Assembly: GCA_963756875.1 (NCBI GenBank) | Contig: CAVWPA010000001.1 | Span: forward strand, 256,001-320,000 | Length of the DNA stretch: 64,000 nucleotides | Origin: an uncultured Verrucomicrobiae bacterium | GTDB taxonomy: Bacteria; Verrucomicrobiota; Verrucomicrobiia; Chthoniobacterales; UBA10450 | Direction of reading: 5' to 3' | Shown: positions 1 to 64,000 of the stretch, piece by piece | Layout of the letters: the number at the start of each line of letters is the position of its first letter | Position numbering within the stretch: the first letter of the stretch is position 1 | Notes under the pieces: generated by a model | Seen by the model: only the letters and a program-made list of their open reading frames with translations | What the model was told of the DNA's origin: nothing | Databases searched by the model: none | Made by a program: the position numbers and the translations under genes

Positions 1-161
1 TTCTTGCGCCATTCGCGTCGCAGCGCATGTGGCACATGGAAATCTTCCAGAGGAATAATCGCCCGGGGATCGGGAGAAAACCAGCCGATGGAATCGTCGG
101 CCATGGCCATCGGAAAAACGCCGAGCCGATAACCTTGCAACAGGAGCTCCGGATCAATCAT
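1..161 (-). CDS. aat: Leucyl/phenylalanyl-tRNA--protein transferase, 5' part (runs off window edge)
   Basis: Manual translation MIDPELLLQGYRLGVFPMAMADDSIGWFSPDPRAIIPLEDFHVPHALRR matches the typical Aat N-terminus (GxFPM...WxSPDPR). Confidence 0.9.
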   Translation of the reverse strand, partial: MIDPELLLQGYRLGVFPMAMADDSIGWFSPDPRAIIPLEDFHVPHALRREWRK

Positions 162-240
162 GTGATCGCAGTTTAGCCAGTTCCCTTCTGTTGTAGAGCA
201 CTCGCCGCGGCGAACGCCCTCTTCAATCTTGGCTTCAACC

Positions 241-268
241 TTGCAATGGGGTGTCTCTTTTCTAAAAT
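241..268 (+). promoter_or_regulatory. Putative sigma70 promoter, probably leaderless, for the lipoprotein-guaA unit
   Basis: TTGCAA-16 nt-TAAAAT, ending 6 nt before ATG 275; no SD sequence. Confidence 0.55.
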
Positions 269-274
269 AAGCAG

Positions 275-490
275 ATGAAGCGCATTCCAATCCTGTGCGC
301 GATTGCGATCGCTTTCGCGTTGCTTGCCGGTGGGTGCGCGGATCCGCTCGAGCAAAACGACATGCAAGATGCGGGCAACCGCCTCCAGCGCGGCCTTTCC
401 GGCCAGGGCCATTTGACCCAGGACGAATCAACGAATAATCCGACCGGTGCACCCTCCGAATCGGAAACGCCTCCCCAGTATCCGCAGTAG
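275..490 (+). CDS. Small lipoprotein
   Basis: Signal peptide with lipobox-like LAGG-C; stop overlaps the guaA GTG. Confidence 0.7.
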
Positions 491-2086
491 TGAAAACAGC
501 CGCTCCTCCCGCGCATTCGAGAATTCTCATCCTCGATTTCGGTTCGCAGTACACTCAGGTAATCGCGCGCCGTATTCGCGAGTTGCAGGTTTACTCTGAA
601 ATTGTCCGTTTCGACATCCCGGCGGACGAAATCGCGGAGTTGAAGCCGAACGGCATCATCCTTTCGGGAGGCCCATCCAGCGTTTACGACAAAGGGGCAC
701 CACATCCCGATCCGCGGATTCTTGCACTGGGTATCCCCGTGCTTGGAATCTGTTACGGCATGCAATTGATGGCGCATCATCTTGGCGGGCAAGTCGAGTA
801 CAGCGCGCATCGGGAGGTACGGGCCGGGAATGCTGCACGTGACCGACAGCTCGGAATTGTTCGAGGGGATTGCGGACCAGCTCGATATCTGGAGCAGCCA
901 TGGAGACAGGCTTACCAAGTTGCCGGCAGGGTTTCAAAGCGCCGGACGCACTGAAAATTCTCCTTTCGCCGCAATTGAAGACCAGAAACGGAAACTTTAC
1001 GCGTTGCAATTTCATCCCGAGGTGTCGCACACGCCGCGCGGCAAAGAGATCCTGCAGAATTTTGTCTATCACATCTGCCACTGCGCGATGGATTGGACCA
1101 TGGGTTCCTTTATTGAGGAAGCGTGCGAGCGCATTCGAAAACAAGTCGGTGATGAAAAAGTCGTCCTCGGGTTAAGCGGCGGAGTCGACTCGTCGGTGAC
1201 TGCCGCGCTTTTGCACAAGGCGATTGGCGACCAGCTCACCTGCATCTTTGTGAACAACGGTTTGTTGCGTGCCCGCGAAGAAGAGATGGTGCAACGCGTT
1301 TTCGGCGAGAATTTCCATGTGCGTCTGAAATACGTCGATGCCAGCGAGCGTTTTCTCCGCGCGCTGGAAGGTGTTACCGATCCCGAACAAAAGCGCAAAA
1401 TTATCGGCAACCAATTCATCGAGGTCTTTCAGCACGCGACCGAAGAATTGCTGGCTGAAGATCGGAAGGGCAAGGCGGGCGGACACGGCGGCTACAAATT
1501 TCTCGCGCAGGGAACGCTTTATCCGGATGTGATCGAGAGCATTTCCATTGAGGGCAACCCGTCACAGGTGATCAAAAGTCACCACAACGTCGGCGGATTG
1601 CCGGAGAAGATGCACTTCGAGCTGGTCGAACCTGTGCGACAACTGTTCAAAGACGAGGTGCGGCAACTCGGTTTGCAGCTCGGTTTACCCAGGGAAATCG
1701 TTTACCGGCAACCATTTCCCGGCCCCGGCCTTGCTGTGCGGATCCTCGGCGAAGTCACGCCCGGAAGATTATCAATCCTGCGAGAAGCCGACACCATCGT
1801 TCAAAGCGAAATGGAAGCGGCCGATTGGTATTACAAGGTCTGGCAATCATTCGCCGTGCTGCTTCCGGTGCGTTCTGTCGGTGTAATGGGCGATCAGCGC
1901 ACGTACGAGAACACGGTCGTTCTGCGCATCGTCGAAAGCCAGGATGGAATGACCGCGGACTGGGTGCGGCTCCCGTTTGAACTGCTGGCGCGTATTTCCG
2001 CGCGCGTCAGCAACGAAGTCAAAGGGGTCAACCGCGTCTGCTACGACATCTCGAGCAAACCGCCCAGCACGATCGAGTGGGAATGA
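490..2086 (+). CDS. guaA: Glutamine-hydrolysing GMP synthase (1-nt frameshift near 815, probably a read error)
   Basis: [37 protein letters not shown] and C-terminal [10 protein letters not shown], split across ORFs 490..954 and 782..2086. Confidence 0.97.
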
Positions 2087-2092
2087 GAAGAA

Positions 2093-2122
2093 TTGCGGAT
2101 TTTCGATTTCGGATTGCGGATT
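2093..2122. repeat. Degenerate 7-nt tandem repeat (TTGCGGA/TTTCGGA)
   Basis: TTGCGGA TTTTCGA TTTCGGA TTGCGGA; the same unit recurs inside argJ at about 49860-49886. Confidence 0.75.
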
Positions 2123-2148
2123 AAGAGAAGACCATCGCCGTAAAATCC

Positions 2149-2619
2149 GTGAGCAAGAGCACGCGAGGAAAATCTGCGAGTCGCAAAAAAGCGCGCCCGC
2201 TCTGGAAATGCCCGAAGTGCGGGGAACAATTCACCGGACGAAACGTGTGGCACTCGTGCGGGAAATTTTCGCTCGATGATCTTTTCACGCGCAGGGATCC
2301 ACACGTTCGGAGAATTTTCCACAAGTTTGCGGGGATGGTGCGCGCCTGCGGTCGTTCGCGGACGATTCCGCAAAAGACGCGCGTCGTCTTCCAAACGCGA
2401 GTTCGGTTTGCCGGCGCCACGCCCCGGAAATCCTACCTGATTTGTCATTTTATCCTGCCGCGCAAGGTTAGCTACTCGCGCTTTCACAAGATTGAAACGT
2501 TCAATCCGCGCTGTCACGCGCATTACTTGCGGATCGATTCTGAAAAAGATTTGAATCGCGACGTCGCGCGCTGCCTAAGAGAAGCTTACGCCGTCGGTCA
2601 GCAGAAGCATTTATTGTAG
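2149..2619 (+). CDS. DUF5655-like protein with N-terminal CxxC zinc ribbon
   Basis: WKCPKCG...HSCG followed by the ...LREAY fold typical of DUF5655 proteins. Confidence 0.7.
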   Translation: MSKSTRGKSASRKKARPLWKCPKCGEQFTGRNVWHSCGKFSLDDLFTRRDPHVRRIFHKFAGMVRACGRSRTIPQKTRVVFQTRVRFAGATPRKSYLICHFILPRKVSYSRFHKIETFNPRCHAHYLRIDSEKDLNRDVARCLREAYAVGQQKHLL

Positions 2620-2675
2620 GGCGTCTGTGCCAGACGCCATTTTAAAAGCGGCGTTTGGCACAAAACGCCCTACAA
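2614..2675. repeat. GTAG-type REP-like palindromic doublet
   Basis: TTGTAGGGCG...CGCCCTACAA terminal inverted repeat with internal hairpins; its TAG is the stop codon of the upstream gene. Confidence 0.85.
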
Positions 2676-2716
2676 CTTCGTATTCGACAGAGCATCGGCA
2701 CCTATTTCAGGATTGA

Positions 2717-5395
2717 ATGTGCATGAACGCTGAGCAAGCCCGTCTTCAGGAAAATAGTTCGCCAGAAGAGCCCTGGTATTTTTGGGGCCCGTACCTGGCG
2801 GAACGAGGGTGGGCTACGGTGCGCGAAGATTACAGCGCCAACGGCGACGCCTGGAATTATTTTCCGCACGACCACGCCCGTTCGCGCGTCTACCGCTGGA
2901 ATGAAGACGGAATTGGCGGGATCTGCGACCATAAGCAGCATCTTTGCTTTAGCTTCGCCTTTTGGAACGAGCGCGACCCGTTTCTAAAAGAGCGCCTCTT
3001 TGGCGTAACCGGACCCCAGGGGAACCATGGCGAAGACGTGAAGGAGCTTTACTTCTATACCGACTCGACGCCGTCGCACAGCTACATGTCGATGTCGTAC
3101 CGCTATCCGCACAATGAGTTTCCTTACGGCGAACTCCTCAGGCAAAGCGCTGAGCGCGGTAAACTCGATCGCGAGTTTGAAATTTGGGACACCGGCATTT
3201 TCGCCGACAACCGTTTTTTTGATATCGAGATCGAGTACGCGAAGGCCGGTCCCCACGACATCCTGATTCGCGCGACGGCCACCAATTGCGGACCCGATGT
3301 CGCGGTGTTGCATCTGCTTCCGACCATCTGGTTTCGCAATACCTGGAGCTGGGGCCGGGACAACTGCAAACCCAGTCTGCAGGAGACGGCGCAAAGCGAC
3401 GCGCAGATCGGCGTCATCGATGCGGTTCACGAGGTGCTGGGCAAGTATTGTTTGTTCTGCGAAGACGCTGCCGATCTTTTTTTCACTGAGAATGAAAGCA
3501 ATCTCGAGCGCCTGTGGGGTGTGGCTAATTCAACGCCGTTCCTTAAAGACTCAATCAACGACCATGTTGTTCACGGCAGGATCGACGCTCTCAATCCGCA
3601 GCGTGTCGGCACAAAGGCAGCCGCGCACTACAAATTTGAAATTCCACCTAACGAATCGCGCACGATTCGCCTGCGATTGAAGCGGGGCGACGGGTGGGGG
3701 AAGACACGCGAAGCGTTTCGCGACTTCGACAACCTTTTCGACAAGCGTCGCGAGGAAGCAGACCAATTCTATTCGGATCTCGCGCCCGCGTCCCTGAACG
3801 GCGAGCAGTCCGCGATCCAACGGCAGGCTTTTGCAGGCCTCCTTTGGAACAAGCAGTTTTATCATTACATCGTGGAGCAATGGCTCGACGGCGATCCGGG
3901 CCAGCCCGTCCCGCCGGAAGAGCGCCAATTCGGCCGCAACTCGGAATGGCGCCATCTTTATAACGAACGCGTCATGTCGATGCCGGACAAATGGGAATAC
4001 CCATGGTACGCCTCGTGGGACCTGGCGTTCCATTGCCTCCCGCTGGCGCTGGTCGACGTAAACTTTGCCAAGTCGCAGCTCGATCTCATCGTGCGCGAGT
4101 GGTACCAGCATCCCAACGGCCAGATTCCCGCTTACGAGTGGAACTTTAACGACGTAAACCCTCCCGTGCTGGCCTGGGCGGCGTGGCGCGTTTACCAGAT
4201 CGAGCGCAAACAAAAGGGCAAAGGCGACCGCGCATTTCTGGAAACGATCTTCCACAAAATGCTTCTCACCTTTACCTGGTGGGTGAACCGCAAGGACTCA
4301 GAGGGTAACAATATTTTCCAGGGGGGCTTTCTGGGCCTCGACAACATCGGCGTTTTCGATCGGAACACCTCTTTTTCGGATGGCAGCCGTCTTGAGCAAA
4401 GCGACGGCACCAGTTGGATGGGAATGTTTTCTCTCAATCTGATGCGAATCGCGATCGAGCTGGCGCGTGAGAACCCGGTTTACGAAAATATCGCCACAAA
4501 GTTTTTCGAACACTTCCTTGGGATCGCAGCCGCCATGAACAATCTCGGCGGCAAAGGCGTCGGGCTCTGGAATGAGGAAGACGAATTCTACTACGATATG
4601 CTGCGCACTCCGGGCGGCCGGTATTTGCCGCTTAAGGTGCGCTCGGTAGTGGGACTGATGCCGTTGCTGGCGGTCGAAACCATCCAACCGCAGTTGATCG
4701 ACATGCTGCCTGGGTTCAAAGCGCGATTGGAATGGTATTTGAGACATCGACCCGATCTTGCCAGCCTGGTCTCACGCTGGCAGGAACCGGGCATGGGCGA
4801 ACGCCGGCTCGTTGCGCTCACCCGGGGGCATCGCATGAAATGTTTGCTGCGGCGCATGCTCGATCCCGACGAATTTCTGAGTGACTACGGCGTGCGTTCG
4901 GTGAGCAAGTATCACAAGGACCATCCTTATGTGCTGACCGTGCGCGGCGAAGAAAGAGTGGTCAATTATGAGCCGGCCGAATCGCAGACCGGAATTTTCG
5001 GCGGCAACTCAAACTGGCGCGGACCGGTCTGGTTTCCCATCAATTACCTGCTGATCGAATCGCTCCAGCAATTTCATCATTACTATGGCGATGATTTCAA
5101 AGTGGAATGTCCCACCGGCTCGGGACAGTTCCTGCATCTGAACGAGGTGGCCAACCATCTCTCCAATCGGCTCATCAAACTCTGGATGCGCGACAATATG
5201 GGAGAGCGACCGTGCGAACGCGCATCGCGATATCAAACGGCGCGTGAGGAGGACCGGCAACACCGGTACCTTTTCCACGAATATTTTCACGGCGACACGG
5301 GCGCAGGCCTTGGCGCCTCCCATCAAACCGGCTGGACCGCTCTGGTCGCCAAACTCATTCAGCAGCAAGGCGAATTCGGCACAATCACAAAATAA
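2717..5395 (+). CDS. MGH1/GH63-like glycoside hydrolase (putative glucosidase)
   Basis: [61 protein letters not shown]. Confidence 0.88.
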
Positions 5396-5431
5396 TCGAC
5401 TCAGTTCCGAATCGGCTATTAATTTCGGAAA

Positions 5432-5743
5432 GTGATTTTCCACGCCTGCAGAGTGGACGGAACCAAGCTGGGTGAATTCGAGGAACCGGAATTTCAGTCC
5501 AGGCTTTTCGCCGGCGAATTAACCGCGGCCGATTACTACTGGCATGAAGGAATGGAGGATTGGAAGCCGATTTCCGAGTATCGCTTGCTCGCCAAGACCC
5601 AGAAAATCTCGTTCGCTCCGCCGATGCGCGCCACAGTCAAGATCGACATGGACGCCGCCTCGCGCTCCGATCCGCCATCGCGCAAATCGAAACCTCAAAG
5701 CTTTGTTTCTCGTCTTATCGAGCGAATCAAGGGCCGGAACTAG
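5432..5743 (+). CDS. GYF_2/DUF4339-like domain protein
   Basis: GELTAADYYWHEGMEDWKP motif. Confidence 0.7.
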   Translation: MIFHACRVDGTKLGEFEEPEFQSRLFAGELTAADYYWHEGMEDWKPISEYRLLAKTQKISFAPPMRATVKIDMDAASRSDPPSRKSKPQSFVSRLIERIKGRN

Positions 5744-5867
5744 CTTGCCGCCGCATACGACAGCGAAGAGCGCGAATCTTTAATTCTACTCGTTCACATT
5801 CACATGCTCTCAGTTGGTATTCAGTCAGCAGCCGAGTAAGAGCACGTGTAAGAGCAAGACTAAAGAA

Positions 5868-6194
5868 TCACCGCCGCATAATGTGGATGGCGAGAATTCG
5901 GGCTTGATGACGGGCCAGCAGATAATCGACGAAATCGCCGATGATCGAGTTTGGCTTGTGCCCAAGCTTCGTGACAACGCGGCAAATCAATGTGCCGCTG
6001 CGCGCGTGCCACTCCAGGTTGATCGCGCCGTGAAGATCGCGAGCGCTATGTATTTTCGCCCAGCCATGCGGCCTGCCAGGCTGCTTGGCCCAGACCTTGA
6101 TGAAGCCGAATTTTTTCTCCAACTGCGGGTCGTTCATGATCTTATTGCGCAACGACCCGCGCCCGGTTGTGATCACCTGAATCACCGTTTGCAT
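5868..6194 (-). CDS. Hypothetical protein
   Basis: Globular-looking 108-aa ORF from MQTVIQV; the longer ORF start lies inside a REP. Confidence 0.6.
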   Translation of the reverse strand: MQTVIQVITTGRGSLRNKIMNDPQLEKKFGFIKVWAKQPGRPHGWAKIHSARDLHGAINLEWHARSGTLICRVVTKLGHKPNSIIGDFVDYLLARHQARILAIHIMRR

Positions 6195-6262
6195 CTGGTC
6201 GTTAGGTTCGATCCGTAACGGCGTTTTGCAACGACAAGAATTGCGACGCAACGGCGCCCATG

Positions 6263-6321
6263 TTGTAGCCACGGCGCTCTGTCGCCGTGTCCCGCGCCTC
6301 GACAGAACGGGGCGACTACAA
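6263..6321. repeat. REP-like doublet, TGTAGCCACGG family
   Basis: TTGTAGCC...GACTACAA; related copies at about 24428, 45063, 46911 and 51973. Confidence 0.85.
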
Positions 6322-6813
6322 TAACGAACGGAACATCACATAAACATCGACATAACCTCTGGCCGGATGCCGAAAGGCTCCCGGTAAAGTGCCCACGATC
6401 TCGAATCCGAACTCCTTCCAGAGGTGCACGGCAGATTCATTGGCGGAAACGACAAAATTGAATTGCATGGCGCGGAAGCCTAGCCGGTGCGCTTCCTGGA
6501 GAGAATGCTCACACATCGCGCGCCCAATGTGGTGTCCACGCGCAGGAGACGAAACCATATAACCTGCATTGGCCACGTGAGCGCCCCCGCCCTCGTGATT
6601 TCTAGCGAGATAATAGCTACCCGTTACACGCCCATTTTGTTCCGCAACGTAGGTGTGTTTGTCCGATCCACACCAGAAAGCCATCGCATCTTTACGCGAC
6701 ATTTGCGCATCAAAGGCAAAAACGTTTTTCTCGGAAATGATCTCACGAAACATCTCCCAGATCGCATTCCGGTCCCCATGGGTCGCCTCGCGAATCGATA
6801 AGGTGGCGTTCAT
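6316..6813 (-). CDS. GNAT family N-acetyltransferase
   Basis: HVANAGYMV...RGHHIGR, MQFNFVVSANESAVHLW. Confidence 0.9.
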   Translation of the reverse strand: MNATLSIREATHGDRNAIWEMFREIISEKNVFAFDAQMSRKDAMAFWCGSDKHTYVAEQNGRVTGSYYLARNHEGGGAHVANAGYMVSSPARGHHIGRAMCEHSLQEAHRLGFRAMQFNFVVSANESAVHLWKEFGFEIVGTLPGAFRHPARGYVDVYVMFRSLL

Positions 6814-6828
6814 TATGGTCTGTGTTTG

Positions 6829-6963
6829 CCCGCGAATTACGCGAATCAGGAGAATAAAATTTCAGTCATGTCTGTAGGTGAAGCTGCTTCTTCCAAAGTC
6901 GCAGTATTCGCGTCTATTCGCGCTTGCCACGCCGTAGCAAGCGAAGGCGGGTGTTTCGCGGGC
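6829..6963. repeat. Composite: inverted ~9-nt repeats (GCGAAT/ATTCGC) with a nested small palindrome
   Basis: CCGCGAATTACGCGAAT...TATTCGCGTCTATTCGCGC[CCACGCCGTAGCAAGCGAAGGCGGG]TGTTTCGCGGG. Confidence 0.7.
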
Positions 6964-7415
6964 TAAATTTTCGAAGGTGCGCCTCGCAGCAAAAGGACGG
7001 CGAGCGCCGCCAGAATCCCAAGATCGAGCGCAAGATGACCCGTAAAACTCCAGCTTTTGCTGGCGTGACCGAAGCAGCCGCACGTGATGTCGAGTCCACG
7101 CGCTTTTGCGACGATCGTCGCGCCGATGAAAATCAACGTGAGCGCGGTCAGGATCGATAGTCCGCCGCGATAAAGAACCCGAACGATCAGTGCGATGCCG
7201 CACAGAATTTCCAGCCACGGCAGATAAAACGCGAGACGAACGCCAATCGCCCATGGCAAAATCTTGTAATTATCGATGTCGTTGGCAAACCCGATGGGAT
7301 CGAGCGCCTTGATCGCGCCGGCATAGATGAAAATGCCGCCGACGATGATATCCACAATTCGCCAGACGAATTGCGGAACAGTTGAAAGTTGAGAGTTGAG
7401 AGTTGAAGAATTCAC
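6963..7415 (-). CDS. MauE/DoxX family redox-associated membrane protein
   Basis: Four TM segments, LPWLE, RGLDITCGCFG; the N-terminus derives from 7-nt repeats. Confidence 0.88.
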   Translation of the reverse strand: MNSSTLNSQLSTVPQFVWRIVDIIVGGIFIYAGAIKALDPIGFANDIDNYKILPWAIGVRLAFYLPWLEILCGIALIVRVLYRGGLSILTALTLIFIGATIVAKARGLDITCGCFGHASKSWSFTGHLALDLGILAALAVLLLRGAPSKI

Positions 7416-7500
7416 GGCGCGGGAGGCCGCGGTCAGCGACCGCGGCTACAACATCTGAGTTCGACATTGGGCGTTGGACGTTGGGCGTTGGGCGTTCGGC
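7381..7500. repeat. Composite: two 7-nt repeat tracts plus a TGTAGCCGCGG palindrome
   Basis: GTTGAAA GTTGAGA GTTGAGA; CGTTGGA CGTTGGG CGTTGGG; GCCGCGGTCAGCGACCGCGGCTACA. Confidence 0.75.
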
Positions 7501-7507
7501 GTTTGTT

Positions 7508-7936
7508 TCATCTCTTCTCTTTAAGCCATTCTTCCCAGCCGCCCGCGAGCACATAGACATTTTTTAGCTCCGCTTCGTCACGCAATCGTTTCGCGACTTC
7601 CAGGGCCGCGTTGCAACTCAGGCTGCTGCAGTAAACCACCACCTTTTTTTCCGGCGACCAGCGAGCCAGGAATTGCGGCAGCAATTCGTTCCAGCGGTCT
7701 TCGTTAAGTGAAATCGCTCCGGGAACATGGGCGCGCGCGAACTCGTCGTCCGGCCGCGCGTCGACCCACATGGCGTTGCCGCCCCAGGCCTCTGCCTGCG
7801 CGACTGTTACCAGGTCGGACGCTCGAACCGGTGATTGCCACGAAACCCTGTCCCGAAAATGAATCGCTTCGCCAATGGCCGGCAGGAACGCCAGCGTGAC
7901 GAGCAGCAGTGCCTGTCGGATTGCGCGCGACTTCAC
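7508..7936 (-). CDS. Rhodanese-like domain protein
   Basis: VDAR...HVPGAISL, VVVYC, VYVLAGGWEEW. Confidence 0.9.
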   Translation of the reverse strand: MKSRAIRQALLLVTLAFLPAIGEAIHFRDRVSWQSPVRASDLVTVAQAEAWGGNAMWVDARPDDEFARAHVPGAISLNEDRWNELLPQFLARWSPEKKVVVYCSSLSCNAALEVAKRLRDEAELKNVYVLAGGWEEWLKEKR

Positions 7937-7941
7937 ACCGG

Positions 7942-8682
7942 CTAGCGGCTTATCGACGACGAAGGTTTCGCAACTGGGGTCGCGGCGGGGTGCTGTTTGG
8001 CCGCGGACGACATCGCTGGTGCCGGCATTATGCGAGCCGTCGCGTAGAACACGTTGGACGGATAGTTGGGATAATTCGGTCTGATCGTTATCGCCCCGAA
8101 AGCCGCGCGGTTGGTGTCGTGCGGTTGGACAGTAATCAGAAACTCTCCCGAGGCGGGTCCCCGCTGTACCTTTGTCGTAAAATCCGGGTTGGAAGAGGTA
8201 ACATTGAGTTCCGTGATCGCGACCCCTTGATTCGTTTTGACCGTGATCGTCTTGGGTTTTGGTTCTTCTCCGCCCTGCCAGTAAACGAGTACCGGTTTCA
8301 TGGTGAGCAGCTGCGGAATTTCCGTTTTGAGGGTCAGAATCGTAGTAGCACTCTTGGGATCGGGATCGTCGGTTTGGACGGTAACCGTCTTCACCTGTGT
8401 GCCGTTGCGGCCGCCGATGTTGAACGTCGCGGTGATCTCGCCTTTTTCGCCAGGATCAACCTGTTTTTTTTGCGTTCGCGCCGCGGTGCAACCGCAGGAA
8501 GCGCGGACCATCTTAAAATGCAACGGCGTCTTCCCGACGTTTTCATATTTAAAGTGGGCGACGGCTTGCTTGTCGCCAATGGCCGGATGCAGATCGACGG
8601 TGGTCTGTTCCCATTTCAATTCGGCCTGCGCGGCCGCGGCAAGCAGGATCGATAACGCGAGAGGAAGAATGCAGGTTTTCAT
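7942..8682 (-). CDS. DUF1573 domain secreted protein
   Basis: Signal peptide; F.YENVG..PL...ASCGCT...PGEKGEI. Confidence 0.85.
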   Translation of the reverse strand: MKTCILPLALSILLAAAAQAELKWEQTTVDLHPAIGDKQAVAHFKYENVGKTPLHFKMVRASCGCTAARTQKKQVDPGEKGEITATFNIGGRNGTQVKTVTVQTDDPDPKSATTILTLKTEIPQLLTMKPVLVYWQGGEEPKPKTITVKTNQGVAITELNVTSSNPDFTTKVQRGPASGEFLITVQPHDTNRAAFGAITIRPNYPNYPSNVFYATARIMPAPAMSSAAKQHPAATPVAKPSSSISR

Positions 8683-9603
8683 TTTTTCGAATAGAAACGC
8701 TCAATATAATCAGCCACGGCGTCACGCCAAGTGCGGGGCGGTGTGCCAGTGAGAGATGCGAATTTTGCGGTGGAAAGGACGGAGTACACCGGGCGGCGCG
8801 CGATCCAATCTTTCATCTCGCGAAGTTTCAATGCGCCAACTTTCTTCGCTTTCAGCGGAATGCCTGACGAATGGCAACAATCGAGCGCAAATTGGGCGTA
8901 CTCCTGCCAGCTGCACTCGCCGGTATTCGCAAAATGCAGAATGCCGCGGTAATCAGCGGCGATGTTGGTAGGGACGCCGCGCTGCGGCGTCCGCGGACGG
9001 TGCTCATGGGCATTGAGAAATATCAGCAACATTTCGGCGATATCGTGCGTGTATGTAGGCGTGGAAAATTTGTCTGCGATCGCTTCGACATGCTCTTCTT
9101 TGCGCGCCCGCTCGATGATCGCGTCCACAAAGCTCGGCCGATCCGGACCAAAGACCCACGAGACGCGCACGACGAGGTGCTGCGGTCCAGCGTCCAAAAC
9201 ATTCTTTTCTCCCGCGCGTTTCGATTCGCCGTAAACATTAACCGGGTTTGCCGGATCTTCTTCCGTGTACGGTTCGCGTTTCTCGCCGTCGAAAACGTAG
9301 TCAGTACTGAAATGGATAAGCTTTGCGTTCTTTTGCGTGCAGATTTCGGCAAAGAGCTTTGGCGCTTGCGCATTAATTCGAAGAGCCTGGTCGCGTTGCG
9401 TCTCGCAGAGATCGACATTCGTAAACGCAGCGGTATTGATCAGCACGTCAAAATCGAGCGGCGAGATCCAATCGGTGATTTGTTTTTCATCGCTCAGATC
9501 GAGTTGTTCGTGATCGAAACCCAGGATCTCGAATTTATCGCGATAGGCGCGCATGAGCGCGCCGCCGAGACGGCCGCCTGCACCGATGATGACAATTTTG
9601 CAT
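8679..9603 (-). CDS. rfbD: dTDP-4-dehydrorhamnose reductase (1-nt insertion just after the ATG; in-frame REP insert)
   Basis: KIVIIGAGGRLG, NTAAFTNVD, STDYVFDG, YGESK. Confidence 0.93.
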
Positions 9604-9607
9604 TCTT

Positions 9608-9688
9608 GTGTAGCGGCGCTCTATGAGCGGCGCATTATTCTACAAAGTGAACTTCGAGCGACCCCGAACGCTTTCGGGGCCGCTACAA
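9608..9688. repeat. REP-like element (TGTAGCGGCG family) with inner CCCCGAACGCTTTCGGGG hairpin
   Basis: TGTAGCGGC...GCCGCTACA. Confidence 0.75.
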
Positions 9689-9689
9689 G

Positions 9690-9757
9690 TCAATATCTGC
9701 CCGTGAGCTCCAGTAATCGGTTGCCACCAAGCTTCATTGTCGATGTACCACTGAACG
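9690..9757 (-). pseudogene. Displaced rfbB 3'-end remnant B
   Basis: Translates (1 indel) as VQWYIDNEAWWQP/LLELTGRY*, versus RfbB IEWYMDHPDWWQPLLERAGRY. Confidence 0.85.
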
Positions 9758-9777
9758 GCTCGCATAGAGCGCGGGCC

Positions 9778-9865
9778 AGGTGGATCGACCGCTCCGCGGG
9801 CGATGCTAGATGTGGCGCCGAAGGCGCACTGCCCAACATCGAGCAAAGGACTGCTCGATCCGCCT
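9778..9865. repeat. Imperfect palindromic element between the rfbB remnants
   Basis: AGGTGGATCGA...CGATG and CATCG...TCGATCCGCCT form inverted arms. Confidence 0.65.
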
Positions 9866-10003
9866 AGTACCTTCCCGTTCGCTCGAGCAGCGGTTGGCCA
9901 CCAAGACTTGATGATCGATGTACGATTGAATTGTTTCCAGGAGGGCGTGCTCAAAGTTGCGCCGCGGTTTCCATTTCGGTTCGCGCAGCGCGAAAGAAGA
10001 ATC
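9864..10003 (-). pseudogene. Displaced rfbB 3'-end remnant A, distal part
   Basis: DSSFALREPKWKPRRNFEHALLETIQSYIDHQ/SWW/QPLLERTGRY*, versus RfbB DSSFAQRELKWKPHRNFEHGLSETIEWYMDHPDWWQPLLERAGRY. Confidence 0.92.
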
Positions 10004-10006
10004 ATT

Positions 10007-13000
10007 CTACGGGTAGGTCGCTTTGTAGAACAGTTTCGTTGGGCCAACCGCCCCCGTGTCTATAAACTGCCAATTGCCGAACGGATCGGAAGTGGTCAGA
10101 CCAATCATCCCGAAAGTGCCGGCCGTCAGATCGGGCGACGAGAGAATGCTGAAGTTTGCATTCACTACTCCTCTGCCTTCCAACTGAACGCTGCCATCGG
10201 ACAATCGCTGAATCGATGTGATGCTGAGACCGAAGCTGCCGAATTCAAAAGCGCCAATGTCAGTCATTCCGATTCGGGGATAACCGCGCTGGTCGCCGGG
10301 CGCGCCTGTTTGACCGGTGTTGATTGCGGGACTTCCCGCGAGTAATGCAAACGTTTGCGTCGGTCCTCCATTGAACGCGAGCGGGCCGAGCATTGGATCG
10401 GTGTTAATCATGTCGCCGGGCGCGGTGAGAAAACCGCCGCCGTTATCGCTGCTCAGATTGTAGCCGCCCGACACGGGCGCGCCGGAGAAGGTGTGGAGGT
10501 TGGCGTTGGTATTGTTGAAAATGTCATTATCGATGAAAATGCCTTGGCCGTAAAATGTGCTGATTCCGCCGCCGTGATTACTCGCGGTATTACCACTGAG
10601 AGTTGAACTCTCGAGGATAAGTTGGGGGGAGATGGGCGAGGAGGCGTTAGTGCCGGTAAAGACTGCGCCTCCGTTCACTGCGTTGTTCCCGCTGAACGTG
10701 CAATTGATGATGATCGCTGCAGCGGAATTTACACAAACACCGCCTCCCGCGCCGCCGCTCGCATTGTTTCCGCTAAACGTGCAATTGAAAATCTGCGACG
10801 GCTCGGCCGTGCTGCGCTCGCTGATGAGAATTCCGCCGCCGTGGCTGTTCGCCAGATTCCCCGTGATCGCGCAGTATTCAAGATCGACAACGCTTCGATC
10901 GACAAGAATTCCACCGCCAGTGTCTAAGACCATTGAACTGCCAACTTTGCCATTGGCGATGGTTAGGCCGCGAATGCTGACGAACGGACCGTTAGCCGTG
11001 CCGTTGCCGACGGTGAAAATGCGATAGTCGCCGCCGACATTTCGTCGCACCGTCAAAAGATCGGCGCCGGGACCTTGCAGGAAAATCGGCGTGGTCATCG
11101 ACGGTAGCGCGCTGTTTAAATGAATGATGCCGCTGAGAAGCGGATAGAATTTGATAAACTGATCGCCAGCTTGCGCATTCGCCGCATTGATCGCTTCGCG
11201 CAGGGAACAATCGATCGCGTCGCAAGTCCCATCGTTATGATCGTCGAGCGTGTTAACGAGCAACACCGCCCCAAATTCGAACGCGCCGATGTCCGCACCG
11301 TCGCCGCCGGATGCGTTTGGAATTTGCGGGTGGTCGTTAGGCCGCGGCTGCGACCTTTGATCGACAGTCAACCCGAACGAATTGCCGGCATCGATGGCCG
11401 GACTGCCAGTGAGTAAAGCCATCGTATCCGTCTTGCCACCGTTATCCTGGAGCGCTCCGAGATTGGGATTGATCGGGTTAGCGATTGTTCCTTTGAGATC
11501 ACTCATCGAATTGAAACCGCTGCCGAAATCGACCTTCCCGATAAAGTTGTAGCCTTGCGAAGAAAAGTTGCCGGACACATCTGGAACAGCGCTGCCGATA
11601 TTAGTGGCAACGATCGTGTTCGCGATAATTGCCGTGCCTGCAATCCGCTTGAATCCGCCGGTACTAGAACCGGGTGCGCCATTGTTAGGCAATGAACTCC
11701 CCGTTCCGCCGCTGCCGCCTGTTCCCGTATTGCCCGCGATCGTGCAGCCGGTCATGGCGAGCGAGCCATTGGTGAAGAGCCCACCGGCGTCACCGGTGCC
11801 GCCGGTGCCACCGATCCCTCCCGGATTGTTGCCCCCCGCGCCACCGGCCGCGGTGTTGTTCGCGATGGTGCAATTCGTCAGCGTCAAGGTGGCGCCGGAT
11901 TCGTTAAACACGCCGCCGCCTTCGGCCGCTCCACCATTGCCCGCCGCTGAAGTCGAACTGGGATTACGCGAACGATGGCGTTGCGCGAAAAATGAACTGC
12001 TATTTGCACCATGACCGCCGATCGCCTGGTTTCCGGCGATCGTGCAGCGATTCAACGTAAGCACGCCGCCCGTGGCGTTGTAAACGCCGGCGCCTTGAGC
12101 CGCACCGCCATTGGCCCCGCCAGTCGCTTGATCGTTTAAAAACATGCAGTCATGCACGGTGAGTGTGCCGCTGTTGAAAAGACCGGCGCCAACAGCCGAC
12201 CCTCCTGTTCCAGCATTGACGGCACCGTCGCGAATCGTCACGCCTAAGAGAAAATTAGGACTTCCGCTGAAGCTGAACACGCGCGTTTGGCCTGCGCCGC
12301 TTATGATTGTCGATCTTGCACCAAAGCCGGCGAGCGTGAGCGGATCGGTCACATTGAGAGGACCAAGCGCGGGATTCAAATCAATCGTGCCGCCAACCAG
12401 AAACAGAATCGTGTTCGCGCCGGAGATGAAGTTGGCGCGGTTGATCGCTTCGCGCAGGCTGCAATCGACGACCCCGCAAAGTCCGTCATCCGCGTCGCCG
12501 GTGGTTGTAACATTGAACTGCGGCGAACCGCTTTGGAGCACATCGGGCGCTCCTTCATACGCACCGACATCGGTGCCGTCGGTGCCCGGACCGTTGTTGA
12601 AATACGGATGATCGTAGACGCGTTGCTGTCCGCGCTGGTCGGTCGCCGCGCCGGACAAATTTTTCCCGTGATCGACGGCCGGCCCTTGCACCAAGGCGAC
12701 GGTTTGAGTCGGCCCGCCGTTATCCTTCAAGCCTGCCGGATCGAGCATCGGATCGGTAAAGAGCTGATCGGTCGGAGCAGGCCCAAAATTACTGTAGCCG
12801 TTATCAGTAAAAATATTGAAACCAGCGGACGTAACGCCCGAACTTAACGAAGAAGAGGCCAGATCGGGCGCCTTGATAATGCTGCTCCCGATCGTTGCGT
12901 TGGACGCGGCTATGGTTGAGCCAGGCTCCAGCCCGCCGAACCCAGCATCGCTGTCGTTGCCACTAAATGTGCAGTTCCGGATTGTCGTTGGACCGACAGA

Positions 13001-13861
13001 GGAAATTGCTCCGCCCTCGCCGGCTACACTAGAGCAACCATTATTTGAAGTTTGATAACCCAAGGCCCGGTTATTCACGAACGTGCTGTTGTCCACTACC
13101 AGGTCATTGCCGTCGTGATAAATTGCGCCTCCGAGCGCAGCAGAGTTACCGCTGAAAGTGCATGCACTGACGTAGAGAGATGCGGATGCAGAAACGTTGT
13201 CTTTATGATTGTTGATCGCACCGCCGACCTCAGGATCCTCGTTCGACGCATCAATACAGCCAAAGGGCAAGGAATCACCCGTGAACGTGCAGTTTGTCAC
13301 CGTCGTCGTGGCAGACGCTACGTAGCTGCCATAATCCTGAGCATACTGCTCGATCGCCCCTTTCGCGTTACCGCTAAGGGTACAGCCAATCGCCGTTAGG
13401 GTGACGCCGGAATTACCTTGTGCGTAATTAGAGATACCCATCCCGCTATTCTGGAACACACAATTCTGCACCGTCAGGTTGCCGCCATTGCTTATGCCCA
13501 GTCCTCCACTGGAAATGGTGACCCCGGAAATATTGACGGTGTATTTCGGATTGCCGATCAGGAGTGGCCCGATCCTGAAAACGAGCTGATTGGCATTCTG
13601 GGCAAAGGCAAGACTGGCCGCGCCCGGGCCGCTGATCGTCAGATCCTTGTCAATGAGCATTTGACCACTAGTCACCGTGATCGTGCCCGTGACGGAGAAA
13701 TTGATCGTGTCGCCAGATGCGGCCGCGGCGATCGTGTCGCGTAACGATCCCGCGCCGCTGTCATTCAGATTTGTGACGGTGAGGGTCGTGGCCGGGGCGC
13801 TCGAAGCGAGGGCGATTGCCCCCGCAATGGCGACCAGCCGGTGTCGGGTAGAAACGGTCAC
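10007..13861 (-). CDS. Large secreted beta-helix protein with two CSLREA motifs and three choice-of-anchor-Q-like modules
   Basis: Signal peptide; GSLRD, CSLREAIN x2; NGGPT/KT..AL...DQR...D(I/V)GA(Y/F)E x3; GGxI/CTFSGN beta-helix repeats; C-terminal FY tail. Confidence 0.88.
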   Translation of the reverse strand: MTVSTRHRLVAIAGAIALASSAPATTLTVTNLNDSGAGSLRDTIAAAASGDTINFSVTGTITVTSGQMLIDKDLTISGPGAASLAFAQNANQLVFRIGPLLIGNPKYTVNISGVTISSGGLGISNGGNLTVQNCVFQNSGMGISNYAQGNSGVTLTAIGCTLSGNAKGAIEQYAQDYGSYVASATTTVTNCTFTGDSLPFGCIDASNEDPEVGGAINNHKDNVSASASLYVSACTFSGNSAALGGAIYHDGNDLVVDNSTFVNNRALGYQTSNNGCSSVAGEGGAISSVGPTTIRNCTFSGNDSDAGFGGLEPGSTIAASNATIGSSIIKAPDLASSSLSSGVTSAGFNIFTDNGYSNFGPAPTDQLFTDPMLDPAGLKDNGGPTQTVALVQGPAVDHGKNLSGAATDQRGQQRVYDHPYFNNGPGTDGTDVGAYEGAPDVLQSGSPQFNVTTTGDADDGLCGVVDCSLREAINRANFISGANTILFLVGGTIDLNPALGPLNVTDPLTLAGFGARSTIISGAGQTRVFSFSGSPNFLLGVTIRDGAVNAGTGGSAVGAGLFNSGTLTVHDCMFLNDQATGGANGGAAQGAGVYNATGGVLTLNRCTIAGNQAIGGHGANSSSFFAQRHRSRNPSSTSAAGNGGAAEGGGVFNESGATLTLTNCTIANNTAAGGAGGNNPGGIGGTGGTGDAGGLFTNGSLAMTGCTIAGNTGTGGSGGTGSSLPNNGAPGSSTGGFKRIAGTAIIANTIVATNIGSAVPDVSGNFSSQGYNFIGKVDFGSGFNSMSDLKGTIANPINPNLGALQDNGGKTDTMALLTGSPAIDAGNSFGLTVDQRSQPRPNDHPQIPNASGGDGADIGAFEFGAVLLVNTLDDHNDGTCDAIDCSLREAINAANAQAGDQFIKFYPLLSGIIHLNSALPSMTTPIFLQGPGADLLTVRRNVGGDYRIFTVGNGTANGPFVSIRGLTIANGKVGSSMVLDTGGGILVDRSVVDLEYCAITGNLANSHGGGILISERSTAEPSQIFNCTFSGNNASGGAGGGVCVNSAAAIIINCTFSGNNAVNGGAVFTGTNASSPISPQLILESSTLSGNTASNHGGGISTFYGQGIFIDNDIFNNTNANLHTFSGAPVSGGYNLSSDNGGGFLTAPGDMINTDPMLGPLAFNGGPTQTFALLAGSPAINTGQTGAPGDQRGYPRIGMTDIGAFEFGSFGLSITSIQRLSDGSVQLEGRGVVNANFSILSSPDLTAGTFGMIGLTTSDPFGNWQFIDTGAVGPTKLFYKATYP

Positions 13862-13875
13862 AATTAAGAGGCCTT

Positions 13876-13904
13876 ACCTTACCAATAACGCAGTTTGCGG
13901 ACAA
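13876..13904 (-). promoter_or_regulatory. Putative sigma70 promoter of the CSLREA gene
   Basis: TTGTCC-17 nt-TAAGGT on the minus strand, 14 nt before the GTG start. Confidence 0.45.
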
Positions 13905-13936
13905 GCTTTTTGCCGTGAACTCGTCCATATCTTCCC

Positions 13937-13980
13937 ACGATCGTGGCCTAAGGGTGGGTCACGAAACTGATCAGGCTCTT
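13937..13980 (-). pseudogene. Displaced rfbB 3'-end remnant A, proximal part
   Basis: KSLISFVTH(x)LGHDR, versus RfbB EKLISFVEDRLGHDR. Confidence 0.8.
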
Positions 13981-14006
13981 GACCGGCGTGGTCGCGGCGT
14001 TGGCTG

Positions 14007-14146
14007 TCTGGGGGAGTACGCCGCCCGTCCCGGGTGTTGGAAAATGCCGGTACGACTCGGACCGTCTCGCCGAAACGATCTTTATTCTGTGAACACTTGC
14101 GAAACCGAGACGGTTTCGCCAACGCTCGAGACGAGCGTGCTCCCCG
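14007..14146. repeat. ~140-bp palindromic element, GGGAGC(A/G)CACGCG family
   Basis: GGGGAGTACGC...GCGTGCTCCCC termini; related copies at about 26266, 43924, 50715 and 54581. Confidence 0.8.
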
Positions 14147-14150
14147 ATCC

Positions 14151-15141
14151 TTAGGTACCGCCCGGCGCGCTCGAGCAGTGGCTGCCACCAATCCGGGTGG
14201 TCCATGTACCACTCGATCGTTTCGGACAGGCCGTGCTCGAAATTCCGGTGCGGTTTCCATTTCAATTCGCGCTGCGCAAATGAGGAATCGATTGCGTACC
14301 GGCGATCATGCCCAAGCCGATCTTCCACGAACGAGATCAGTTTCTCGGGTTTGCCGAGTTTTTTCAGGATCATTTTCACCAGATCGAGATTCGTCAACTC
14401 GTTGCCGCCGCCGAAATTGTAAATCGCTCCCGGTTTTCCCTCGAAAAGCGCATCCACGATTCCTGCGCAGTGGTCCTCCACGTGGATCCAGTCCCGGACA
14501 TTCATCCCGTCGCCATAAACCGGCAACGGCTCGTCGCGCAGCGCCTTGATGATCATGAGCGGAATCAATTTCTCGGGAAATTGGTACGGCCCGTAATTGT
14601 TCGAGCAGCGCGTGATGACGACTTCCTGGGCGTAGGTTTTGTGGCAGGCGAGCGCCAGGAGATCGGCGCCGGCTTTGCTGGCGGAGTAGGGCGAGCTCGG
14701 GTCGAGTGGGCTTTGTTCGTTGAATTTCCCCGTTGCGCCTAACGACCCGTAAACCTCGTCCGTGGAAATTTGAATGAAGCGCTGAACGCCATGTCTTCGT
14801 GCGGCATTCAGGAGGACGCTGGTGCCGATGACGTTGGTATGGATGAAATTCTCCGGCGAATTGATGCTGCGATCGACATGCGATTCGGCCGCAAAATTGA
14901 TCGCGGCAAAAAACTGGTGCTCGACCATCAGCTCGTCGATTTGATCTACATTAGCGATGTCAGCTTTGAAAAATTCGTAGCGTTCGCCATGTTCTTCGAC
15001 CACACCATCGAGATTGGCCAGGTTGCCGGCGTAGGTAAGAATGTCGACGTTGGTGACCAAGGCCGGCTTGTAATGTTGCAGAATGTAGCGAATAAAATTG
15101 CTCCCGATGAATCCGCAGCCACCGGTCACGAGAATGCGCAC
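14151..15141 (-). CDS. rfbB: dTDP-glucose 4,6-dehydratase (stop shifted by 1 nt, so the ORF call reads on to 13948)
   Basis: ILVTGGCGFIGSNF, AAESHVDRS, STDEVYG, YSASK, CSNNYGP, LGHDRRY. Confidence 0.95.
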
Positions 15142-16765
15142 AGCGCGTACTAGCAGCGGCGGCGCAGGCGCGCTAGCGGATTTTCCCGCGCTGCGCGACC
15201 TCCTCGAAACGTGGAGGGCCGGCTTCGCCAAAACCGGCTGGACGCCGTGGCTTATCCTCGGGCTGGCGCTCTTTCTTCGTTTCTTTCTGCTCGACATCAA
15301 ACCGCTCCATTTCGACGAGGGGATCAATGGGTGGTTCGTCGATCAAATGGTCAAAAACGGGTTCTACAAATACGACCCGACCAATTACCACGGCCCGCTT
15401 CATTTCTACGTGCTCCTTATCTCGCAAACATTGTTCGGACGACACGTCTGGGCGCTGCGGCTCCCTGTGGTCCTGGTCAGCACCGGAGCCGTTTGGCTGA
15501 CAATGAAATTCGAGCCGCTCGTTGGAAGAACCGCGAGCCGGATGGCCGCACTGGCCATGGCCGTGTCGCCGGGATTCGTGTTTTACGGGCGCTATTCGAT
15601 CCACGAGGTCTGGTTGCTTCTTTTTTCGATGATGTTCATTCTCGGGCTGCTCGGCCTCTGGAAATTCGGCACGCGAGGTTATCTCTGGTACGCGGGAATG
15701 GGGTTGAGCGGGATGATTTTGTCGAAGGAGACCTATGTCATCCATGTGGGATGTGCTGCCGTCGCTGTCGGCGTTTGCTACATTTCGAACTGGTTGAAAC
15801 CGGCCGCGGACGCGCGTCCGGCGAAACAAACATGGGACTACGTCGATCTGGCAATCGTGATTGCGACGGGAATTGCGCTGATCGTGTTTTTCTACTCAGG
15901 CACGTTTTTCCACTGGAGCGGGGTAAAGGGAATCTTCAAGGCATACGCCGCGTGGTTCGAAACCGGCAAGGAAGGTCATGGGCACGAAAAGCCATGGTAC
16001 TACTGGCTGACGCTGATGGCGCCCTCATTTCATTTCAATCGGGCGGATTGCCTTGGTTACGAATTGCCCGCCCTGGCCGGCTTGGTCCTCTGCGCGTTTT
16101 GCCAGTTCTTCAAGAACCTGAGCCTGCGGTACCTCGCTATCTATGGAGTGGGGACGCTGATGGTTTATAGCTACATCAACTACAAGACGCCATGGTGCAT
16201 CATCAGCATCGTCTGGCCGTTTCTGATTATCTTTGGCGTGGCATCTCTGATTACACCGGCGGCCTATAAAAAAATCGTGCAGGGCGTGTGCGCGGCTATG
16301 TTGACCATCTCGCTCGTATCGACCATCTGGCTCAATTATTTTCATTGTACGACCGACACGGAGCCGTACGTGTATGTCCAAACGTATAACGACATCTACC
16401 GGCTAACCCGGCCCGTGCTGGCGCTCGCGCATCGCGATCCCATCTTTTATGAGCTGACCGGTTACATCATCCGCGCCAGTCCTTATCCGCTTCCATGGAT
16501 TCTCGACGATTTTCCTCGTGTCGGCTATTACGAGCACGAAAATCTCCCGCCTGATCTGGATGCGGATTTTCTGCTCGTGCAGGAAGACAAAATCAAGGAG
16601 GTCGAAGCCAAGCTGCACAGCTCCTATTACACCGAGCCGCTGCGCCTTCGAGCGTACCAGGATACGTCCAAACTTTATCTCAGCGCCCGGATCTTCAAAG
16701 GCTTCTTCCCGGGACGCGTGCCTGACTTTACCGGTCACGCAAAGGGCGGCCCGCATTCTCAATGA
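15098..16765 (+). CDS. GT-C fold membrane glycosyltransferase (GT39/TIGR03663 Agl23-like); true start probably near 15211
   Basis: LHFDEG...YKYDPTNYHGP, SPGFVFYGRYSIHE, SKETY, YKTPW; multiple TM segments. Confidence 0.75.
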   Translation: MLPMNPQPPVTRMRTARTSSGGAGALADFPALRDLLETWRAGFAKTGWTPWLILGLALFLRFFLLDIKPLHFDEGINGWFVDQMVKNGFYKYDPTNYHGPLHFYVLLISQTLFGRHVWALRLPVVLVSTGAVWLTMKFEPLVGRTASRMAALAMAVSPGFVFYGRYSIHEVWLLLFSMMFILGLLGLWKFGTRGYLWYAGMGLSGMILSKETYVIHVGCAAVAVGVCYISNWLKPAADARPAKQTWDYVDLAIVIATGIALIVFFYSGTFFHWSGVKGIFKAYAAWFETGKEGHGHEKPWYYWLTLMAPSFHFNRADCLGYELPALAGLVLCAFCQFFKNLSLRYLAIYGVGTLMVYSYINYKTPWCIISIVWPFLIIFGVASLITPAAYKKIVQGVCAAMLTISLVSTIWLNYFHCTTDTEPYVYVQTYNDIYRLTRPVLALAHRDPIFYELTGYIIRASPYPLPWILDDFPRVGYYEHENLPPDLDADFLLVQEDKIKEVEAKLHSSYYTEPLRLRAYQDTSKLYLSARIFKGFFPGRVPDFTGHAKGGPHSQ

Positions 16766-18687
16766 AGTGGCTTTGTGCCGGACTGACGTTCGTCAATTTC
16801 GCAACCATTGGCGGCCTCATCCTTGGGATCGTCGGTCGCGGACTGGAGGAATTTAGCGCTTTAACTGCTCTTTTTTTTGGCGCTTTCGCTTCTGTTCTGG
16901 CCTACCTCTGGACTTCCGATCCAAAGCCGAAGTCAGGCTCTCCGGATTCGCGACAGTCGGAAGAGGCTGAGCGCTTGAAAGCCTCGCCGCGCTTCTGGCA
17001 ACGTGCTGCCGGATCGCTTTTGGCGGCCTTCACGTCAAAAAGATATCGTCATCTTTGGAAGTGGCTGGTTGCGGCCTGTTTCGCCCTTTTCGCCCTGCGC
17101 TCATTTCTCTGGCTGGTTTACATCGATGGCGACCAATTAAGAATCCAATCGCCAAATAATCTCGGCGATCTTGCGTTGCACATCACTTTTATCAAAAACT
17201 TTGCAAACGGCGTCCCGCTTTGGCCGGACAATCCGATTTTTGTCGGCAGTAAGCTGAGATACCCGGCGGGCACCGATTTGTTTAACGCGCTGCTCTGTCT
17301 GGTTCACGTCGATCTGATTCGCGGCCTTGTGTGGGCGGGTCTGCTTGGCTGCCTCGCGACTTTCTACGCCTTCTATCGCTGGGGCGGCACTTTCGGTGTC
17401 GCCGGATTTCTCTTCAATGGAGGTGTCGCCGGTTATGAATTCCTGCGGACCTGGCAATTCCGCGATTACCAGGGAGTAAGCAACATCGCCTGGAAAAGCA
17501 TTCCACTCTCCATGTTCCTGACGCAGCGCGGTTTCCTGTACGCCATTCCAGCCGGGCTTCTCTTGCTTTGGCACTGGCGGGAAATGTACCGCGGGACCGC
17601 CGCCTCGGAGCCCGCGAAGAAAGCCGGCGAAAGCAGTTCGGAAATCGTCCGTCCCTGGATCCGCGGACCGCTCCCATTTTGGGTGGAGCTTTCTCTGTAC
17701 GCGTCCATGCCTCTTTTTCATGTGCACACATTTCTGGCGCTGAGCGGCGTGTTGGTTTTTCTATTCATCTTGGGGAATGGCCCGCTGCGCTGGCGCGTCG
17801 CGTTTCTGATCGCCAGCGCCCTGGTGCCCGCCAGTCTTCTTGTCTGGCTGATCACGGACCATTTTCACGCCGGCTCAATACTCTCGTGGCATCCGGGATG
17901 GGTTCAGAACGAAGGCGATTTCGCCGCCCCGTTTTTCCAATTCTGGCTGAACAACTTCGGCCTCTGGGTCCCGCTGATCCTTCTCCTGTTCGGTTGGTGC
18001 GCCTGGCGCGCCTGGGAATCCGGTTGGCGCTGGGGCAAAAGACTTCCGGAAGATCTCGCGTTCCTGCTGCCGGCCGCGGCGATCTTTGTTTTCGCCTTCT
18101 TTGTCAAAACTGCCCCGTGGGGTTGGGACAATCTCAAGCTGATGATTTGGTCCTACTTTCTCGTGCTGCCTTTTTTATGGAGCCGCCTGATTGCGCATTG
18201 GTCGCTGCCGGTTCGCGCAGCCGCCTGTGTCGCTCTCTTTGGCTCGGGGTTTGTGACTTTGTTTGGCGGTCTGGCGGCTGGCCGCCCCGGATTTGGGCTG
18301 ATCGACCGCGCTGAGCTCGATGGAGTTGGTCACGCCATTCGCAATTTGTCTGTGGAAGCCAGGTTTGCCACTTATCCCACTTACAATCATCCACTGTTGC
18401 TTCAGGGCCGGGATGTTGTCCTTGGATATCCGGGCCATCTCTGGACAGAGGGATTTGAATACGGCGAGACGTTCCAACAGTTAAACCAGCTGATGCAGGG
18501 AGCGGAAAATTGGCGTGAGATCGCCCGCCGCTTGCACGTTCGCTATATTTTTTGGGGGCCGGAGGAAGTAATGAATTACTCGGAGAGCAAACGGCCGTGG
18601 GAAAGAACGGCGTTGCTGGTCACGTCCGGTAGTTGGGGAGCAATCTACGACGCTCAAAAAAGGAGTTCATCGCCGATCGTTCACTGA
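16762..18687 (+). CDS. Polytopic membrane protein, possibly GT-C-like
   Basis: Many TM segments; NLGDLALH...NPIF...LRYP loop; ATGA overlap with the upstream gene. Confidence 0.65.
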   Translation: MKWLCAGLTFVNFATIGGLILGIVGRGLEEFSALTALFFGAFASVLAYLWTSDPKPKSGSPDSRQSEEAERLKASPRFWQRAAGSLLAAFTSKRYRHLWKWLVAACFALFALRSFLWLVYIDGDQLRIQSPNNLGDLALHITFIKNFANGVPLWPDNPIFVGSKLRYPAGTDLFNALLCLVHVDLIRGLVWAGLLGCLATFYAFYRWGGTFGVAGFLFNGGVAGYEFLRTWQFRDYQGVSNIAWKSIPLSMFLTQRGFLYAIPAGLLLLWHWREMYRGTAASEPAKKAGESSSEIVRPWIRGPLPFWVELSLYASMPLFHVHTFLALSGVLVFLFILGNGPLRWRVAFLIASALVPASLLVWLITDHFHAGSILSWHPGWVQNEGDFAAPFFQFWLNNFGLWVPLILLLFGWCAWRAWESGWRWGKRLPEDLAFLLPAAAIFVFAFFVKTAPWGWDNLKLMIWSYFLVLPFLWSRLIAHWSLPVRAAACVALFGSGFVTLFGGLAAGRPGFGLIDRAELDGVGHAIRNLSVEARFATYPTYNHPLLLQGRDVVLGYPGHLWTEGFEYGETFQQLNQLMQGAENWREIARRLHVRYIFWGPEEVMNYSESKRPWERTALLVTSGSWGAIYDAQKRSSSPIVH

Positions 18688-18694
18688 TCCGTCT

Positions 18695-19177
18695 TTAACT
18701 GCTGCCATTGACAAAGTAGGCGAACTTCCAACTGCCGTTCACACGAGTGATGCCCGCACGATAGGCATCGTAGTTCAGTGACGGATCGGCAAACTGCGGC
18801 GGCGCCACCATGTATCCCTTATACTTGACGAATTTTTCGCTCAAAATGCCGTCGACCTCGGGCCAAAGATCTTGATCGTCCCAGTATTGGAACACGCCAG
18901 GGCCGGAGGCGTTCGGTCCGATACCTTGCATCGCCGGACCCAGCTTGTAGCCGAAATTATCGGTCATCATCGATTTGAGTGTCTCTTTATCGCGCGCTGC
19001 CACGGCCTTGCGCAGACGCCCGAGGAACGCGTAGAAGTCCACGTCGCTGCTCTCGCGCAGGTTAACCTTGGCCTTTTTATTCAGTTCGGCCTGCTTCAGT
19101 TTTTCCTTTTTCGACAGGGTATTGCAGCCGCTCAACGCCACGGCGAACAACAGCATGATCGAAGCGATTGTCTTCAT
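18695..19177 (-). CDS. Hypothetical lipoprotein
   Basis: MKTIASIMLLFAVALSG-C lipobox; TTGACA promoter element upstream. Confidence 0.75.
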   Translation of the reverse strand: MKTIASIMLLFAVALSGCNTLSKKEKLKQAELNKKAKVNLRESSDVDFYAFLGRLRKAVAARDKETLKSMMTDNFGYKLGPAMQGIGPNASGPGVFQYWDDQDLWPEVDGILSEKFVKYKGYMVAPPQFADPSLNYDAYRAGITRVNGSWKFAYFVNGSS

Positions 19178-19330
19178 CGAGTTAAGAGACTGTTGAAATA
19201 CTGGAGTGGGGCGCGTTGCTGTCAATATCTACGCGCGACTTGCTCCGGTATTTGATCAGTCTCTTGAACGTCTGTCATGTTTATCGTTAGAATTCAAGTC
19301 TGCCAGCTGTGGTCTCGTCGCAAGGCGAGA

Positions 19331-20176
19331 TCAAGCGTGCGGCCGCAACGGTTGCGATCTGCCGCTGCTTTGAACTGTAGTGGCAGGCGTGCCGCCTGCG
19401 GGATCAGGTATTTCATCCGTGCAGTCGCAGCCGGCACGGCTGCCGCCACAGGATCGATGGCGCAGCCGCCGAACCGGGTGCGCCAGGAAAATCCAATAAA
19501 TCGCTCCGGCCAGATCGTTGATGGATGCCGATGGACTTGTTAGGCGCAGTGAACCGGTGCGCAACGTTGCGAAGACGCTCTCAACCGTGAGATCGGCCGG
19601 CCGCGGCAAACTCGTATAATGACGGCCGAAAGCTTCAAGCCGGTGCGCGTCCGAGGTGGCAATCAGCGGCTTTTTGAATTTTCTCGCCACCCGGGCCGCT
19701 CGCCGGTTCGGGTTAAGCAAACCTTTGTGAAAATGGCAGATCTCGATCGCATCAAAGCAGTCGATTTCATCGAAAAGGCGGCGGCCGATCGAGCCGCCAA
19801 GAACGTAAAACGGATGTGGCGCGATGGTAAAAATGGAATCGCCCCGTCGCGCCCGCAGCGCCCTGAGATCGGCAAACGTTTTTAAATCGGCCACTTCATC
19901 CGGGCTCACGTTGAGCACGATGACGTCCGCGCCTTCCAGACGCATTTCCACCGCCGGAATCAGCAAAATTCCCATGGCCGCCGCATCGGCAAAGACTTCC
20001 GGTCGATCGAAGACGGTGTCGTGCAAAGTAATGGCCAGCACGCCGAACCCGAGCGCCTTGGCGCGCTCGAGCAACTGGTGCGCCGAATAATCGATCACGT
20101 CTTTCGGGTCGTCGAGTGTGTGAATGTGCAGATCGATCTTGATCCAACCGCTGTTTTCGACCTTTCTCTCACTCAT
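19331..20176 (-). CDS. PHP domain metal-dependent phosphoesterase (C-terminus runs through a REP)
   Basis: IDLHIH, AITLHD, APHPF, TSDAH. Confidence 0.88.
   Translation of the reverse strand: MSERKVENSGWIKIDLHIHTLDDPKDVIDYSAHQLLERAKALGFGVLAITLHDTVFDRPEVFADAAAMGILLIPAVEMRLEGADVIVLNVSPDEVADLKTFADLRALRARRGDSIFTIAPHPFYVLGGSIGRRLFDEIDCFDAIEICHFHKGLLNPNRRAARVARKFKKPLIATSDAHRLEAFGRHYTSLPRPADLTVESVFATLRTGSLRLTSPSASINDLAGAIYWIFLAHPVRRLRHRSCGGSRAGCDCTDEIPDPAGGTPATTVQSSGRSQPLRPHA
19376..19451. repeat. REP-like doublet, GCAGGCGTGxCGCCTGC family
   Basis: Related copies at 29023-29083 and 49285-49349. Confidence 0.8.
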
Positions 20177-20460
20177 CTTAATGCTCACTTGTCACGCCGT
20201 AGCCCGGCGTAGGCGGATGCTCTTGCTCCTGCTTTCCCCACAGGATAAGCAGGAATCTAACCGCGGATTACCCGCCTTCATTGAAAATTACGGCGTAACG
20301 CGAAAGGGAGGCCGGCCAGGACAGGCCGGGGCCCGAAAGACATTTCCGCTTATTCGCGTTCATTCGCGTATTTCGCGGGTAACTCTGCCTGCTTTCTTCT
20401 AATCGTAATCGTGCTCGCTCGATCAAGATCAAGAGCAGGATCAAGATCAGGAAATGAACA
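20177..20460. repeat. Cluster of 6-nt and 9-nt periodic repeats with nested small palindromes
   Basis: ATGCTC TTGCTC CTGCTT; ATTCGCGTTC ATTCGCGT; TAATCG TAATCG; TCAAGA TCAAGA GCAGGA TCAAGA TCAGGA. Confidence 0.7.
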
Positions 20461-20508
20461 AGACTTGCGGGAACCGATCCCCGATTTACCATCTTCAAAT
20501 AACTCCCC

Positions 20509-20592
20509 GCTCGGGTGGTGGAATGGCAGACACGTACGTTTGAGGGGCGTATGCCGAAAGGCATGCGGGTTCAAGTCCCGCCCCGAGCACCA
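20509..20592 (+). tRNA. tRNA-Leu(GAG)
   Basis: GCTCGGG/CCCGAGC acceptor stem, anticodon loop TT-GAG-GG, long variable arm, GGTTCAAGTCC, encoded CCA. Confidence 0.96.
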
Positions 20593-20886
20593 CCGCCGCC
20601 GCAGCTTCGCGGCGGAAATTCCAAATTCCAAGCTCCAACCTCCAATAGGAGCGGCGGCCTGTTCCGGAGGATTTCGGCCACCGAATGGTGATTTACAGCA
20701 TCTGCGCAAACTGCAAACCCAGCCCGACGGGTCCATATCCGCAGTGGGTGATCAAACTGGTCTGTTTCCCAGAGGAAGTGCAGGATTGATTTCTTCCATA
20801 AACTGAGCGAAAAAGAGGCCCGGAGAGCCTCTCAAAACACCCAGACAAACAGCCCGAAAATATTTTATGAAAAACGACGAATTTTC

Positions 20887-20915
20887 TTGCCTTTTTCGGA
20901 CGGACTTCATACGAT
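20887..20915 (+). promoter_or_regulatory. Putative sigma70 promoter
   Basis: TTGCCT-17 nt-TACGAT upstream of ATG 20942. Confidence 0.5.
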
Positions 20916-20941
20916 CCGCGCCACTGGTTAAACGGGTTCTC

Positions 20942-22036
20942 ATGCGGCGCTTTCTCACGGCTTTTCTCGTACTTGCGGCTGGCATTACTGTCGCCTCCGC
21001 CCAGACCGTTACCACCGATCCGGTGGGATTCGTCACGCCGTTTACCACAATGCCGAATCAGATTAACATGCTCGCGAATTCCGACACGCTGGTTTCGGTG
21101 CCTTTCACCCGAATCCCGGCATTCACGGGCGCCATTTCATCCGTTGCAGGGAATGTGATCACCGTGTCGGGCTCGCCGGGGTGGACGACCAGTCCCCAGC
21201 AATTTGTTTACGCTCAGGGCACTCAGCCGAATCATTATTATGTGCTGATTGGGCCCAGCGGAACGGCAGATCCCAAGGAGGGCCATACCTACATGGTCAC
21301 GGCCAACGGTTCCGATACGCTCACCGTCAACACGACTGGCGATGATTTGAGCGGAATCCCGGCAAACACGCAGCTACTGATTATTCCGTACTGGACACTT
21401 GGAACTGTTTTCCCGGCCAGTGACGCTGGGGTGTCCTTCATTGCGTCGCCTAACGCCTTAAGCCGACAAACGCAGATTCTCATCCCGAACTATTCTGGAA
21501 CTGGTATCAACTTATCGGCCGCCGCCACCTATTTCTTCTCTAACGGTGTTTGGCACACAACCGCGGATCCAGGTGGAGATCATGGTGACGATATTTTGGT
21601 CACTGACGGTTATTTTATTGTCAGAAATGCCGGCACCGGTACTACCCTCACCATGCTCGGTAGCGTCCTGACCAAAAAGGAGGCGACCCCGCTGTTCACG
21701 CGCACCAGTGGTCCGCAGGACAACTTCGTTTCCGTGATCCGGCCGGTTGATGTCAGTCTCAACGATCTCGGTCTCATCAGTAGTGGCGCGTTTGCTTCGA
21801 GTCCCAACGCATTGAATCGAACCGATCAACTTTTCGTGTTTAACAACGCTGCCACTGGAATTAACAAATCTGCTGCCACGACGTACTTCTATTCTAACGG
21901 CGCTTGGCACACGACCGCAGACACTAGCGGAGACCACGGCTCGGACCTAATTAAGGCAGGGGCTGGATTTATCATCCGGAAAGCCGCTACCGGTAATGGT
22001 GCCGCGCAGTATTGGACCAATGCTCCGACCTACTAA
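20942..22036 (+). CDS. TIGR02597-family verrucomicrobial secreted protein
   Basis: Signal peptide followed by TTDPVGF; IPYWTLGTVFP; two-fold internal repeat. Confidence 0.8.
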   Translation: MRRFLTAFLVLAAGITVASAQTVTTDPVGFVTPFTTMPNQINMLANSDTLVSVPFTRIPAFTGAISSVAGNVITVSGSPGWTTSPQQFVYAQGTQPNHYYVLIGPSGTADPKEGHTYMVTANGSDTLTVNTTGDDLSGIPANTQLLIIPYWTLGTVFPASDAGVSFIASPNALSRQTQILIPNYSGTGINLSAAATYFFSNGVWHTTADPGGDHGDDILVTDGYFIVRNAGTGTTLTMLGSVLTKKEATPLFTRTSGPQDNFVSVIRPVDVSLNDLGLISSGAFASSPNALNRTDQLFVFNNAATGINKSAATTYFYSNGAWHTTADTSGDHGSDLIKAGAGFIIRKAATGNGAAQYWTNAPTY

Positions 22037-22073
22037 ACAAATTTGCCAAAACAGAGAACTGCACATTCACAAT

Positions 22074-22697
22074 ATGAAACTCAAAGGTATCCTCGCTATC
22101 GTAACATTAGTGGTCAGCTCGCTTGCCGCTTCCGCTAGTGTAACGATCAATCTTGGCGGCGCCGAACTGTTCCAAACTGACGGCAGTACGCCGATTCCGA
22201 CTGGATCATTAATTCAGCTGGTCGCTAGCACAACAGACAATACTTTCACGTCTCCCTCACCCGCCAGCTTCACGGGCGGTTCTGCGGATGACATCGTCCT
22301 CGCGAGCTTCGGCAGTAACGATCCTGCCGGTCCGGGCAGCTTCTTGAACTCCATCACGTTCGATTTGAGCGGCAACCTTAATGCTGGAGATCAGCTACTG
22401 CTCCGGTGGTGGCCGACATTGACCACGGCTTCTTCAAGCCCCGGTTTTAGCACTCCTTTTGGACAGTTCCGCACGGATGCGGTGGGAAGCGGCTCCGACA
22501 TCGCTTGGGTTGTGCCTACCGACGGGTCGACGGTCCAACTGAACTTTTTCGATCAAGCTTTCGGCGGCACCGAGCTTAATTCCGCCGGCACGGCCAGCCT
22601 TATGACGGCAGCGGCCATTCCGGAACCTTCTTCACTCGCTTTGCTGGGGTTTGGCATGCTACTGGTTCTAACTCGCCGTCGTGCTCAAAAAAGATAA
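22074..22697 (+). CDS. PEP-CTERM surface protein
   Basis: Signal peptide; C-terminal IPEPSS + TM + RRR. Confidence 0.9.
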   Translation: MKLKGILAIVTLVVSSLAASASVTINLGGAELFQTDGSTPIPTGSLIQLVASTTDNTFTSPSPASFTGGSADDIVLASFGSNDPAGPGSFLNSITFDLSGNLNAGDQLLLRWWPTLTTASSSPGFSTPFGQFRTDAVGSGSDIAWVVPTDGSTVQLNFFDQAFGGTELNSAGTASLMTAAAIPEPSSLALLGFGMLLVLTRRRAQKR

Positions 22698-23352
22698 ACC
22701 AACCGTTATCTCAAGAGTCGCCGGGGCATTGCTCGGTTTTACGGCCCTGCTGATGACTGCGGCACCGGTGGGGGCGACTGTCACGATCAACTTGGAGGCG
22801 GCAGTGCTGTTCCAGAGCGATGGCACTACTGCAATTCCGATGGATTCGTTGATTCAGCTAGTAGCCAGCACAACGGATAGCGCGGTTACACTTCCGTCGA
22901 CAACAAGCTTCACCGGCGGTTCAGCCGATGATGTCATCCTTGCCAGCTTCGGAAGCAACAATGCCGGTGGACCTGGAAGTTTCCTTCAGCCCATCATCTT
23001 TAGCCTTACTGGAAACCTCAATACTGGTGACGAACTGATGTTGCGCTGGTGGCCTTCGTTGACCGTTAGCTCATCGACCCCCGGAACGGGCGCCACCTTC
23101 GGACAGTTTAGGACTGACGCCGTGGAAAACGGTTCCAACATTGCTTGGGTTGTGCCCGCCGATGGCTCGACCGTGGACCTGAATTTCAAGGACTTGGCTT
23201 TTGGCGGCACGGAACCAAATTCGGCGGGCACAGCCAGCTTCAGCACGACGGCGGTTCCAGAGACGTCCACGGTCTTGTGCGCAGGCCTTTGCGCAGTGCT
23301 TCTGCTCGCTCACGCGGCGCGCCGCCGTCTAGTCGCTGCGAAGAAAACGTAA
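22681..23352 (+). CDS. PEP-CTERM-like surface protein (VPET variant), paralogue of the upstream gene
   Basis: Shares SLIQLVASTTD, FTGGSADD, LRWWP and FGQFRTDAV; ends AVPETST + TM + RRR. Confidence 0.85.
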   Translation: MLKKDKPTVISRVAGALLGFTALLMTAAPVGATVTINLEAAVLFQSDGTTAIPMDSLIQLVASTTDSAVTLPSTTSFTGGSADDVILASFGSNNAGGPGSFLQPIIFSLTGNLNTGDELMLRWWPSLTVSSSTPGTGATFGQFRTDAVENGSNIAWVVPADGSTVDLNFKDLAFGGTEPNSAGTASFSTTAVPETSTVLCAGLCAVLLLAHAARRRLVAAKKT

Positions 23353-23462
23353 GCCCGCTCGATTCTGGCCCCGGCGACTTTTCACGCGTTAATCTTGTAG
23401 CCTGGCCCGTTCCTGCTTGCCTGTTTTTGTGACTGCGTGATCGGCGGACCCAGAGTCAGGAT

Positions 23463-24243
23463 ATGAATATCAAAATTTCTCTCCTTGTCCTTTCTCTTGG
23501 AGCAGCGCTTGCCGGCGCGATCTTCGCCGAATCCAACATCGTCGCCGAAGACGACGCCAGCGACTCCGCTTACAAGCGGCGGCTGGGACAATAGTAAGAA
23601 TGGCGGACACGGCTTCAGTAACTGGACGCTCACCACCGACGGCAACGACAACGAACGCCATTCCGGTTTTTACATTGCCGACGTCAAAAACAACGCGGAC
23701 CTGAACAGGGTCGCAAAAAATGACAAGGCATTCGGCGTTTTTGCCAACGGTTTCGGCTTCGAACAGGCCGTTGGTTATCGTGGCTTCGAAAAACCGCTCC
23801 AGGTCGGCGATTCTTTTTCGTTCATGATGGAGAACGGAACTTTCGTGAAAAAGTTCGACCAGGATGACCCGACGCCGGGATCAATCGGCCTCACTCTCCG
23901 CAGCGGCAACGCGAATTCGTCCGTCGCCGATTACAACAAGGACGTGATCCTTGAGTTCGGTTATTACCAGGGCAAAAATAATTACCAAATCTACGATGGG
24001 ACCGAAAATGCAGATTCGGGCGTCGCTTTTGTCGATTCGGGCATTTCGGTGACCGTGACGATTACCGGCCCCGATACCTACGACCTCGAAATACAAACGA
24101 TGGGCGACAAAAAAGTGACCAAGCTTCCGGGACGGAAATTGAAAAGCAGCTCGCCCATCGAAAGCTTCGCCATCTTCGACCGCAACGGAGAAAGATACGA
24201 CGCCTTCTTCAACCAATTTCAGGTCAGCCATGAATCAAAATGA
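23463..24243 (+). CDS. Secreted protein with an unassigned domain ('domain X'); 1-nt frameshift near 23574
   Basis: MNIKISLLVLSLGAALAGAIFA signal peptide then EDDASDSAY/SGGWDN...; homologous to 44120..44915. Confidence 0.75.
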
Positions 24244-24257
24244 TTCGTGGCTGAAAG

Positions 24258-24680
24258 CGCCAAATCCCAAAACCCAAATTCCAGGGAAGCTCCAACAATC
24301 CAAACCTCAAAAAGCGCGCGATGCTGTCGTTGCTATTGGACATTGAAGTTTGGAACTTTCTTGGGGCTTGGCGCTTGGAACATGGAGCATTTTCACGCCG
24401 GCGTGACCCAGGTTTAGAGCGCAAATGTTGTAGCCACGGCCCTGCGGGCCGTCTTCGCATGTGCGACTATCAGGAACAGACCGGCCACAGGCCGGTGGCT
24501 ACAGCGGCATTTTCACACCGGCGTGAAAAGCTCCGAGTTCCAAATCCCAAGCACCAAGTCCCAAGGAAGCACTAAGCTTCAAACATCAAGCGCCAATCAG
24601 ATGGGCGCCGGCTGCTGGATTTTGCTGATTGGAATTTGAAGCTTCCCTGGTGCTTGGTGGTTGGAACTTGGAGCTTTAGC
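24258..24680. repeat. Composite: two inverted 7-nt-repeat elements around a TGTAGCCACGG REP
   Basis: CCAAATC/CCAAGCA-type tracts facing TTGG-type tracts; REP at 24428-24504 flanked by direct repeat CATTTTCAC(G/A)CCGGCGTGA. Confidence 0.8.
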
Positions 24681-24745
24681 TGAGGCGGCACACGAATCGA
24701 ATTTCGCTTCAAAATAAGCGACGACTGTGAGCTAATACTACTAGT

Positions 24746-26141
24746 GTGATTAAACCGCGCCTCAGCTTCTGGCAGATCTGGAACATGAGTTTCGGATTCC
24801 TCGGCATCCAGTTCGGCTGGGGTTTGCAGATGGCTAACATGAGTCCCATCTACAAATACCTCGGCGCAAGTGACGAGCAGATCCCTCTTCTTTGGCTCGC
24901 TGCGCCGCTCACCGGATTCATCGTGCAACCGATCATCGGCGCGATGAGCGATCGCACCTGGGGACCGCTCGGCCGGCGGCGGCCATACTTCCTCGCAGGC
25001 GCAATTCTCAGCTCGCTTGCCCTGGTCCTCATGCCGAACTCGGGCACGCTCTGGATGGCAGCCGGTCTTCTCTGGATCCTCGACGCTTCCATCAACATTT
25101 CGATGGAACCGTTCCGCGCGTTTGTGGCCGATAATCTGAACGAACACCAGCGCGCCACCGGGTTCACCATGCAAAGTTTTTTCATCGGAGTCGGTGCGGT
25201 AATCGCAGGCATCCTTCCATGGGTTCTGAAACATTGGTTTGCAGTAAGCAACGAAACTGGTGGCACGACGGCCATCCCGCCCAACGTGAAGATCGCGTTC
25301 TATGCCGGTGCAGCCGCTTTTTTCGGCGCGGTGCTTTGGACCATTTGCACCTCGGGTGAGTATCCTCCGGAGGATTTGGCTGCGTTCCGTCGCAAACGAT
25401 CGGAACGCAGCGGGCTCGCCCATCTGGTTCGGGAAATTCCCGATGCGTTGCGCGAGATGCCGCGAACGATGAAGTGGCTGGCCCTCGTCCAGTTCTTCAC
25501 ATGGCTGGGGTTATTTTGCATGTGGCTCCATTTTTCAAACGCTGTTCCCGTCGTCTTCGGCGCTACCGACACGAATTCGCCGCTTTTTAAGGCCGGCGCG
25601 GAATGGGCCGGCGTTTGTTACGCGCTCAAAGATGGCGTCACGTTTGTTGCGGCATTCGCGCTGATGGCTTCGAGCGTACCGTTTCGACCGCCGGCATATT
25701 CATTCTATTTGCCTGACGCTCGGAGCTCTCGGCCTTCTCAGTATCGGTTTCATCCACGGCGAATCGCAGAAGGATTGGTTGTTAGGCTCGCTAGCCCTCG
25801 GCGGCGTCGCATGGGCCTCGATTCTCTCGATGCCTTACGCCATGCTCGCCAGTGCGCTTCCGCCTCAGCGCATGGGCGTTTACATGGGCATTTTTAACTT
25901 CTTCATTGTTCTGCCCGAAATTATCGCCGCGCTGACTTTCGGTCCGCTGGTGAAAAATTTCCTGGGCGGCAATCTCGTTCATGCGGTCATGGCCGGCGGC
26001 GTCTTCATGCTGCTGGCGGCAGTCATCACCCTTTTTGTTCCTTACACTCAGCTGGCAACAGAGCGGCTGGAGGAAGTCGCGGAAGAAGAAGGCATGTTGC
26101 CGACCGCCACCCCGCCCGAAACCCCGATCGTTTCCGAGTAG
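24746..26141 (+). CDS. MFS sugar (maltose/sucrose-type, SLC45/MalT-like) transporter; frameshift near 25680
   Basis: [59 protein letters not shown]. Confidence 0.88.
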
Positions 26142-26157
26142 TCACTGCTAACGTGGC

Positions 26158-29028
26158 ATGATCGTCCCTCCTCGGCCTGCCGCCCCAGGCATTTGCAAAC
26201 GTAAACCCAAGGGTAATATGGAACGCGCCACTACCGCGATGGCATGTAATGTGACCGATGTTCCGTGGGGCGCACGCGCCCTCGCGTGCTCGTTTCGGCG
26301 CCCTGGCCGAAACGTCTCCCTGCAAAGTTCGCAATGGCGGGGGCGCCATTGCCAGCACGCGAGGCGCGTGCGCTCCCCGGAATTCGCGGCGAGGGCAGGC
26401 GCCGGTGCCACACGCGTTGCTGGATTTATCGGTATTGTTCTGTTTGCATCGGTGGGCATGTCTGCTGGCGAGAGCTTGCACACACAAATCATTTCCGGAT
26501 CGGCCGGCGCGAAAATCACGCTTTCCGTCTCCGATGCCGATTTTTCGATCGAATATCGAGCGCCGTATTTGGTTACGGGCAAGAGCGCTGTTTATGTCGC
26601 GCTTGGAACGCATCGCGAGATTGGCTCCGCAGTGATTCCATTTCAACGCAATCAGGAGGGTTCGACCGTTTTTCTTCCGTTCAAAGCCGATTTGCTTGCT
26701 TATGCGAGGTCGGGTTCCTGTCTCGAGCGAAAATGGGAAAAATGGAAATGGAACGAGGCTAAAAGTTCGACCGCTAACCACGTCGAGACCGGAGAGGGAA
26801 CATGTACATTGCGACTTCCACGCTCTCAATTTGGCGACGCGAAAACGGTCGATTGCGCGATCTACGCAAAGGACCTCTCTCAAAACGATGGCTGGGGAAC
26901 ATTTCTGGGCTGCAGCGATCCCGCTGTCGAGCCGGGAACGGGCGACAGATACATTCCGCACTATCTCGAGATCAATCTCGATCCTGGTAGGGACGCCGCG
27001 CTGCGGGGTCCGGTCGGCGCAGCGCGCCGACCCTACCAATTCGCGGTGCAACGAGCGCGTCTTGGCGGGACGAAGCTCAGGATTTATCAATTGTTCGTCC
27101 GTTTGTTCGGAAATACGAACGAGAACAGAAAAGAAGACGGCACCATCGCGGAGAACGGTGTTGGGAAATTCAACGATATCAATGACGCGGCGCTAAGATC
27201 GTTGCACGATTTGGGCTTCAGCTGCATCTGGCTGACCGGAGTTTTGCAGCAAGCCACCGCCACGGATTACTCGAGCATCGGTCAACCGGCGGACGATCCC
27301 GATCTGCTCAAAGGACTGGCCGGAAGTCCGTATGCCATCAAGGACTACTTCGACGTGTGCCCGGATTACGCGCGGGACCCGGCGAAACGTCTTGATGAAT
27401 TCAAGGCGCTCCTGAACCGCATCCACAAGCACGGCATGAAAGCGGTGATCGATTTCGTTCCGAATCATGTGGCGCGCAGCTACAGTTCCGATGTAAAGCC
27501 GGAGCTAAACTTCGGCACGAAAGGCAATAACGGCGCGGGCGACGACACTTCGATTTTTTTCGCGCCTCAGAACAATTTCTTCTATTTGAAACCGGATGCG
27601 AGCGGCCCTCCGCTTCACCTGCCGAGTTGCAAAAACGGCGAGCCGATCAGCCCAACCTGCAAAGCAATCGCGAAGCTTGGAGGGACGACCGAAGCCAGCC
27701 CGCCGGGGCGGGTGTCGTCCCAAGATTTGGGACGGGACAGCGCCCGTCCCTCCACGTGTGACGGCTTGTTCGATGGCGAAATGAAATTTGGCCGCGTAAC
27801 AGGCAACAACGTCGTGAGTTGGACGCCGTCGATCAACGATTGGTACGAAACTGTTAAACTCAATTACGGTTACGATTTCACCGGTGGCTCAAACGGCGCG
27901 CGCGAATATCCAAACGCGGTCACACCCGACAAAGCGGTTCCCGATACCTGGAAAAAAATGGACCAAGTCCTTGCGCATTGGCAATCAATGGGGGTCGACG
28001 GATTTCGCTGCGACATGTCGCACATGGTTCCCCCCGCGTTTTGGAACTGGGCGATCGCCAAGGCGCGCGCGCGGAATCCCGATGTGATCTTTATCGGGGA
28101 GGCTTACGACAACGACCCGGCCAAGGTTCCGGGCGTCGATCCGGTCATTTCCCAACTTCAGGGCGGGAAATCGAACGTCATGTTCTATTTGCTCGATGCG
28201 GGATTTAACGGCGTCTACGACGATCCAACTTATCGCGCGATCAAGAAAATCTATGAAGGTCCGGGATGGGCGAACGATATCGATGCAGCGCGTCCGGACG
28301 ACTTCATTTTCGAGAACTCGATACGTTACGCCGAAAACCATGATGAAGTTCGGCTGGCGGCCAAGTCGCAATGGGGCGGAGTTGGGAGACAAGCGGGCCC
28401 GGCGATTTGCGCAATCCTTTATGGACTCTCGCGAGGGCCGGTCATGCTTTACAACGGCCAGGAAGTGGGCGAGCCGGGCGAGGGGATCGAAGGCTTCGGC
28501 AGCAGCGACGCGCGCACTTCCATTTTCGATTATTGGTCGATGCCGGAAATGGTGAAATGGGTGAACGATCACAAATACGACGGAGGCCGCCTCTCGCAGG
28601 AACAGAAACAACTTCGCTCTGCTTATGGTCGTTTGATGAATCTGCTAAGCCAGCCGGCGTTCCGCAATGGCATCTGTATTCCGCTGAATGCGACCAATCG
28701 GGACAATCCGGATTACGGCCGGTTGCCTAACGAACAACCAAGCGGTCACTGGTTATACAGTTTTCTGCGATACGATGTGCAAAGTGGCCAGAGGTTTTTA
28801 GTCGCAGTCAATCTTCATCCCACGACTGCGCTCAAAGACATTCATGTCCGTCTTCCGGACACGATATTTGCCAAACAAGACCGGCAAACGCATGTCCGGG
28901 TGGTGGACCGTTTGAATCCCACTCCGCTTGCCGACATCATATCGACGATCGGATTTTTGCAGGATTCAGGAGTTCCCATTGCAGAGCTGCCCCCTCTGAG
29001 CGTAGCGTATCTCGAGTTGAAGCTGTAG
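26158..29028 (+). CDS. GH13 alpha-amylase-family protein (start uncertain; signal-like stretch near 26410-26465)
   Basis: IYQLFVRLFGN, GSPYAIKDY, DFVPNH, DGFRCD, IGEAY, ENHDE: catalytic D/E/D present. Confidence 0.9.
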   Translation: MIVPPRPAAPGICKRKPKGNMERATTAMACNVTDVPWGARALACSFRRPGRNVSLQSSQWRGRHCQHARRVRSPEFAARAGAGATRVAGFIGIVLFASVGMSAGESLHTQIISGSAGAKITLSVSDADFSIEYRAPYLVTGKSAVYVALGTHREIGSAVIPFQRNQEGSTVFLPFKADLLAYARSGSCLERKWEKWKWNEAKSSTANHVETGEGTCTLRLPRSQFGDAKTVDCAIYAKDLSQNDGWGTFLGCSDPAVEPGTGDRYIPHYLEINLDPGRDAALRGPVGAARRPYQFAVQRARLGGTKLRIYQLFVRLFGNTNENRKEDGTIAENGVGKFNDINDAALRSLHDLGFSCIWLTGVLQQATATDYSSIGQPADDPDLLKGLAGSPYAIKDYFDVCPDYARDPAKRLDEFKALLNRIHKHGMKAVIDFVPNHVARSYSSDVKPELNFGTKGNNGAGDDTSIFFAPQNNFFYLKPDASGPPLHLPSCKNGEPISPTCKAIAKLGGTTEASPPGRVSSQDLGRDSARPSTCDGLFDGEMKFGRVTGNNVVSWTPSINDWYETVKLNYGYDFTGGSNGAREYPNAVTPDKAVPDTWKKMDQVLAHWQSMGVDGFRCDMSHMVPPAFWNWAIAKARARNPDVIFIGEAYDNDPAKVPGVDPVISQLQGGKSNVMFYLLDAGFNGVYDDPTYRAIKKIYEGPGWANDIDAARPDDFIFENSIRYAENHDEVRLAAKSQWGGVGRQAGPAICAILYGLSRGPVMLYNGQEVGEPGEGIEGFGSSDARTSIFDYWSMPEMVKWVNDHKYDGGRLSQEQKQLRSAYGRLMNLLSQPAFRNGICIPLNATNRDNPDYGRLPNEQPSGHWLYSFLRYDVQSGQRFLVAVNLHPTTALKDIHVRLPDTIFAKQDRQTHVRVVDRLNPTPLADIISTIGFLQDSGVPIAELPPLSVAYLELKL
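26266..26379. repeat. GGGAGCGCACGCG-family palindromic element
   Basis: GGGGCGCACGCGCCCTCGCGTG...CACGCGAGGCGCGTGCGCTCCCC. Confidence 0.8.
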
Positions 29029-29083
29029 AGGCAGGCGTGTCGCCTGCATCTTCGGCTCGCAGCCGACACGGCTGCCGCTACAG
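29023..29083. repeat. REP-like doublet between convergent GH13 genes
   Basis: CTGTAGAGGCAGGCGTGTCGCCTGC...GCAGCCGACACGGCTGCCGCTACAG; its TAG is the upstream stop codon. Confidence 0.85.
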
Positions 29084-29091
29084 AAGAATGC

Positions 29092-30921
29092 TTATTTCAC
29101 GCGAAACACCGTGCCGGTCAGCGCCGGGAGAACCAGTTCGGTTCCATTTTTAGCCACTTGTGTCTTTACCGCTCCCGTTTCGCCGCGGGTGATAAAGATG
29201 GGAATAAGATGTTTTGCGGCGATCTGAAGCTGCATTCGGGCCGCGTTGTCACTGCGGTTGAAAGCGATAATTAATCTCTCTTTGCTCGATTTTCGGCTGA
29301 TAACGATTGTGCGCTGGTCGTCGTCCGTGGCCAAAACCGTAAAATCGCCGTGATTGAGCGCGTCGTGCTTATGTCGCAACGCGATCGCCCGTTTGTAGAA
29401 TTGGAACAGGTCGTCATCGAATTTTACTTCGTCTGCGTCGCGCTCGCGACCGCGCGGATCGATCGTCTGCGCCTCATACGTTTTGTCTCGCCAGACCATC
29501 GGCATCCGGTCGTCCGGATCGCCCCCGCCCCACATGCCGGCTTCGTCTCCGTAATAAATCATCGGCGCACCGACGTACGTCATTTGCAGCAACACAACCA
29601 GTCGCTGGATGTTTCGTTCGCGCTCGTTTGGCTTGCGAATGTCATACGTCGGCGACGAAGCCGGGCTGTTGTGTTGATTAAAATCAAATTCCTGGTTGCC
29701 GCTGTAGACCGTGCCTGCGCCATTCACGATCATCGATGCCAGGCGATCGGTATCGTGCGAGTCGACCAGGTTTTGCATCACGGCGGCAGTGGATGGAGGG
29801 AATTGTTTTCGCCGGTCATCGAGAAGGCGCGCAAATGTCGATGGCGAAATGTTGTTGTCGATCAGGAATCCCTTCACCGGGACGGCAAATGCGTTGTAAT
29901 TCATCGACGCGGAGAATCCGCATTTTTTTACAAAGCCTGTCGCGTTTTTCCAAACTTCCGCCGTGGTATAAACGTTTGGATTTAGTTTTCGAACAAACGC
30001 GTTCCAATCCGACCAAAATTTGGCCGGCCGCTCGTCCGCGGCGTCGAGCCGCCATCCATCGATTCCGTCTGCGCGATTGCCGTTGGGTCGCATCCAGCGC
30101 CGGGTCGCCTGGAAAATGTAAGCTTTCGGTCCCGGGGCCATGTCTTTTCCGTCGGCCGAGGCGGCGAAGATCGGCAGCGTCATGTGTCCCCACCAGCCCT
30201 TGTAACTGAATTCATTTCGCTTCGTGTTCGGATCGTCGAAACTCGTGATCGCGTACCAGCTTTTATAGCGGGAATGCGCCTGATTTGTGCGGATGTCCTT
30301 GAACGCAAAGAAATCGCGGCCGGTATGGTTAAAAACGCCGTCGATAATCACGTGAATGCCGCGGGCGTGACATTGTTTGAGTAGCTCCAGGAACAGTTTG
30401 TCCGCGGCAGTCCATTGCCATGCTTTGGGATCTTCGGTTTCGCTGTTGATGATTTTGAGGTCGCCCTGCGGATCCGGCCCAAAATACGGGTCGATGTGGT
30501 GGTATGTGTTGCCGTCGTATTTATGCAGCGATTCCGAGTAGAAAAGCGGATTGAAATAGATGGCGTTGATCCCGAGGTCGGTCAGATAATCCAGCTTGTC
30601 GATTACGCCCTTGAGATCGCCCCCATAGCGCCGATCGAGCACGCCATCCTTGTAGAAATCAGGTCCGAGTTCCTTTTCCCACTCGTCGCGCGAATACCAG
30701 TCCGCTATCCAGGATGAAATGCGCCACTCGGGGCCGGGCTTGATCGGATACTCGAGCGAATCACGCGTCGGATCGTTGGTTGGATCGCCGTTGCAGAAGC
30801 GTTCCGGGAAAATCTGGTAAAAGACCGCTTCGGCCGCCCAGGGCGGCGAGCCCGCCGTGTCGGCCCTGCCCGAAAGCGTGAAGAGGCAGAGTGCCGCTAA
30901 AACGTAGAAATAGATGCGCAT
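29092..30921 (-). CDS. Exported GH13 neopullulanase/cyclomaltodextrinase-like enzyme
   Basis: Signal peptide; YQIFPERF, YGGDLKG, DGVFNH, DGWRLD, AEVW, SHD, YYGDEAG. Confidence 0.92.
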   Translation of the reverse strand: MRIYFYVLAALCLFTLSGRADTAGSPPWAAEAVFYQIFPERFCNGDPTNDPTRDSLEYPIKPGPEWRISSWIADWYSRDEWEKELGPDFYKDGVLDRRYGGDLKGVIDKLDYLTDLGINAIYFNPLFYSESLHKYDGNTYHHIDPYFGPDPQGDLKIINSETEDPKAWQWTAADKLFLELLKQCHARGIHVIIDGVFNHTGRDFFAFKDIRTNQAHSRYKSWYAITSFDDPNTKRNEFSYKGWWGHMTLPIFAASADGKDMAPGPKAYIFQATRRWMRPNGNRADGIDGWRLDAADERPAKFWSDWNAFVRKLNPNVYTTAEVWKNATGFVKKCGFSASMNYNAFAVPVKGFLIDNNISPSTFARLLDDRRKQFPPSTAAVMQNLVDSHDTDRLASMIVNGAGTVYSGNQEFDFNQHNSPASSPTYDIRKPNERERNIQRLVVLLQMTYVGAPMIYYGDEAGMWGGGDPDDRMPMVWRDKTYEAQTIDPRGRERDADEVKFDDDLFQFYKRAIALRHKHDALNHGDFTVLATDDDQRTIVISRKSSKERLIIAFNRSDNAARMQLQIAAKHLIPIFITRGETGAVKTQVAKNGTELVLPALTGTVFRVK

Positions 30922-31011
30922 TGCAACGGGTAATGTTGAGTTGTAGAGGCGCTCGCAGCGGCGAGCGCCTGTTTACTCTGGTGCGGCGCTTCACACAAAC
31001 GCCGCTAAACT

Positions 31012-34000
31012 CTACGGCACCACACGCACGTGGTAAAAGGCCGGGGTTGTCGCAGTAACGGATTCGTTGGTTGTCGAACCGTTCGCTGTGATCTGATTAC
31101 CAATAGACACGTAAGTTCCATTAGGAGCCGGCGCGGATTCCAGTTGATAATGTTTTCCGGAGACGCTGCTCCACGTTACTGAGACCGTATTGGCATCCGG
31201 CCGAGTAATGTTCATCACTTTAAAGATGGATTTTGGATCAAATGGATTGGTACCCGCCACGTCCTCCGCTGCGTTATCCATTCCGTCGCCATCATCATCT
31301 CCGTTCGGATCCAGGTACTTGATCGTCGTCGGCGAGCTGGATGGTCCGGTAATGCTGTTGTCACTCGGATTCACGACCTGAATCGTGACGACAACAGTTT
31401 GGCCGGGCGCAGCGTTGATTGTGTACTGAGTCGAGCAAGTGATGACAGTCGGCTGCTGTAGTCCATCGATCGTGTAGTCGACCCTGTAACATGGGGTAAC
31501 GCCTTCCCCGTCTGCGGGCGCAGCGTTCCAGGTCACGGTCACGCTGGTGCCGATGGCGTAGGAATATGCATTCGGTGTGCTGGCAGATCCCGGTGTCGTG
31601 CTTGGCGCAGTCACGTCGTAAACCTTCAAATACTGCGTCTCGTAGGGACTCGTCGTCCAAGATGCATTATCAGTGGGCACTTTATTCAGCGAAACGAAAA
31701 CCCCATTGGTTAACACATCGGTCCCGGTCCGGCCGCCACCCCAGAGCAAATAATTTCGGCGGCTCGGATCCTGCCCGGTGTAGGCCGCAATGTTGCGCAC
31801 ATTGTAGGTCCGGCTCGTTTTAATCCCGAACAGATTCGATCCGTTCTGCGTGATGTTCACGTTGAAATTGCCGGACTGATTGTTGCCTCGATCCAGGTTT
31901 ACAAAGGCAAATATGACATCGGTCGTGGCGGGCGAGCCGTTTGGCGTTTCGTATTTTGCGACCGAGAAGATGCTCGGCTGAATGTGCCATCGGTCTGGTT
32001 CAGGTAGTAACGGTTCGAGCTCCGTAACGCATTGCTGAACAGGCGTGCCTGGCCGATCCCGGAGTAAACCGGATAAAGCTGATCGTTGCCGAAATCCGTG
32101 TCGTTCCAAATCGGCGTCATGGAGTTGAAGTCCTTAAAGTCGGCGATGTTCTTGCCAAAGTTCACTTCGTAATGCTGGTAACCGTAGGTGGTCGAGATTC
32201 CCAGCTCTTGTCCCGGGAAAATAAGCGGCACGCCGTCGATGGTGCTGCAAACGGCATATCGAATGACTCCCTGCCAGGGATCCTGATAGGCTTCTTCGTC
32301 GTGCGACATGTTATTGAGCAGAACCAGGCTTTGCCCGTAAGAGCTGCGGCGAGCGTCAAAGATGCCGCGATAGTCGCTGGTCGAACCCGCATTCTTGAGC
32401 GGGAAAACGATGTTTTCGTTAAGGATATCGAAATGCCGGTTGGAACGATAAGTGACAGCCCCGCCGTCGAGCGATTCGGCCATGAAAACGAAATTCCATT
32501 TTCGTGTCCGGGTCTTGTTAATGATGTACTCCCAAAGTTGTGGAGGAAGGCCCTGGCCAAAGTCGGCGCGCAGGCCATCGATTCCATGAGCGGTTTGCGT
32601 GGCCAGATCGGCGCCCGCATGCACGCCTGTCTGATCCAGCCAGTAAAGCGTGTAATTCGAAAAATATTTCCAGACATTTTGTGTGACCTGATCGAAATGA
32701 CCATTGCCATCGCCGGATAAGTTTTCGGTGCCGATCGAGTAGTCGAACCAATCCTGTTCGTTCAGGTAGTTCCCGTTGTCGTCGGGATTGATGTCCACCA
32801 GCGCCGCATAGCGCCCAAAGTAAACGTCGCGGACGTCATCCCATTTTCCAAAGTCGCCGCGATCGGGCGCAACGGCGATGCTATTGGCATCGAATGCCCG
32901 CATCGCGTAGTTGCCGCTTCGAGAATAAAATCGTGCGTCGACGTCGCGGAACAATTGTGATGCGCTTGGATTGGAGCCGAAAAGGCTTGTGCCTTGCGAG
33001 CTGATCTCGCAATCGGGTGCCGTGTGATTGAACGGGGCATCGAGCATTACGCCCACGCCTGCGTCATCCGCGGCGCCGACCAGCCCGACAAAAGCTGCTT
33101 TGGCCGCATCGCGGTTTTGCTGGTTGGTGATGGCATTCGGCAGGTTCGGGTCGTAGTTCATCGACATCAGCGGATCGATCTCGAAGAAATTGCGGATGGA
33201 ATAGGGGCTGCCTGGGTTATGGCCCTGTTGTGCTTCGAGCGTGATCGGATGAATCGGCTGAAACCAGAGCCAGTTGGAGCCGAGCGTCTTGAGGTAGTTC
33301 AAATTCCAATGATTGTTTGCCCCTTGATGCGGTGCATTCGGCGCGTCGAACAAATCTTCCAGCGTGCCGCGGTTGGCGAATTGATCGCCGTCCGCTTCGA
33401 CGTTGAAGACGTTCATTTCATAGAGATTGATGTCTCTTGCGTCGACCGGGGAAACAACAATTGCGTGGTCGCGTCGTCCCGCTCCGATATCCGTATAGTA
33501 ATGCCAGTTCGGATCGCCTTGCACTTTCCAGCGCGCAGTCAGTCGATAAGCGCCGGTCTTGTTCGCATCGAGCGTGAGCGAGTATTCCCCGGGATTTCCG
33601 TCTGCCGGCATGGTGTACGCCTTGTAGTAATGCGAATCGTCGCCCGCCACGAGCAGGTTGCCGTCCAGAGGTTCGATTCCTTCTTCGGTTTGGATCCCAT
33701 TGGTGTCGGTATAGGGGAGGGTCGCCTTGTCCCGACGGTTCAGGTTCGTGTAAATCTCCACGGCTGTGATGTTGGGCTGGCCGGGCTGAAAGACGATCGT
33801 AAATGGGATTGAATCGCCGTGCGTCTCGTCAATGAACACGTGGCTCGTGGTGTAATTCGCGTTCAACGTGCCGTTCGTCGGACTCGTGACCGTCAAAACC
33901 GGGTCGCCAACGTTGCCGATGTTGAAGAGAAAATGTGCCCGTGGTAATCGGTGCCGTCACCGGCGTTGTAATCGCCGAATTTTTGTTCGTTGTTCGCCGG

Positions 34001-34895
34001 ATTCCAGAACCCAACCTTGTATTTGATTGTTGTGCCGAGCGGCTCGTTTAACAGATTCGGACCGGTCGCGACCCACCACATGGCGGTCCCGGCTGCGCTT
34101 CCGGTGCCGCCATTTTGTCCGTTGTTGTTGTCCGGGTGATCGTAAATGAAATTCGACCACCTGCGTGGAGCCGCTCCGGCCGTGCCCGGAGATCGTGCCG
34201 GCACCGGGTCGGTCCATCGGTCGTATAATAAAGAGCGCCGTTCGTGGCCCATCGCGTCGACAAATCGTTGATGTCGCCGATGTAACCGATCTTCGCCCAG
34301 AACTGGATATCCGAGCCGGAGTTCGCCCGATTGTTCGCGTGAAAAATCCAGCCGGGCCGATTGCGAATCGTGAACGGAAACGTTGCAGCGGTACTTTGTC
34401 TGATTCGTGACATCGCCGCCGTGATCGCCTGAGCCGGTACGGCGCATAAATATAGGTGTTCTCCGCGCCGCGAATCGAAAGTCAGATAGAGATAATATTG
34501 AATGACTTCGTTCGCGCCGATCCCCGCACTGGCCCGGCGTGAAACTGCGCCTGCCAATACTGATTGTTATCGATAGTCACGACCTGGCCATAGACGTGTC
34601 GAATGGAACGAAGTTCCAGGTACCTTGGGACGCGCCTTTGTAATAGAGCTCCGCCGCCCGTCTGGTTCGCGTGTGCCATAGGAGTTATTGAATTTTTGGA
34701 CGCCGCTATAAATCGTGATGCCTTGTGTGTTGCTGATCTCCATCCACGGATCGCGCATGTGCGTGTCCCGCTCAGATCGGTGTTGTTATCCGGGATATGC
34801 CAGGCGTTCGCGGCGTGGCCGAATCGGATGGGCAAAGCTTGCCAAAGCCGATGAGCGCAAGGACCGAAACACGAAAAAACAGATCTCCCTTTCAT
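31012..34895 (-). CDS. ~1290-aa secreted multidomain GH13 enzyme (several frameshifts)
   Basis: Contiguous ORF pieces; GSPYS, DAPFNH, DGLRAD, MAES, SHDE; DxDGDG/GTNP repeat and C-terminal FY domain. Confidence 0.82.
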
Positions 34896-34903
34896 ATTCC
34901 TGA

Positions 34904-37900
34904 TTACTTATGGCACAGACTTACCTGCAGTTTATAGAACCGCGGTTGCGCTGATGTCGGCGGTGAACCGGTGTCGGTTCCGTTGTCGATGTAGGTAATC
35001 ATCGACCCCGTTCCCGAAATTGCGTTGCCCGCCGGCATCCATGGACCGTTGATGCTGCCGGCATAAAGAATTTGATAATTGCGATCGTGAATCGTCGAGA
35101 ACGTCAGGTCGACGGTCGATGGAGTCGGCCGGGTAATGATTAACTCGGCTTTGGCGCTGTCGGCCAGGACCGGGTTCGTCCCAAGAATGTATTCCTGCAG
35201 ATTGGTCAGGCCATCGCCATCCGGATCGTCGCCCGCGCGCGAAAGATCGCCGGCCTGGGCGGTTGGGTGACCGAAATACTGCTGGCTCCACCAATCGGGA
35301 ATTCCGTCGCCGTCACTGTCGTAGGTGACTGCCGCGCCCGTCTCAAATCCCAGTGCGAAATTCATAGTTCCGTTTCCTTGCAACTCTACCTGTTGCGTTT
35401 GCGCCTGGTTCCGCATCGCGACCGTATCGAGGACGTTGGCGTCCGAGTCGTTGCGCCGTCGCATTGAACGAAGCTCCAGAATAACCCGCGCCGCCAAAGC
35501 GCAGATATGCTCGCACCATGCGGCTTGGATTGGTGTTCAACAAATCGACTTCGCTCGAGCTGGTGATCAAGTTTCCGAGGTGCGATTGGCCCGCGGTCAA
35601 AAGATCGAGAAGATCCGGCGACAAGCCGAAGCGCACAAAGAGCTGAACAAATCCAGTCGTTGTATAGCTCGCCTGCAACTCACTTTTTCCGGGGGCAAGC
35701 GTAATCGTTTTGGAAATGTTGCCGTCGGAACTGGTAAATTTCCAGCCAACGCTGGAAGGCGCCGGCGCGACGGAGTAATAGTCGTTCACGTACTGGAACG
35801 TCCCGTTGCCCATGGCGTCGGTCTTGGCGAACCAGTCCTTGAACCCGGATGTTCGATAAGCGTTGACCGCAGCGCCGTTGAAATTTCCCGCGCCTTCTTC
35901 TTCGGTTTCCGATCCCGCATAGCTCGCAAAATTTCCAAGCACCTGTGAAACAGAGCCCGTGTCGATATCGCGCAACCAGGCGCCGATCAGGCGGCCACCG
36001 AGCGATTTTGCCGGTCCGTTTGTCGGGCCACCGCTTTCGAAAACGGCCAGCAGCCGATCGTTGTAGAGCAAATACTCATTTTCTCCGTCAAGATCCACGT
36101 CGGCCTGCTCGGAAACTGCGCTGCCATTGTAAGTGCCGTTGTTCGCCGCTTGCGCCCAGGTATTGACCCGCGCGTAAATCGCCGCCTCGCGCGTTTGCGC
36201 CTGGGCGATCTTCGAAAATCCGGCGAGATTTTGGAAGCCGGTGTCCGGATAGATATAGGCGCCGGTGCTGAATTTGCTCAGATCGTTCGCTGTCTCATTA
36301 TGAAACGCGGTCTCGAATTCCGAGGCGTGGATTGTCGCGCGGCCGAGCGAAAGCAGGCCTGTGTTTGTCGGTCCGGGAACGATTCCACCGAGCGCCTGCC
36401 AGCTGGTCAGGACAATTCCCGCCGGGTTGGGCGCGCCATCCAACCAGCCGTAAGGCGTTGGCATGGCCACGCCGGTCCGGATATTGAAGACCTTGCTGCT
36501 CAAACTTTCTTCGAGCGCCGAACCGAAATACCAGTTGTCGTAATTTTCCTCGTCTGCGTGGTCGATAAAATCCTTGGCCACATTTGGAAGATTCAGATTG
36601 CTGCCGCGGTTCACCGTACCCCATTGCGTTGCGGTGCCGCCGTTCGAATTGAAGCTGACCTGGTTGTTCGCAATCTGATCGGGCGTGACGATCTCGATCC
36701 ATGGATGGCTTGCCAGCCAGCGAATGTTCTTGTCGTAGGCGTCCGCACTCGCCTTTGTCGTAAAGTCTTCCCACTGATTAATGAAAATGACGGCCTGGTC
36801 CTGCTGACTATCGCGCGTTTTACGGCTCAACAATTGCCGCAGCAGGATGGGCAGACCGTTATCGTCGTTCTGGAGCAAGTAAGCGCCTACAGCATCGTTG
36901 ATGACGAATGCTTTCGTGTTGTTAATCTGGTTAATGCGGTAGCCATCGTCGCCGAGCGCCGAGTTGCGGCCGAACCATTTGAAGATATGCCGCATCTGAT
37001 CGACAAACGTGTACTGGAATCCAAGATCGGTGACCTTTTGAAGCACGCCGGGATCGGAGACGCGTTCGGGTGTCCAAAAGACGGTGCTGGAAGGCGCGTG
37101 CCCATAAATCGTGGTTAGAAAATCGTTGGCCAGTTCGACGTTGTCGGTGTTGTACGCGGTCGGGAAATAGTCGAGCATGTGGTCGGAGAATGTGCTGCCG
37201 ATCAGATCGATGGTTCCGTTGCCGATCAGATTGGAGATGCGGGCGTTGAAAGCCGGGCCATCTCGAAAACTATTTGGCGAACCGGCATCCACCTTTGCCC
37301 ATTGGATCGCGGAGGCGAGTGGCGGCGTGATGTGCAGCGTGACCGGCACGTTAAAAGCCTCATGCGCGTCGAGTGGGCGATAATAGCCGCCTCCCAGGCC
37401 ATTATTGATCAGATTCTGCGTGACGCTCCCAGGTTGAATCGCCTCGTTCCCATGGATAATGCTCACCACTTTCACCCGTTTGCCGCGATCGTTGTCGGCA
37501 TTGATCCCTACCCATTGAGTTAGCATGCTGTTGGCACCTGCAATATTCGGCTGATCCTGCCAGTAATCCGACGCGATCTTATCGTTGCGGATCGAATCGC
37601 GAATATCCGAGCGACCGCCGATGTCTCCCGCTCCAACCGGATTGTCCTGGGTGCCGTCCCTCGTCGTGAACACCTGGTAAAGAAGATTGTTCGGATCTCC
37701 ATTCCAGCCCGCATCGAGCAATGCCTGGCGGCTGATCGAGAATTCGACCGCGTCGAGATCGGAATTGTAATACGCCTTCTTAAATCCGTTCGCGGTGTTT
37801 TGATCGCGCGCGGTGACACCGAATTGGGCGAGGTCCTGGCCGATTGCCGTCGAATGGGTCGGCGAATTTTTGTCCCAGAGATAAACACGGCCAACGTCGG

Positions 37901-40900
37901 ATTGGTAAGCCACGACCACGGCCTGCCATTTCAAAGCGGTTCCGGTATCCACCTGATCGGGCAGATTGTATTCGCCGGTGCCGGGGTTTCCGAAGTTGAT
38001 CGCAACGTATATATCGAGGTGGCCCTGTTCGGCGTAAGCCGCCAAATCCTCCATGTCCACGCGGAAATAGAAATTGCCGTCGCCGCCTTGCGCGACCGCG
38101 CCACCGTCATGGGCATAGAACGCGACCATATCGCGCGACGAATCGAATCCATCGTAGGCATGATACACGTCGCCCTGATTGAAATTGATTCCGTCACCGT
38201 CATACGGATCGAGAGCAATCAAATCGTTCTCCGTCCAATCTGTGAGTTCGTGTTGGTTGGTCACCGCGCCGACGGTCGTAGTCGAGCCGGGCCCGATTGT
38301 GATTGCGCCCGGCGGCGGAGGCGGCGGTGTTCCCGCGACATTCGGGTCCGTGTTGGCCAGATATTCCAGGTAATTGCTGACGCCGTCTGCCATCCGGATC
38401 GCCATTGTCGCCGTTGTCCGTGGTCGTAATGAGTTTGCCGGTGTGAAGATTGTAATGACCAACTACGCCGTCATCGAACGGATCGAGGTTATGCTGAAGC
38501 TTCCATCCGTCCGGCAGGTTCGTATCCGTGGTGCTGAACCGTCGCGGATCGGTTTCGAGCCAGATCACATCGAGCTGATCGGCTCGAATGTTTCCACCTG
38601 GGCGGAAGACATTGTTCAGTTTCGTCTTGTCCAGCCTCGTTGAGGCGTAGGTGAGCCCGTCCTTTGGATCGACGAAGGTCGAGCAGAAGTTGGAGTAATA
38701 GAACGTGACCAGTTGCGACCCTGGCGCGGAACCGGTGACCGTGACATTCTTCTTGAAATCGTCCAGGGTGCCGAGCACGACGAAGTTGCCCTGTCCGTCC
38801 GTCTGATTCCGATCGATGATTGCGAGGTCGACAATTCCGTTATGATTGGCGTCTTCATTGCCATCGGTGATTCCGTCGCCGTCCGTATCCGCGTTGTTCG
38901 GATCGGTCTCCAGCCACACCGCATTTGGCGCGTGGGCCAACACCTTGGCCTTGTCGATCTTCGAAGTGTTATAGACGGTCGGCGGATGCGCGACGGCGTG
39001 AAGCACACCGCCGCCATCCGGAACGCCGATGTCGACGCGGCCGTTGTGAATCAGCCGGTAAGTAGCCGGATTATTGTTGCCGTCGAGAGTGATGGCGAAC
39101 GTGCGGTCTTCAAAACCGTCGTACACAGCGTCGTCATCTGTGTCGGGTTTGTTCGGATCCGTCATTGACCCGGCGATCTGGTCCGTGCGCGAGTTGTTCA
39201 GGTTATACGGCCAGGGATCGAAGAAGCTGTAATCCTCGCCGGCAGGCGGACCGCCGTTGTCCGTCGTGTTGTAAACCGGTGGATCAAGATCCGATTGGAA
39301 ATTTGGGACCCCGTCGCCGTTCGTATCGGTGTTGACGTTCGTATCGCCAACGGCGGTTCCCCAACCGAGTTCCAACCCATCAGACAGACCGTCCCCGTCC
39401 GTGTCGGGATTTAACGGATCGGTCTTGCCGGAAATTGCCCAAATGTGGACTTGATCGTTCGTCCAGGTTTCCGAGTTGGTCGTCGGCAACGGAATCGCCG
39501 TCGTTTCGATCGGCGCGGATGTTGGACCGTAGAGGCCGAGTCCGTCATCATCGAGATCGTCCTTCCCTGAGTTGGCATCGACGATTTGGCGGAAAACAAC
39601 CTGTGCATTTCGCGCGGCTGCAGCGGTGCCGCCGGGAGCTGTCACCGTGGAAACAAATTGATAGTTACCTTCGCTCACGTTGTTCCAGGTAAAATTCCAG
39701 AACTTGCTGGTGCCGTTTGTGCTTGGATTTGGCGTACTGGAAGTGCTCGGGTTGAGGGTGATATTTCCCGAGCCAATCGTGAAATTGATCGCCACGTCGG
39801 TTGCATCCGTATCGGTTTCGACCTGTACGGGCACGGCGCGCTGATCGGCGGTTGGCGACGCGACGTCGGGCAATATGATGACGTACGCCTTGCCGTCCGA
39901 ATCGACTTCCGGCGGCGTAACAATAACATCTCGAACGACCGGCACTGCGCGGGCCTTCACCAGCCGGGTCGCTTCCAAGCGTCGGATTGCCCGGATCGGT
40001 ATAAGTTACATCGATGGTATGAAGAAAATCGGGCTGATCGTTGTACAAGTTCGGGAGCTGGAAAGCCAGTTCGTGGTAATCGCTGGTGACATCGTAGTTG
40101 ATGGAATAATCCGTCCGGCTCTGCGCAACGCCGTTGGCGGAGGAACCAGACTCGCTGCTCGCTAATTTGATCAGGAAACGGTTGATCAGTGTTTGGGTGT
40201 CGGGGCCGTCGGCCAGCGATTTGCTGAACCAGACTTTCATGACGTAATTGGAATCGACGACGTCGCCATCATTAGGCGGGAAACGCAATGAACATCCGGG
40301 TATTCGGCCCGGCCGTGTTCACCTGTCGCATCAGCGTCGTGTAATGGCCTGCCGCGTCGCTTAAATTGAAATCCTTGTATTCAGCGGAGGACAGTTCGCG
40401 CAGCCGGACCTGGATCGTCGCGGTGCCGGTCGAAGGGATATTATTGTAGTTGAATCGCCATTCGCGAGGATAGATGCTGGTGACAGCGGGATTTGGCGTC
40501 ACTTCCGTCGCCATGCACCCAGGTGGTCGCGATGTTGTTGTTCCAGACGCCGTCGCCGTTCAAGTCCTGGAACGGTTCGCCCGGCATCCCAGGTGCCGTT
40601 GCCATTGCTGTCCGTAAACGGCTCGAATCCGATCCCGTTGCCGCCCTGGGTGTGAGTTGCCGTGTCGTTGTTCGACGCGATCGCCATCGTCAATGTGATA
40701 CCACACCTCGGTCACACTCGGGTCGGTCCGAACGACAACGCCATAACGCGAACCGCCAATGGTTTCGTTCTCGGCCGGAAACTTGATTTCACCCTGAGGC
40801 GACTGCGCATCGTAATAGAACGTCTGAACAAACGTGTTGTAGATCGAGCTGCGCAGACCGTTGCCCACGCCGGAGCTGTCACGTTTCAGAAATGCGCGGG

Positions 40901-43765
40901 CGCGCAAAACGTGAAAACCTTCGCTCAAGCCGGTCTGGGTCGAGCCATAATCGTCGTGCGGATAAATCAGGGCGGTCGTTCCATTGAAATGCGGAATCTG
41001 GAACGTGGTCAGCATTTTCTTCTTTTGGGCAACGGCGTCCGGCATTGCCTGGGAACACGCTGCTCACCGGCACGCCGCCGACGGTCGATTTGTAGATGCC
41101 CATCTTGTATTTAATCGGGCCGGCCGGGCGCGGCGTGAGCGTGGCTCTCCACCAGTTATCGCGGTCGCCGCTGGTGTGCGAGTAGTGCATCTCGGCCACT
41201 TGGGTCGTGCCGATACCCGTACTCCTCCCGCGCCCTCCGGATTCGAACCGTCCGTTGTGTAATAGACGAAATGCCCGAAACCCGCGCCCACGTAATTCGT
41301 TTTGCCCCAGAAATCCAACGCACTCGCCGTTATCGCGGAATTGGGTCGAAGGAAGGCCGGAAATGTTTCCGGAAACCGGGCCGTCCACCTATGCGTGCGG
41401 GATCGTGAAACAGAAACGACGCGACCGTGCCGCCCTGCGTATCGAGACTGGCGTTACCGTGCAGATTTGAACTAACATCGGTCGGCGGGCTGGTGCTGGT
41501 GTCGTAAGTGTCGGCCCCGGACGGATCCGAGGGTGTCGTTGGTGCTGTCTTTGGCCGCGAATTTTTCCGGATACTCGCGCTCGACAAATTGCGGTTGCTC
41601 GTAACCGAGAAAAACATCGGTGGAAAGTCCCGGAGGATGATCTCGTTTCTCGCCGGTGGTCGGTCCGAGCGGAATCTGCGAGTTGATGTCCACTCCGCCA
41701 TCGAGCTCGATCAGAATATTTTCCGCGGAGCCGTCTGCCCGGGCGATAAAACTGAAGGTCCGATCGCGTCTGGTCACGCGCGGGATCGTGTAACGGATAG
41801 GAATAACTGCCCGGAACGGCGTCCGGCACATGTAAGGATTGAAATTCGGATCGCCGTCCGGTCCGTCTTTGCGGAGGTAGGTCAACGTAGATGTCGCCTG
41901 CCCGCCTTGCAGGATGGTGATCGGTTTCCCGCCGCCCAGCGACCAGAGGTCCGATTCCTCGGGGTTGCGCCATGAAAAAACATAATAGCCGCCTTTTGGC
42001 ACAATGACTGCCCGGATCAGATAGCTGAGACCGCTTCCTCCGTCGCCTGTCGTGATATAAAAGCCGGTCATGGAATCGCCGCTCGGCAACGGTCCGCTGG
42101 CGTACTGCCACAAATAAGCGCCCGGTGGAAAATCCGTGCGCAGAGTTGCCGCGATTGCTGCCGAAATCGTTGTTGATGCCGATGCCGTTGGCGTAATTGT
42201 CGTTGATCAACACCAGCGCGGTGACGCCGTCGCCGTCCGACATGGTTGCGATTCTCGCGTTTATCGATTCTCTCGTAAGCCACCAGATCGCCATCGCTCC
42301 AGCGGCCGACTTGATAACCGCGGCGCGAACTGATTGTGAATGTAGAGAAGGTTCGGGATCAGCGGATCGCCAAACTGGCCGAGAAAATTGGTGTTCGCGT
42401 GCCGCGGAAACGCGCCGCCGCTCTGGCTTAAGCGTTTGGGACTGATGGTTGCCGTCGGTGTAAACGGAACCGAGCCCCTCGCGGGTCAGATAGAGCGCAA
42501 ACTGCAGTTCCCGGCGTGATAGCGTAATCGTTGTCGTGACTTTGGGCGTACATCACACTGATCCCGCTATCGTCGCCGCCGAACCCGTAGCTGCCGGGCT
42601 GATCGAGTCCCTGCAAGCCGGCCGACGGATTGCCCAGGATGCCATTCATCGCGCCTTGGAGCGGATTATCCACCAGACGCATGCCGACGTTGAAATAATC
42701 GCCGTAAGGCGGCGGTTGGCCCAGATGTTCGCCGAACATCATGGCGTTGTGGCGCGGCTTTTCCGTGTCGAAAAGCGACTCGCGCAAATTCACGTTCGAA
42801 CCCTGCGGAGTTGAATTGAATTTCGAATCGTTAAATCCGCGCGTCAGATTGAACTGCAACTGCGCCTGTCCGAGGTAGCCGTACGTCGCTGTAGTCCTTG
42901 TCCGCCCCGTAACTCGCGCCGAAGAAATCGTAGGGGACATGTTTGACCGCATCGAGCCGCAGCCCGTCGGCCTTCGTCCGGTCCATCAGCCAGCGCGCGC
43001 TCCGGTTCAAGAAATCCTGGACGTATTCGCCGTAGAAATCCGCGGTTGTCGGCCAGCATCTGGGCAGTGATGCCATTGTTCGGCCCGAATCCGACGTACG
43101 TCCCGTTCGGCAGGTAGCAATAGTACTCGGGATTGTTCGGTTGGCGGACGAACTTGATCTTCGGAAACGTCGAGCCCTCGGTGTAACCGAAATTCTGGTT
43201 GGTCGTGCCCGGTTCCTGGGCGAGGTCGATCAGATCGGAGAAAGTTCCGATGTTGCACCTGCCAGGTGTCGTTCCAGTTGGAGATGTTATCCCATTTCCG
43301 ATAAAAGCCTTCCTGGGTTAAGCGGAGATGAAAATCTTCCGGCACAAGCCCGGGATAAATATCGATCGGCGTGTTGGCGTCGTAGCCCGGCACATCGAAC
43401 GCGTTATGATTCATCACGTTGTCGAAGTAAACGCGAATGCCAAAGCGATGCGCGATTTCGATCATGCGGAGCAGGTCTGCTTCGGTCCCGTAGCGCGTCC
43501 TGATCGAGCCTCGCTGATCCTTGCTGCCAAGATCGAAGCGATCGAACAAATCGTAACCGACCGAGAGTCCGCCGCTGCCTTTTGTGGGCGGTGGCAGCCA
43601 AAGTGAATCGTAACCGGCCTCGGCCAATTCCGGCATCTTCAACGCGATCTCGTTCCAACTCGTGTTGAAATACTGGAGCATCGCCTCTCCGCGCGAGGAA
43701 GCGGGCAGAAGCAGGGCCGTGGCGCAGCTAAGGGCGAGGAGAACGCGACCGGCAAAAAACTTCAT
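34904..43765 (-). CDS. ~2950-aa secreted GH13 alpha-amylase + GH57-like fusion with TSP3-like Ca-binding repeats (many frameshifts)
   Basis: Signal peptide; LQYF, WLPPP, DNVMNH, DGLRLDAVKH, FGEH, QSHD; DTDGDG repeats; HGNE, FWTPERV, TFVD; DVDLDGENE C-domain; FY tail. Confidence 0.8.
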
Positions 43766-43923
43766 TAAATGGGATTCAAAGTTGGTCCGGTGAGGCGTTT
43801 AGGGGTCGAGCGGGAGCGCTCCAAAATAGTAGCGTTTTTCCCCGGAAAAATCCCGCTAAATCTTCGGAAATCTTTGCGGAAAATGGGCAGTTGTCAGGGG
43901 GACGTGGCAACGCGGATTCTGGG

Positions 43924-44056
43924 TCTGGGGAGCACAGGCCGCCGGCCTGTAGCAGTCGGCCGCTGGCCGACTGCAATTTGTGGCAACGGTCTTGCGAATT
44001 TGAGATGGTTCGCGGCAAGCTGCCGCGAACAACAGGCCAGCGGTCTGTGCTCCCCG
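43924..44056. repeat. GGGAGCAC-family palindromic element
   Basis: GGGGAGCACAGGCCGC...GCGGTCTGTGCTCCCC. Confidence 0.75.
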
Positions 44057-44065
44057 GAAGAAAAG

Positions 44066-44094
44066 AAAAGCCCCGCGCGAACGCGGGGCTTTTT
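44066..44094 (-). terminator. Rho-independent terminator (could act in both directions)
   Basis: AAAAGCCCCGCG-CGAA-CGCGGGGCTTTTT, 25 nt after the PEP-CTERM stop. Confidence 0.85.
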
Positions 44095-44119
44095 AGGAGA
44101 AACGAATCTGGAGTTGATC

Positions 44120-44915
44120 TTAAGCGCGACGGCGTCGGACGAACACGAACGCACCCAAAAGCGATGAACCCGTCAGCAGGAACGAGAGCGTCGCCGGCTC
44201 GGGAACAATCGCCATGTTATTGAAGAACACATTGTTGTTGTCGCCATTGCCAGCATTGAAGTTGAACAGGCGGACCTGCGCGATTCCCTCTCCGCCGTTG
44301 GCGGTTTGATCAATGAGCGTGCCCCCGCCAGTGTCACTGTTGCCGTGCATATCGGAGAACGTGCCAGTAAAGGTGGTGGTCCCGGTTAATGTGAACGACA
44401 AATTGAACCCATCACCGCTGAAATGGAATGCTCGGCGACAGATCTTGTTGGCCACTAGCGTCGTTCGTCTTCCAAGTATTCGTGCCGCCGCCAATGTAGT
44501 AAATTTCAAACAGGGTTTGTCCGGAGGAGTTCTGAAGGCTAAGGCCGACCGTTGAACCGGTATCTTGATAACCCTGGTCGATCTGGATCGAAAAGGTTTG
44601 ACCGATCGACAAATCGCCGTTGAACGGACGAGTTGCATTAGCCGTGTCGCCAGTGTTTGCAAACAATCCCCAGGCGCCGTCGCCCGTCGAATTAATTCCG
44701 AGAGAGCCCCCTGCATTTGTTGTCGAGTCTCCAATAAAATGGCCGCTGTTCGTCGGGCCATCCTGAAAAACCCAGTCTCCGCCCCAGCCCGTACCCTGGC
44801 CGCCCGTCCAGTTACCGCCATAATTGCCGGCATTATCAGAGGCGTTGCTTGCCGCGTACCCCGCGGCGGTCATCAAGCCTAACGACACAATTCCCAAAGC
44901 CAATTTCTTAATCAT
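44120..44915 (-). CDS. PEP-CTERM protein carrying 'domain X' (frameshift near 44430)
   Basis: Signal peptide; ASDNAGNYGGNW...; C-terminal VPEPAT + TM + RRRRA; GGAG RBS. Confidence 0.85.
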
Positions 44916-45062
44916 AATCTATTACTCCGTATTTGCTCCCGTGTTTGAGCACTCTTTTGATCAAAAATCGGTCGCCAAGTCAACACTAAATTCCAGAAAT
45001 TTATGGATATTACCGATACGTCGGATTTCGCCGGACGCTGGGGTGTTTTAGGGGAGGAACCG

Positions 45063-45186
45063 CTGTAGCTACGGCCCTGTGGGCCGTTCGCTGTTAGGGC
45101 TGGCCGGGACGGAAAACCCGGACGTGCCACAGGCACGTGGCTACAGGGTCGGCGGCGTCTGGGTGGCGCAGCGCCCCGACCTACCA
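45063..45186. repeat. Two adjacent REP-like elements
   Basis: CTGTAGCTACGG...GTGGCTACAG followed by GGTCGG...CCGACCTACC. Confidence 0.75.
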
Positions 45187-45187
45187 C

Positions 45188-45717
45188 TCATTCCCATTTT
45201 TGCTGCGTCATGAGCGTGGAAGGGTTCGCGTATTCGGCGAATAACTGGCCGTTTTGGTAAACCCGCACCCATAAGCCGCTGAGCATGCCGGTCGCGCCCG
45301 GTTTCGCGCCGGACGTGTAAATCCAGTTGCCGACCAGGTTCGCTTTGTCCAATTCCACCGAATCGGTCGTGAACACTTTTTTCTCGTGTGGGTTCAGCAC
45401 CGGGATCGTGAACATGCCGGTCTGACGTTTTGCCGTGGCCGCCGCTTTTACCCCAAGCCGTTCCTGACTGAAAAAAATGGCGTATTTGACCTCCAGATTG
45501 GTGAGGTCCTTGAACGTCTTGTTTTCCATCGTGACGTCGTATCCCCAATGTTCCTTTGTAACCGCCGCGCCCCCGTCCGAGGCTTTTTTAACGTTCTGAT
45601 CGAGCCGTTTCGGAACGCAATGAATCTCAAGATCGAAATTCCCGGCACTAACCATTGCTGGCCGCGACAACGTTAATGCACGCAACCAGCTGAAAAATTT
45701 CCGCCTAACTGGTTCAC
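45188..45717 (-). CDS. Hypothetical secreted protein (start region probably frameshifted)
   Basis: Beta-rich globular ORF; TTGCCA/TACAAA promoter-like pair 6 nt before GTG 45717. Confidence 0.6.
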
Positions 45718-45904
45718 ACGTCTTTTGTAGCGGAACAGCGCCGATTGGCAACGCGATTAAGCTCGTAGCAATTTAATGCCGCGATGCACACAGATGAAAC
45801 ACAGATCTTCGTCCACAAGAGGGCGCGTTTTATCTGTAAATCATGTTATCTGCGGCCTAACAATTCGTGTGCCGGCGTTTGGCTGAGCGCCTACCGCGCC
45901 GTAG

Positions 45905-46846
45905 CTAAGCGAAGGCGGGTTGGGCGTTTAGTCGCAAACTCCTTATCCGCCCCTTCGCTACTTCCGCCAAAATTGCTTTCTGCACATGCAGCCTGTTTTC
46001 CGCCTGATCGAAAATCGTCTGCGCGTGCGCTTCGAATGTTTTCGCGTCGATCTCCTGTCCGCGATGCGCTGGCAAACAATGCATGACCAATGCGTCCCGC
46101 TTCGCCAGTCTCACCACCGAATCGTTGATCCAATACGGCCCGAGCTCGGCCTGGCGCCGTGCTTCCTCGGCTTCCTTTCCCATCGAGACCCAGATGTCGG
46201 TGTAGAGAACGTCGGCACCGCGCGCCGCCTCCGGCACTTTATCGGTGCAAACAACGCGGCCCCCGGCGCTCTCGCGCAGTTTTCGCTTTGGCTGATATTT
46301 TTTAGGCGCTGCGATCCGCAATTCAAAATCGAGTTTACCCGCCGCGAAGAGCCACGACCGCGCTGTGTTGGAGAGACCGTCACCAATAAACGTAACAATC
46401 TTGTCTCGGATTTTGCCCCGTTTCTCCTGGATCGTGAAAATATCTCCCAAAATCTGACACGGATGCTCCTCGTCTGTCAGCGCGTTGATCGTCGGCACCC
46501 CGGAAAATTCCGCGAACTCCTCGATATCGCTTTGAGCATAAGTGCGAATCACCGCCCCATGGATCATGCGCGCCAGAACGCGCGCCGTGTCCTTGACCAG
46601 TTCGCCCCGACCCAGCTGCGCGTCCGCCGCGTTCATGTAAATCGATTCGCCGCCCAGTTCGCGGATTCCGACTTCAAACGAGACGCGCGTGCGGGTTGAA
46701 GGCTTCGAGAAAATCAGCGCCCAGGTTTGGCCCGCCAGCGGTTTCGCGGAGTTCTTCCCGCGTTTTGCTTTGAATTCGGCAGTCGCGCGCAAAATCCGCT
46801 CGATATCAGCGCGCGAGAGTTCTTCGATGCTCAGGAGATTTTTCAT
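45905..46846 (-). CDS. argF: Ornithine carbamoyltransferase
   Basis: STRTR, HPCQ, YTDIWVSMG, HCLP, QAENR. Confidence 0.96.
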   Translation of the reverse strand: MKNLLSIEELSRADIERILRATAEFKAKRGKNSAKPLAGQTWALIFSKPSTRTRVSFEVGIRELGGESIYMNAADAQLGRGELVKDTARVLARMIHGAVIRTYAQSDIEEFAEFSGVPTINALTDEEHPCQILGDIFTIQEKRGKIRDKIVTFIGDGLSNTARSWLFAAGKLDFELRIAAPKKYQPKRKLRESAGGRVVCTDKVPEAARGADVLYTDIWVSMGKEAEEARRQAELGPYWINDSVVRLAKRDALVMHCLPAHRGQEIDAKTFEAHAQTIFDQAENRLHVQKAILAEVAKGRIRSLRLNAQPAFA

Positions 46847-46854
46847 TTCGATCC

Positions 46855-47046
46855 CGCCACAGATTCACACAGATCAAACACAGATGGCAGCACCTAAATA
46901 GTTAAGGCGCTGTAGCCACGGCGCTGTGCGCCGTCTGAGATTGTGATGCGAACGTTCCACAGGACGGTGGCTGCAACAGCTATGAGATGCCTTGAGCCGA
47001 ACCGAACTGCTTCTATATCTGTGAGAATCTGTGTGCATCTGTGGCT
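46855..47046. repeat. Inverted ~10-nt-repeat element (CACAGAT.../ATCTGTG...) with a nested REP
   Basis: GCCACAGATTCACACAGATCAAACACAGAT...[TGTAGCCACGG REP]...ATCTGTGAGAATCTGTGTGCATCTGTGGC; related arm at 45778. Confidence 0.8.
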
Positions 47047-47070
47047 AACGGCCTTTTCCGCTTTCACGTT

Positions 47071-48356
47071 TCAACCCTTCAACATTTCGACGACTGCCGC
47101 AATCGCGCCCAATCCTTCTTCCGCTTCAGCGCGGGTCAAATTCAGCGCCGGCAATAATCGAATTACAGAATTCGCGGCAGGCACTGTTAGCACGCCCCTT
47201 TCGTGCAGCCGATTGACTACCTGAAGGGCTGGCGACTTTTCGCTGCGCTTAAACGCCGGAAGTTCGGGATTGAAATCAATTCCAATCATCAATCCAACGC
47301 CTCGCACTTCACGGATAACGTCCGGATATTTATTTTGAAGGCCCCGCAGTTCGGAAATCAAAAGCTCTCCGGTTTGCTGCGCGTACTCAGCCAAATTATC
47401 GCGCTCGATTACGTCGAGAATTTTGAGCGCGACAGCGCACGCCAGCGGAGTGCCGCCGAACGTCGAGGCATGCGTTCCCGCCGATAACACGTCGGCGAAT
47501 TTTTCCCTTACCCAGAACGCTCCCATCGGAAACCCACCGCCTAACGACTTTGCCATCGAAACCCCGTCCGGCACGACGTCATTATTTCCGAGGATCCTTT
47601 GCCAGCTTTGAAATTTGCCAGTGCGAAAGTGCCCGGCCTGCACTTCATCAAAAAGCAAAAGCAAATTGTAGGTGTCGCAGAGCTCGCGCAAACCACTCAA
47701 ATATTCCGTCGTCGCCGCTGTGATTCCGCTCTCCCCTTGGATCGCTTCGATCAAGATGGCCACAGTCTGTGGCGTGATCGCGCCACGCATCGCCTCGAGA
47801 TCGTTGAAGGGAACCTGTTTGAATCCCTCGACTGGTGGTTCGAAACCCTTCTTGACTTTTTCCTGACCTGTCGCCGCGATCCCGGCCAGGGTACGCCCAT
47901 GAAACGATTCCAACGCGGTAATAATTTCGTAGCGGCCTTCGTCGTGTCCGAACTTTCTCGCCAGTTTAAACAAGCCTTCATTCGCTTCCGCGCCGCTGTT
48001 GCAAAAGAAGACCCGGCCGGGTGCGATGAGGTCCGCAATGCGTTTGGCGAGGCGGCCTTGGAGCTCATTATAATAGAGGTTCGAAACATGGATGAGTTTT
48101 TGCGATTGCTCGGTCAGCGTTTGCGTGATTTCGGGATTTGCATGGCCTAACGAACAAACCGCGATCCCGCCGCCAAGATCGAGATACCGCCGCCCCTCAA
48201 TGTCCCAGACATAACTTCCCTCCCCGCGCTCCAGGACGAGATTGAACCGCGAGTACCGACGGAACCACAAAGTGCTCAAATGTCCTCGCGCACCTCTTTC
48301 TGAGTTGAGCGTTGGGCGTTGGACGTTGGGCGTTGGACGTTTTCTTTCGTTTTCAT
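47071..48356 (-). CDS. argD: Acetylornithine aminotransferase (N-terminal frameshift)
   Basis: NSGAEANE, SFHGRT, DEVQ, AKSLGGG, HASTFGG; ATGA overlap with argB. Confidence 0.93.
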
Positions 48357-49228
48357 AAGACCACCTCCGTTCCAACCCCCGCGTCCGTAAAAATCTCGAG
48401 CAACACCGAATGCGGGATTCGGCCGTCGACGAATTGCACTTTTTCCACGCCGCTCTCGATCGCTGTGACCGCGCTGTCCACTTTCGGAATCATGCCCGCA
48501 TCCACGACGCCGGATTTTTTCAACGCCGGCACATCGGTGGTGCTTAAATGGGTCATCAATGATTGGGCGTCTTTCGGATCACGAAGCAGACCAGGCACGT
48601 CGCTCATAAAAACCAGCCGCCGCGCCTTGAGAGCGACCGCTGTTTTCGCCGCGGCGATGTCGGCGTTGCAATTATAGACCTTGCCGTCGTCACCGCGCGC
48701 CGTAGGGCTGATTACCGGCGTCACGCTGCGCCGGATGCATTCGCGCAACGGTTCCACATTTACATCGACCACCTCGCCGACGAATCCCAGGTCGACTGGC
48801 CGGCCGCTTTCATCCATGGGTAGAAATTTCCGGCAGCGAAAAATGTCTGTGCCGGCAAACCCGCGCGCTTTTCCACCGAAATCCTGAATCGTTTTCACAA
48901 TTTCGGGATTAATTTCGCGCGACAACACGCGATCGACAACGTCGGCGCTTGCGGCATCTGTCACTCGATAGCCGCGCACGAACTGCGATTTCACGCCAGC
49001 TTCTTCCAGCGCGCGCGTGATTGCTTTGCCGCCGCCGTGCACGACGACGGGATTAATGCCGACTGCTTCGAGGAAGACGACGTCGCGCGCGACGCGATGC
49101 CGTTCCTCCATATCGGGCGAGTCCATGAAGCTGCCGCCATATTTCACGACGAAAATCTGGCTACGAAAACGCTGAATGTAAGGAAGCGCCTCGAGCAATG
49201 TCGCAGCTTTGGAAATGATCTCTTCCAC
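48353..49228 (-). CDS. argB: Acetylglutamate kinase
   Basis: LEALPYI, VKYGG, VHGGG, NCNAD, GMIPKV. Confidence 0.96.
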   Translation of the reverse strand: MEEIISKAATLLEALPYIQRFRSQIFVVKYGGSFMDSPDMEERHRVARDVVFLEAVGINPVVVHGGGKAITRALEEAGVKSQFVRGYRVTDAASADVVDRVLSREINPEIVKTIQDFGGKARGFAGTDIFRCRKFLPMDESGRPVDLGFVGEVVDVNVEPLRECIRRSVTPVISPTARGDDGKVYNCNADIAAAKTAVALKARRLVFMSDVPGLLRDPKDAQSLMTHLSTTDVPALKKSGVVDAGMIPKVDSAVTAIESGVEKVQFVDGRIPHSVLLEIFTDAGVGTEVVL

Positions 49229-49242
49229 GGCGGATCCTAGAT

Positions 49243-49349
49243 TTGGAGGGCGCCGCGCTGTCGGCGCCCAAATATTTTGGGACACTGTAGAGGCAGCCGT
49301 ATCGGCTGCGCTTCGTCGAATTTTGCAGGCGACACGCCTGCCGCTACAG
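49243..49349. repeat. Two adjacent REP-like elements between argJ and argB
   Basis: TTGGAGGGCGCC...GGCGCCC and CTGTAGAGGCAGCC...GCCGCTACAG. Confidence 0.75.
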
Positions 49350-49372
49350 ATGCGCTGCTTTCAGTCTTCATT

Positions 49373-50703
49373 CTAACCTCCCAGCGTCTTTGGGTCGCTG
49401 ACATCACCTTTGTTGAAAGCCACATAGTCTTCGGTGAGATCGCTCGCGTACATCGTGAACCCGGCGCCGCCGAGATGAAGATCGACGTGAAGATCGAACT
49501 CCGGTGCCGATGTGATTTCGGCGAGTCTTTTCAAGGCGACATTTGTCGGACGTCCGCGGCGAAATGCAAAAATAATTTTACGGCTGGCAGGCCTGGCGTA
49601 ACCGACATCGACGACTGCCTCCCTGACGTGTGCTTTGGAATAGCCAAGCGCGCAAAGAATGCGACCCCAGTTTGGGTCTCCGCCACACCAACTTGTTCGC
49701 ACGAGAGAGCTGTTGGCGATTGCGCGCGCAGCCAATTCAGCATCCCGCGCATTTCGCGCGCCTCGCACGATCAATCTGACGAAGCGTGAGACGCCTTCGC
49801 CATCGCGCACAATCATTTTCGCCAACTCCAGGCAAACGTGATTAAGAGCCTGTCTGAAATTGCGGATTGCGGATCGCGGATTGCAGGATTGCCCGCCAGC
49901 CCGTTGGCGAGCATGATCACCGAATCGTTCGTGCTCATGTCGCCATCCACCGTGATCCGATTGAAGCTTTGCGCGACAGCGGTTTCGAGCGCGCGTTTCA
50001 AAACTCCGGGTTCGATCCCGACGTCGCTGGTGATGAATGCAAGCATGGTGGCATGTTTTGTAGCCGCGGCCATTCCCGGCTGGATCATTCCTGCTCCCTT
50101 GCAAATCCCGCCGATCCTCACCGTCGATCCTCCAATTTCGAATTCGACGGCAATTTCTTTGCGCCGCGTGTCCGTGGTCATGATCGCCTCGGCAACCTGA
50201 CGGGCGCTTCTGATCGAGCGCGCCAGCAACGGGGCGCACGTGCGAATCCCGCGCTCGACATTTCTCATCGGCATCGGCACGCCGATTCGGCCTGTGGAAC
50301 AGACAAGCACCTCCTGCGCGCTGATTCTTCTGTAGCGGCGGTCTATGACCGCCGCTACAGAGGCGGCGGCGATTTGCGTCATTTTTTCTGCGTCGTGTAA
50401 TCCCTGTTTCCCGGTGCAGGCATTGGCATTTCCCGAATTAACCACAATGGCTCGCGCGGATTTTTTTCCCGCGCGTTTGGCGCTGATCTTTACCGGAGCG
50501 GCGCATACCTGATTTGTTGTAAACATTCCCGCAACGGCTGCCGGAACCTCTGAAACGATCAACGCCAGATCATGCTTCTTGCCTTTCTCCGAACCTTTGC
50601 CCGTGCCGAGCTTTTTAATGTCGCAAAACACGGCAGCGGCGTTAAAGCCGCGTGGCGCGCAAATGGAGCCGGGGATTTGTTTGAAACGAGATTTGTTAGG
50701 CAT
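49373..50703 (-). CDS. argJ: Bifunctional ornithine acetyltransferase/N-acetylglutamate synthase (frameshift near 49880)
   Basis: NSGNANACTG, STGRIG, MTTDT, KGAGMIQP, ATML, DGDMSTND, DGEG, DPNWGRI. Confidence 0.95.
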
Positions 50704-50714
50704 ACGATCTTATC

Positions 50715-50868
50715 CGGGTAGCGCACGCGTCTCGCGTGTTGGTTGCGGCGTCACGCCGCAACGCGCTTTTTTCGTCGACTTCCCTTTTGTCGAGGCTGCG
50801 CTTCCGTGATGGAAGTTCGCGACGGCGCGGACGCCGTCGCCAGCACGCGAGACGCGTGCGCCACCCAA
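50715..50868. repeat. GGGAGCGCACGCG-family element between argC and argJ
   Basis: GGGTAGCGCACGCGTCTCGCGTG...CACGCGAGACGCGTGCGCCACCC. Confidence 0.8.
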
Positions 50869-50882
50869 ACCATCTGTTACGC

Positions 50883-51938
50883 TCACAGCAGTCCGATCGT
50901 TTCGGGGAACCCGCACATTAAATTGAAACATTGGACAGCCTGGCCGCTCGCCCCCTTGATCACGTTGTCGATCGCGCTCATTAGAATGAGGCGCCCGGTA
51001 CGCGGATCGGTCCGCCAGGCTATATCGATAAAATTGGTGCCGGCCACGTTCTTTGTGTCCGGCAACTGCTCGTTGCCCAGCAATCGCACAAAGGGCTCCT
51101 TGCCGTACGCGCTCTCGAACACGACCGCGGGATCCACCGCCACAACGTTGCCGCCGAACTCGGCATAAATGGTCGTAAGAATGCCGCGATTCACCGGCAC
51201 CAGGTGCGGTGTGAATTGGATCGTTACTTTCTCCTCGGCCAGAAGCGAGAGCTCCTGTTCGATCTCGGATAAATGCCGGTGCTTGGGCACGCCGTACGGG
51301 CGAACGCTTTCGTTGCATTCGGCGAACAGATAATCGGCTTCCACTTTCCGGCCGGCGCCGGTCACCCCGCTCAAACTTGTGACCAAAATTCTGCTGCGGT
51401 CGATGGCCTTCCTGCGAATTAACGGCCGAAGCGGAATCAGAATACTTGTCGGATAACAACCAGGGCAGGCGATCAGCTTCGCGCTCTGGATTTGGTCCCG
51501 ATAGATTTCCGGCAGTCCGTAAACGGCCTCGCCAAGCACGTCCGGCGCGGGATGATCGTGGCCGTAGAATTCCTTGTAAACCGCGGCATCGCGGAGTCGA
51601 AAATCGGCGCTCAGATCGATCACACGCGCGCCGAGTTGCAAGAGCGGCTTGGCAAACTCCGCCGCCAGTCCATGCGGCAAGGCGAGAAAAACGATCTCCG
51701 CGTCTTTCGCGAGCCGTTTTGGATCGGTGTCCGAAAAGCTGAGCGTTCTCGCTTTTTCAACGTGCGCGAAGCGTGGAAAAATTTGGGCGAGCGGTTTGCC
51801 GGCAAACTGCCGGGAAGTTGCGGCGACAAGATCGACCTGTGGGTGCGCCAAAAGCAGGCGCACCAGCTCTTCGCCGGCGTAACCGGACGCGCCGACGACT
51901 GCGACTCTGGTCAGCTGCTTCGTTGCCACAACGCGCAA
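50883..51938 (-). CDS. argC: N-acetyl-gamma-glutamyl-phosphate reductase
   Basis: GASGYAG, LALPHG, DLSADFR, PGCYPT, HRH, DNVIKGASGQA. Confidence 0.96.
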   Translation of the reverse strand: MRVVATKQLTRVAVVGASGYAGEELVRLLLAHPQVDLVAATSRQFAGKPLAQIFPRFAHVEKARTLSFSDTDPKRLAKDAEIVFLALPHGLAAEFAKPLLQLGARVIDLSADFRLRDAAVYKEFYGHDHPAPDVLGEAVYGLPEIYRDQIQSAKLIACPGCYPTSILIPLRPLIRRKAIDRSRILVTSLSGVTGAGRKVEADYLFAECNESVRPYGVPKHRHLSEIEQELSLLAEEKVTIQFTPHLVPVNRGILTTIYAEFGGNVVAVDPAVVFESAYGKEPFVRLLGNEQLPDTKNVAGTNFIDIAWRTDPRTGRLILMSAIDNVIKGASGQAVQCFNLMCGFPETIGLL

Positions 51939-51972
51939 TGCGTATTCCGTCTCCGGGCAATTGCAATTGGAA

Positions 51973-52074
51973 TTGTAGCCACGGCGCTCTGTCGCCGTGT
52001 TTTGCCAGAGAAGAGGAGCGCCTCGACAGAGCGAGGCGGCTATAGCTTCCGACGCTCATAGAGCGCCGCTACAA
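51973..52074. repeat. REP-like composite upstream of argC
   Basis: TTGTAGCCACGGCGCTCTGTCGCCGTG is identical to the start of the element at 6263. Confidence 0.8.
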
Positions 52075-52123
52075 CCGGATTGGACTTTCCGTGTTAGAAG
52101 ACTAACGCTACGTTCAAAAATCT

Positions 52124-53140
52124 ATGAACACACTTTATCTGGTTGGGATCGCGGTTCTTGCGGTCTTCGGTTTCGTTTTCGCGGTCGTTCTCTTCAACTT
52201 TTTCGGCATATGGCTGCGAGCCCGCATCGCCAACGCGCCGGTCGGTATCGGCAAAATGATCGGAATGCGGCTGCGGCGCGTGCCTGTGGGACTGATCGTC
52301 GATAATCGCATCACGGCGGTCAAAGCAGGGATCGACATTCCAAGCGACCCGCTTGAAGCACATTTTCTGGCCGGGGGCGACGTCGGCCATGTGATTCTTG
52401 CGCTGATTGCGGCCGACAAGGCCGGCATTTCACTCGATTTCAACCGGGCCTGCGCCATCGACCTTGCTACGAAAGGCACTGGCAAGACAGTTTTGGAAGC
52501 CGTCCGGACCAGCATCAACCCGAAGGTAATCGATGCGCCCAATCCCGCGATGGGACGCGCGACCATCGACGGCGTGGCTCAGGACGGTATCGGCGTTAAA
52601 GTTCGTGCCAGAGTCACCGTTCGCTCGCATCTCGATCGCTTTGTTGGCGGCGCGACCGAGGAAACAATCATCGCGCGAGTCGGCGAAGGAATTGTCAGCT
52701 CGATCGGTTCAGCGCCGAGTTACAAGGAGGTTCTGGAAAATCCCGATCGCATTTCGAAGACAGTGCTGGCCAAGGGACTCGACAGTGGGACGGCATTCGA
52801 GATTTTGTCGATCGACATCGCGGACGTGGATGTCGGCGATAACATCGGTGCGAAATTGCAGGCGGAACAGGCCGACGCGGACAAGCGAGTGGCGCAGGCG
52901 AAAGCGGAAGTGCGCCGCGCGGCCGCGGTGGCGGTGGAGCAGGAGATGCGCGCCAGGACTCAGGAGATGCGAGCGAAAGTGGTGGAGGCCGAAGCGCAGG
53001 TGCCGCAGGCAATGGCGGAAGCGTTCCGAGCCGGTCACCTCGGGATCATGGATTATTACCGAATGAAAAATGTGCAGGCCGACACGTCGATGCGCGACTC
53101 AATCGCGGGAACAGACAAACCGAGGCCGGAAGGAACGTGA
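52124..53140 (+). CDS. floA: Flotillin-like protein FloA (YqfA/UPF0365)
   Basis: [43 protein letters not shown]. Confidence 0.92.
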
Positions 53141-53231
53141 TTGGTTAAATCGTTACAATGTTACGTGGTTACACAGGTCAAAAAAGCAGCGATTCATCGT
53201 TGTAACGTTTGTAACTTTTTTAACTGAGGAT

Positions 53232-53888
53232 ATGGCAGCGATACACTTAGAGAATCTCCTTTTTATTCTGTTCATCGCGGTCGCGTTCTTTTTTCAATTG
53301 CTGACCAAAGCGGCGAGCAAAGCAAGCAAGGGTTCTGGCGAAACAAGGCCGAAATCATCTTCGCCTCCACCATCCCGGACCATTCCGCGGGCTCCGGTGG
53401 AGAGCGACGAGGACCGAATTCGAAAATTCCTGGAGGCGCTCGGGCAACCACCCACGTCGAGCCCACCTCCACCGGTCAGACAGCGACCGACGTATCAAAA
53501 GCCGGTGGTGCTTCCGCACGTTCCGCCATTTGCGTCGTCGCTTCCGCCGCTCACAACACATCCGCCCGATCTGCCGCCGGAAATAAAACTGCCCGGGCAA
53601 ATCACGCCGATGCGCGAAGCCAAGGTTTTCACGCCGAGAGTGGCCGAGGCTCCCAAATTCGAGGTTCAGACAGGCGCCATTTTGCCGCCTGAAGCGCCGC
53701 CTGTCGTAAAAACCGCCGCGGAAGCCTACGCGATCGCGACTCAACCGGCCTCGACCGTCGATCAGACGCGCACGGATCTGGTTCGTTTGCTGAGATCGGG
53801 GTCGGGATTGCGCGACGCGATTATTTTGCGCGAGATTTTCGGTGAGCCACGAAGCCTGCAACCGCTCGACCTCGTTCGAAACATTTGA
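53232..53888 (+). CDS. Hypothetical membrane-anchored Pro-rich FloA partner
   Basis: N-terminal TM; C-terminal LRDAIILREIFGEP; GAGGA RBS. Confidence 0.7.
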   Translation: MAAIHLENLLFILFIAVAFFFQLLTKAASKASKGSGETRPKSSSPPPSRTIPRAPVESDEDRIRKFLEALGQPPTSSPPPPVRQRPTYQKPVVLPHVPPFASSLPPLTTHPPDLPPEIKLPGQITPMREAKVFTPRVAEAPKFEVQTGAILPPEAPPVVKTAAEAYAIATQPASTVDQTRTDLVRLLRSGSGLRDAIILREIFGEPRSLQPLDLVRNI

Positions 53889-53933
53889 GGTTCGGCGCAA
53901 GCCTCGTATTCTTTCGCTCCTCCTGTTCCAAAT

Positions 53934-54017
53934 GCCGGCGTGGCGGAACTGGCAGACGCGCTGGACTCAAAATCCAGTGATCGCAAGATCGTGTGGGTTC
54001 GAGCCCCTCCGCCGGCA
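53934..54017 (+). tRNA. tRNA-Leu(CAA)
   Basis: GCCGGCG/CGCCGGC acceptor stem, CTGGA-CTCAAAA-TCCAG anticodon arm, long variable arm, GGTTCGAG; CCA not encoded. Confidence 0.95.
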
Positions 54018-54081
54018 GTCCGATGCCGGACTGGCGATTGCTCGCTTCGCTCGCGAACAATGTTGAGCGCGACCGGGAAAA

Positions 54082-54143
54082 TTGTAGGGCAAGCGCTCCG
54101 CTTGCCAGTGTAATGGTCGGCAACCGATGCGCTTGCCCTACAA
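54082..54143. repeat. REP-like doublet, TGTAGGGCAAGCG family
   Basis: TTGTAGGGCAAGCG...CGCTTGCCCTACAA; related copy at 61697-61757. Confidence 0.85.
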
Positions 54144-54151
54144 ACAAAAAT

Positions 54152-54574
54152 TCACGCCGCGGGCGTCACCGGCTCAAGCCCAAACAGCTTTTTGACCGAT
54201 TCGCGCGAGAGAACGATCAGCGTGAAAACACCGAGGATCGTGCCGAACGGCATGAACAAACATTCGATGCATGCCATGACGAACGCGAACCGATAGCGTG
54301 TGCGTTTCGCAATCGTTCGGCCGGCAATCAGAATGCAGATGGCCATGGTCAGACCGAGTAGAAAAAAGAACAAACCGAATGCGACGAAGATCCAACCCAG
54401 GATCTCCGGCGGCGGTTCTCCAGTTTGCCTTGGATTTGGGTGTTGCGCTACCCAGACGAACACCGCGCCCATGCCGGTGTAGAGCAACGGGAAAAAAGAA
54501 AACAGCGCTGCTAAACCGGCAACAATGTAATGAAAGATAGAGAGTAACCGGAGATGTTCGGTGTCGGAGTTCAT
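54152..54574 (-). CDS. Hypothetical membrane protein
   Basis: HLRLLSIFHY...PFGTILGVFT; 3-4 TM segments. Confidence 0.75.
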   Translation of the reverse strand: MNSDTEHLRLLSIFHYIVAGLAALFSFFPLLYTGMGAVFVWVAQHPNPRQTGEPPPEILGWIFVAFGLFFFLLGLTMAICILIAGRTIAKRTRYRFAFVMACIECLFMPFGTILGVFTLIVLSRESVKKLFGLEPVTPAA

Positions 54575-54580
54575 TCGTTA

Positions 54581-54731
54581 GGGGAGCGCACGCGCCACGT
54601 CCGGCAGCTGCCGGAGCGACCGAGCCCTCGCGATCGCGAACTTTATCTGCTGATGGTGGCTCATTTCGTCAAATAGAGAAAAACGTTTCGGCGAGGCGCC
54701 GAAACCAACACGCGAGACGCGTGTGCTCCCC
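54581..54731. repeat. GGGAGCGCACGCG-family element downstream of amtB
   Basis: GGGGAGCGCACGCG...CGCGTGTGCTCCCC. Confidence 0.8.
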
Positions 54732-54756
54732 AGACGAGGAAGAGAAAGAGTTGCGA

Positions 54757-56217
54757 TCATGACGTGATATAGCCTTCTTCGCCATGCTCGTTGATGTCGA
54801 GACCCTGCCGCTCGACTTCCGGCGCGATGCGTAAACCGATGGCGGCTTTGACCACTCCGCCAATGATGGCAGTGCCAACAACCGCCATCAAGATCGTGAT
54901 CCCGATGGCTTTCAATTGCTCGAGCCACAGCATGTGGCCGATGATTCGGGCCAGGCCATTTTGCGTTGCCGCGCTCGCGGAGAGATTCGGGTTTATGTGC
55001 GCGGTTGCGAGCACGCCGGTGAGAAACGCGCCCAGCGTTCCGCCGACGGCGTGCACGCCGAACGTATCGAGCGCGTCGTCGTAGTGGAACCACGATTTCA
55101 ATTTCGTGCAGGCAAAGAACGGGATGATCCCGGCGGCGACGCCGATGATGATCGCGCCCGTCGGATCGACGTATCCGCAGGCCGGCGTGATCACGACCAA
55201 GCCAGCCACTGCACCGGAGCAAAATCCGAGCACGCTCGGTCTGCCACGCAGCGCGTATTCGAGCATTGCCCATGTGAACGACGCAACGGCGGTGGCGAGG
55301 GTGGTGGTGGTGAACGCATTTGCCGCGATGCCATCCGCGCCGAGTGCGCTGCCCGCGTTGAAACCGTACCAGCCGACCCAGAGCATTCCGGCGCCGACCA
55401 TGCAAAGCACCATGCTGTGCGGCGCCATGGTTTCCTTGCGAAAACCAAGGCGCGGTCCGAGCAAAAGGCAAAGGACAAGGGCCGACCAGCCGGAGGACAT
55501 GTGCACCACAGTGCCGCCGGCGAAATCGATGGCGGTAATCTTCGCGGCCGGATTCCAAACGCCGTTCATGAATCCGTCGATGCCCCAGACCATGTGGGCG
55601 AGGGGAAAATAAACAGCGAACATCCAGATGGCGACGAAGACGAGCACGGCGCCGAATCGCATGCGTTCGGCGACCGCGCCGATGATTAACGCCGGGGTGA
55701 TAATCGCGAACATGAGTTGATACATCGAGAAAACGTTCTGCGAGACCCAGTAGGAATAATCGCCGTTCGGTTGAGAATCGACGCCGCGCAGAAAGGCGAA
55801 CTTCAGTCCGCCAAGGAACGGCGAGCCGCGGGAGAAGACCAATGAATAGCCGACCGCCCACCACAGGATCGCGACCATTCCCGCGATGCCGAGGCATTGG
55901 GCCAGCACCGACAATACATTTTTTTGCCTAACGAGTCCGCCATAGAAAAGAGCGAGCCCGGGCAAAGTCATGAAAAGGACGAGCGCGGTCGCCGTCATCA
56001 TCCAGGCGTTGTGACCGGGGCCCGGGCCGGAGATGTTCGAGGTAACCTGCGCATTTGATGCGTCGGCGCCCCGAGCGGAATTGTTCATATAGGCCTCGAG
56101 ATCGGTCACGCGCTGCTCCAGAGACGGCGAGGGAGAAACGGTTTGTGCGAGTGCGACGTGAGCGAAGAAGAAAAGAGCGGTAAAAACAAAAACGCGAGCG
56201 AATGTGTCGATCTTCAC
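54757..56217 (-). CDS. amtB: Ammonium transporter
   Basis: PGLALFYGG, DFAGGTVVH, GWYGFN, YDDALDTFGVH. Confidence 0.96.
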   Translation of the reverse strand: MKIDTFARVFVFTALFFFAHVALAQTVSPSPSLEQRVTDLEAYMNNSARGADASNAQVTSNISGPGPGHNAWMMTATALVLFMTLPGLALFYGGLVRQKNVLSVLAQCLGIAGMVAILWWAVGYSLVFSRGSPFLGGLKFAFLRGVDSQPNGDYSYWVSQNVFSMYQLMFAIITPALIIGAVAERMRFGAVLVFVAIWMFAVYFPLAHMVWGIDGFMNGVWNPAAKITAIDFAGGTVVHMSSGWSALVLCLLLGPRLGFRKETMAPHSMVLCMVGAGMLWVGWYGFNAGSALGADGIAANAFTTTTLATAVASFTWAMLEYALRGRPSVLGFCSGAVAGLVVITPACGYVDPTGAIIIGVAAGIIPFFACTKLKSWFHYDDALDTFGVHAVGGTLGAFLTGVLATAHINPNLSASAATQNGLARIIGHMLWLEQLKAIGITILMAVVGTAIIGGVVKAAIGLRIAPEVERQGLDINEHGEEGYITS

Positions 56218-56380
56218 GCGCAGCGTTATAGAACGGTGCAGCGAACATCGACAAGGAAAACTCTGGCGACATCCCAATTGCCCAGGGCGCTATGCCGCGA
56301 GCAGAAGCGATCGGGGAAGCACCGGCGCTGGAAAGGAGTTTGTGCTTTTACCATTTTTGACGCGAGCTAAACTCGGCGGC

Positions 56381-58183
56381 GTGAGTAGCGAACCCTCCGT
56401 CAACGGGCTGGACGTGACGTTGCGCGAGTTTACCAGTGGCCAAAAGCTTTTTAGCCGCTATCGACTGGTCAAAACGCTCGGCCGCGGCGGCATGGGAATT
56501 GTGTGGCTGGCGTGTGATGAAGAGCTGGAGCGCGACGTGGCCTTGAAATTTCTGCCGGAGCTGATCGTTCACGATCGCGCGGTGCTAGGCGATTTGAAGC
56601 GCGAGACGAGGCGGAGCCTGGAGCTCACTCACAAAAACATCGTACGCATCTACGATTTTATTCACGATGAAGCGTCCGGCTGCATCTCCATGGAGTACGT
56701 GGACGGGGACACGCTTTCCAATTTGCGCGCCGACAAACCGCTCAAGATCTTCGAGCCTGACGAGTTGGGGGACTGGGTCAGCCAGCTTTGTGACGCGCTC
56801 GATTACGCGCACAATCACGCCCGCATCGTTCACCGCGATCTTAAGCCTGCGAATCTGATGGTGAACCAGCGCGGCGATCTCAAGGTCGCGGACTTCGGGA
56901 TCGCGCGCAGCCTGAGCGACTCGGTGAGCAAGTTGACCATGCAGCACGGCAAGAGCGGAACGCTGGTTTACATGAGTCCGCAGCAACTCGAAGGCGAGCG
57001 CGGCAGTCATCTCGACGATATCTACTCCGTCGGCGCCAGCCTCTACGAATTGATCACCAGCAAGCCGCCGTTTTATTCCGGTAATGTCGATCGCCAGATT
57101 CGCGAAAAGGTTCCGCCACCGATGACCGAGCGACGCAAGGAACTCGAGATCAACGGCGGGTCGGTTGACCAGTCGTGGGAAAAAGTGGTGGCGGAATGTT
57201 TGTCAAAAGATCCAACCCGCCGTCCGCAATCGGTCGCCGAGATTGCGCAGCGTCTGGAGGTGCCATCGCCGAAAACGCGTCGGGCTCAACAAGCAGTGAC
57301 TCAGGAATCGAAGCGGACCGGTCTTGTCGTTGCAATCGCGGGGCTACTCTGCGTTGCCGCAATCGGCGGGTGGTATTTCGGAATCCACAAGCGGGCAAAG
57401 CAAGCACCCGCGCCCGAATTGGCGACATCGATAGAGAGCGCCACCGAGGGTTTTGGCGGTGTGATGCTGGATACTTCACCCAGCGGCGCAACCGTGGCGC
57501 TGGGCGGAGTGGATGCCGGCAAGAGTCCGGTGACATTCAAAAAGATCCGCGCGGGCAAATATCCGCTGAGAATTTCACTCGATGGTTACGAGCCGCTGGA
57601 AAAAGAGGTGGAGATCAGACGAGATCAGTTTGTCGACATGGGAACGCTCGCTCTTCAGCGCAGCGGCGCCAGGGTTGAACTGACCAGCACACCGCCGGGG
57701 ACGCGAGTTTTCGAAAGCGGAAAACTGATCGGGACGACGCCGTTTCAGGGCCAGATGCCGTCTGGCCACGCTACGTTCCTTTTCACAAAGGAAGGTTATC
57801 TTCCCACCCAGCTGAAAACGGAGCTGACGCCCAAGGAATTGTTCAAAACCAAGGTGACAATGATCAAACCTGCTCCGGCCTACCATGGAATAATCCATGC
57901 GCTCGGCGAACCGGACCGGCCGCTCACGGTGAAACTCGGTTCCGATGTTCGATCCGGCACGATGACTTACGTCAGCCATCATGGAGATTTTGTTGTGAAA
58001 TTCTCGGGTGTCTGGGAGGGGGGAATCCTGCACGCCGTGACCGGCGATGTGGTTTCGCAGCCCGCCGGAATTCGATGGACGCCTGAGTCGTTCACTTTGC
58101 GCTTCGGCGAAGGTGGCAGGAACGGGTCGTACGAGTGCAAGGCGGACAAGAAAACGTACTTCGCTGACTTAACAGCGCCATGA
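56381..58183 (+). CDS. Membrane Hanks-type Ser/Thr kinase with extracellular PEGA domains
   Basis: LGRGGMG, VALK, HRDLKPAN, DFG; TM; two S.P.GA/T.V PEGA repeats. Confidence 0.92.
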   Translation: MSSEPSVNGLDVTLREFTSGQKLFSRYRLVKTLGRGGMGIVWLACDEELERDVALKFLPELIVHDRAVLGDLKRETRRSLELTHKNIVRIYDFIHDEASGCISMEYVDGDTLSNLRADKPLKIFEPDELGDWVSQLCDALDYAHNHARIVHRDLKPANLMVNQRGDLKVADFGIARSLSDSVSKLTMQHGKSGTLVYMSPQQLEGERGSHLDDIYSVGASLYELITSKPPFYSGNVDRQIREKVPPPMTERRKELEINGGSVDQSWEKVVAECLSKDPTRRPQSVAEIAQRLEVPSPKTRRAQQAVTQESKRTGLVVAIAGLLCVAAIGGWYFGIHKRAKQAPAPELATSIESATEGFGGVMLDTSPSGATVALGGVDAGKSPVTFKKIRAGKYPLRISLDGYEPLEKEVEIRRDQFVDMGTLALQRSGARVELTSTPPGTRVFESGKLIGTTPFQGQMPSGHATFLFTKEGYLPTQLKTELTPKELFKTKVTMIKPAPAYHGIIHALGEPDRPLTVKLGSDVRSGTMTYVSHHGDFVVKFSGVWEGGILHAVTGDVVSQPAGIRWTPESFTLRFGEGGRNGSYECKADKKTYFADLTAP

Positions 58184-58196
58184 TTGACGTCGGCGC

Positions 58197-58703
58197 ATGA
58201 ACCGATCGACTTATGTTCTGCTGGTCGCGTTGCTGCTCATTGTGACGACCCACAAGTTGCCCGCACCGGTTTCGGAGATTGAGACGCCAGCGCCCGCGCA
58301 TGAGCGCCAAGCGAAGGCGAAGAAAGCGTCTTCGAAACCAAAATCTGCCGAGTCGGAAGCGAAAGCCAAGTCCATACAGAAGCCATCCGCAACGCCGGTT
58401 CGCCCGAAGTTCGCGGGAGTGTGGACGGGCACGATAGAATCGAAAAACCCCTTGGTCGGTGTCGGATTACATCCGGCCACGTTTGTTGTTAATGGCGCTG
58501 AGAATTATGTGAAGGAAACAGGACCGGTGGGCACTTTCACCCATCCAGCGAGCGTGAACGGCAACATACTGACATTCACGACTGGCGTTTTTCGAGAAAT
58601 CACCGTTACGATGACGCTGATGGGCAATGGGCGCACGGGACAAGTAAATGTGAACGACAGGATTTGGGGCACTTGCTCGGGAACGATGAAGAAACAGGAT
58701 TAG
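58197..58703 (+). CDS. Secreted hypothetical protein (LPAP-TP family)
   Basis: Signal peptide + LPAPVSEIETPAP; FAGVWTGTI. Confidence 0.7.
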   Translation: MNRSTYVLLVALLLIVTTHKLPAPVSEIETPAPAHERQAKAKKASSKPKSAESEAKAKSIQKPSATPVRPKFAGVWTGTIESKNPLVGVGLHPATFVVNGAENYVKETGPVGTFTHPASVNGNILTFTTGVFREITVTMTLMGNGRTGQVNVNDRIWGTCSGTMKKQD

Positions 58704-58858
58704 AGACCTGTGCATGCTACGTCCCGAACGATACAGTCCTTGGTTGCCACACAATCCATTCGGCGCGTACGCCAAGATGTTGCTGGACGTGCAAGAGCAT
58801 CGGTCCGGCAGCAAGCTCACGGACCCGAGTTCCGGCCCGCTTTTCGTAGTTCCATAAG

Positions 58859-59455
58859 GTGAAAATGCCATTGCGTATTAGCTTTGTCGTTCTTCTGCTT
58901 GTCGCCAGCGGGCAACGTCTGCCCGCGCCGATTACTGAGGTTGCAACGCCGACGCCTTCCCCGCAGGAGTCGCCCGGTCCGCAATTGAGACCTGGCGAAA
59001 AATGGAAGCCTGAAGCGGAGCAAGGAAAGCAGTCCGGCGCGAAAGAGAGTCCCGCGACGATCCCACATCCCCAAACAGCCGCGCGTTTTACTGGAACATG
59101 GAGCGGAAAAATTACGTTTGGGACGTCCGGCGTAGTGGAGTTGACTCTGATCGTGAACTCCAGTGCCACTTCGCTGATCCAAAAATCAAAAGCGTCTGGG
59201 GAGCACTCCCACGCGACCAACTACACCGGCAGCACGCTTTCGTGGAAAGGAGGGCGCAACGATGGATTCTCTTTTACGCTGGCTCCGAATGCGGACGGAC
59301 AAACGGCGGCGGTCACATCAAAGCCAAAGTCCGGGCCCATGAGCACCGCCACTTTCAAACGGGTCCATCCCGGGCAGGCTCCAGCGAAGTCCGGGACGCC
59401 CCGTAAGCGAAAACTGCATCCCGGCACAAAAACCAGACGGCATTCAGGTCAGTAA
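58859..59455 (+). CDS. Secreted hypothetical protein, paralogue of 58197..58703
   Basis: LPAPITEVATPTP; FTGTWSGKI. Confidence 0.7.
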   Translation: MKMPLRISFVVLLLVASGQRLPAPITEVATPTPSPQESPGPQLRPGEKWKPEAEQGKQSGAKESPATIPHPQTAARFTGTWSGKITFGTSGVVELTLIVNSSATSLIQKSKASGEHSHATNYTGSTLSWKGGRNDGFSFTLAPNADGQTAAVTSKPKSGPMSTATFKRVHPGQAPAKSGTPRKRKLHPGTKTRRHSGQ

Positions 59456-59537
59456 CCAACTTCGACTTCGATGAAGCGACTCAACGGTGTTTTCAAAACA
59501 AATCTTTGTTCTTTGACCCTAAAAGATTGCTAGGGGG

Positions 59538-60449
59538 CTAGCAGCTGAAGAACTCGTGCTTGCCTTCGAAGCCTTTGAGTTCGTGAGCGCCGGCGGGCTC
59601 TGTTTTGGTCAGTTTGCCGAGTTTCGATTTGCCGGCGGCGCTGGTTAGCATTGGAATGCCTAACGAACCGGCCAGTTTTTCCATGCGGAAAACGAAATTG
59701 ACGTCCTTGCCCATCAAGCTTTCCTCGCCCATCGACGGCACTCCGCCGATGGCCACCAGTCCGTAATGCAACGCGATCCGAAAGCGCGGCGTGTCACGTG
59801 CTTGCGCCTGCTTCAGTTGCTCGAGGGTCGCCGCGACGTTTTTGGTCGCGTTTTCATCCTCGCGCCAGTAAGCGAAGAAACCGTCGCCCAGGTATTTGTC
59901 GATCATCCCCTGGTTTTGCTCGATGGTTTCCTTGCAATCGGCCACCCAGCCACCGATCAGCGCCGCCAGCTTATCGCTGGTTAGACTTCGGCTCAGCGGG
60001 GTGAAATTTTCGATGTCCGCTACCAATAACCAGCAGGGGACGTTTTCAATTTCCCGAATTGTCCGCTCGGCGAAGGTCGACCGGAAATTCTCAGAGATCT
60101 CCGTCGGCTGGCGAAATACGAAAGCAGTGTCGCCAATCGCGATTTGGTCCTGGTCGCAAAGCTGCACCGGCTGATGCACGCGCCGCTTGTTCAAAAAAGT
60201 GCCGTTGCTGCTTCCCAGATCGATCAGCCAAAATTCGCCGACGTTCTGTACGTTGATAATGGCGTGCCGGCGTGAAATTTTTGGGGAATCGAGAAGGAGG
60301 GAATTCTTGGCGGACCGGCCAATCGACAGGTCCCCCTGAATTGGAATTCGTTTGCCGCCTGCTTCGAGCCACGCGCTCTCTCCGCCACCGGATTCGGCAT
60401 CGGGCGGCTGGTTTTCAATCACATCGCGCTTGCGCTCGTCTGCAGCCAT
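59538..60449 (-). CDS. FHA domain + class III adenylate/guanylate cyclase
   Basis: IGR...SRRH...SSNGT; ADIENFT, DKYLGDG, VNFVFRME. Confidence 0.92.
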   Translation of the reverse strand: MAADERKRDVIENQPPDAESGGGESAWLEAGGKRIPIQGDLSIGRSAKNSLLLDSPKISRRHAIINVQNVGEFWLIDLGSSNGTFLNKRRVHQPVQLCDQDQIAIGDTAFVFRQPTEISENFRSTFAERTIREIENVPCWLLVADIENFTPLSRSLTSDKLAALIGGWVADCKETIEQNQGMIDKYLGDGFFAYWREDENATKNVAATLEQLKQAQARDTPRFRIALHYGLVAIGGVPSMGEESLMGKDVNFVFRMEKLAGSLGIPMLTSAAGKSKLGKLTKTEPAGAHELKGFEGKHEFFSC

Positions 60450-60649
60450 CGCGCCATCTTAAAGGTCGAAGCGAGAACGGCGCAAGCACCACATTGCGAT
60501 TCAGGGAGAAGCAAAACCAGCAGTCAGCCGGAGGGGGGCAGGCAGGACTCCGCCGAGCGGCGCTTTCGCCCCCGGAAGTTTTCGGGGTTGGCCGAGATCC
60601 GGTTAAGGAGCCCGGCGGAGTCTCTCCCTGTCCAAGAGATCGTCAATCG

Positions 60650-61681
60650 CTATGTGGAGACAGTGTCAACTGACTGAACTGTTTCATCGTTACGACGGCC
60701 GTTCCCGTCAACGCCGGAATCATTGCCTTCGTTGGTACCGTGCGGGGAGATGGCCGCCGGCAAATCGTGCTGCTGCAATTTTTCGTAGCGCTGGCGCACG
60801 TCGGGCGGGACTTTATCCAAATCTTCTTTTGTCTCGACCGGTCCGCTGAACAAAAGCAAACCCTGCGGGTCTTTCGCCGTCAGCACTTTCTTGCCGTCGA
60901 TCTTCTCAATTCGCAGCTCGCCCTTGTCGTCCGAGTAAACGATCTGCGCTTTGCCGATGTCGATTCTGGTCGTTTTCAATCCATTCTCGTCGTTGCGCGT
61001 AACCAAGATTCTTCCTTCGCGGCGTGCTTCCTCGGCAGCGCGCATGGCTTGCTCCTGCGCTCGCATTGCTTCTTCGCGCGCCTTCATGACCGCGTCGCGG
61101 ATCATTCCCCGGTTTTGGTCTCCAAGTCTTTCCTTCAGGTCCTGCATCCGCTCTTTTAGATCGCCCATATCAAAACCGCCAAAGTCAAAATGAGAATGCT
61201 GATGGCGACCCGGGCCGAAGTCGGGCCGCTGCGGCATATCCCTTTTTCCTAGTTTGACCGCGACTTTCTCTTCCTTCCCTTTGCGCAACAGGGTGAAGGT
61301 AACGCTTGTTCCTTCGGAATAACTGCGCACCAGTTTGGCCAGTTGATCCGGCTCGGTCAGGATCTGGTCGTTCAACATTTTGAGAATGTCATTTTGCTTG
61401 ATCCCGGCAGCGGCTGCCGGACCATCCGGGGCGACATAATCGACCACCAGACCAAAGCCCTTGGGCAAACCGAGTTGCTCGCTCACCACGCTTGGGACTT
61501 CGGATGTTTCCACGCCGAGAAACGTTACCGGCACCATTGGCATTTTTTCATGCGGCCCGCCCGGCGGATGACGCGGAACTGGCGGATTCGGAGCGGCAGA
61601 CGGATTGGGTACGGCCTGCGCAAATCCCGTGAGTGGCAGGAGCGCAATGGCGGCGATGGTTGTGATCAGTTTTGTTTTCAT
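60650..61681 (-). CDS. Exported PDZ-domain protein without a protease domain
   Basis: Signal peptide; FLGV...GLVVDYV...PAAAAGIKQND. Confidence 0.85.
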   Translation of the reverse strand: MKTKLITTIAAIALLPLTGFAQAVPNPSAAPNPPVPRHPPGGPHEKMPMVPVTFLGVETSEVPSVVSEQLGLPKGFGLVVDYVAPDGPAAAAGIKQNDILKMLNDQILTEPDQLAKLVRSYSEGTSVTFTLLRKGKEEKVAVKLGKRDMPQRPDFGPGRHQHSHFDFGGFDMGDLKERMQDLKERLGDQNRGMIRDAVMKAREEAMRAQEQAMRAAEEARREGRILVTRNDENGLKTTRIDIGKAQIVYSDDKGELRIEKIDGKKVLTAKDPQGLLLFSGPVETKEDLDKVPPDVRQRYEKLQQHDLPAAISPHGTNEGNDSGVDGNGRRNDETVQSVDTVST

Positions 61682-61790
61682 AATGTTTTCTCAGCTTGTA
61701 GGGCGGGCGCTCCGCCTGCCGTCTGTTCTCCCGGCAAGCGACGCGCTTGCCCTACAATTGTTCCGTAGCTAACAAAATTCGTGTTGTTGT

Positions 61791-62327
61791 TCATTGGCCT
61801 GGGGCGCGGACGAGAGAGATTTCCTCGGCTGGATAAGAGACGCGAAGCGATGCGCCGGTTGCGGGATTGCGCCACTGCACGGTCTCCTGTTTTTGCGATC
61901 GGAACCGGCGCATCGGGCGATCCGAGCCCACTGGGAAACGCAGCCCTTCGTCGCGCGTATTATAAACAACTTCGGTAAGGGTGGTCGGAACAAACTCGCC
62001 GGAGGATGCGACCGGCAATCTGGTAGCGAGCGCTGGTGAAATCGTGGCGATGCTGGGAGCTTTTTTTGGAGAGCGATCGATATCGACACGCGCGTAGATC
62101 AGGAGAGCTGCAGCGGCCGCAGCGGCTGCGAGGCCGAGCGGTATTTTGTAGGGCGTTTCTGTGAAACGCCGCACCCACGCCCATCTGCGGCCGGCGTCCG
62201 CCGCGGCGGACGCCCTGCAATTTGCCAGCTCGGTGAGCGTGCGGTCGATTCTCGCCACCAAATCCTCAGACGGAGTGACGGGCCGCAGATTTCGCAACCG
62301 GTTTTCGAGGTCAGAAAAGTCGTTCAT
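61791..62327 (-). CDS. Putative membrane anti-sigma factor (contains an in-frame REP)
   Basis: LENRLRNLRP..PS N-terminus; one TM; overlaps the sigma gene. Confidence 0.6.
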   Translation of the reverse strand: MNDFSDLENRLRNLRPVTPSEDLVARIDRTLTELANCRASAAADAGRRWAWVRRFTETPYKIPLGLAAAAAAAALLIYARVDIDRSPKKAPSIATISPALATRLPVASSGEFVPTTLTEVVYNTRDEGLRFPVGSDRPMRRFRSQKQETVQWRNPATGASLRVSYPAEEISLVRAPGQ

Positions 62328-62815
62328 TGTGGAGGGGGTCTCTTCTCAAGGCGGCAAGCGCATAGCGATAGCGCGACGCGGCGGTGTTTTGCGAAATGCC
62401 AAGCGCGCTTCCGATTTCGGCGAAAGTGAGATCGTTCCAAATTTTCATGACCAGCACTTCGCGTTGTTCGTGAGGCAGACCATCCACCGCCGCTGCCAAA
62501 GCTTGTTGCGATTCATCTTCGATTGCAAATTTCGGTTGGACCGACGATTCGGTTTCGGCAACGGCATTGGATTCGCGGCGCGCGCGGCGGCTTTCGCGAC
62601 GCAAAAAGTCGAGCGCGATGGAGCGAACGGCTGCGTAGAGGAGGCGCACGATTGTCCAGGTTGTGATTACGCTTCCAGAAGCGAACGAACGCTTCCTGGA
62701 CGACATCTTCCGCATCGGCCTTGGAAGGCATCCATTGGCGGGCAAAGAGGAGCAGACCAGGAGCGAGTTGGGAAAAACGGACCTTCCAATCTTCATCAAT
62801 GGCGACATTCTCCAT
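62311..62815 (-). CDS. ECF (sigma-70 family) RNA polymerase sigma factor; frameshift near 62645
   Basis: AEDVVQEAFVRFW; LPHEQREVLVMK, TFAEIG..LGIS.NT..SR. Confidence 0.9.
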
Positions 62816-63080
62816 GACCTGTTCACGGTCTTTTATAATCAAGACGCCGCCAACTGATGATTTTGTCTAGAGAAGCCCGAAGTTTTTTGCGCGGGAACGT
62901 GGGTGTGGTTCGTGCCCGACGCTGGGATACGAAAGCTCCGGGGAGCGCACGCGCCCTCCCCGGATTTTGAGGAAGAGGTCGCGGGCTTTTAGCCTCCGAC
63001 TGCATCGCGCTGGCGCCTACTGCCCTTAAAACTTCGGATTTTTCTTGCCGCACGGGAGGTCGAGTGACAAAACGGCCTCT

Positions 63081-63470
63081 ATGAACTGGTTAGCTATTTT
63101 TTGCGCAGCACTCGCTTACTGGGTCCTCGGTTTTATCTGGTATTCGGTTTTCGGGAAGATCTGGAAAAGCGGTCTTGAACAGCGTGGCCTTAGATTGGAA
63201 CGAGGCGGTATGGCCCCGAAGATGGTCGGCAGTTTTATCGCCAACTTTGTGGCGGCCGTGATCATGGCCCACCTGGTACAGCGAATTGGAACAGCGGAGA
63301 TCGTCCATGGTTTGCGGCTCGGCGCAGGCATGGGCGTCGGTTTTTCCGCCACCGCGCTGACGATCCAGTATATCTGGGAATCGAGACCGTTTAGCGTCTG
63401 GCTGATCGACGCGGGCCATCATTTTTTTGGCTGCATCCTGCTTGGCGTGATTCTTTCGGTCTGGCATTAG
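63081..63470 (+). CDS. DUF1761 family membrane protein
   Basis: MNWLAI...GFIWY...FGKIW; ID(A)G motif. Confidence 0.85.
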   Translation: MNWLAIFCAALAYWVLGFIWYSVFGKIWKSGLEQRGLRLERGGMAPKMVGSFIANFVAAVIMAHLVQRIGTAEIVHGLRLGAGMGVGFSATALTIQYIWESRPFSVWLIDAGHHFFGCILLGVILSVWH

Positions 63471-63478
63471 ACCGCGTT

Positions 63479-63588
63479 TGTCATTCCGAACGACAGATGG
63501 GAATTTCGCGCAGGTCGGCGCGATTCTACGCTAGATTGCGTGATCCAATCTTCGGGTGAGAGGTCCCTCGTTTCACTCGGGATGACAG
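63479..63588. repeat. GTCATTCCG...CGGGATGAC palindromic element
   Basis: TGTCATTCCGA...TCGGGATGACA inverted termini between convergent genes. Confidence 0.7.
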
Positions 63589-63630
63589 CGTGAGCATGCC
63601 GCCATCTTGGCGGAAACGTTCCCAGGCGTT

Positions 63631-64000
63631 CTATTTCGGCTTGAGAGATGGAAGCGCCCGGAGGATCAGATTGCCTAACCAGTACGGGTTTACCACGCCC
63701 TGGCGATACGCTTCCAGCGCTTCGACGGAAGAATTCACGTGCAGGTTGCTGTAGGAACCGTCGGCGTTCTCCCAGCGCTCGTGCCAGTAAACTGCCGCTT
63801 TGATCCGGGGATAACGCGTGCGGAAAAGCTCGAAACCCTGCCTGATCCATTGGGCCTTGTTACCCGAGTTCGGAAACTCGCCCACGCCCCATTCCGCGAT
63901 CATGATCGGCTTGTGCGGATCAAGCCGGGACATCTCCTGGTACGGCCAATCAATCAGCGCCGGAATGTTCGCCCACGGTTCGTCATCGAATTGCTTGCCG
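63631..64000 (-). CDS. GH26-like glycoside hydrolase, C-terminal part
   Basis: KPIMIAEWG nucleophile motif; KAQWI...YPRIKAAVYW. Confidence 0.8.
   Translation of the reverse strand, partial: GKQFDDEPWANIPALIDWPYQEMSRLDPHKPIMIAEWGVGEFPNSGNKAQWIRQGFELFRTRYPRIKAAVYWHERWENADGSYSNLHVNSSVEALEAYRQGVVNPYWLGNLILRALPSLKPK

Follow-up and report, generated by a model that had tools for sequence, protein, structure and literature searches.

The 3' part of rfbB as an apparent recombination hotspot with stacked gene ends and cargo genes in a Chthoniobacterales family

Integrons, and the accretion of CIMEs and ICEs at gene 3' ends, line up whole-gene cassettes in ordered stacks that grow at one end. The stacks described here (rfbB, cargo, old rfbB tail, cargo, old rfbB tail) are likewise ordered series of whole genes, probably with the newest at one end, but the scanned cargo has no integrase, there is no attC-like or fixed att core, and the units are separated by pieces of rfbB.

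Insertion with long target duplication places an insert between long, variable direct repeats without a mobility gene, mostly in naturally competent species (PMC2853133). Those repeats may overlap a gene 3' end (PMC2853133), and the rfbB tails resemble them: they are direct repeats of variable length, about 60-550 nt and thus above 30 bp, a relative (L120) has an empty site with a single copy where L126 is filled, and neither the window cargo nor the 51 cargo ORFs scanned matched a mobility gene. The described cargo consists of restriction-modification (RM) genes, and the repeats tabled there are mostly >90% identical (PMC2853133), whereas the repeats of the rfbB end are foreign alleles 68-93% identical. 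The rfbB stacks also reach up to four old tails, surface proteins are their main cargo, and no RM family was found among the 51 cargo ORFs.

Orphan arrays at Rhs, CDI and T6SS loci grow by sequential displacement, for which homology-facilitated illegitimate recombination (HFIR) without an integrase has been proposed (PMC5361080). They share with rfbB a conserved upstream anchor, entry of a new module and older parts pushed back. In those arrays it is a variable toxin tip, or an immunity gene still of use, that gets pushed back (PMC5361080), while here the anchor is rfbB, every tip is the same enzyme end, and polymorphic toxin tips with immunity genes are absent; the new tail restores the rfbB enzyme, and the gain is the unrelated gene behind it. 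One homologous end is enough for HFIR and for single-crossover integration of recircularised fragments; in E. coli 56 of 60 clones gave a duplication signal, and the lacZ-end duplications in the 14 that were sequenced measured 109-950 bp. HFIR usually deletes recipient DNA rather than duplicating it (PMC3240628). The size range is similar here, but those laboratory events used identical homology, unlike the rfbB stacks, and in L126/L120 the recipient DNA is kept and the tail duplicated, with no deletion of about the insert size. HFIR joints carry 3-10 bp of microhomology; here, L057, L060 and L068 have short overlaps at stop codons. Displacement arrays had been described at toxin loci, and long repeats at single insertions; here a metabolic gene appears to anchor a family-wide hotspot.

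The window, a 64,000-nt stretch of contig C1 from an uncultured Verrucomicrobiae bacterium (the source genome, G000), contains one such stack, given here in transcription order:

14151..15141, minus strand: resident rfbB (dTDP-glucose 4,6-dehydratase), TIGR01181 at 451.6 bits, cut-off 365.1
14010..14149, minus strand: P1, decayed member of a dispersed inverted-repeat family, fold z -2.89, 3 other loci
13937..13980, minus strand: A1, displaced rfbB fragment, about nt 793-843, frameshifted, 3' part gone
10007..13861, minus strand: CSLREA cargo gene, 1284-aa secreted protein, with NF041518, TIGR04214 and PF13229 matches
9864..10003, minus strand: A2, displaced rfbB tail, nt 850-987, two 1-nt insertions, TAG stop
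9775..9863, minus strand: P2, low-copy dispersed repeat, fold z -0.87, 6 other loci
9690..9757, minus strand: B, displaced rfbB tail, about nt 920-987, one 1-nt insertion, TGA stop
9604..9689, minus strand: P3, two abundant REP-like hairpins, fold z -4.45, 27 and 37 other loci
8679..9603, minus strand: rfbD (dTDP-4-dehydrorhamnose reductase), downstream boundary, TIGR01214 at 274 bits, cut-off 224

The remnants reported by the first-pass annotation are present, all on the rfbB strand and with rfbD after them. That annotation had joined A1 and A2 into one remnant followed by a palindrome; what follows A1 is the CSLREA gene, a 3.9-kb gene (13861-10007) that lies between the supposed halves, was omitted from the earlier description and makes up four fifths of the interval described. 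Possibly, A1 and A2 represent two tails rather than one. Three different stop codons had been listed, and TAG (A2) and TGA (B) are as described, but the TAA of the resident rfbB (14153-14151) is out of frame as assembled owing to one extra base at 14154, so that the assembled ORF runs through P1 and A1 to 13948. Similarly, one extra base directly after the ATG of rfbD at 9603 means that its in-frame ORF begins only at 9554; rfbD also has an in-frame REP insert near 8951-9008.

The cargo gene encodes CSLREA, choice-of-anchor Q and beta-helix domains in an intact 3.9-kb frame, and its stop codon lies 3 nt ahead of A2. Unrelated genes enclosed by old tails in other stacks often also encode a large surface protein.

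A2 is about 73.4-73.7% identical in nucleotides to its own rfbB (E 6e-16 genome-wide) and closer to L082/L088 (76.6%), with pS 0.72 and pN 0.14 against the resident gene. B, found by nhmmer (E 1e-9), is 63.6% identical to its own rfbB versus 82.4% to L096; L096 and L046 are also the nearest matches of the 5' body of the resident gene. By these matches B is probably the oldest displaced tail, the original end of the resident rfbB. A1 matches its own rfbB weakly, 13 of 500 random 45-mers from the window scoring equally well; it scores 64 with L130, 62 with L083 and 37 with its own rfbB, which ranks 98th among the full-length intact genes compared. As proposed earlier, most of the differences are allelic: in A2, 29 of 37 match states carried by 5% or more of the other intact rfbB genes, and in B, 22 of 24 do. 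The last ~100 nt of the resident gene look foreign as well, with a break near nt 890, and pair with G021 in the tree (support 97/91). Triplet tests on the window rfbB gave p<0.05 in five of eight cases, with parents picked after seeing the data.

If the gene end had been duplicated locally in tandem and had then decayed neutrally, with cargo inserted later, this would account for the 16 of 32 remnants across the family whose nearest gene is their own rfbB, and for some gene-end repeats elsewhere in the source genome that are 97-99% identical. The three window tails hold separate positions in the tail tree and were joined in 0% of 200 bootstrap trees; an AU test did not reject a single clade for them (p 0.155), which local duplication would also allow. 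The other 16 of 32 remnants are nearest to a gene of another genome, two of them at 94% and 85% versus 72% and 70% to their own rfbB. The dN/dS of remnants against the resident gene is 0.107 (32 remnants), compared with 0.071 for intact pairs over the same columns, and is at most 0.4 in all 29 computable remnants, whereas local decay would be expected to give about 0.5 or more; the dN/dS comparison proposed with the original annotation therefore did not come out neutral. Since resident genes are also mosaic and the explanation is refuted for L061 and L069, local duplication is very unlikely as the general source of the tails.

Pairs of relatives with and without an insert give the closest view of the events. 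L126 and the empty L120 have flanks 92-95% identical around a 2-kb insert, and the old tail of L126 continues collinearly into the downstream DNA of L120 at 95.3%. The rfbB of the same allele falls in identity along the gene (0.99, 0.98, 0.95, 0.86 ... 0.75), while the stranded tail keeps 94% identity to the empty relative. L069 and L094 show a like pattern, with the first 50 nt of the tail looking donor-like. L061/L120 and L069/L094 have a homologous conversion tract at one end, and tracts of 500-650 nt extend well beyond the tail start on its upstream side; the signal in the window gene is weaker, and no empty-site relative was found for the window locus itself. In L061 conversion sets in a long way upstream of where the tail starts, and the tail is of recipient type over its whole length, a pattern that a lone single crossover does not give without later trimming.

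Of the 299 other family genomes that have an rfbB-tail match, 21 carry stacks, and these belong to eight genera. Among 58 loci chosen by their intact rfbB, eight have a downstream same-strand tail, and none has one upstream or on the opposite strand; the G017 remnant is also on the strand of its rfbB. Together with the dN/dS values and the empty/filled pair, these genomes bear out the proposal that the rfbB 3' end has been replaced repeatedly by foreign alleles and its old ends displaced downstream. On this comparative sequence evidence, the 3' part of rfbB appears to be a recombination hotspot in one Chthoniobacterales family of common soil Verrucomicrobia. A nadA control gave no stack in 120 genomes, but is blind to short tails, having missed the 41-nt nadA remnant of the source genome. 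An argF tail control is weak: it showed no neighbouring copy among the 150 matches listed (about 47 carriers, 46 matches outside, and matches to pyrB-like paralogues).

A faulty assembly or consensus, at what is a variable locus in a metagenome-assembled genome, could be the source of five 1-nt insertions that fall in some 700 nt of tails and gene ends, rfbB and rfbD themselves having one each; elsewhere, 97 kb contain one internal frameshift site. The junctions of the window are not bridged by any read or independent contig. A single DNA run contains 7% of the sequence words, no RNA run being among the matches listed; contigs from that run cover 12 of 30 bins but none of the junctions and are uninformative either way. 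The same architecture in 21 other genomes of eight genera and the intact cargo frame speak against an artefact, and tails 64-74% identical to rfbB are too diverged for repeat collapse, leaving this explanation extremely improbable.

Site-specific accretion of the phage, ICE or CIME type would use an attB within the 3' end of rfbB, and its integrases would work in trans or have since been lost. Integration that restores a gene end is well known, as for e14 at icd and for CIMEs. The clustering of 13 tail starts at nt 811-858 and four tyrosine recombinase (Phage_integrase) matches in the source genome would fit, but these matches are all on C3, away from the window, and tail starts spread over 500 nt (nt 433-925) with no shared core. 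The conversion tracts extend far upstream of the tail starts, and none of the 51 cargo ORFs scanned, all of at least 100 aa and out of 58 listed, matches an integrase or transposase (Pfam, E<=1e-5; 25 had no match at all). The early observation that no integrase is present thus extends to the stacks at large, with no recombinase in the scanned cargo, and accretion at an att site is a quite unlikely origin.

P1, P2 and P3 are members of repeat families scattered through the source genome, with 3, 6 and 27/37 other loci (E<=0.01), and P2 is followed by a half copy of a P3-type repeat. All three had been called palindromes; P1 and P3 do fold better than shuffled sequences (z -2.9 and -4.5), but P2 does not (z -0.9). 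The suggested incoming unit of a tail plus a palindrome is not supported; the usual unit is a tail plus one or more whole genes. A strong hairpin stands behind 11 of 30 remnants; for intact ends the counts are 7 of 24 where remnants are present and 22 of 81 where there are none, so that hairpins are not enriched at the family level behind new or old tails. REPs do spread by hitchhiking, as had been suggested, with REP-only inserts between repeats at g338, g428, g1319, g2169 and P1/P2, but this accounts for a handful of the 571 repeat-bearing gene ends. The palindromes are probably bystanders, whatever stood behind each donor's stop codon. Among the best matches of a literature search, mostly open-access papers, none dealt with arrays of rfbB tails or with REPs of Chthoniobacterales.

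The joints between cargo and old tail are tight, 17 of 22 lying within 40 nt of the cargo stop codon. Hairpin-directed capture, close to the original idea, would explain this by single-strand nucleases (Y1/RAYT-like or Ssn-like GIY-YIG) that cut incoming DNA at REP hairpins behind stop codons, giving gene-precise cassette ends and spreading REPs. The source genome has six Y1_Tnp and nine GIY-YIG matches, one of the latter in a 538-aa frame, and a repeat follows 9 of its 13 remnant ends versus a 36% background (p 0.016). In Neisseria, SsnA cuts single-stranded DNA at repeats and modulates transformation (PMC11893778). Repeats stand just before only 3 of 14 joints in the source genome, however (background 16%, p 0.39), the family lacks hairpin enrichment, and no such nuclease was found among the 51 cargo ORFs; capture of this kind is unlikely.

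The stacks are probably built by homology-anchored additive integration of relatives' DNA through the 3' part of rfbB. Donor DNA would carry an rfbB end plus whatever lies behind it in the donor, and would recombine into the resident rfbB, as the mosaic genes indicate. Its far end would join inside the resident rfbB, as in the empty/filled pair, and the old tail from the join to the stop codon would therefore be kept behind the cargo. Repeated events may then build a stack with the newest unit next to rfbB. Once formed, a cargo-tail unit could offer a second homology arm, both in its tail and in the conserved C-terminal domains that its cargo encodes, so that units would spread by ordinary two-crossover recombination; a chimeric tail, and junctions reused in L053 and L054, are consistent with this. 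Entry would be by natural transformation with a RecA-type anchor step, and the far joint could form directly on the chromosome (HFIR) or in a fragment circularised before a single crossover. The source genome has ComEC, DprA and Ku genes; ComEC and DprA are common and so are no proof of competence. In the window, B would be the original end, A2 and A1 later alleles, and the CSLREA gene cargo. Joints at cargo stop codons count against additive integration in that it does not itself predict them, and their tight fit is the part for specialists to explain. The deletion of recipient DNA that is usual in HFIR also counts against it, as do MutS and MutL, both encoded in the source genome, which are expected to hinder recombination at 80-85% identity.

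A speculative and rather doubtful extension is an integrase-free analogue of the integron, with a housekeeping-gene end as family-wide homology arm and a dedicated trimming of incoming DNA to whole genes. If so, species at 80-85% identity would exchange surface-protein cassettes and pile them up in the order in which they came, and trimming might involve hairpin-cutting single-strand nucleases or a stop-codon-linked break.

A reverse-transcriptase route was set aside, there being no RVT_1 match in the source genome (87.6% complete). Since stacks hold dated donor and recipient alleles, they would make cross-species gene gain without an integrase measurable in tract lengths, donor distance and arrival order. 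They may also be one way in which soil Chthoniobacterales, which are abundant and mostly uncultured, turn over their large surface proteins.

Other gene ends of the source genome gave 15 raw matches that were 3', downstream and same-strand, and none upstream; the attC array region (C3:1.525-1.55 Mb) was left out before counting. Four were dropped (g638, low complexity; g659, repeat protein; g1381, miscalled ORF; g2175, ambiguous), and 11 were judged genuine. The lack of cut genes at these joints was not used as evidence, as the remnants had been pre-filtered for intergenic position, which makes it partly circular. The source genome also encodes one distant paralogue of the CSLREA cargo protein, at ~30% identity.

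The rfbB-rfbD interval of the window is transcribed from the minus strand and contains, in transcription order:

15141-14151, minus strand: rfbB, first in transcription order, passes the NCBIfam cut-off
between rfbB and A1: palindromic repeat P1
13980-13937, minus strand: A1, an rfbB remnant, followed by a 75-nt spacer before the long ORF
13861-10007, minus strand: long ORF of 1284 aa with CSLREA, choice-of-anchor Q and beta-helix domains
10003-9864, minus strand: A2, an rfbB remnant, 73.7% match to rfbB (E 6e-16)
between A2 and B: palindromic repeat P2
9757-9690, minus strand: B, an rfbB remnant, family-profile match (E 1e-9)
between B and rfbD: palindromic repeat P3
beyond P3, minus strand: rfbD, passes the NCBIfam cut-off

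The first-pass annotation had recognized remnant A, with A1 continuing as A2, and remnant B, but left out the 1284-aa ORF. A1 matches its own rfbB weakly and fits other alleles well. One extra base each shifts the rfbB stop (14154) and the rfbD start (9603-9597), and three more 1-base insertions lie within A2 and B; read by eye, four of the five are one-base homopolymer extensions. All five are either mutations or consensus errors, and the two at the rfbB stop and rfbD start point to a rhamnose pathway in decay or to errors of the local consensus. A frameshift comparison confined to gene interiors found one site in 97 kb of coding DNA from this genome (2.69 Mb assembly, 3 contigs, 87.6% complete), in a split guaA-like gene at 490-2086. 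Several genes of an amylase-like and secreted gene cluster (29092-44915) also seem fragmented in our gene calls.

Judged from their sequences, the displaced tails are foreign alleles of rfbB. Among the differences from resident rfbB, 29 of 37 in A2 and 22 of 24 in B are states that 5% or more of the other intact genes share. Set against their own genes, 32 remnants have a pooled dN/dS of 0.107 (0.071 for intact pairs), and half of them (16/32) are nearer to another genome's gene than to their own. The proposal that the tails differ largely as alleles from other lineages is supported. B is 82.4% identical to the L096 allele and 63.6% to its own rfbB. The first 780 nt of the window rfbB are closest to L096 and L046, the resident tail is closest to a relative's genome, G021, and triplet tests with parents chosen afterwards locate a break at about nt 890 (p<0.05 in 5/8, two of them with p 0.003). 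These affinities and the break make B the likely original end of the window rfbB, but not a proven one; the three tails take separate positions in the tree, yet the AU test leaves one clade unrejected (p 0.155). At L046, the locus of the genome closest to the window in the body of rfbB, the interval from rfbB to rfbD holds a CSLREA-type gene related to the window's (36-46% identity; 9647-14004) and no tail remnant.

Pairs of filled and empty loci capture the event. L126 and L120 have flanks that are 92-95% identical, but L126 has an additional 2 kb behind rfbB, then a tail corresponding to the end of the L120 gene and continuing into the DNA downstream of rfbB in L120 (95.3%). The resident rfbB of L126 is 99% identical to that of L120 at its start and 75% at its end, shifting near nt 350. 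This drop and the L120-like tail show that the rfbB 3' part was converted and cargo gained, leaving the old tail stranded. L069 and L094 give the same picture, and the L069 tail begins with about 50 donor-like bases, as expected for an existing cargo-tail unit entering by two crossovers. One 700-nt junction is present twice in L053 (89% identity), and L054 has a similar pair (78%). The replacement of rfbB 3' ends and downstream shift of old tails that had been inferred from the window alone are supported by both pairs. The supposed incoming unit of tail plus palindrome is not supported; the cargo consists of genes. The displacement is real and largely as first inferred, and the comparative evidence is unusually clear.

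The rfbB locus is a hotspot in this Chthoniobacterales family. The last 75 rfbB codons have a match in 299 of 354 other family genomes, and the 47 genomes with at least two matches were searched a second time. Of these, 21 from 8 genera (none from g10 or g35) carry 1-4 additional copies that lie downstream of the gene at a distance of up to 16 kb, sharing its contig and strand; the remainder have paralogues, copies on other contigs or split genes. Stacks occur in 14 of 140 genomes that are at least 90% complete, and a nadA tail control in this set found a neighbouring copy in 0/120 carriers. When loci were picked by the intact gene alone, a downstream same-strand tail lay within 8 kb in 8/58 high-scoring loci, most of them alleles already represented among the 21 genomes. 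No tail lay on the opposite strand or in the 376 kb of upstream DNA covered. Tails were found in 0/22 distant rfbB loci and in none of 20 additional loci, the majority of which come from genomes with a single match. All these counts come from related, hence not independent, genomes. L070 (G191, contig C8) has four short rfbB-like tails, the first closing a 371-aa ORF, on a different contig from the best rfbB match of G191, and is possibly a second anchor or a relocated stack.

Tails start at nt 433-925 of rfbB and nearly all extend to the stop codon. The genes between them are unrelated and encode Kelch, FG-GAP, DUF5650, DUF5122, dockerin, PATR, beta-helix, S8 and M12 proteins, along with PIN, TIR and Hcp-like ORFs. 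Choice-of-anchor Q, seen in the window cargo, recurs in 7/13 relatives' cargo proteins tested. Pfam matches were obtained for 26 of 51 scanned cargo ORFs (from 58 of at least 100 aa), and none of the 51 matches an integrase, recombinase or transposase, in line with the lack of an integrase first noted in the window.

The position of the joints at cargo stops is the remaining puzzle. Among 22 remnants with a clear same-strand upstream gene (10/32, ambiguous or opposite-strand, were omitted), 17 start within 40 nt of that gene's stop and 7 within 4 nt. Hairpin cutting could set the joints, and Y1 and GIY-YIG genes are present (compare PMC11893778), but joints adjoin repeats in 3/14 cases, which is not an enrichment. 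Selection is the preferred reading: a joint would have to spare the cargo C-terminus and precede the cargo's terminator or the next gene start.

The resident gene is converted, the old tail is retained and the joints vary, with no integrase in the scanned cargo. DNA may be taken up by transformation (ComEC and DprA genes are present) and anchored at rfbB by a RecA-type step, and the far joint would form directly or via a recircularised fragment (Ku is present). MutS and MutL are present as well. In E. coli, PMC3240628 reports mostly target-end duplications of 109-950 bp from DNA homologous at one end. The stacks work like insertion with long target duplication and like the sequential displacement of T6SS/Rhs arrays, as described in PMC2853133 and PMC5361080, respectively, but they are not RM insertions, toxin arrays or site-specific stacks. 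Among the top matches of literature searches, none dealt with rfbB tail arrays.

Such displacement operates generally across the window's genome, and rfbB is the place where it accumulates. In a local scan of our 2301 gene calls, a piece of the gene's own 3' end lay downstream in the same orientation for 15 genes (11 taken as genuine, including rfbB), upstream for none and on the opposite strand for two; for six genes a piece of the 5' end lay upstream, and four of these cases were taken as genuine. Fragments are 74-99% identical, and inserts consist of a gene, of a presumably toxin-antitoxin-like pair or of a repeat alone. At L073 (C3:1391800-1398200), a recent insertion at a gene's 5' end with a 190-nt repeat (97%) contains an 895-aa gene, a second, perfect repeat of 88 nt and the 5' portion of an enolase-like gene, which suggests that several fragments entered in one event. 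In L074 (C1:366388-368060), a glycosyltransferase-like gene is flanked by a pair of diverged copies of a segment comprising one gene's tail, intergenic DNA and the head of the next gene. A small GIY-YIG gene (C1:355657-356124) is flanked by 121-nt direct repeats (98% identity), and an attC-like repeat array adjoining a tyrosine recombinase (C3:1,530,000-1,549,045) is an integron by appearance.

The palindromes sometimes ride along, but are incidental and do not define the incoming unit. In this genome 469 of 1292 gene ends with room for a repeat (36%) have one behind them. The suggested co-occurrence of remnants and REPs holds for remnants here (9/13, p 0.016), but not for newly arrived ends outside the window (2/11) or across the family, where neither new nor old tails show an excess of strong hairpins behind them (22/81 intact ends without remnants, 7/24 intact ends with remnants, 11/30 remnants). 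REPs are also inserted in frame in coding genes, at 8951-9008 in rfbD and at about 26970-27050. At least 12 aa of the rfbD insert are missing in 64/75 homologue alignments, and its repeat family also occurs within the amylase-like ORF at 26158-29028 (41 and 59 genome matches). The long genes g654, g1382, g486 and g859 likewise match intergenic repeats. These in-frame insertions resemble Rickettsia palindromic elements.

Follow-up and report, generated by a model that had tools for sequence, protein, structure and literature searches.

Putative alpha-glucan utilisation cluster without SusC/SusD or MalEFGK, encoding a giant GH13 and GH57-like protein, in a Chthoniobacterales-type verrucomicrobium

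Within a 64,000-nucleotide stretch of an uncultured Verrucomicrobiae genome (the window), seven genes between positions 23467 and 44918 form two convergent units that we read, with moderate confidence, as a cluster for the utilisation of an alpha-glucan (starch, glycogen or pullulan) in a Chthoniobacterales-type verrucomicrobium, operating without SusC/SusD or MalEFGK. This proposal is grounded in which genes are present and in their conserved order, in the catalytic motifs and folds of the products, and in the fact that SusD- or MalE-type genes were not detected. ORF translations and Pfam scans, which took in 69 ORFs of the window (26 and 43), place on the + strand genes for 'domain X', which is a small secreted protein, for an MFS permease of the GPH/sucrose type and for a GH13 enzyme of 958 aa, and on the - strand a PEP-CTERM 'domain X' paralogue, a giant of ~2,930 aa that joins GH13 and GH57-fold domains, a GH13 enzyme of ~1,300 aa (the middle enzyme) and a neopullulanase-like GH13 enzyme of 626 aa; the scans revealed no regulator among these ORFs. 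A sequence-only reading had listed four GH13 domains, one GH57-like domain, an MFS transporter and two 'domain X' proteins, arranged in two convergent units; all of these parts were found where it had placed them, and the units meet at 29028/29092. Genes that are broken in this assembly were compared with their intact orthologues in the related genome G021, and the features are as follows.

23467..24243, + strand: 'domain X' protein, 78% identity to its G021 orthologue
24722..26141, + strand: MFS permease, GPH/sucrose-symporter-like (Pfam MFS_1/MFS_2, TIGR01301)
26152..29028, + strand: GH13 enzyme, 958-aa open frame (PF00128, 65.9 bits)
29092..30972, - strand: GH13 enzyme, neopullulanase/cyclomaltodextrinase/maltodextrin-glucosidase-like (PF00128, 174.4 bits)
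31012..34907, - strand: middle enzyme, exported GH13 of ~1,300 aa (PF00128; intact orthologue L017:456-4355)
34904..43798, - strand: giant multidomain enzyme, start ATG 43765 (2,928 aa in G021)
42251..43693, - strand: giant, N-terminal GH13 alpha-amylase catalytic domain (PF00128; G021 residues 25-502)
39977..42143, - strand: giant, middle region, no Pfam match (G021 residues ~538-1255)
38389..39978, - strand: giant, Asp-rich region with thrombospondin-type-3-like repeats (G021 residues 1255-1782)
35454..38387, - strand: giant, GH57-fold region (PF03065, 35.8 bits; structure model)
34907..35452, - strand: giant, C-terminal module of two TSP3-type repeats and a beta-rich domain of ~85 aa
44066..44093, - strand: terminator-like hairpin separating the PEP-CTERM and giant genes (consensus match only)
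44123..44918, - strand: PEP-CTERM 'domain X' paralogue (PF07589; 280 aa in G021)

GH13 domains and the architecture of the giant protein

Four GH13 domains with intact D/E/D motifs had been claimed for the locus, and PF00128 exceeds its cut-off (22 bits) in all four, with the motifs legible in each. The match spans just the first quarter of the profile in the two largest proteins, scoring 29.3 bits for the N-terminus of the giant (41.0 in G021) and 22.4 bits for the middle-enzyme ORF 31899-33956 (27.3 in the intact G021 orthologue). Read by eye from the translations, GH13 regions I-IV are FDNVMNH / GLRLDAVKH / FGEHL / SHDND in the giant, LDAPFNH / GLRADFG / MAESL / MSHDE in the middle enzyme, IDFVPNH / GFRCDMSH / IGEAY / ENHDE in the 958-aa enzyme and IDGVFNH / GWRLDAADE / TAEVW / DSHDTD in the 626-aa enzyme, and by the GH13 region consensus the Asp nucleophile, the acid/base Glu and the stabilising Asp are in place in each. 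The 626-aa enzyme, which would be 609 aa long if started at ATG 30921, matches the TVAII/neopullulanase structure 1jf6 (E 3.5e-73) as well as NF008051 and NF041090 (E ~1e-72). For the 958-aa enzyme, in which homology begins at 26365, the nearest named families are the haloarchaeal MalA-type and 3dhu-type alpha-amylases (PDB 3dhu, E 1.5e-17; NF041321, E 3.2e-19 for the G021 orthologue). The GH13 domain of the giant matches the alpha-amylase family NF006970 (E 7e-36) and, over its first ~90 residues, the PDB alpha-amylases 3bc9, 1mwo and Bacillus-type (E 1e-25 to 1e-13), while the middle enzyme yields weak matches to PDB 3dhu/4gkl and ends in a TSP3 repeat followed by a beta-sandwich that it has in common with the giant. 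Signal-like N-termini of the Sec type were read by eye in all four proteins, that of the 958-aa enzyme being a hydrophobic segment.

The single GH57-like domain anticipated by the sequence-only reading is likewise present, and fold comparison agrees with the profile match: PF03065 clears its cut-off of 21.2 with 35.8 bits, although the match spans only profile positions 94-182 of 291, and 96-277 of 291 in the G021 orthologue. The structure model of this region (pLDDT 81) consists of an N-terminal beta-sandwich, a (beta/alpha)7 barrel with helices (~36138-37484) and a C-terminal beta-sandwich; model and fold comparison both show the barrel followed by a helical bundle, the arrangement that GH57 demands. 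The top 18 rows of the VIA comparison are GH57 structures only (Z 20.9-27.4), with CE4 at no more than 19 and GH38 at no more than 16. The best of them is the Thermococcus litoralis 4-alpha-glucanotransferase 1k1x (Z 27.4; Foldseek E 1.6e-16), which resembles the giant in its (beta/alpha)7 barrel, helical part and C-terminal beta-sandwich; the Aquifex aeolicus GH57 amylopullulanase (9jlu and others) shares the barrel and helical part (Z 25.7, rmsd 3.6 A over 339 aligned residues). At the sequence level, a profile of the region found none of the PDB sequences, and hhalign gave a probability of 25% against the canonical GH57 proteins of relatives.

The two catalytic positions of this domain behave differently. 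The nucleophile, residue E441 in the modelled piece and part of the motif F-W-x-P-E-R-V, is a Glu throughout the alignment (40/40 sequences) and pairs, in that low-probability alignment, with the Glu of W-L-P-E-C in the canonical GH57 proteins. The position of the proton-donor Asp, which from the register of the motif (D-x-E-x-F in the canonical GH57 proteins of relatives) would lie four residues before an invariant Phe, is occupied by Gln both here and in G021. Asp stands at this position in 21/40 sequences and Gln, Asn or another residue in the other 19, all of which carry Glu or Asp two residues later (-2). Since Gln appears to replace the proton-donor Asp in this clade, the activity of the GH57-like domain is uncertain, and the giant departs from known GH57 enzymes both in this substitution and in embedding the domain in a protein of 2,900 aa. 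The sources consulted in part describe GH119, the family of the Bacillus circulans IgtZ alpha-amylase, as closely related to GH57 (PMC6037648) and report a GH119 gene in a spartobacterial, Chthoniobacterales-related bin (PMC3663571); as a lead from the literature only, the GH57-like domain could belong to GH119.

Between the two catalytic domains, the middle region of the giant shows a protein-atlas feature score of 0.80, below the 0.9 level, to CBM26 clusters, a weak lead to possible starch-binding modules of the CBM26 type. The Asp-rich region that follows is 84% identical to that of G021 and matches TSP3_bac weakly and a CglD-like family at E 1.4e-11; its thrombospondin-type-3-like repeats are of the calcium-binding type. 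The C-terminal module reaches the stop codon in 68/68 readable loci, and the same module also ends the middle enzyme and a 974-aa GH57-like ORF elsewhere in the genome. Nearly every naming source lists the giant as a 'hypothetical protein', one JGI record calling it 'Glycosyl hydrolase family 57'. What is new at this locus is an unannotated GH13 and GH57-like fusion, with a shifting acid residue in the GH57-like site and a shared C-terminal module. A bolder and tentative proposal, which we think may well not hold, is that the ~2,900-aa protein founds an undescribed verrucomicrobial class of 'two-engine' alpha-glucan enzymes, in which a GH13 endo-amylase is fused to a GH57/GH119-like domain, the general-acid carboxylate has shifted from clade to clade between two positions (-4 and -2) within one motif, and the shared module of calcium repeats plus beta-sandwich is a candidate phylum-specific tag for surface anchoring or secretion. 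If so, this module would do the job of the lipoprotein anchors and SusCD complexes of the Bacteroidota.

Transport and the site of depolymerisation

The substrate, the compartments, the order of action and the cargo of the permease are the parts of the proposal that we infer. In the route envisaged, the exported giant and the ~1,300-aa enzyme would cut the polymer beyond the cytoplasmic membrane, the cell surface being the likeliest place; the exported 958-aa enzyme and the neopullulanase-like 626-aa enzyme would trim the released maltooligosaccharides; the GPH-type permease would bring maltose or short maltodextrins into the cytoplasm; and a GH77 MalQ, for which a GH77 gene is present in the genome, would continue there together with other enzymes encoded elsewhere. 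The transporter proposed earlier is supported by MFS_1 and MFS_2 matches and by TIGR01301 GPH_sucrose (E 3.5e-31). Its frame of 458 aa in G021 is split here into 24731-25897 and 25665-26141. At 108.6 bits against an equivalog cut-off of 511 it is a distant TIGR01301 relative only, so that its substrate has to be taken from context.

As had been noted from the sequence, SusC/SusD and MalEFG are absent from the window, where no TonB receptor, SusD or ABC family was found in 69 ORFs. Nor did a canonical SusCD pair, which if co-regulated and required would have told against the earlier reading, turn up elsewhere: PF07980 (SusD) has 0 matches in the genome. The genome-wide search for MalE-type binding proteins covered PF13416 (SBP_bac_8) alone, also with 0 matches. 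The genome is 87.6% complete, and for SusD and MalE-type genes absence therefore means 'not found'.

The large enzymes are predicted from sequence to act at the surface or extracellularly. They might instead be periplasmic, in a 'selfish' mode in which the polymer enters whole or as large fragments and is depolymerised inside the envelope before import by the MFS permease, an option that we regard as unlikely but worth serious consideration. Uptake of whole polysaccharides has been described in PVC bacteria, the four GH13 proteins show only Sec-type signal-like N-termini, neither Pfam nor NCBIfam recognises an outer-membrane anchor or secretion tag in them, and surface glycan-binding lipoproteins of the SusD/E/F type were not found (window Pfam scans; genome-wide for SusD). 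Against this, a protein of 2,900 aa that has long Asp-rich TSP3-type repeats and a C-terminal module of its own resembles those found at the surface or outside the cell, and the locus contains no candidate channel for a polymer.

It is a good deal less probable that the real uptake step is an outer-membrane TonB-dependent transporter encoded elsewhere and acting without SusD, as in the Caulobacter/Xanthomonas type, which would make the locus the enzymatic half of a known design. The genome does hold two TonB receptors, and in an Opitutaceae relative (L050) two ExbB-type genes and a DUF3450 gene come immediately after the cluster. However, neither receptor has a carbohydrate-related neighbour, their contexts being metal-related or otherwise non-carbohydrate (ferritin, ZIP and cation-efflux genes for one; riboflavin synthase, sugar transferase and alkaline phosphatase for the other), and the 76 ORFs examined in the flanks of 10 related loci include neither a TonB receptor nor SusC/SusD.

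The two 'domain X' proteins that had been listed are distantly paralogous: in G021, where both are intact, they share 24% identity and align at E 8e-9. The G021 orthologue of the first is 262 aa long with a signal-like N-terminal helix; no Pfam family matches it, and its 317 homologues are all named hypothetical. Its model (pLDDT 82) is a concanavalin-A-like beta-sandwich that comes closest in fold to the carbohydrate-binding domains of sialidases, to GH131 and GH16 and to L-type lectins (Z 12-15.5). MAGs labelled Terrimicrobiaceae/Chthoniobacter (L027, L035, L037, L038 and L039) also have 'domain X', there within alpha-glucan loci that are rearranged. It is a conserved secreted accessory for which glycan binding is a possible role. 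Only in part does the picture of a PEP-CTERM-anchored binding protein hold. The paralogue carries the PEP-CTERM motif (PF07589, 22.5 bits against a cut-off of 20.7; TIGR02595, 19.6 against 16 in the G021 copy), and there are four exosortase homologues (PF09721) in the genome. The case for binding is weak, coming from a lectin/glucanase fold class, and after the gene comes a strong hairpin resembling a terminator, with a 12-bp stem, 8 G-C pairs and a T-rich tail, which suggests that the gene is probably transcribed as a separate unit. The gene adjoins that of the giant in just 4/57 loci.

Frame breaks, conservation and spread

Non-triplet indels interrupt 5/7 genes of the locus in this assembly, and because of them the giant enzymes are legible as single frames only in relatives. 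The giant gene has 24 (22 insertions and 2 deletions) at non-homopolymer sites, clustered as 22 in 3.3 kb and 2 in 5.1 kb; the middle enzyme lies in at least four frames, with several breaks in its first 1 kb; the permease gene has indels at ~25661 and ~25682 and the PEP-CTERM gene one +1 insertion at ~44428. The 958-aa enzyme shows zero non-triplet indels relative to G021. The breaks are likely to be consensus or assembly errors, in an assembly of three contigs. Their strong clustering and the many long ORFs that are intact elsewhere in the genome count against this, and mean that the error process would have to be local.

That the locus is truly decaying in this organism, the breaks being real pseudogenisation, seems to us improbable. 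In its favour, the breaks concentrate in two genes of the locus and, of the other long ORFs checked elsewhere in the genome, most are uninterrupted, but the broken part of the giant, projected on the G021 frame, contains 0 in-frame stops, is 91.7% identical in amino acids and has a dN/dS of 0.076. Furthermore, a strong excess of insertions away from repeats is what consensus errors typically leave, the housekeeping genes guaA and argJ are split too, as is a TonB receptor, and completeness reaches just 87.6% despite the three-contig assembly.

The gene unit, a conserved cluster of soil Verrucomicrobiota, is syntenic: four genera belonging to a single family (G000, G021, G011 and G005) keep the genes in the same order and orientation. 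The giant is carried by 44/400 sampled genomes of the phylum, in nearly all of them as an intact frame of 2,539-3,383 aa, a second figure for its intact length being 2,750-3,400 aa, and its five parts are colinear in 61/80 loci, the other 19, mostly short or contig-end loci, missing at least one part. The middle enzyme lies downstream of the giant in 51/60 eligible loci across the phylum, and a 626-type GH13 is likewise downstream in 19/49. Within the same family, only 4/24 other genomes have the giant, which marks the locus as accessory. Cultured strains that carry it number at least two: Cerasicoccus arenae KCTC 12870 and Brevifollis gellanilyticus NBRC 108608. In distant relatives the annotated neighbours are all alpha-glucan related (LacI, GH77, GH31 and further GH13), as in Cerasicoccus arenae (L082: LacI, GH77, GH13, GH31) and the Opitutaceae MAG (L050: LacI, GH13). 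Remodelling or recycling of the cell's own extracytoplasmic alpha-glucan, as capsule or storage polymer, in place of external starch would fit the best structural match of the GH57-fold region, a 4-alpha-glucanotransferase, and the divergence seen in the GH13 domains of both the 958-aa enzyme and the middle enzyme. It is very improbable, though, for a locus that has endo-amylase-type and neopullulanase-type GH13 enzymes and an importer, that lacks a glucan synthase or glycosyltransferase, and that in relatives is joined by a LacI repressor and by GH31 and GH77 enzymes of catabolism.

Relation to known systems

Very large, exported, multimodular GH13 enzymes that act on starch are also found in gut Firmicutes, in the amylases and amylosomes of Ruminococcus bromii (Amy4) and Eubacterium rectale (Amy13K), which are Gram-positive systems with sortase or cohesin-dockerin anchoring and ABC importers; Amy4 (PDB 9qf3) matches the 958-aa enzyme weakly (E 2e-4). 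We know of no gut Firmicutes multidomain amylase with a GH57-type second domain, and the searched part of one paper shows no mention of two catalytic domains. The Escherichia coli maltose system, comprising LamB, a periplasmic amylase step by MalS, MalEFGK2 and the cytoplasmic GH77 MalQ, has the periplasmic amylase step and GH77 in common with the present proposal, but imports through an ABC system and not an MFS permease. In the Sus system of Bacteroides thetaiotaomicron, an outward-acting GH13 amylase and a periplasmic neopullulanase-type GH13 precede inner-membrane import. The locus resembles it in its outward GH13 enzymes, its 626-aa neopullulanase/TVAII-type enzyme and its importer, whereas SusC/SusD, SusE/F-type lipoproteins and GH97 are missing and the outward enzymes reach 1,300 and 2,900 aa, with a GH57-fold domain.

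The amylase fusion and its shifting acid residue are relevant to amylase enzymology. The locus alone reveals no new uptake mechanism, and passage across the outer membrane is left outside the proposal. Members of the Verrucomicrobiota abound in soil and water, where they degrade polysaccharides. According to the parts consulted of Orellana et al. (2021; PMC8857213), glycan uptake without SusCD is an open question in the phylum, and its marine members possess SusCD-less, PUL-like CAZyme clusters with other sugar transporters, directed at fucose- and rhamnose-rich sulfated glycans; those parts describe no alpha-glucan cluster with a giant enzyme. The earlier interpretation is partly supported, the locus being a SusCD-less alpha-glucan cluster whose principle has already been published for the phylum (PMC8857213): of the verrucomicrobial design that had been put forward, the conserved alpha-glucan unit stands, the principle is not new, the binding role of the PEP-CTERM protein is weak and the location of the enzymes is conjectural. 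With the marine clusters it shares its phylum, co-localised glycoside hydrolases and non-SusCD transporters, and, being simple, well conserved and directed at a substrate that is easy to work with, it could serve as a test case for SusCD-less polysaccharide digestion in the Verrucomicrobiota.

Organization and conservation of the alpha-glucan locus

Seven genes in two convergent units, which meet at 29028/29092, occupy positions 23467-44918 of the window and comprise the parts that a sequence-only reading had listed in this arrangement: a giant GH13 and GH57-fold protein of ~2,930 aa, three further GH13 enzymes, an MFS permease, a small secreted protein of a lectin-fold class (domain X) and its PEP-CTERM paralogue.

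Genes and features of the locus (window coordinates, strand, description)
23467-24243, +, domain X protein, small
24722-26141, +, MFS permease
26152-29028, +, GH13 enzyme of 958 aa
30972-29092, -, GH13 enzyme of 626 aa
34907-31012, -, middle enzyme, a GH13 protein of ~1,300 aa
43798-34904, -, giant gene
44093-44066, downstream of the PEP-CTERM gene, strong terminator-like hairpin with a 12-bp stem
44918-44123, -, PEP-CTERM paralogue of domain X

Neighbouring genes in the giant, middle and 626-aa string abut or overlap. Because the hairpin lies downstream of the PEP-CTERM gene, this gene is probably, judging from sequence, a transcription unit separate from the string. Promoter-like sites were fewer (5) than the mean of shuffled sequences (9.6), and no promoter is proposed. 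Immediately 5' of domain X, at 20807-23352 (+), are genes for a member of the TIGR02597 family (E 6.8e-78) and for two small proteins whose ends are PEP-CTERM or PEP-CTERM-like; in G021, a genome from another genus of the same family, the equivalent place has three comparable genes, among them one for a 370-aa protein (26% identity) followed by one for a PEP-CTERM protein.

The G021 orthologues of the giant (2,928 aa; L017:4367-13150) and the middle enzyme (1,300 aa; L017:456-4355) are intact, each with a signal-like N-terminus, and G021 further carries the MFS permease (458 aa), the PEP-CTERM paralogue (280 aa), both smaller GH13s and a 262-aa domain X protein that has a signal-like helix. 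Domain X, the permease, the convergent 958-aa and 626-aa GH13s, the middle enzyme and the giant keep the same order and orientation in the genome of the window (G000), G021, G011 and G005, and among these the PEP-CTERM paralogue is found only in G000 and G021. The synteny on which the sequence-only reading depended is hence borne out by an identical order in four genera and by a phylum-wide pairing of giant and middle enzyme. The locus is accessory, since just 4 of 24 further genomes from the family have the giant (a tally that includes G002 and G007, both without a match).

Relatives of the GH57-like region were sought in one genome per species, and 128 were obtained. The best 80 of these 128 all bear a Verrucomicrobiota label, taken broadly, span the Chthoniobacterales, Terrimicrobiaceae, Luteolibacter, Akkermansiaceae, Prosthecobacter, Opitutaceae and Kiritimatiellia, and include two cultured carriers, Cerasicoccus arenae KCTC 12870 and Brevifollis gellanilyticus NBRC 108608; one locus, L023, is identical to G021 and hence not independent.

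Occurrence of locus parts, counted by tblastn over the best 80 of 128 loci (part; loci; remark)
Giant, all five parts colinear; 61/80; the other 19 lack at least one part and are mostly short or contig-end loci
Middle enzyme downstream of the giant; 51/60 eligible; 50 start within 1.6 kb of the giant's end
626-type GH13 downstream; 19/49 eligible
PEP-CTERM paralogue; 4/57
Domain X; 7/80; limited by the 10-kb flank
MFS permease; 4/80; limited by the 10-kb flank

Among 400 genomes sampled evenly from the phylum, the GH57-like region was detected at E <= 1e-30 in 44 genomes from 27 of 185 genera (G000 counted), and the open frames of the giant almost always measured 2,539-3,383 aa. Several genomes (e.g., G148, G266, G104, G139, G370 and G269) carry two full-length copies of 2,780-3,280 aa on different contigs. 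The flanks of 10 distant loci (76 ORFs) hold LacI, GH77, GH31 and more GH13 genes in Cerasicoccus and the Opitutaceae. The order conserved in four genera and the phylum-wide pairing rule out a chance set of unrelated neighbours; the locus is a real, conserved and coherent alpha-glucan cluster.

Frame breaks in the large genes

The genome of the window is 2.69 Mb in three contigs, with 87.6% completeness, and the reading frames of the giant and the middle enzyme are not open in the window. Protein-level chaining against the intact orthologues yields ~19 frame switches in the giant gene and at least three in the middle enzyme. Aligned at the nucleotide level with its G021 counterpart (79% identity), the giant gene shows 24 non-triplet indels, 22 of them insertions in the window (20 one-base, 2 two-base) and two deletions, and the same approach returns up to 18 non-triplet gaps in the middle enzyme, most of them in the first 1 kb, which aligns poorly. 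None of the 24 indels sits in a homopolymer run, which rules out homopolymer error as their cause, and 22 of them cluster at 39981-43244 (3.3 kb), with just two in the other 5.1 kb. Frame-breaking one-base insertions are packed in two stretches, 39981-43244 in the giant gene and 33900-34900, where the first 1 kb of the middle enzyme has several, with none in the adjoining kilobases. Elsewhere in the locus, two indels lie near 25670 in the MFS gene and one at 44428 in the PEP-CTERM gene; none was seen against G021 in the 958-aa GH13 gene, or in the 626-aa GH13 gene beyond its poorly aligned 5' end.

These breaks are very probably local consensus errors of the assembly. Real decay of the locus in the organism is an improbable reading of a gene whose broken stretch (codons 170-1260 in the G021 frame) contains no in-frame stop and retains 91.7% amino-acid identity, with a dN/dS of 0.076 vs 0.066 in the unbroken stretch. 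Indels furthermore split two housekeeping genes outside the locus, guaA (439-2086, +; GATase profile positions 1-105 and 109-189 in different frames) and argJ (49373-50709, -; ArgJ profile positions 10-222 and 222-372 in different frames), and a TonB receptor on another contig (G000:C3:899660-902987, locus L112), with Plug and barrel in different frames, is a probable further case of indel error. Many other long ORFs in the genome are intact, so the process behind such consensus errors is patchy. Lastly, dS to G021 is 0.61 in the broken stretch of the giant gene vs 1.95 in the rest, which could reflect recombination or a consensus that is chimeric or incompletely polished.

The giant enzyme and its partners

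Residues ~1-500 of the giant form a GH13 alpha-amylase domain (E 7e-36 against the NCBIfam alpha-amylase model) that contains all four conserved regions and finds its nearest solved sequences in Halothermothrix, Pyrococcus and Bacillus-type alpha-amylases. A middle region of ~700 residues, without family assignment, returned only sub-threshold CBM26 starch-binding leads (score 0.80, protein-atlas search), and the remainder comprises ~530 Asp-rich residues of thrombospondin-type-3-like repeats, a GH57-fold region of ~970 residues and a C-terminal module of ~180. Named public homologues of the GH57-fold region are nearly all "hypothetical protein", one JGI record being labelled "Glycosyl hydrolase family 57", and we found no description of the enzyme or the locus in the literature searched.

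A model of the GH57-fold region built from a 40-sequence alignment (pLDDT 81) aligned through its barrel and helices to 18 GH57 structures (Z 20.9-27.4), which outscored CE4 deacetylases (Z <= 19) and GH38 (Z <= 16). The T. litoralis 4-alpha-glucanotransferase matched over 489 residues, C-terminal sandwich included (Z 27.4), and the Aquifex amylopullulanase over 339 residues at 3.6 A (Z 25.7). Sequence-level evidence for GH57 membership is thin: Pfam gave a partial match over its cut-off, the region's profile had no match among PDB sequences at E up to 1, and hhalign against canonical GH57 gave 25% probability with an unreliable region-4 register. The definition of GH57 comprises the barrel and five conserved regions, with the nucleophile, a Glu, in region 3 and the proton donor, an Asp, in region 4 (PMC6037648). 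In the alignment, the nucleophile Glu (F-W-x-P-E-R-V) is invariant (40/40), as are the neighbouring His, Asp and Gln. At the putative proton-donor position, set by an inferred register with the D-x-E-x-F of the relatives' canonical GH57 proteins, Asp is found in 21 of the 40 sequences, and the window and its near relatives have Gln. All 19 sequences without this Asp have an acid two residues later (Glu in 18, Asp in 1), present in only 2 of the 21 that have it. This complementarity suggests selection on the site, which is probably active. A candidate family for the domain is GH119, a small sister of GH57; a spartobacterial bin is reported to contain a GH119 gene (PMC3663571). Homologues of the entire GH57-fold region also exist on their own (P0218-P0232; ~1,050-1,200 aa, ~30% identity, 93-97% coverage), several with a FlgD Ig-like domain; one of these carries the label Candidatus Eisenbacteria, and the module hence occurs outside the Verrucomicrobiota without the GH13 part.

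The middle and 958-aa enzymes have divergent GH13 catalytic domains, nearest to PDB 3dhu/4gkl and a haloarchaeal MalA model, and the 626-aa enzyme is a clear relative of neopullulanase, TVAII, cyclomaltodextrinase and MalZ. By eye, all four GH13 proteins start with a signal-like segment, so the locus encodes no evident cytoplasmic enzyme; at other places the genome encodes a GH77 MalQ and further GH13 and GH57 proteins.

The C-terminal module of the giant ends at the stop codon in 68/68 readable loci, and in the genome of the window also closes the middle enzyme and a second GH57-like ORF (C1:391951-394872, -, locus L114; 974 aa, PF03065 positions 3-173), to which G005 and G011 have similar ORFs. 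Its profile further matches C3:1512007-1513647, C3:1279308-1279895, C3:1578680-1580680 and C3:254286-255536, mostly at or near the C-terminus, and C1:696070-699093 further from it (residues 50-688 of 1,008). In this organism, exported proteins may bear the module as a recurrent tag. A complex prediction for domain X with the module, on the idea of cohesin-dockerin-like anchoring, scored 0.00, which speaks neither for nor against it.

The secreted and PEP-CTERM copies of domain X are distant paralogues. The secreted copy has 317 homologues, none of them named or with a Pfam domain (the 120 listed share 68-86% identity), and its model (pLDDT 82) is a concanavalin-A-like sandwich that best matches sialidase carbohydrate-binding domains (Z 15.5, 14.1), GH131, GH16, alginate lyases and L-type lectins. 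Since this fold class spans lectins and enzymes, a binding role for domain X is no more than a reasonable guess from the model. Rearranged loci support a link between domain X and alpha-glucan genes: in L027, L035, L037 and L039 it separates the middle enzyme from the 958-type GH13, and in L038 it lies directly 3' of the middle enzyme. As for the PEP-CTERM-anchored binding protein of the sequence-only reading, this copy has a valid sorting motif and the genome has four exosortase homologues, and the binding is a guess from fold class.

Transport and comparison with known systems

In agreement with the sequence-only reading, a scan of 69 ORFs in the window found no SusC/SusD or ABC families. 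Genome-wide, SusD and SBP_bac_8 had 0 matches, which at 87.6% completeness reads as "not found", not as "absent". The genome has two TonB receptors, both on another contig, one adjoining ferritin, ZIP and cation-efflux genes and the other riboflavin synthase, sugar transferase, F5/8-type-C protein and alkaline phosphatase genes. Neither a TonB receptor nor SusD was found in the 76 flank ORFs of the 10 distant loci. Right after the alpha-glucan cluster of an Opitutaceae MAG (L050:18458-21213) lie DUF3450, two MotA/TolQ/ExbB-type genes and then a TPR protein, an arrangement that might indicate TonB-energised uptake in that lineage. The MFS permease is only a distant relative of the sucrose symporters (108.6 bits against a model cut-off of 511), GPH-family members transport varied glycosides (PMC13543919), and its substrate is inferred from gene context.

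The best-supported reading of the locus is a four-step route, in which exported large enzymes would depolymerise alpha-glucan, the two smaller exported GH13s would trim the products, the MFS permease would import short products and cytoplasmic enzymes would finish their degradation. The model proposed from sequence is supported in part: the locus is a coherent, conserved alpha-glucan cluster in which no SusCD or ABC genes were found, and domain X binding is a guess. Clusters of the PUL type that lack SusCD and may rely on other transporters are already published for the Verrucomicrobiota (PMC8857213), and the general design is therefore not new. What is new, as far as our searches show, is the phylum-wide, unannotated GH13 and GH57-fold giant, its constant partner enzyme and their shared C-terminal module. 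Set against Bacteroides Sus and E. coli Mal, the locus resembles the enzymatic half of both systems and falls outside the transport design of either.
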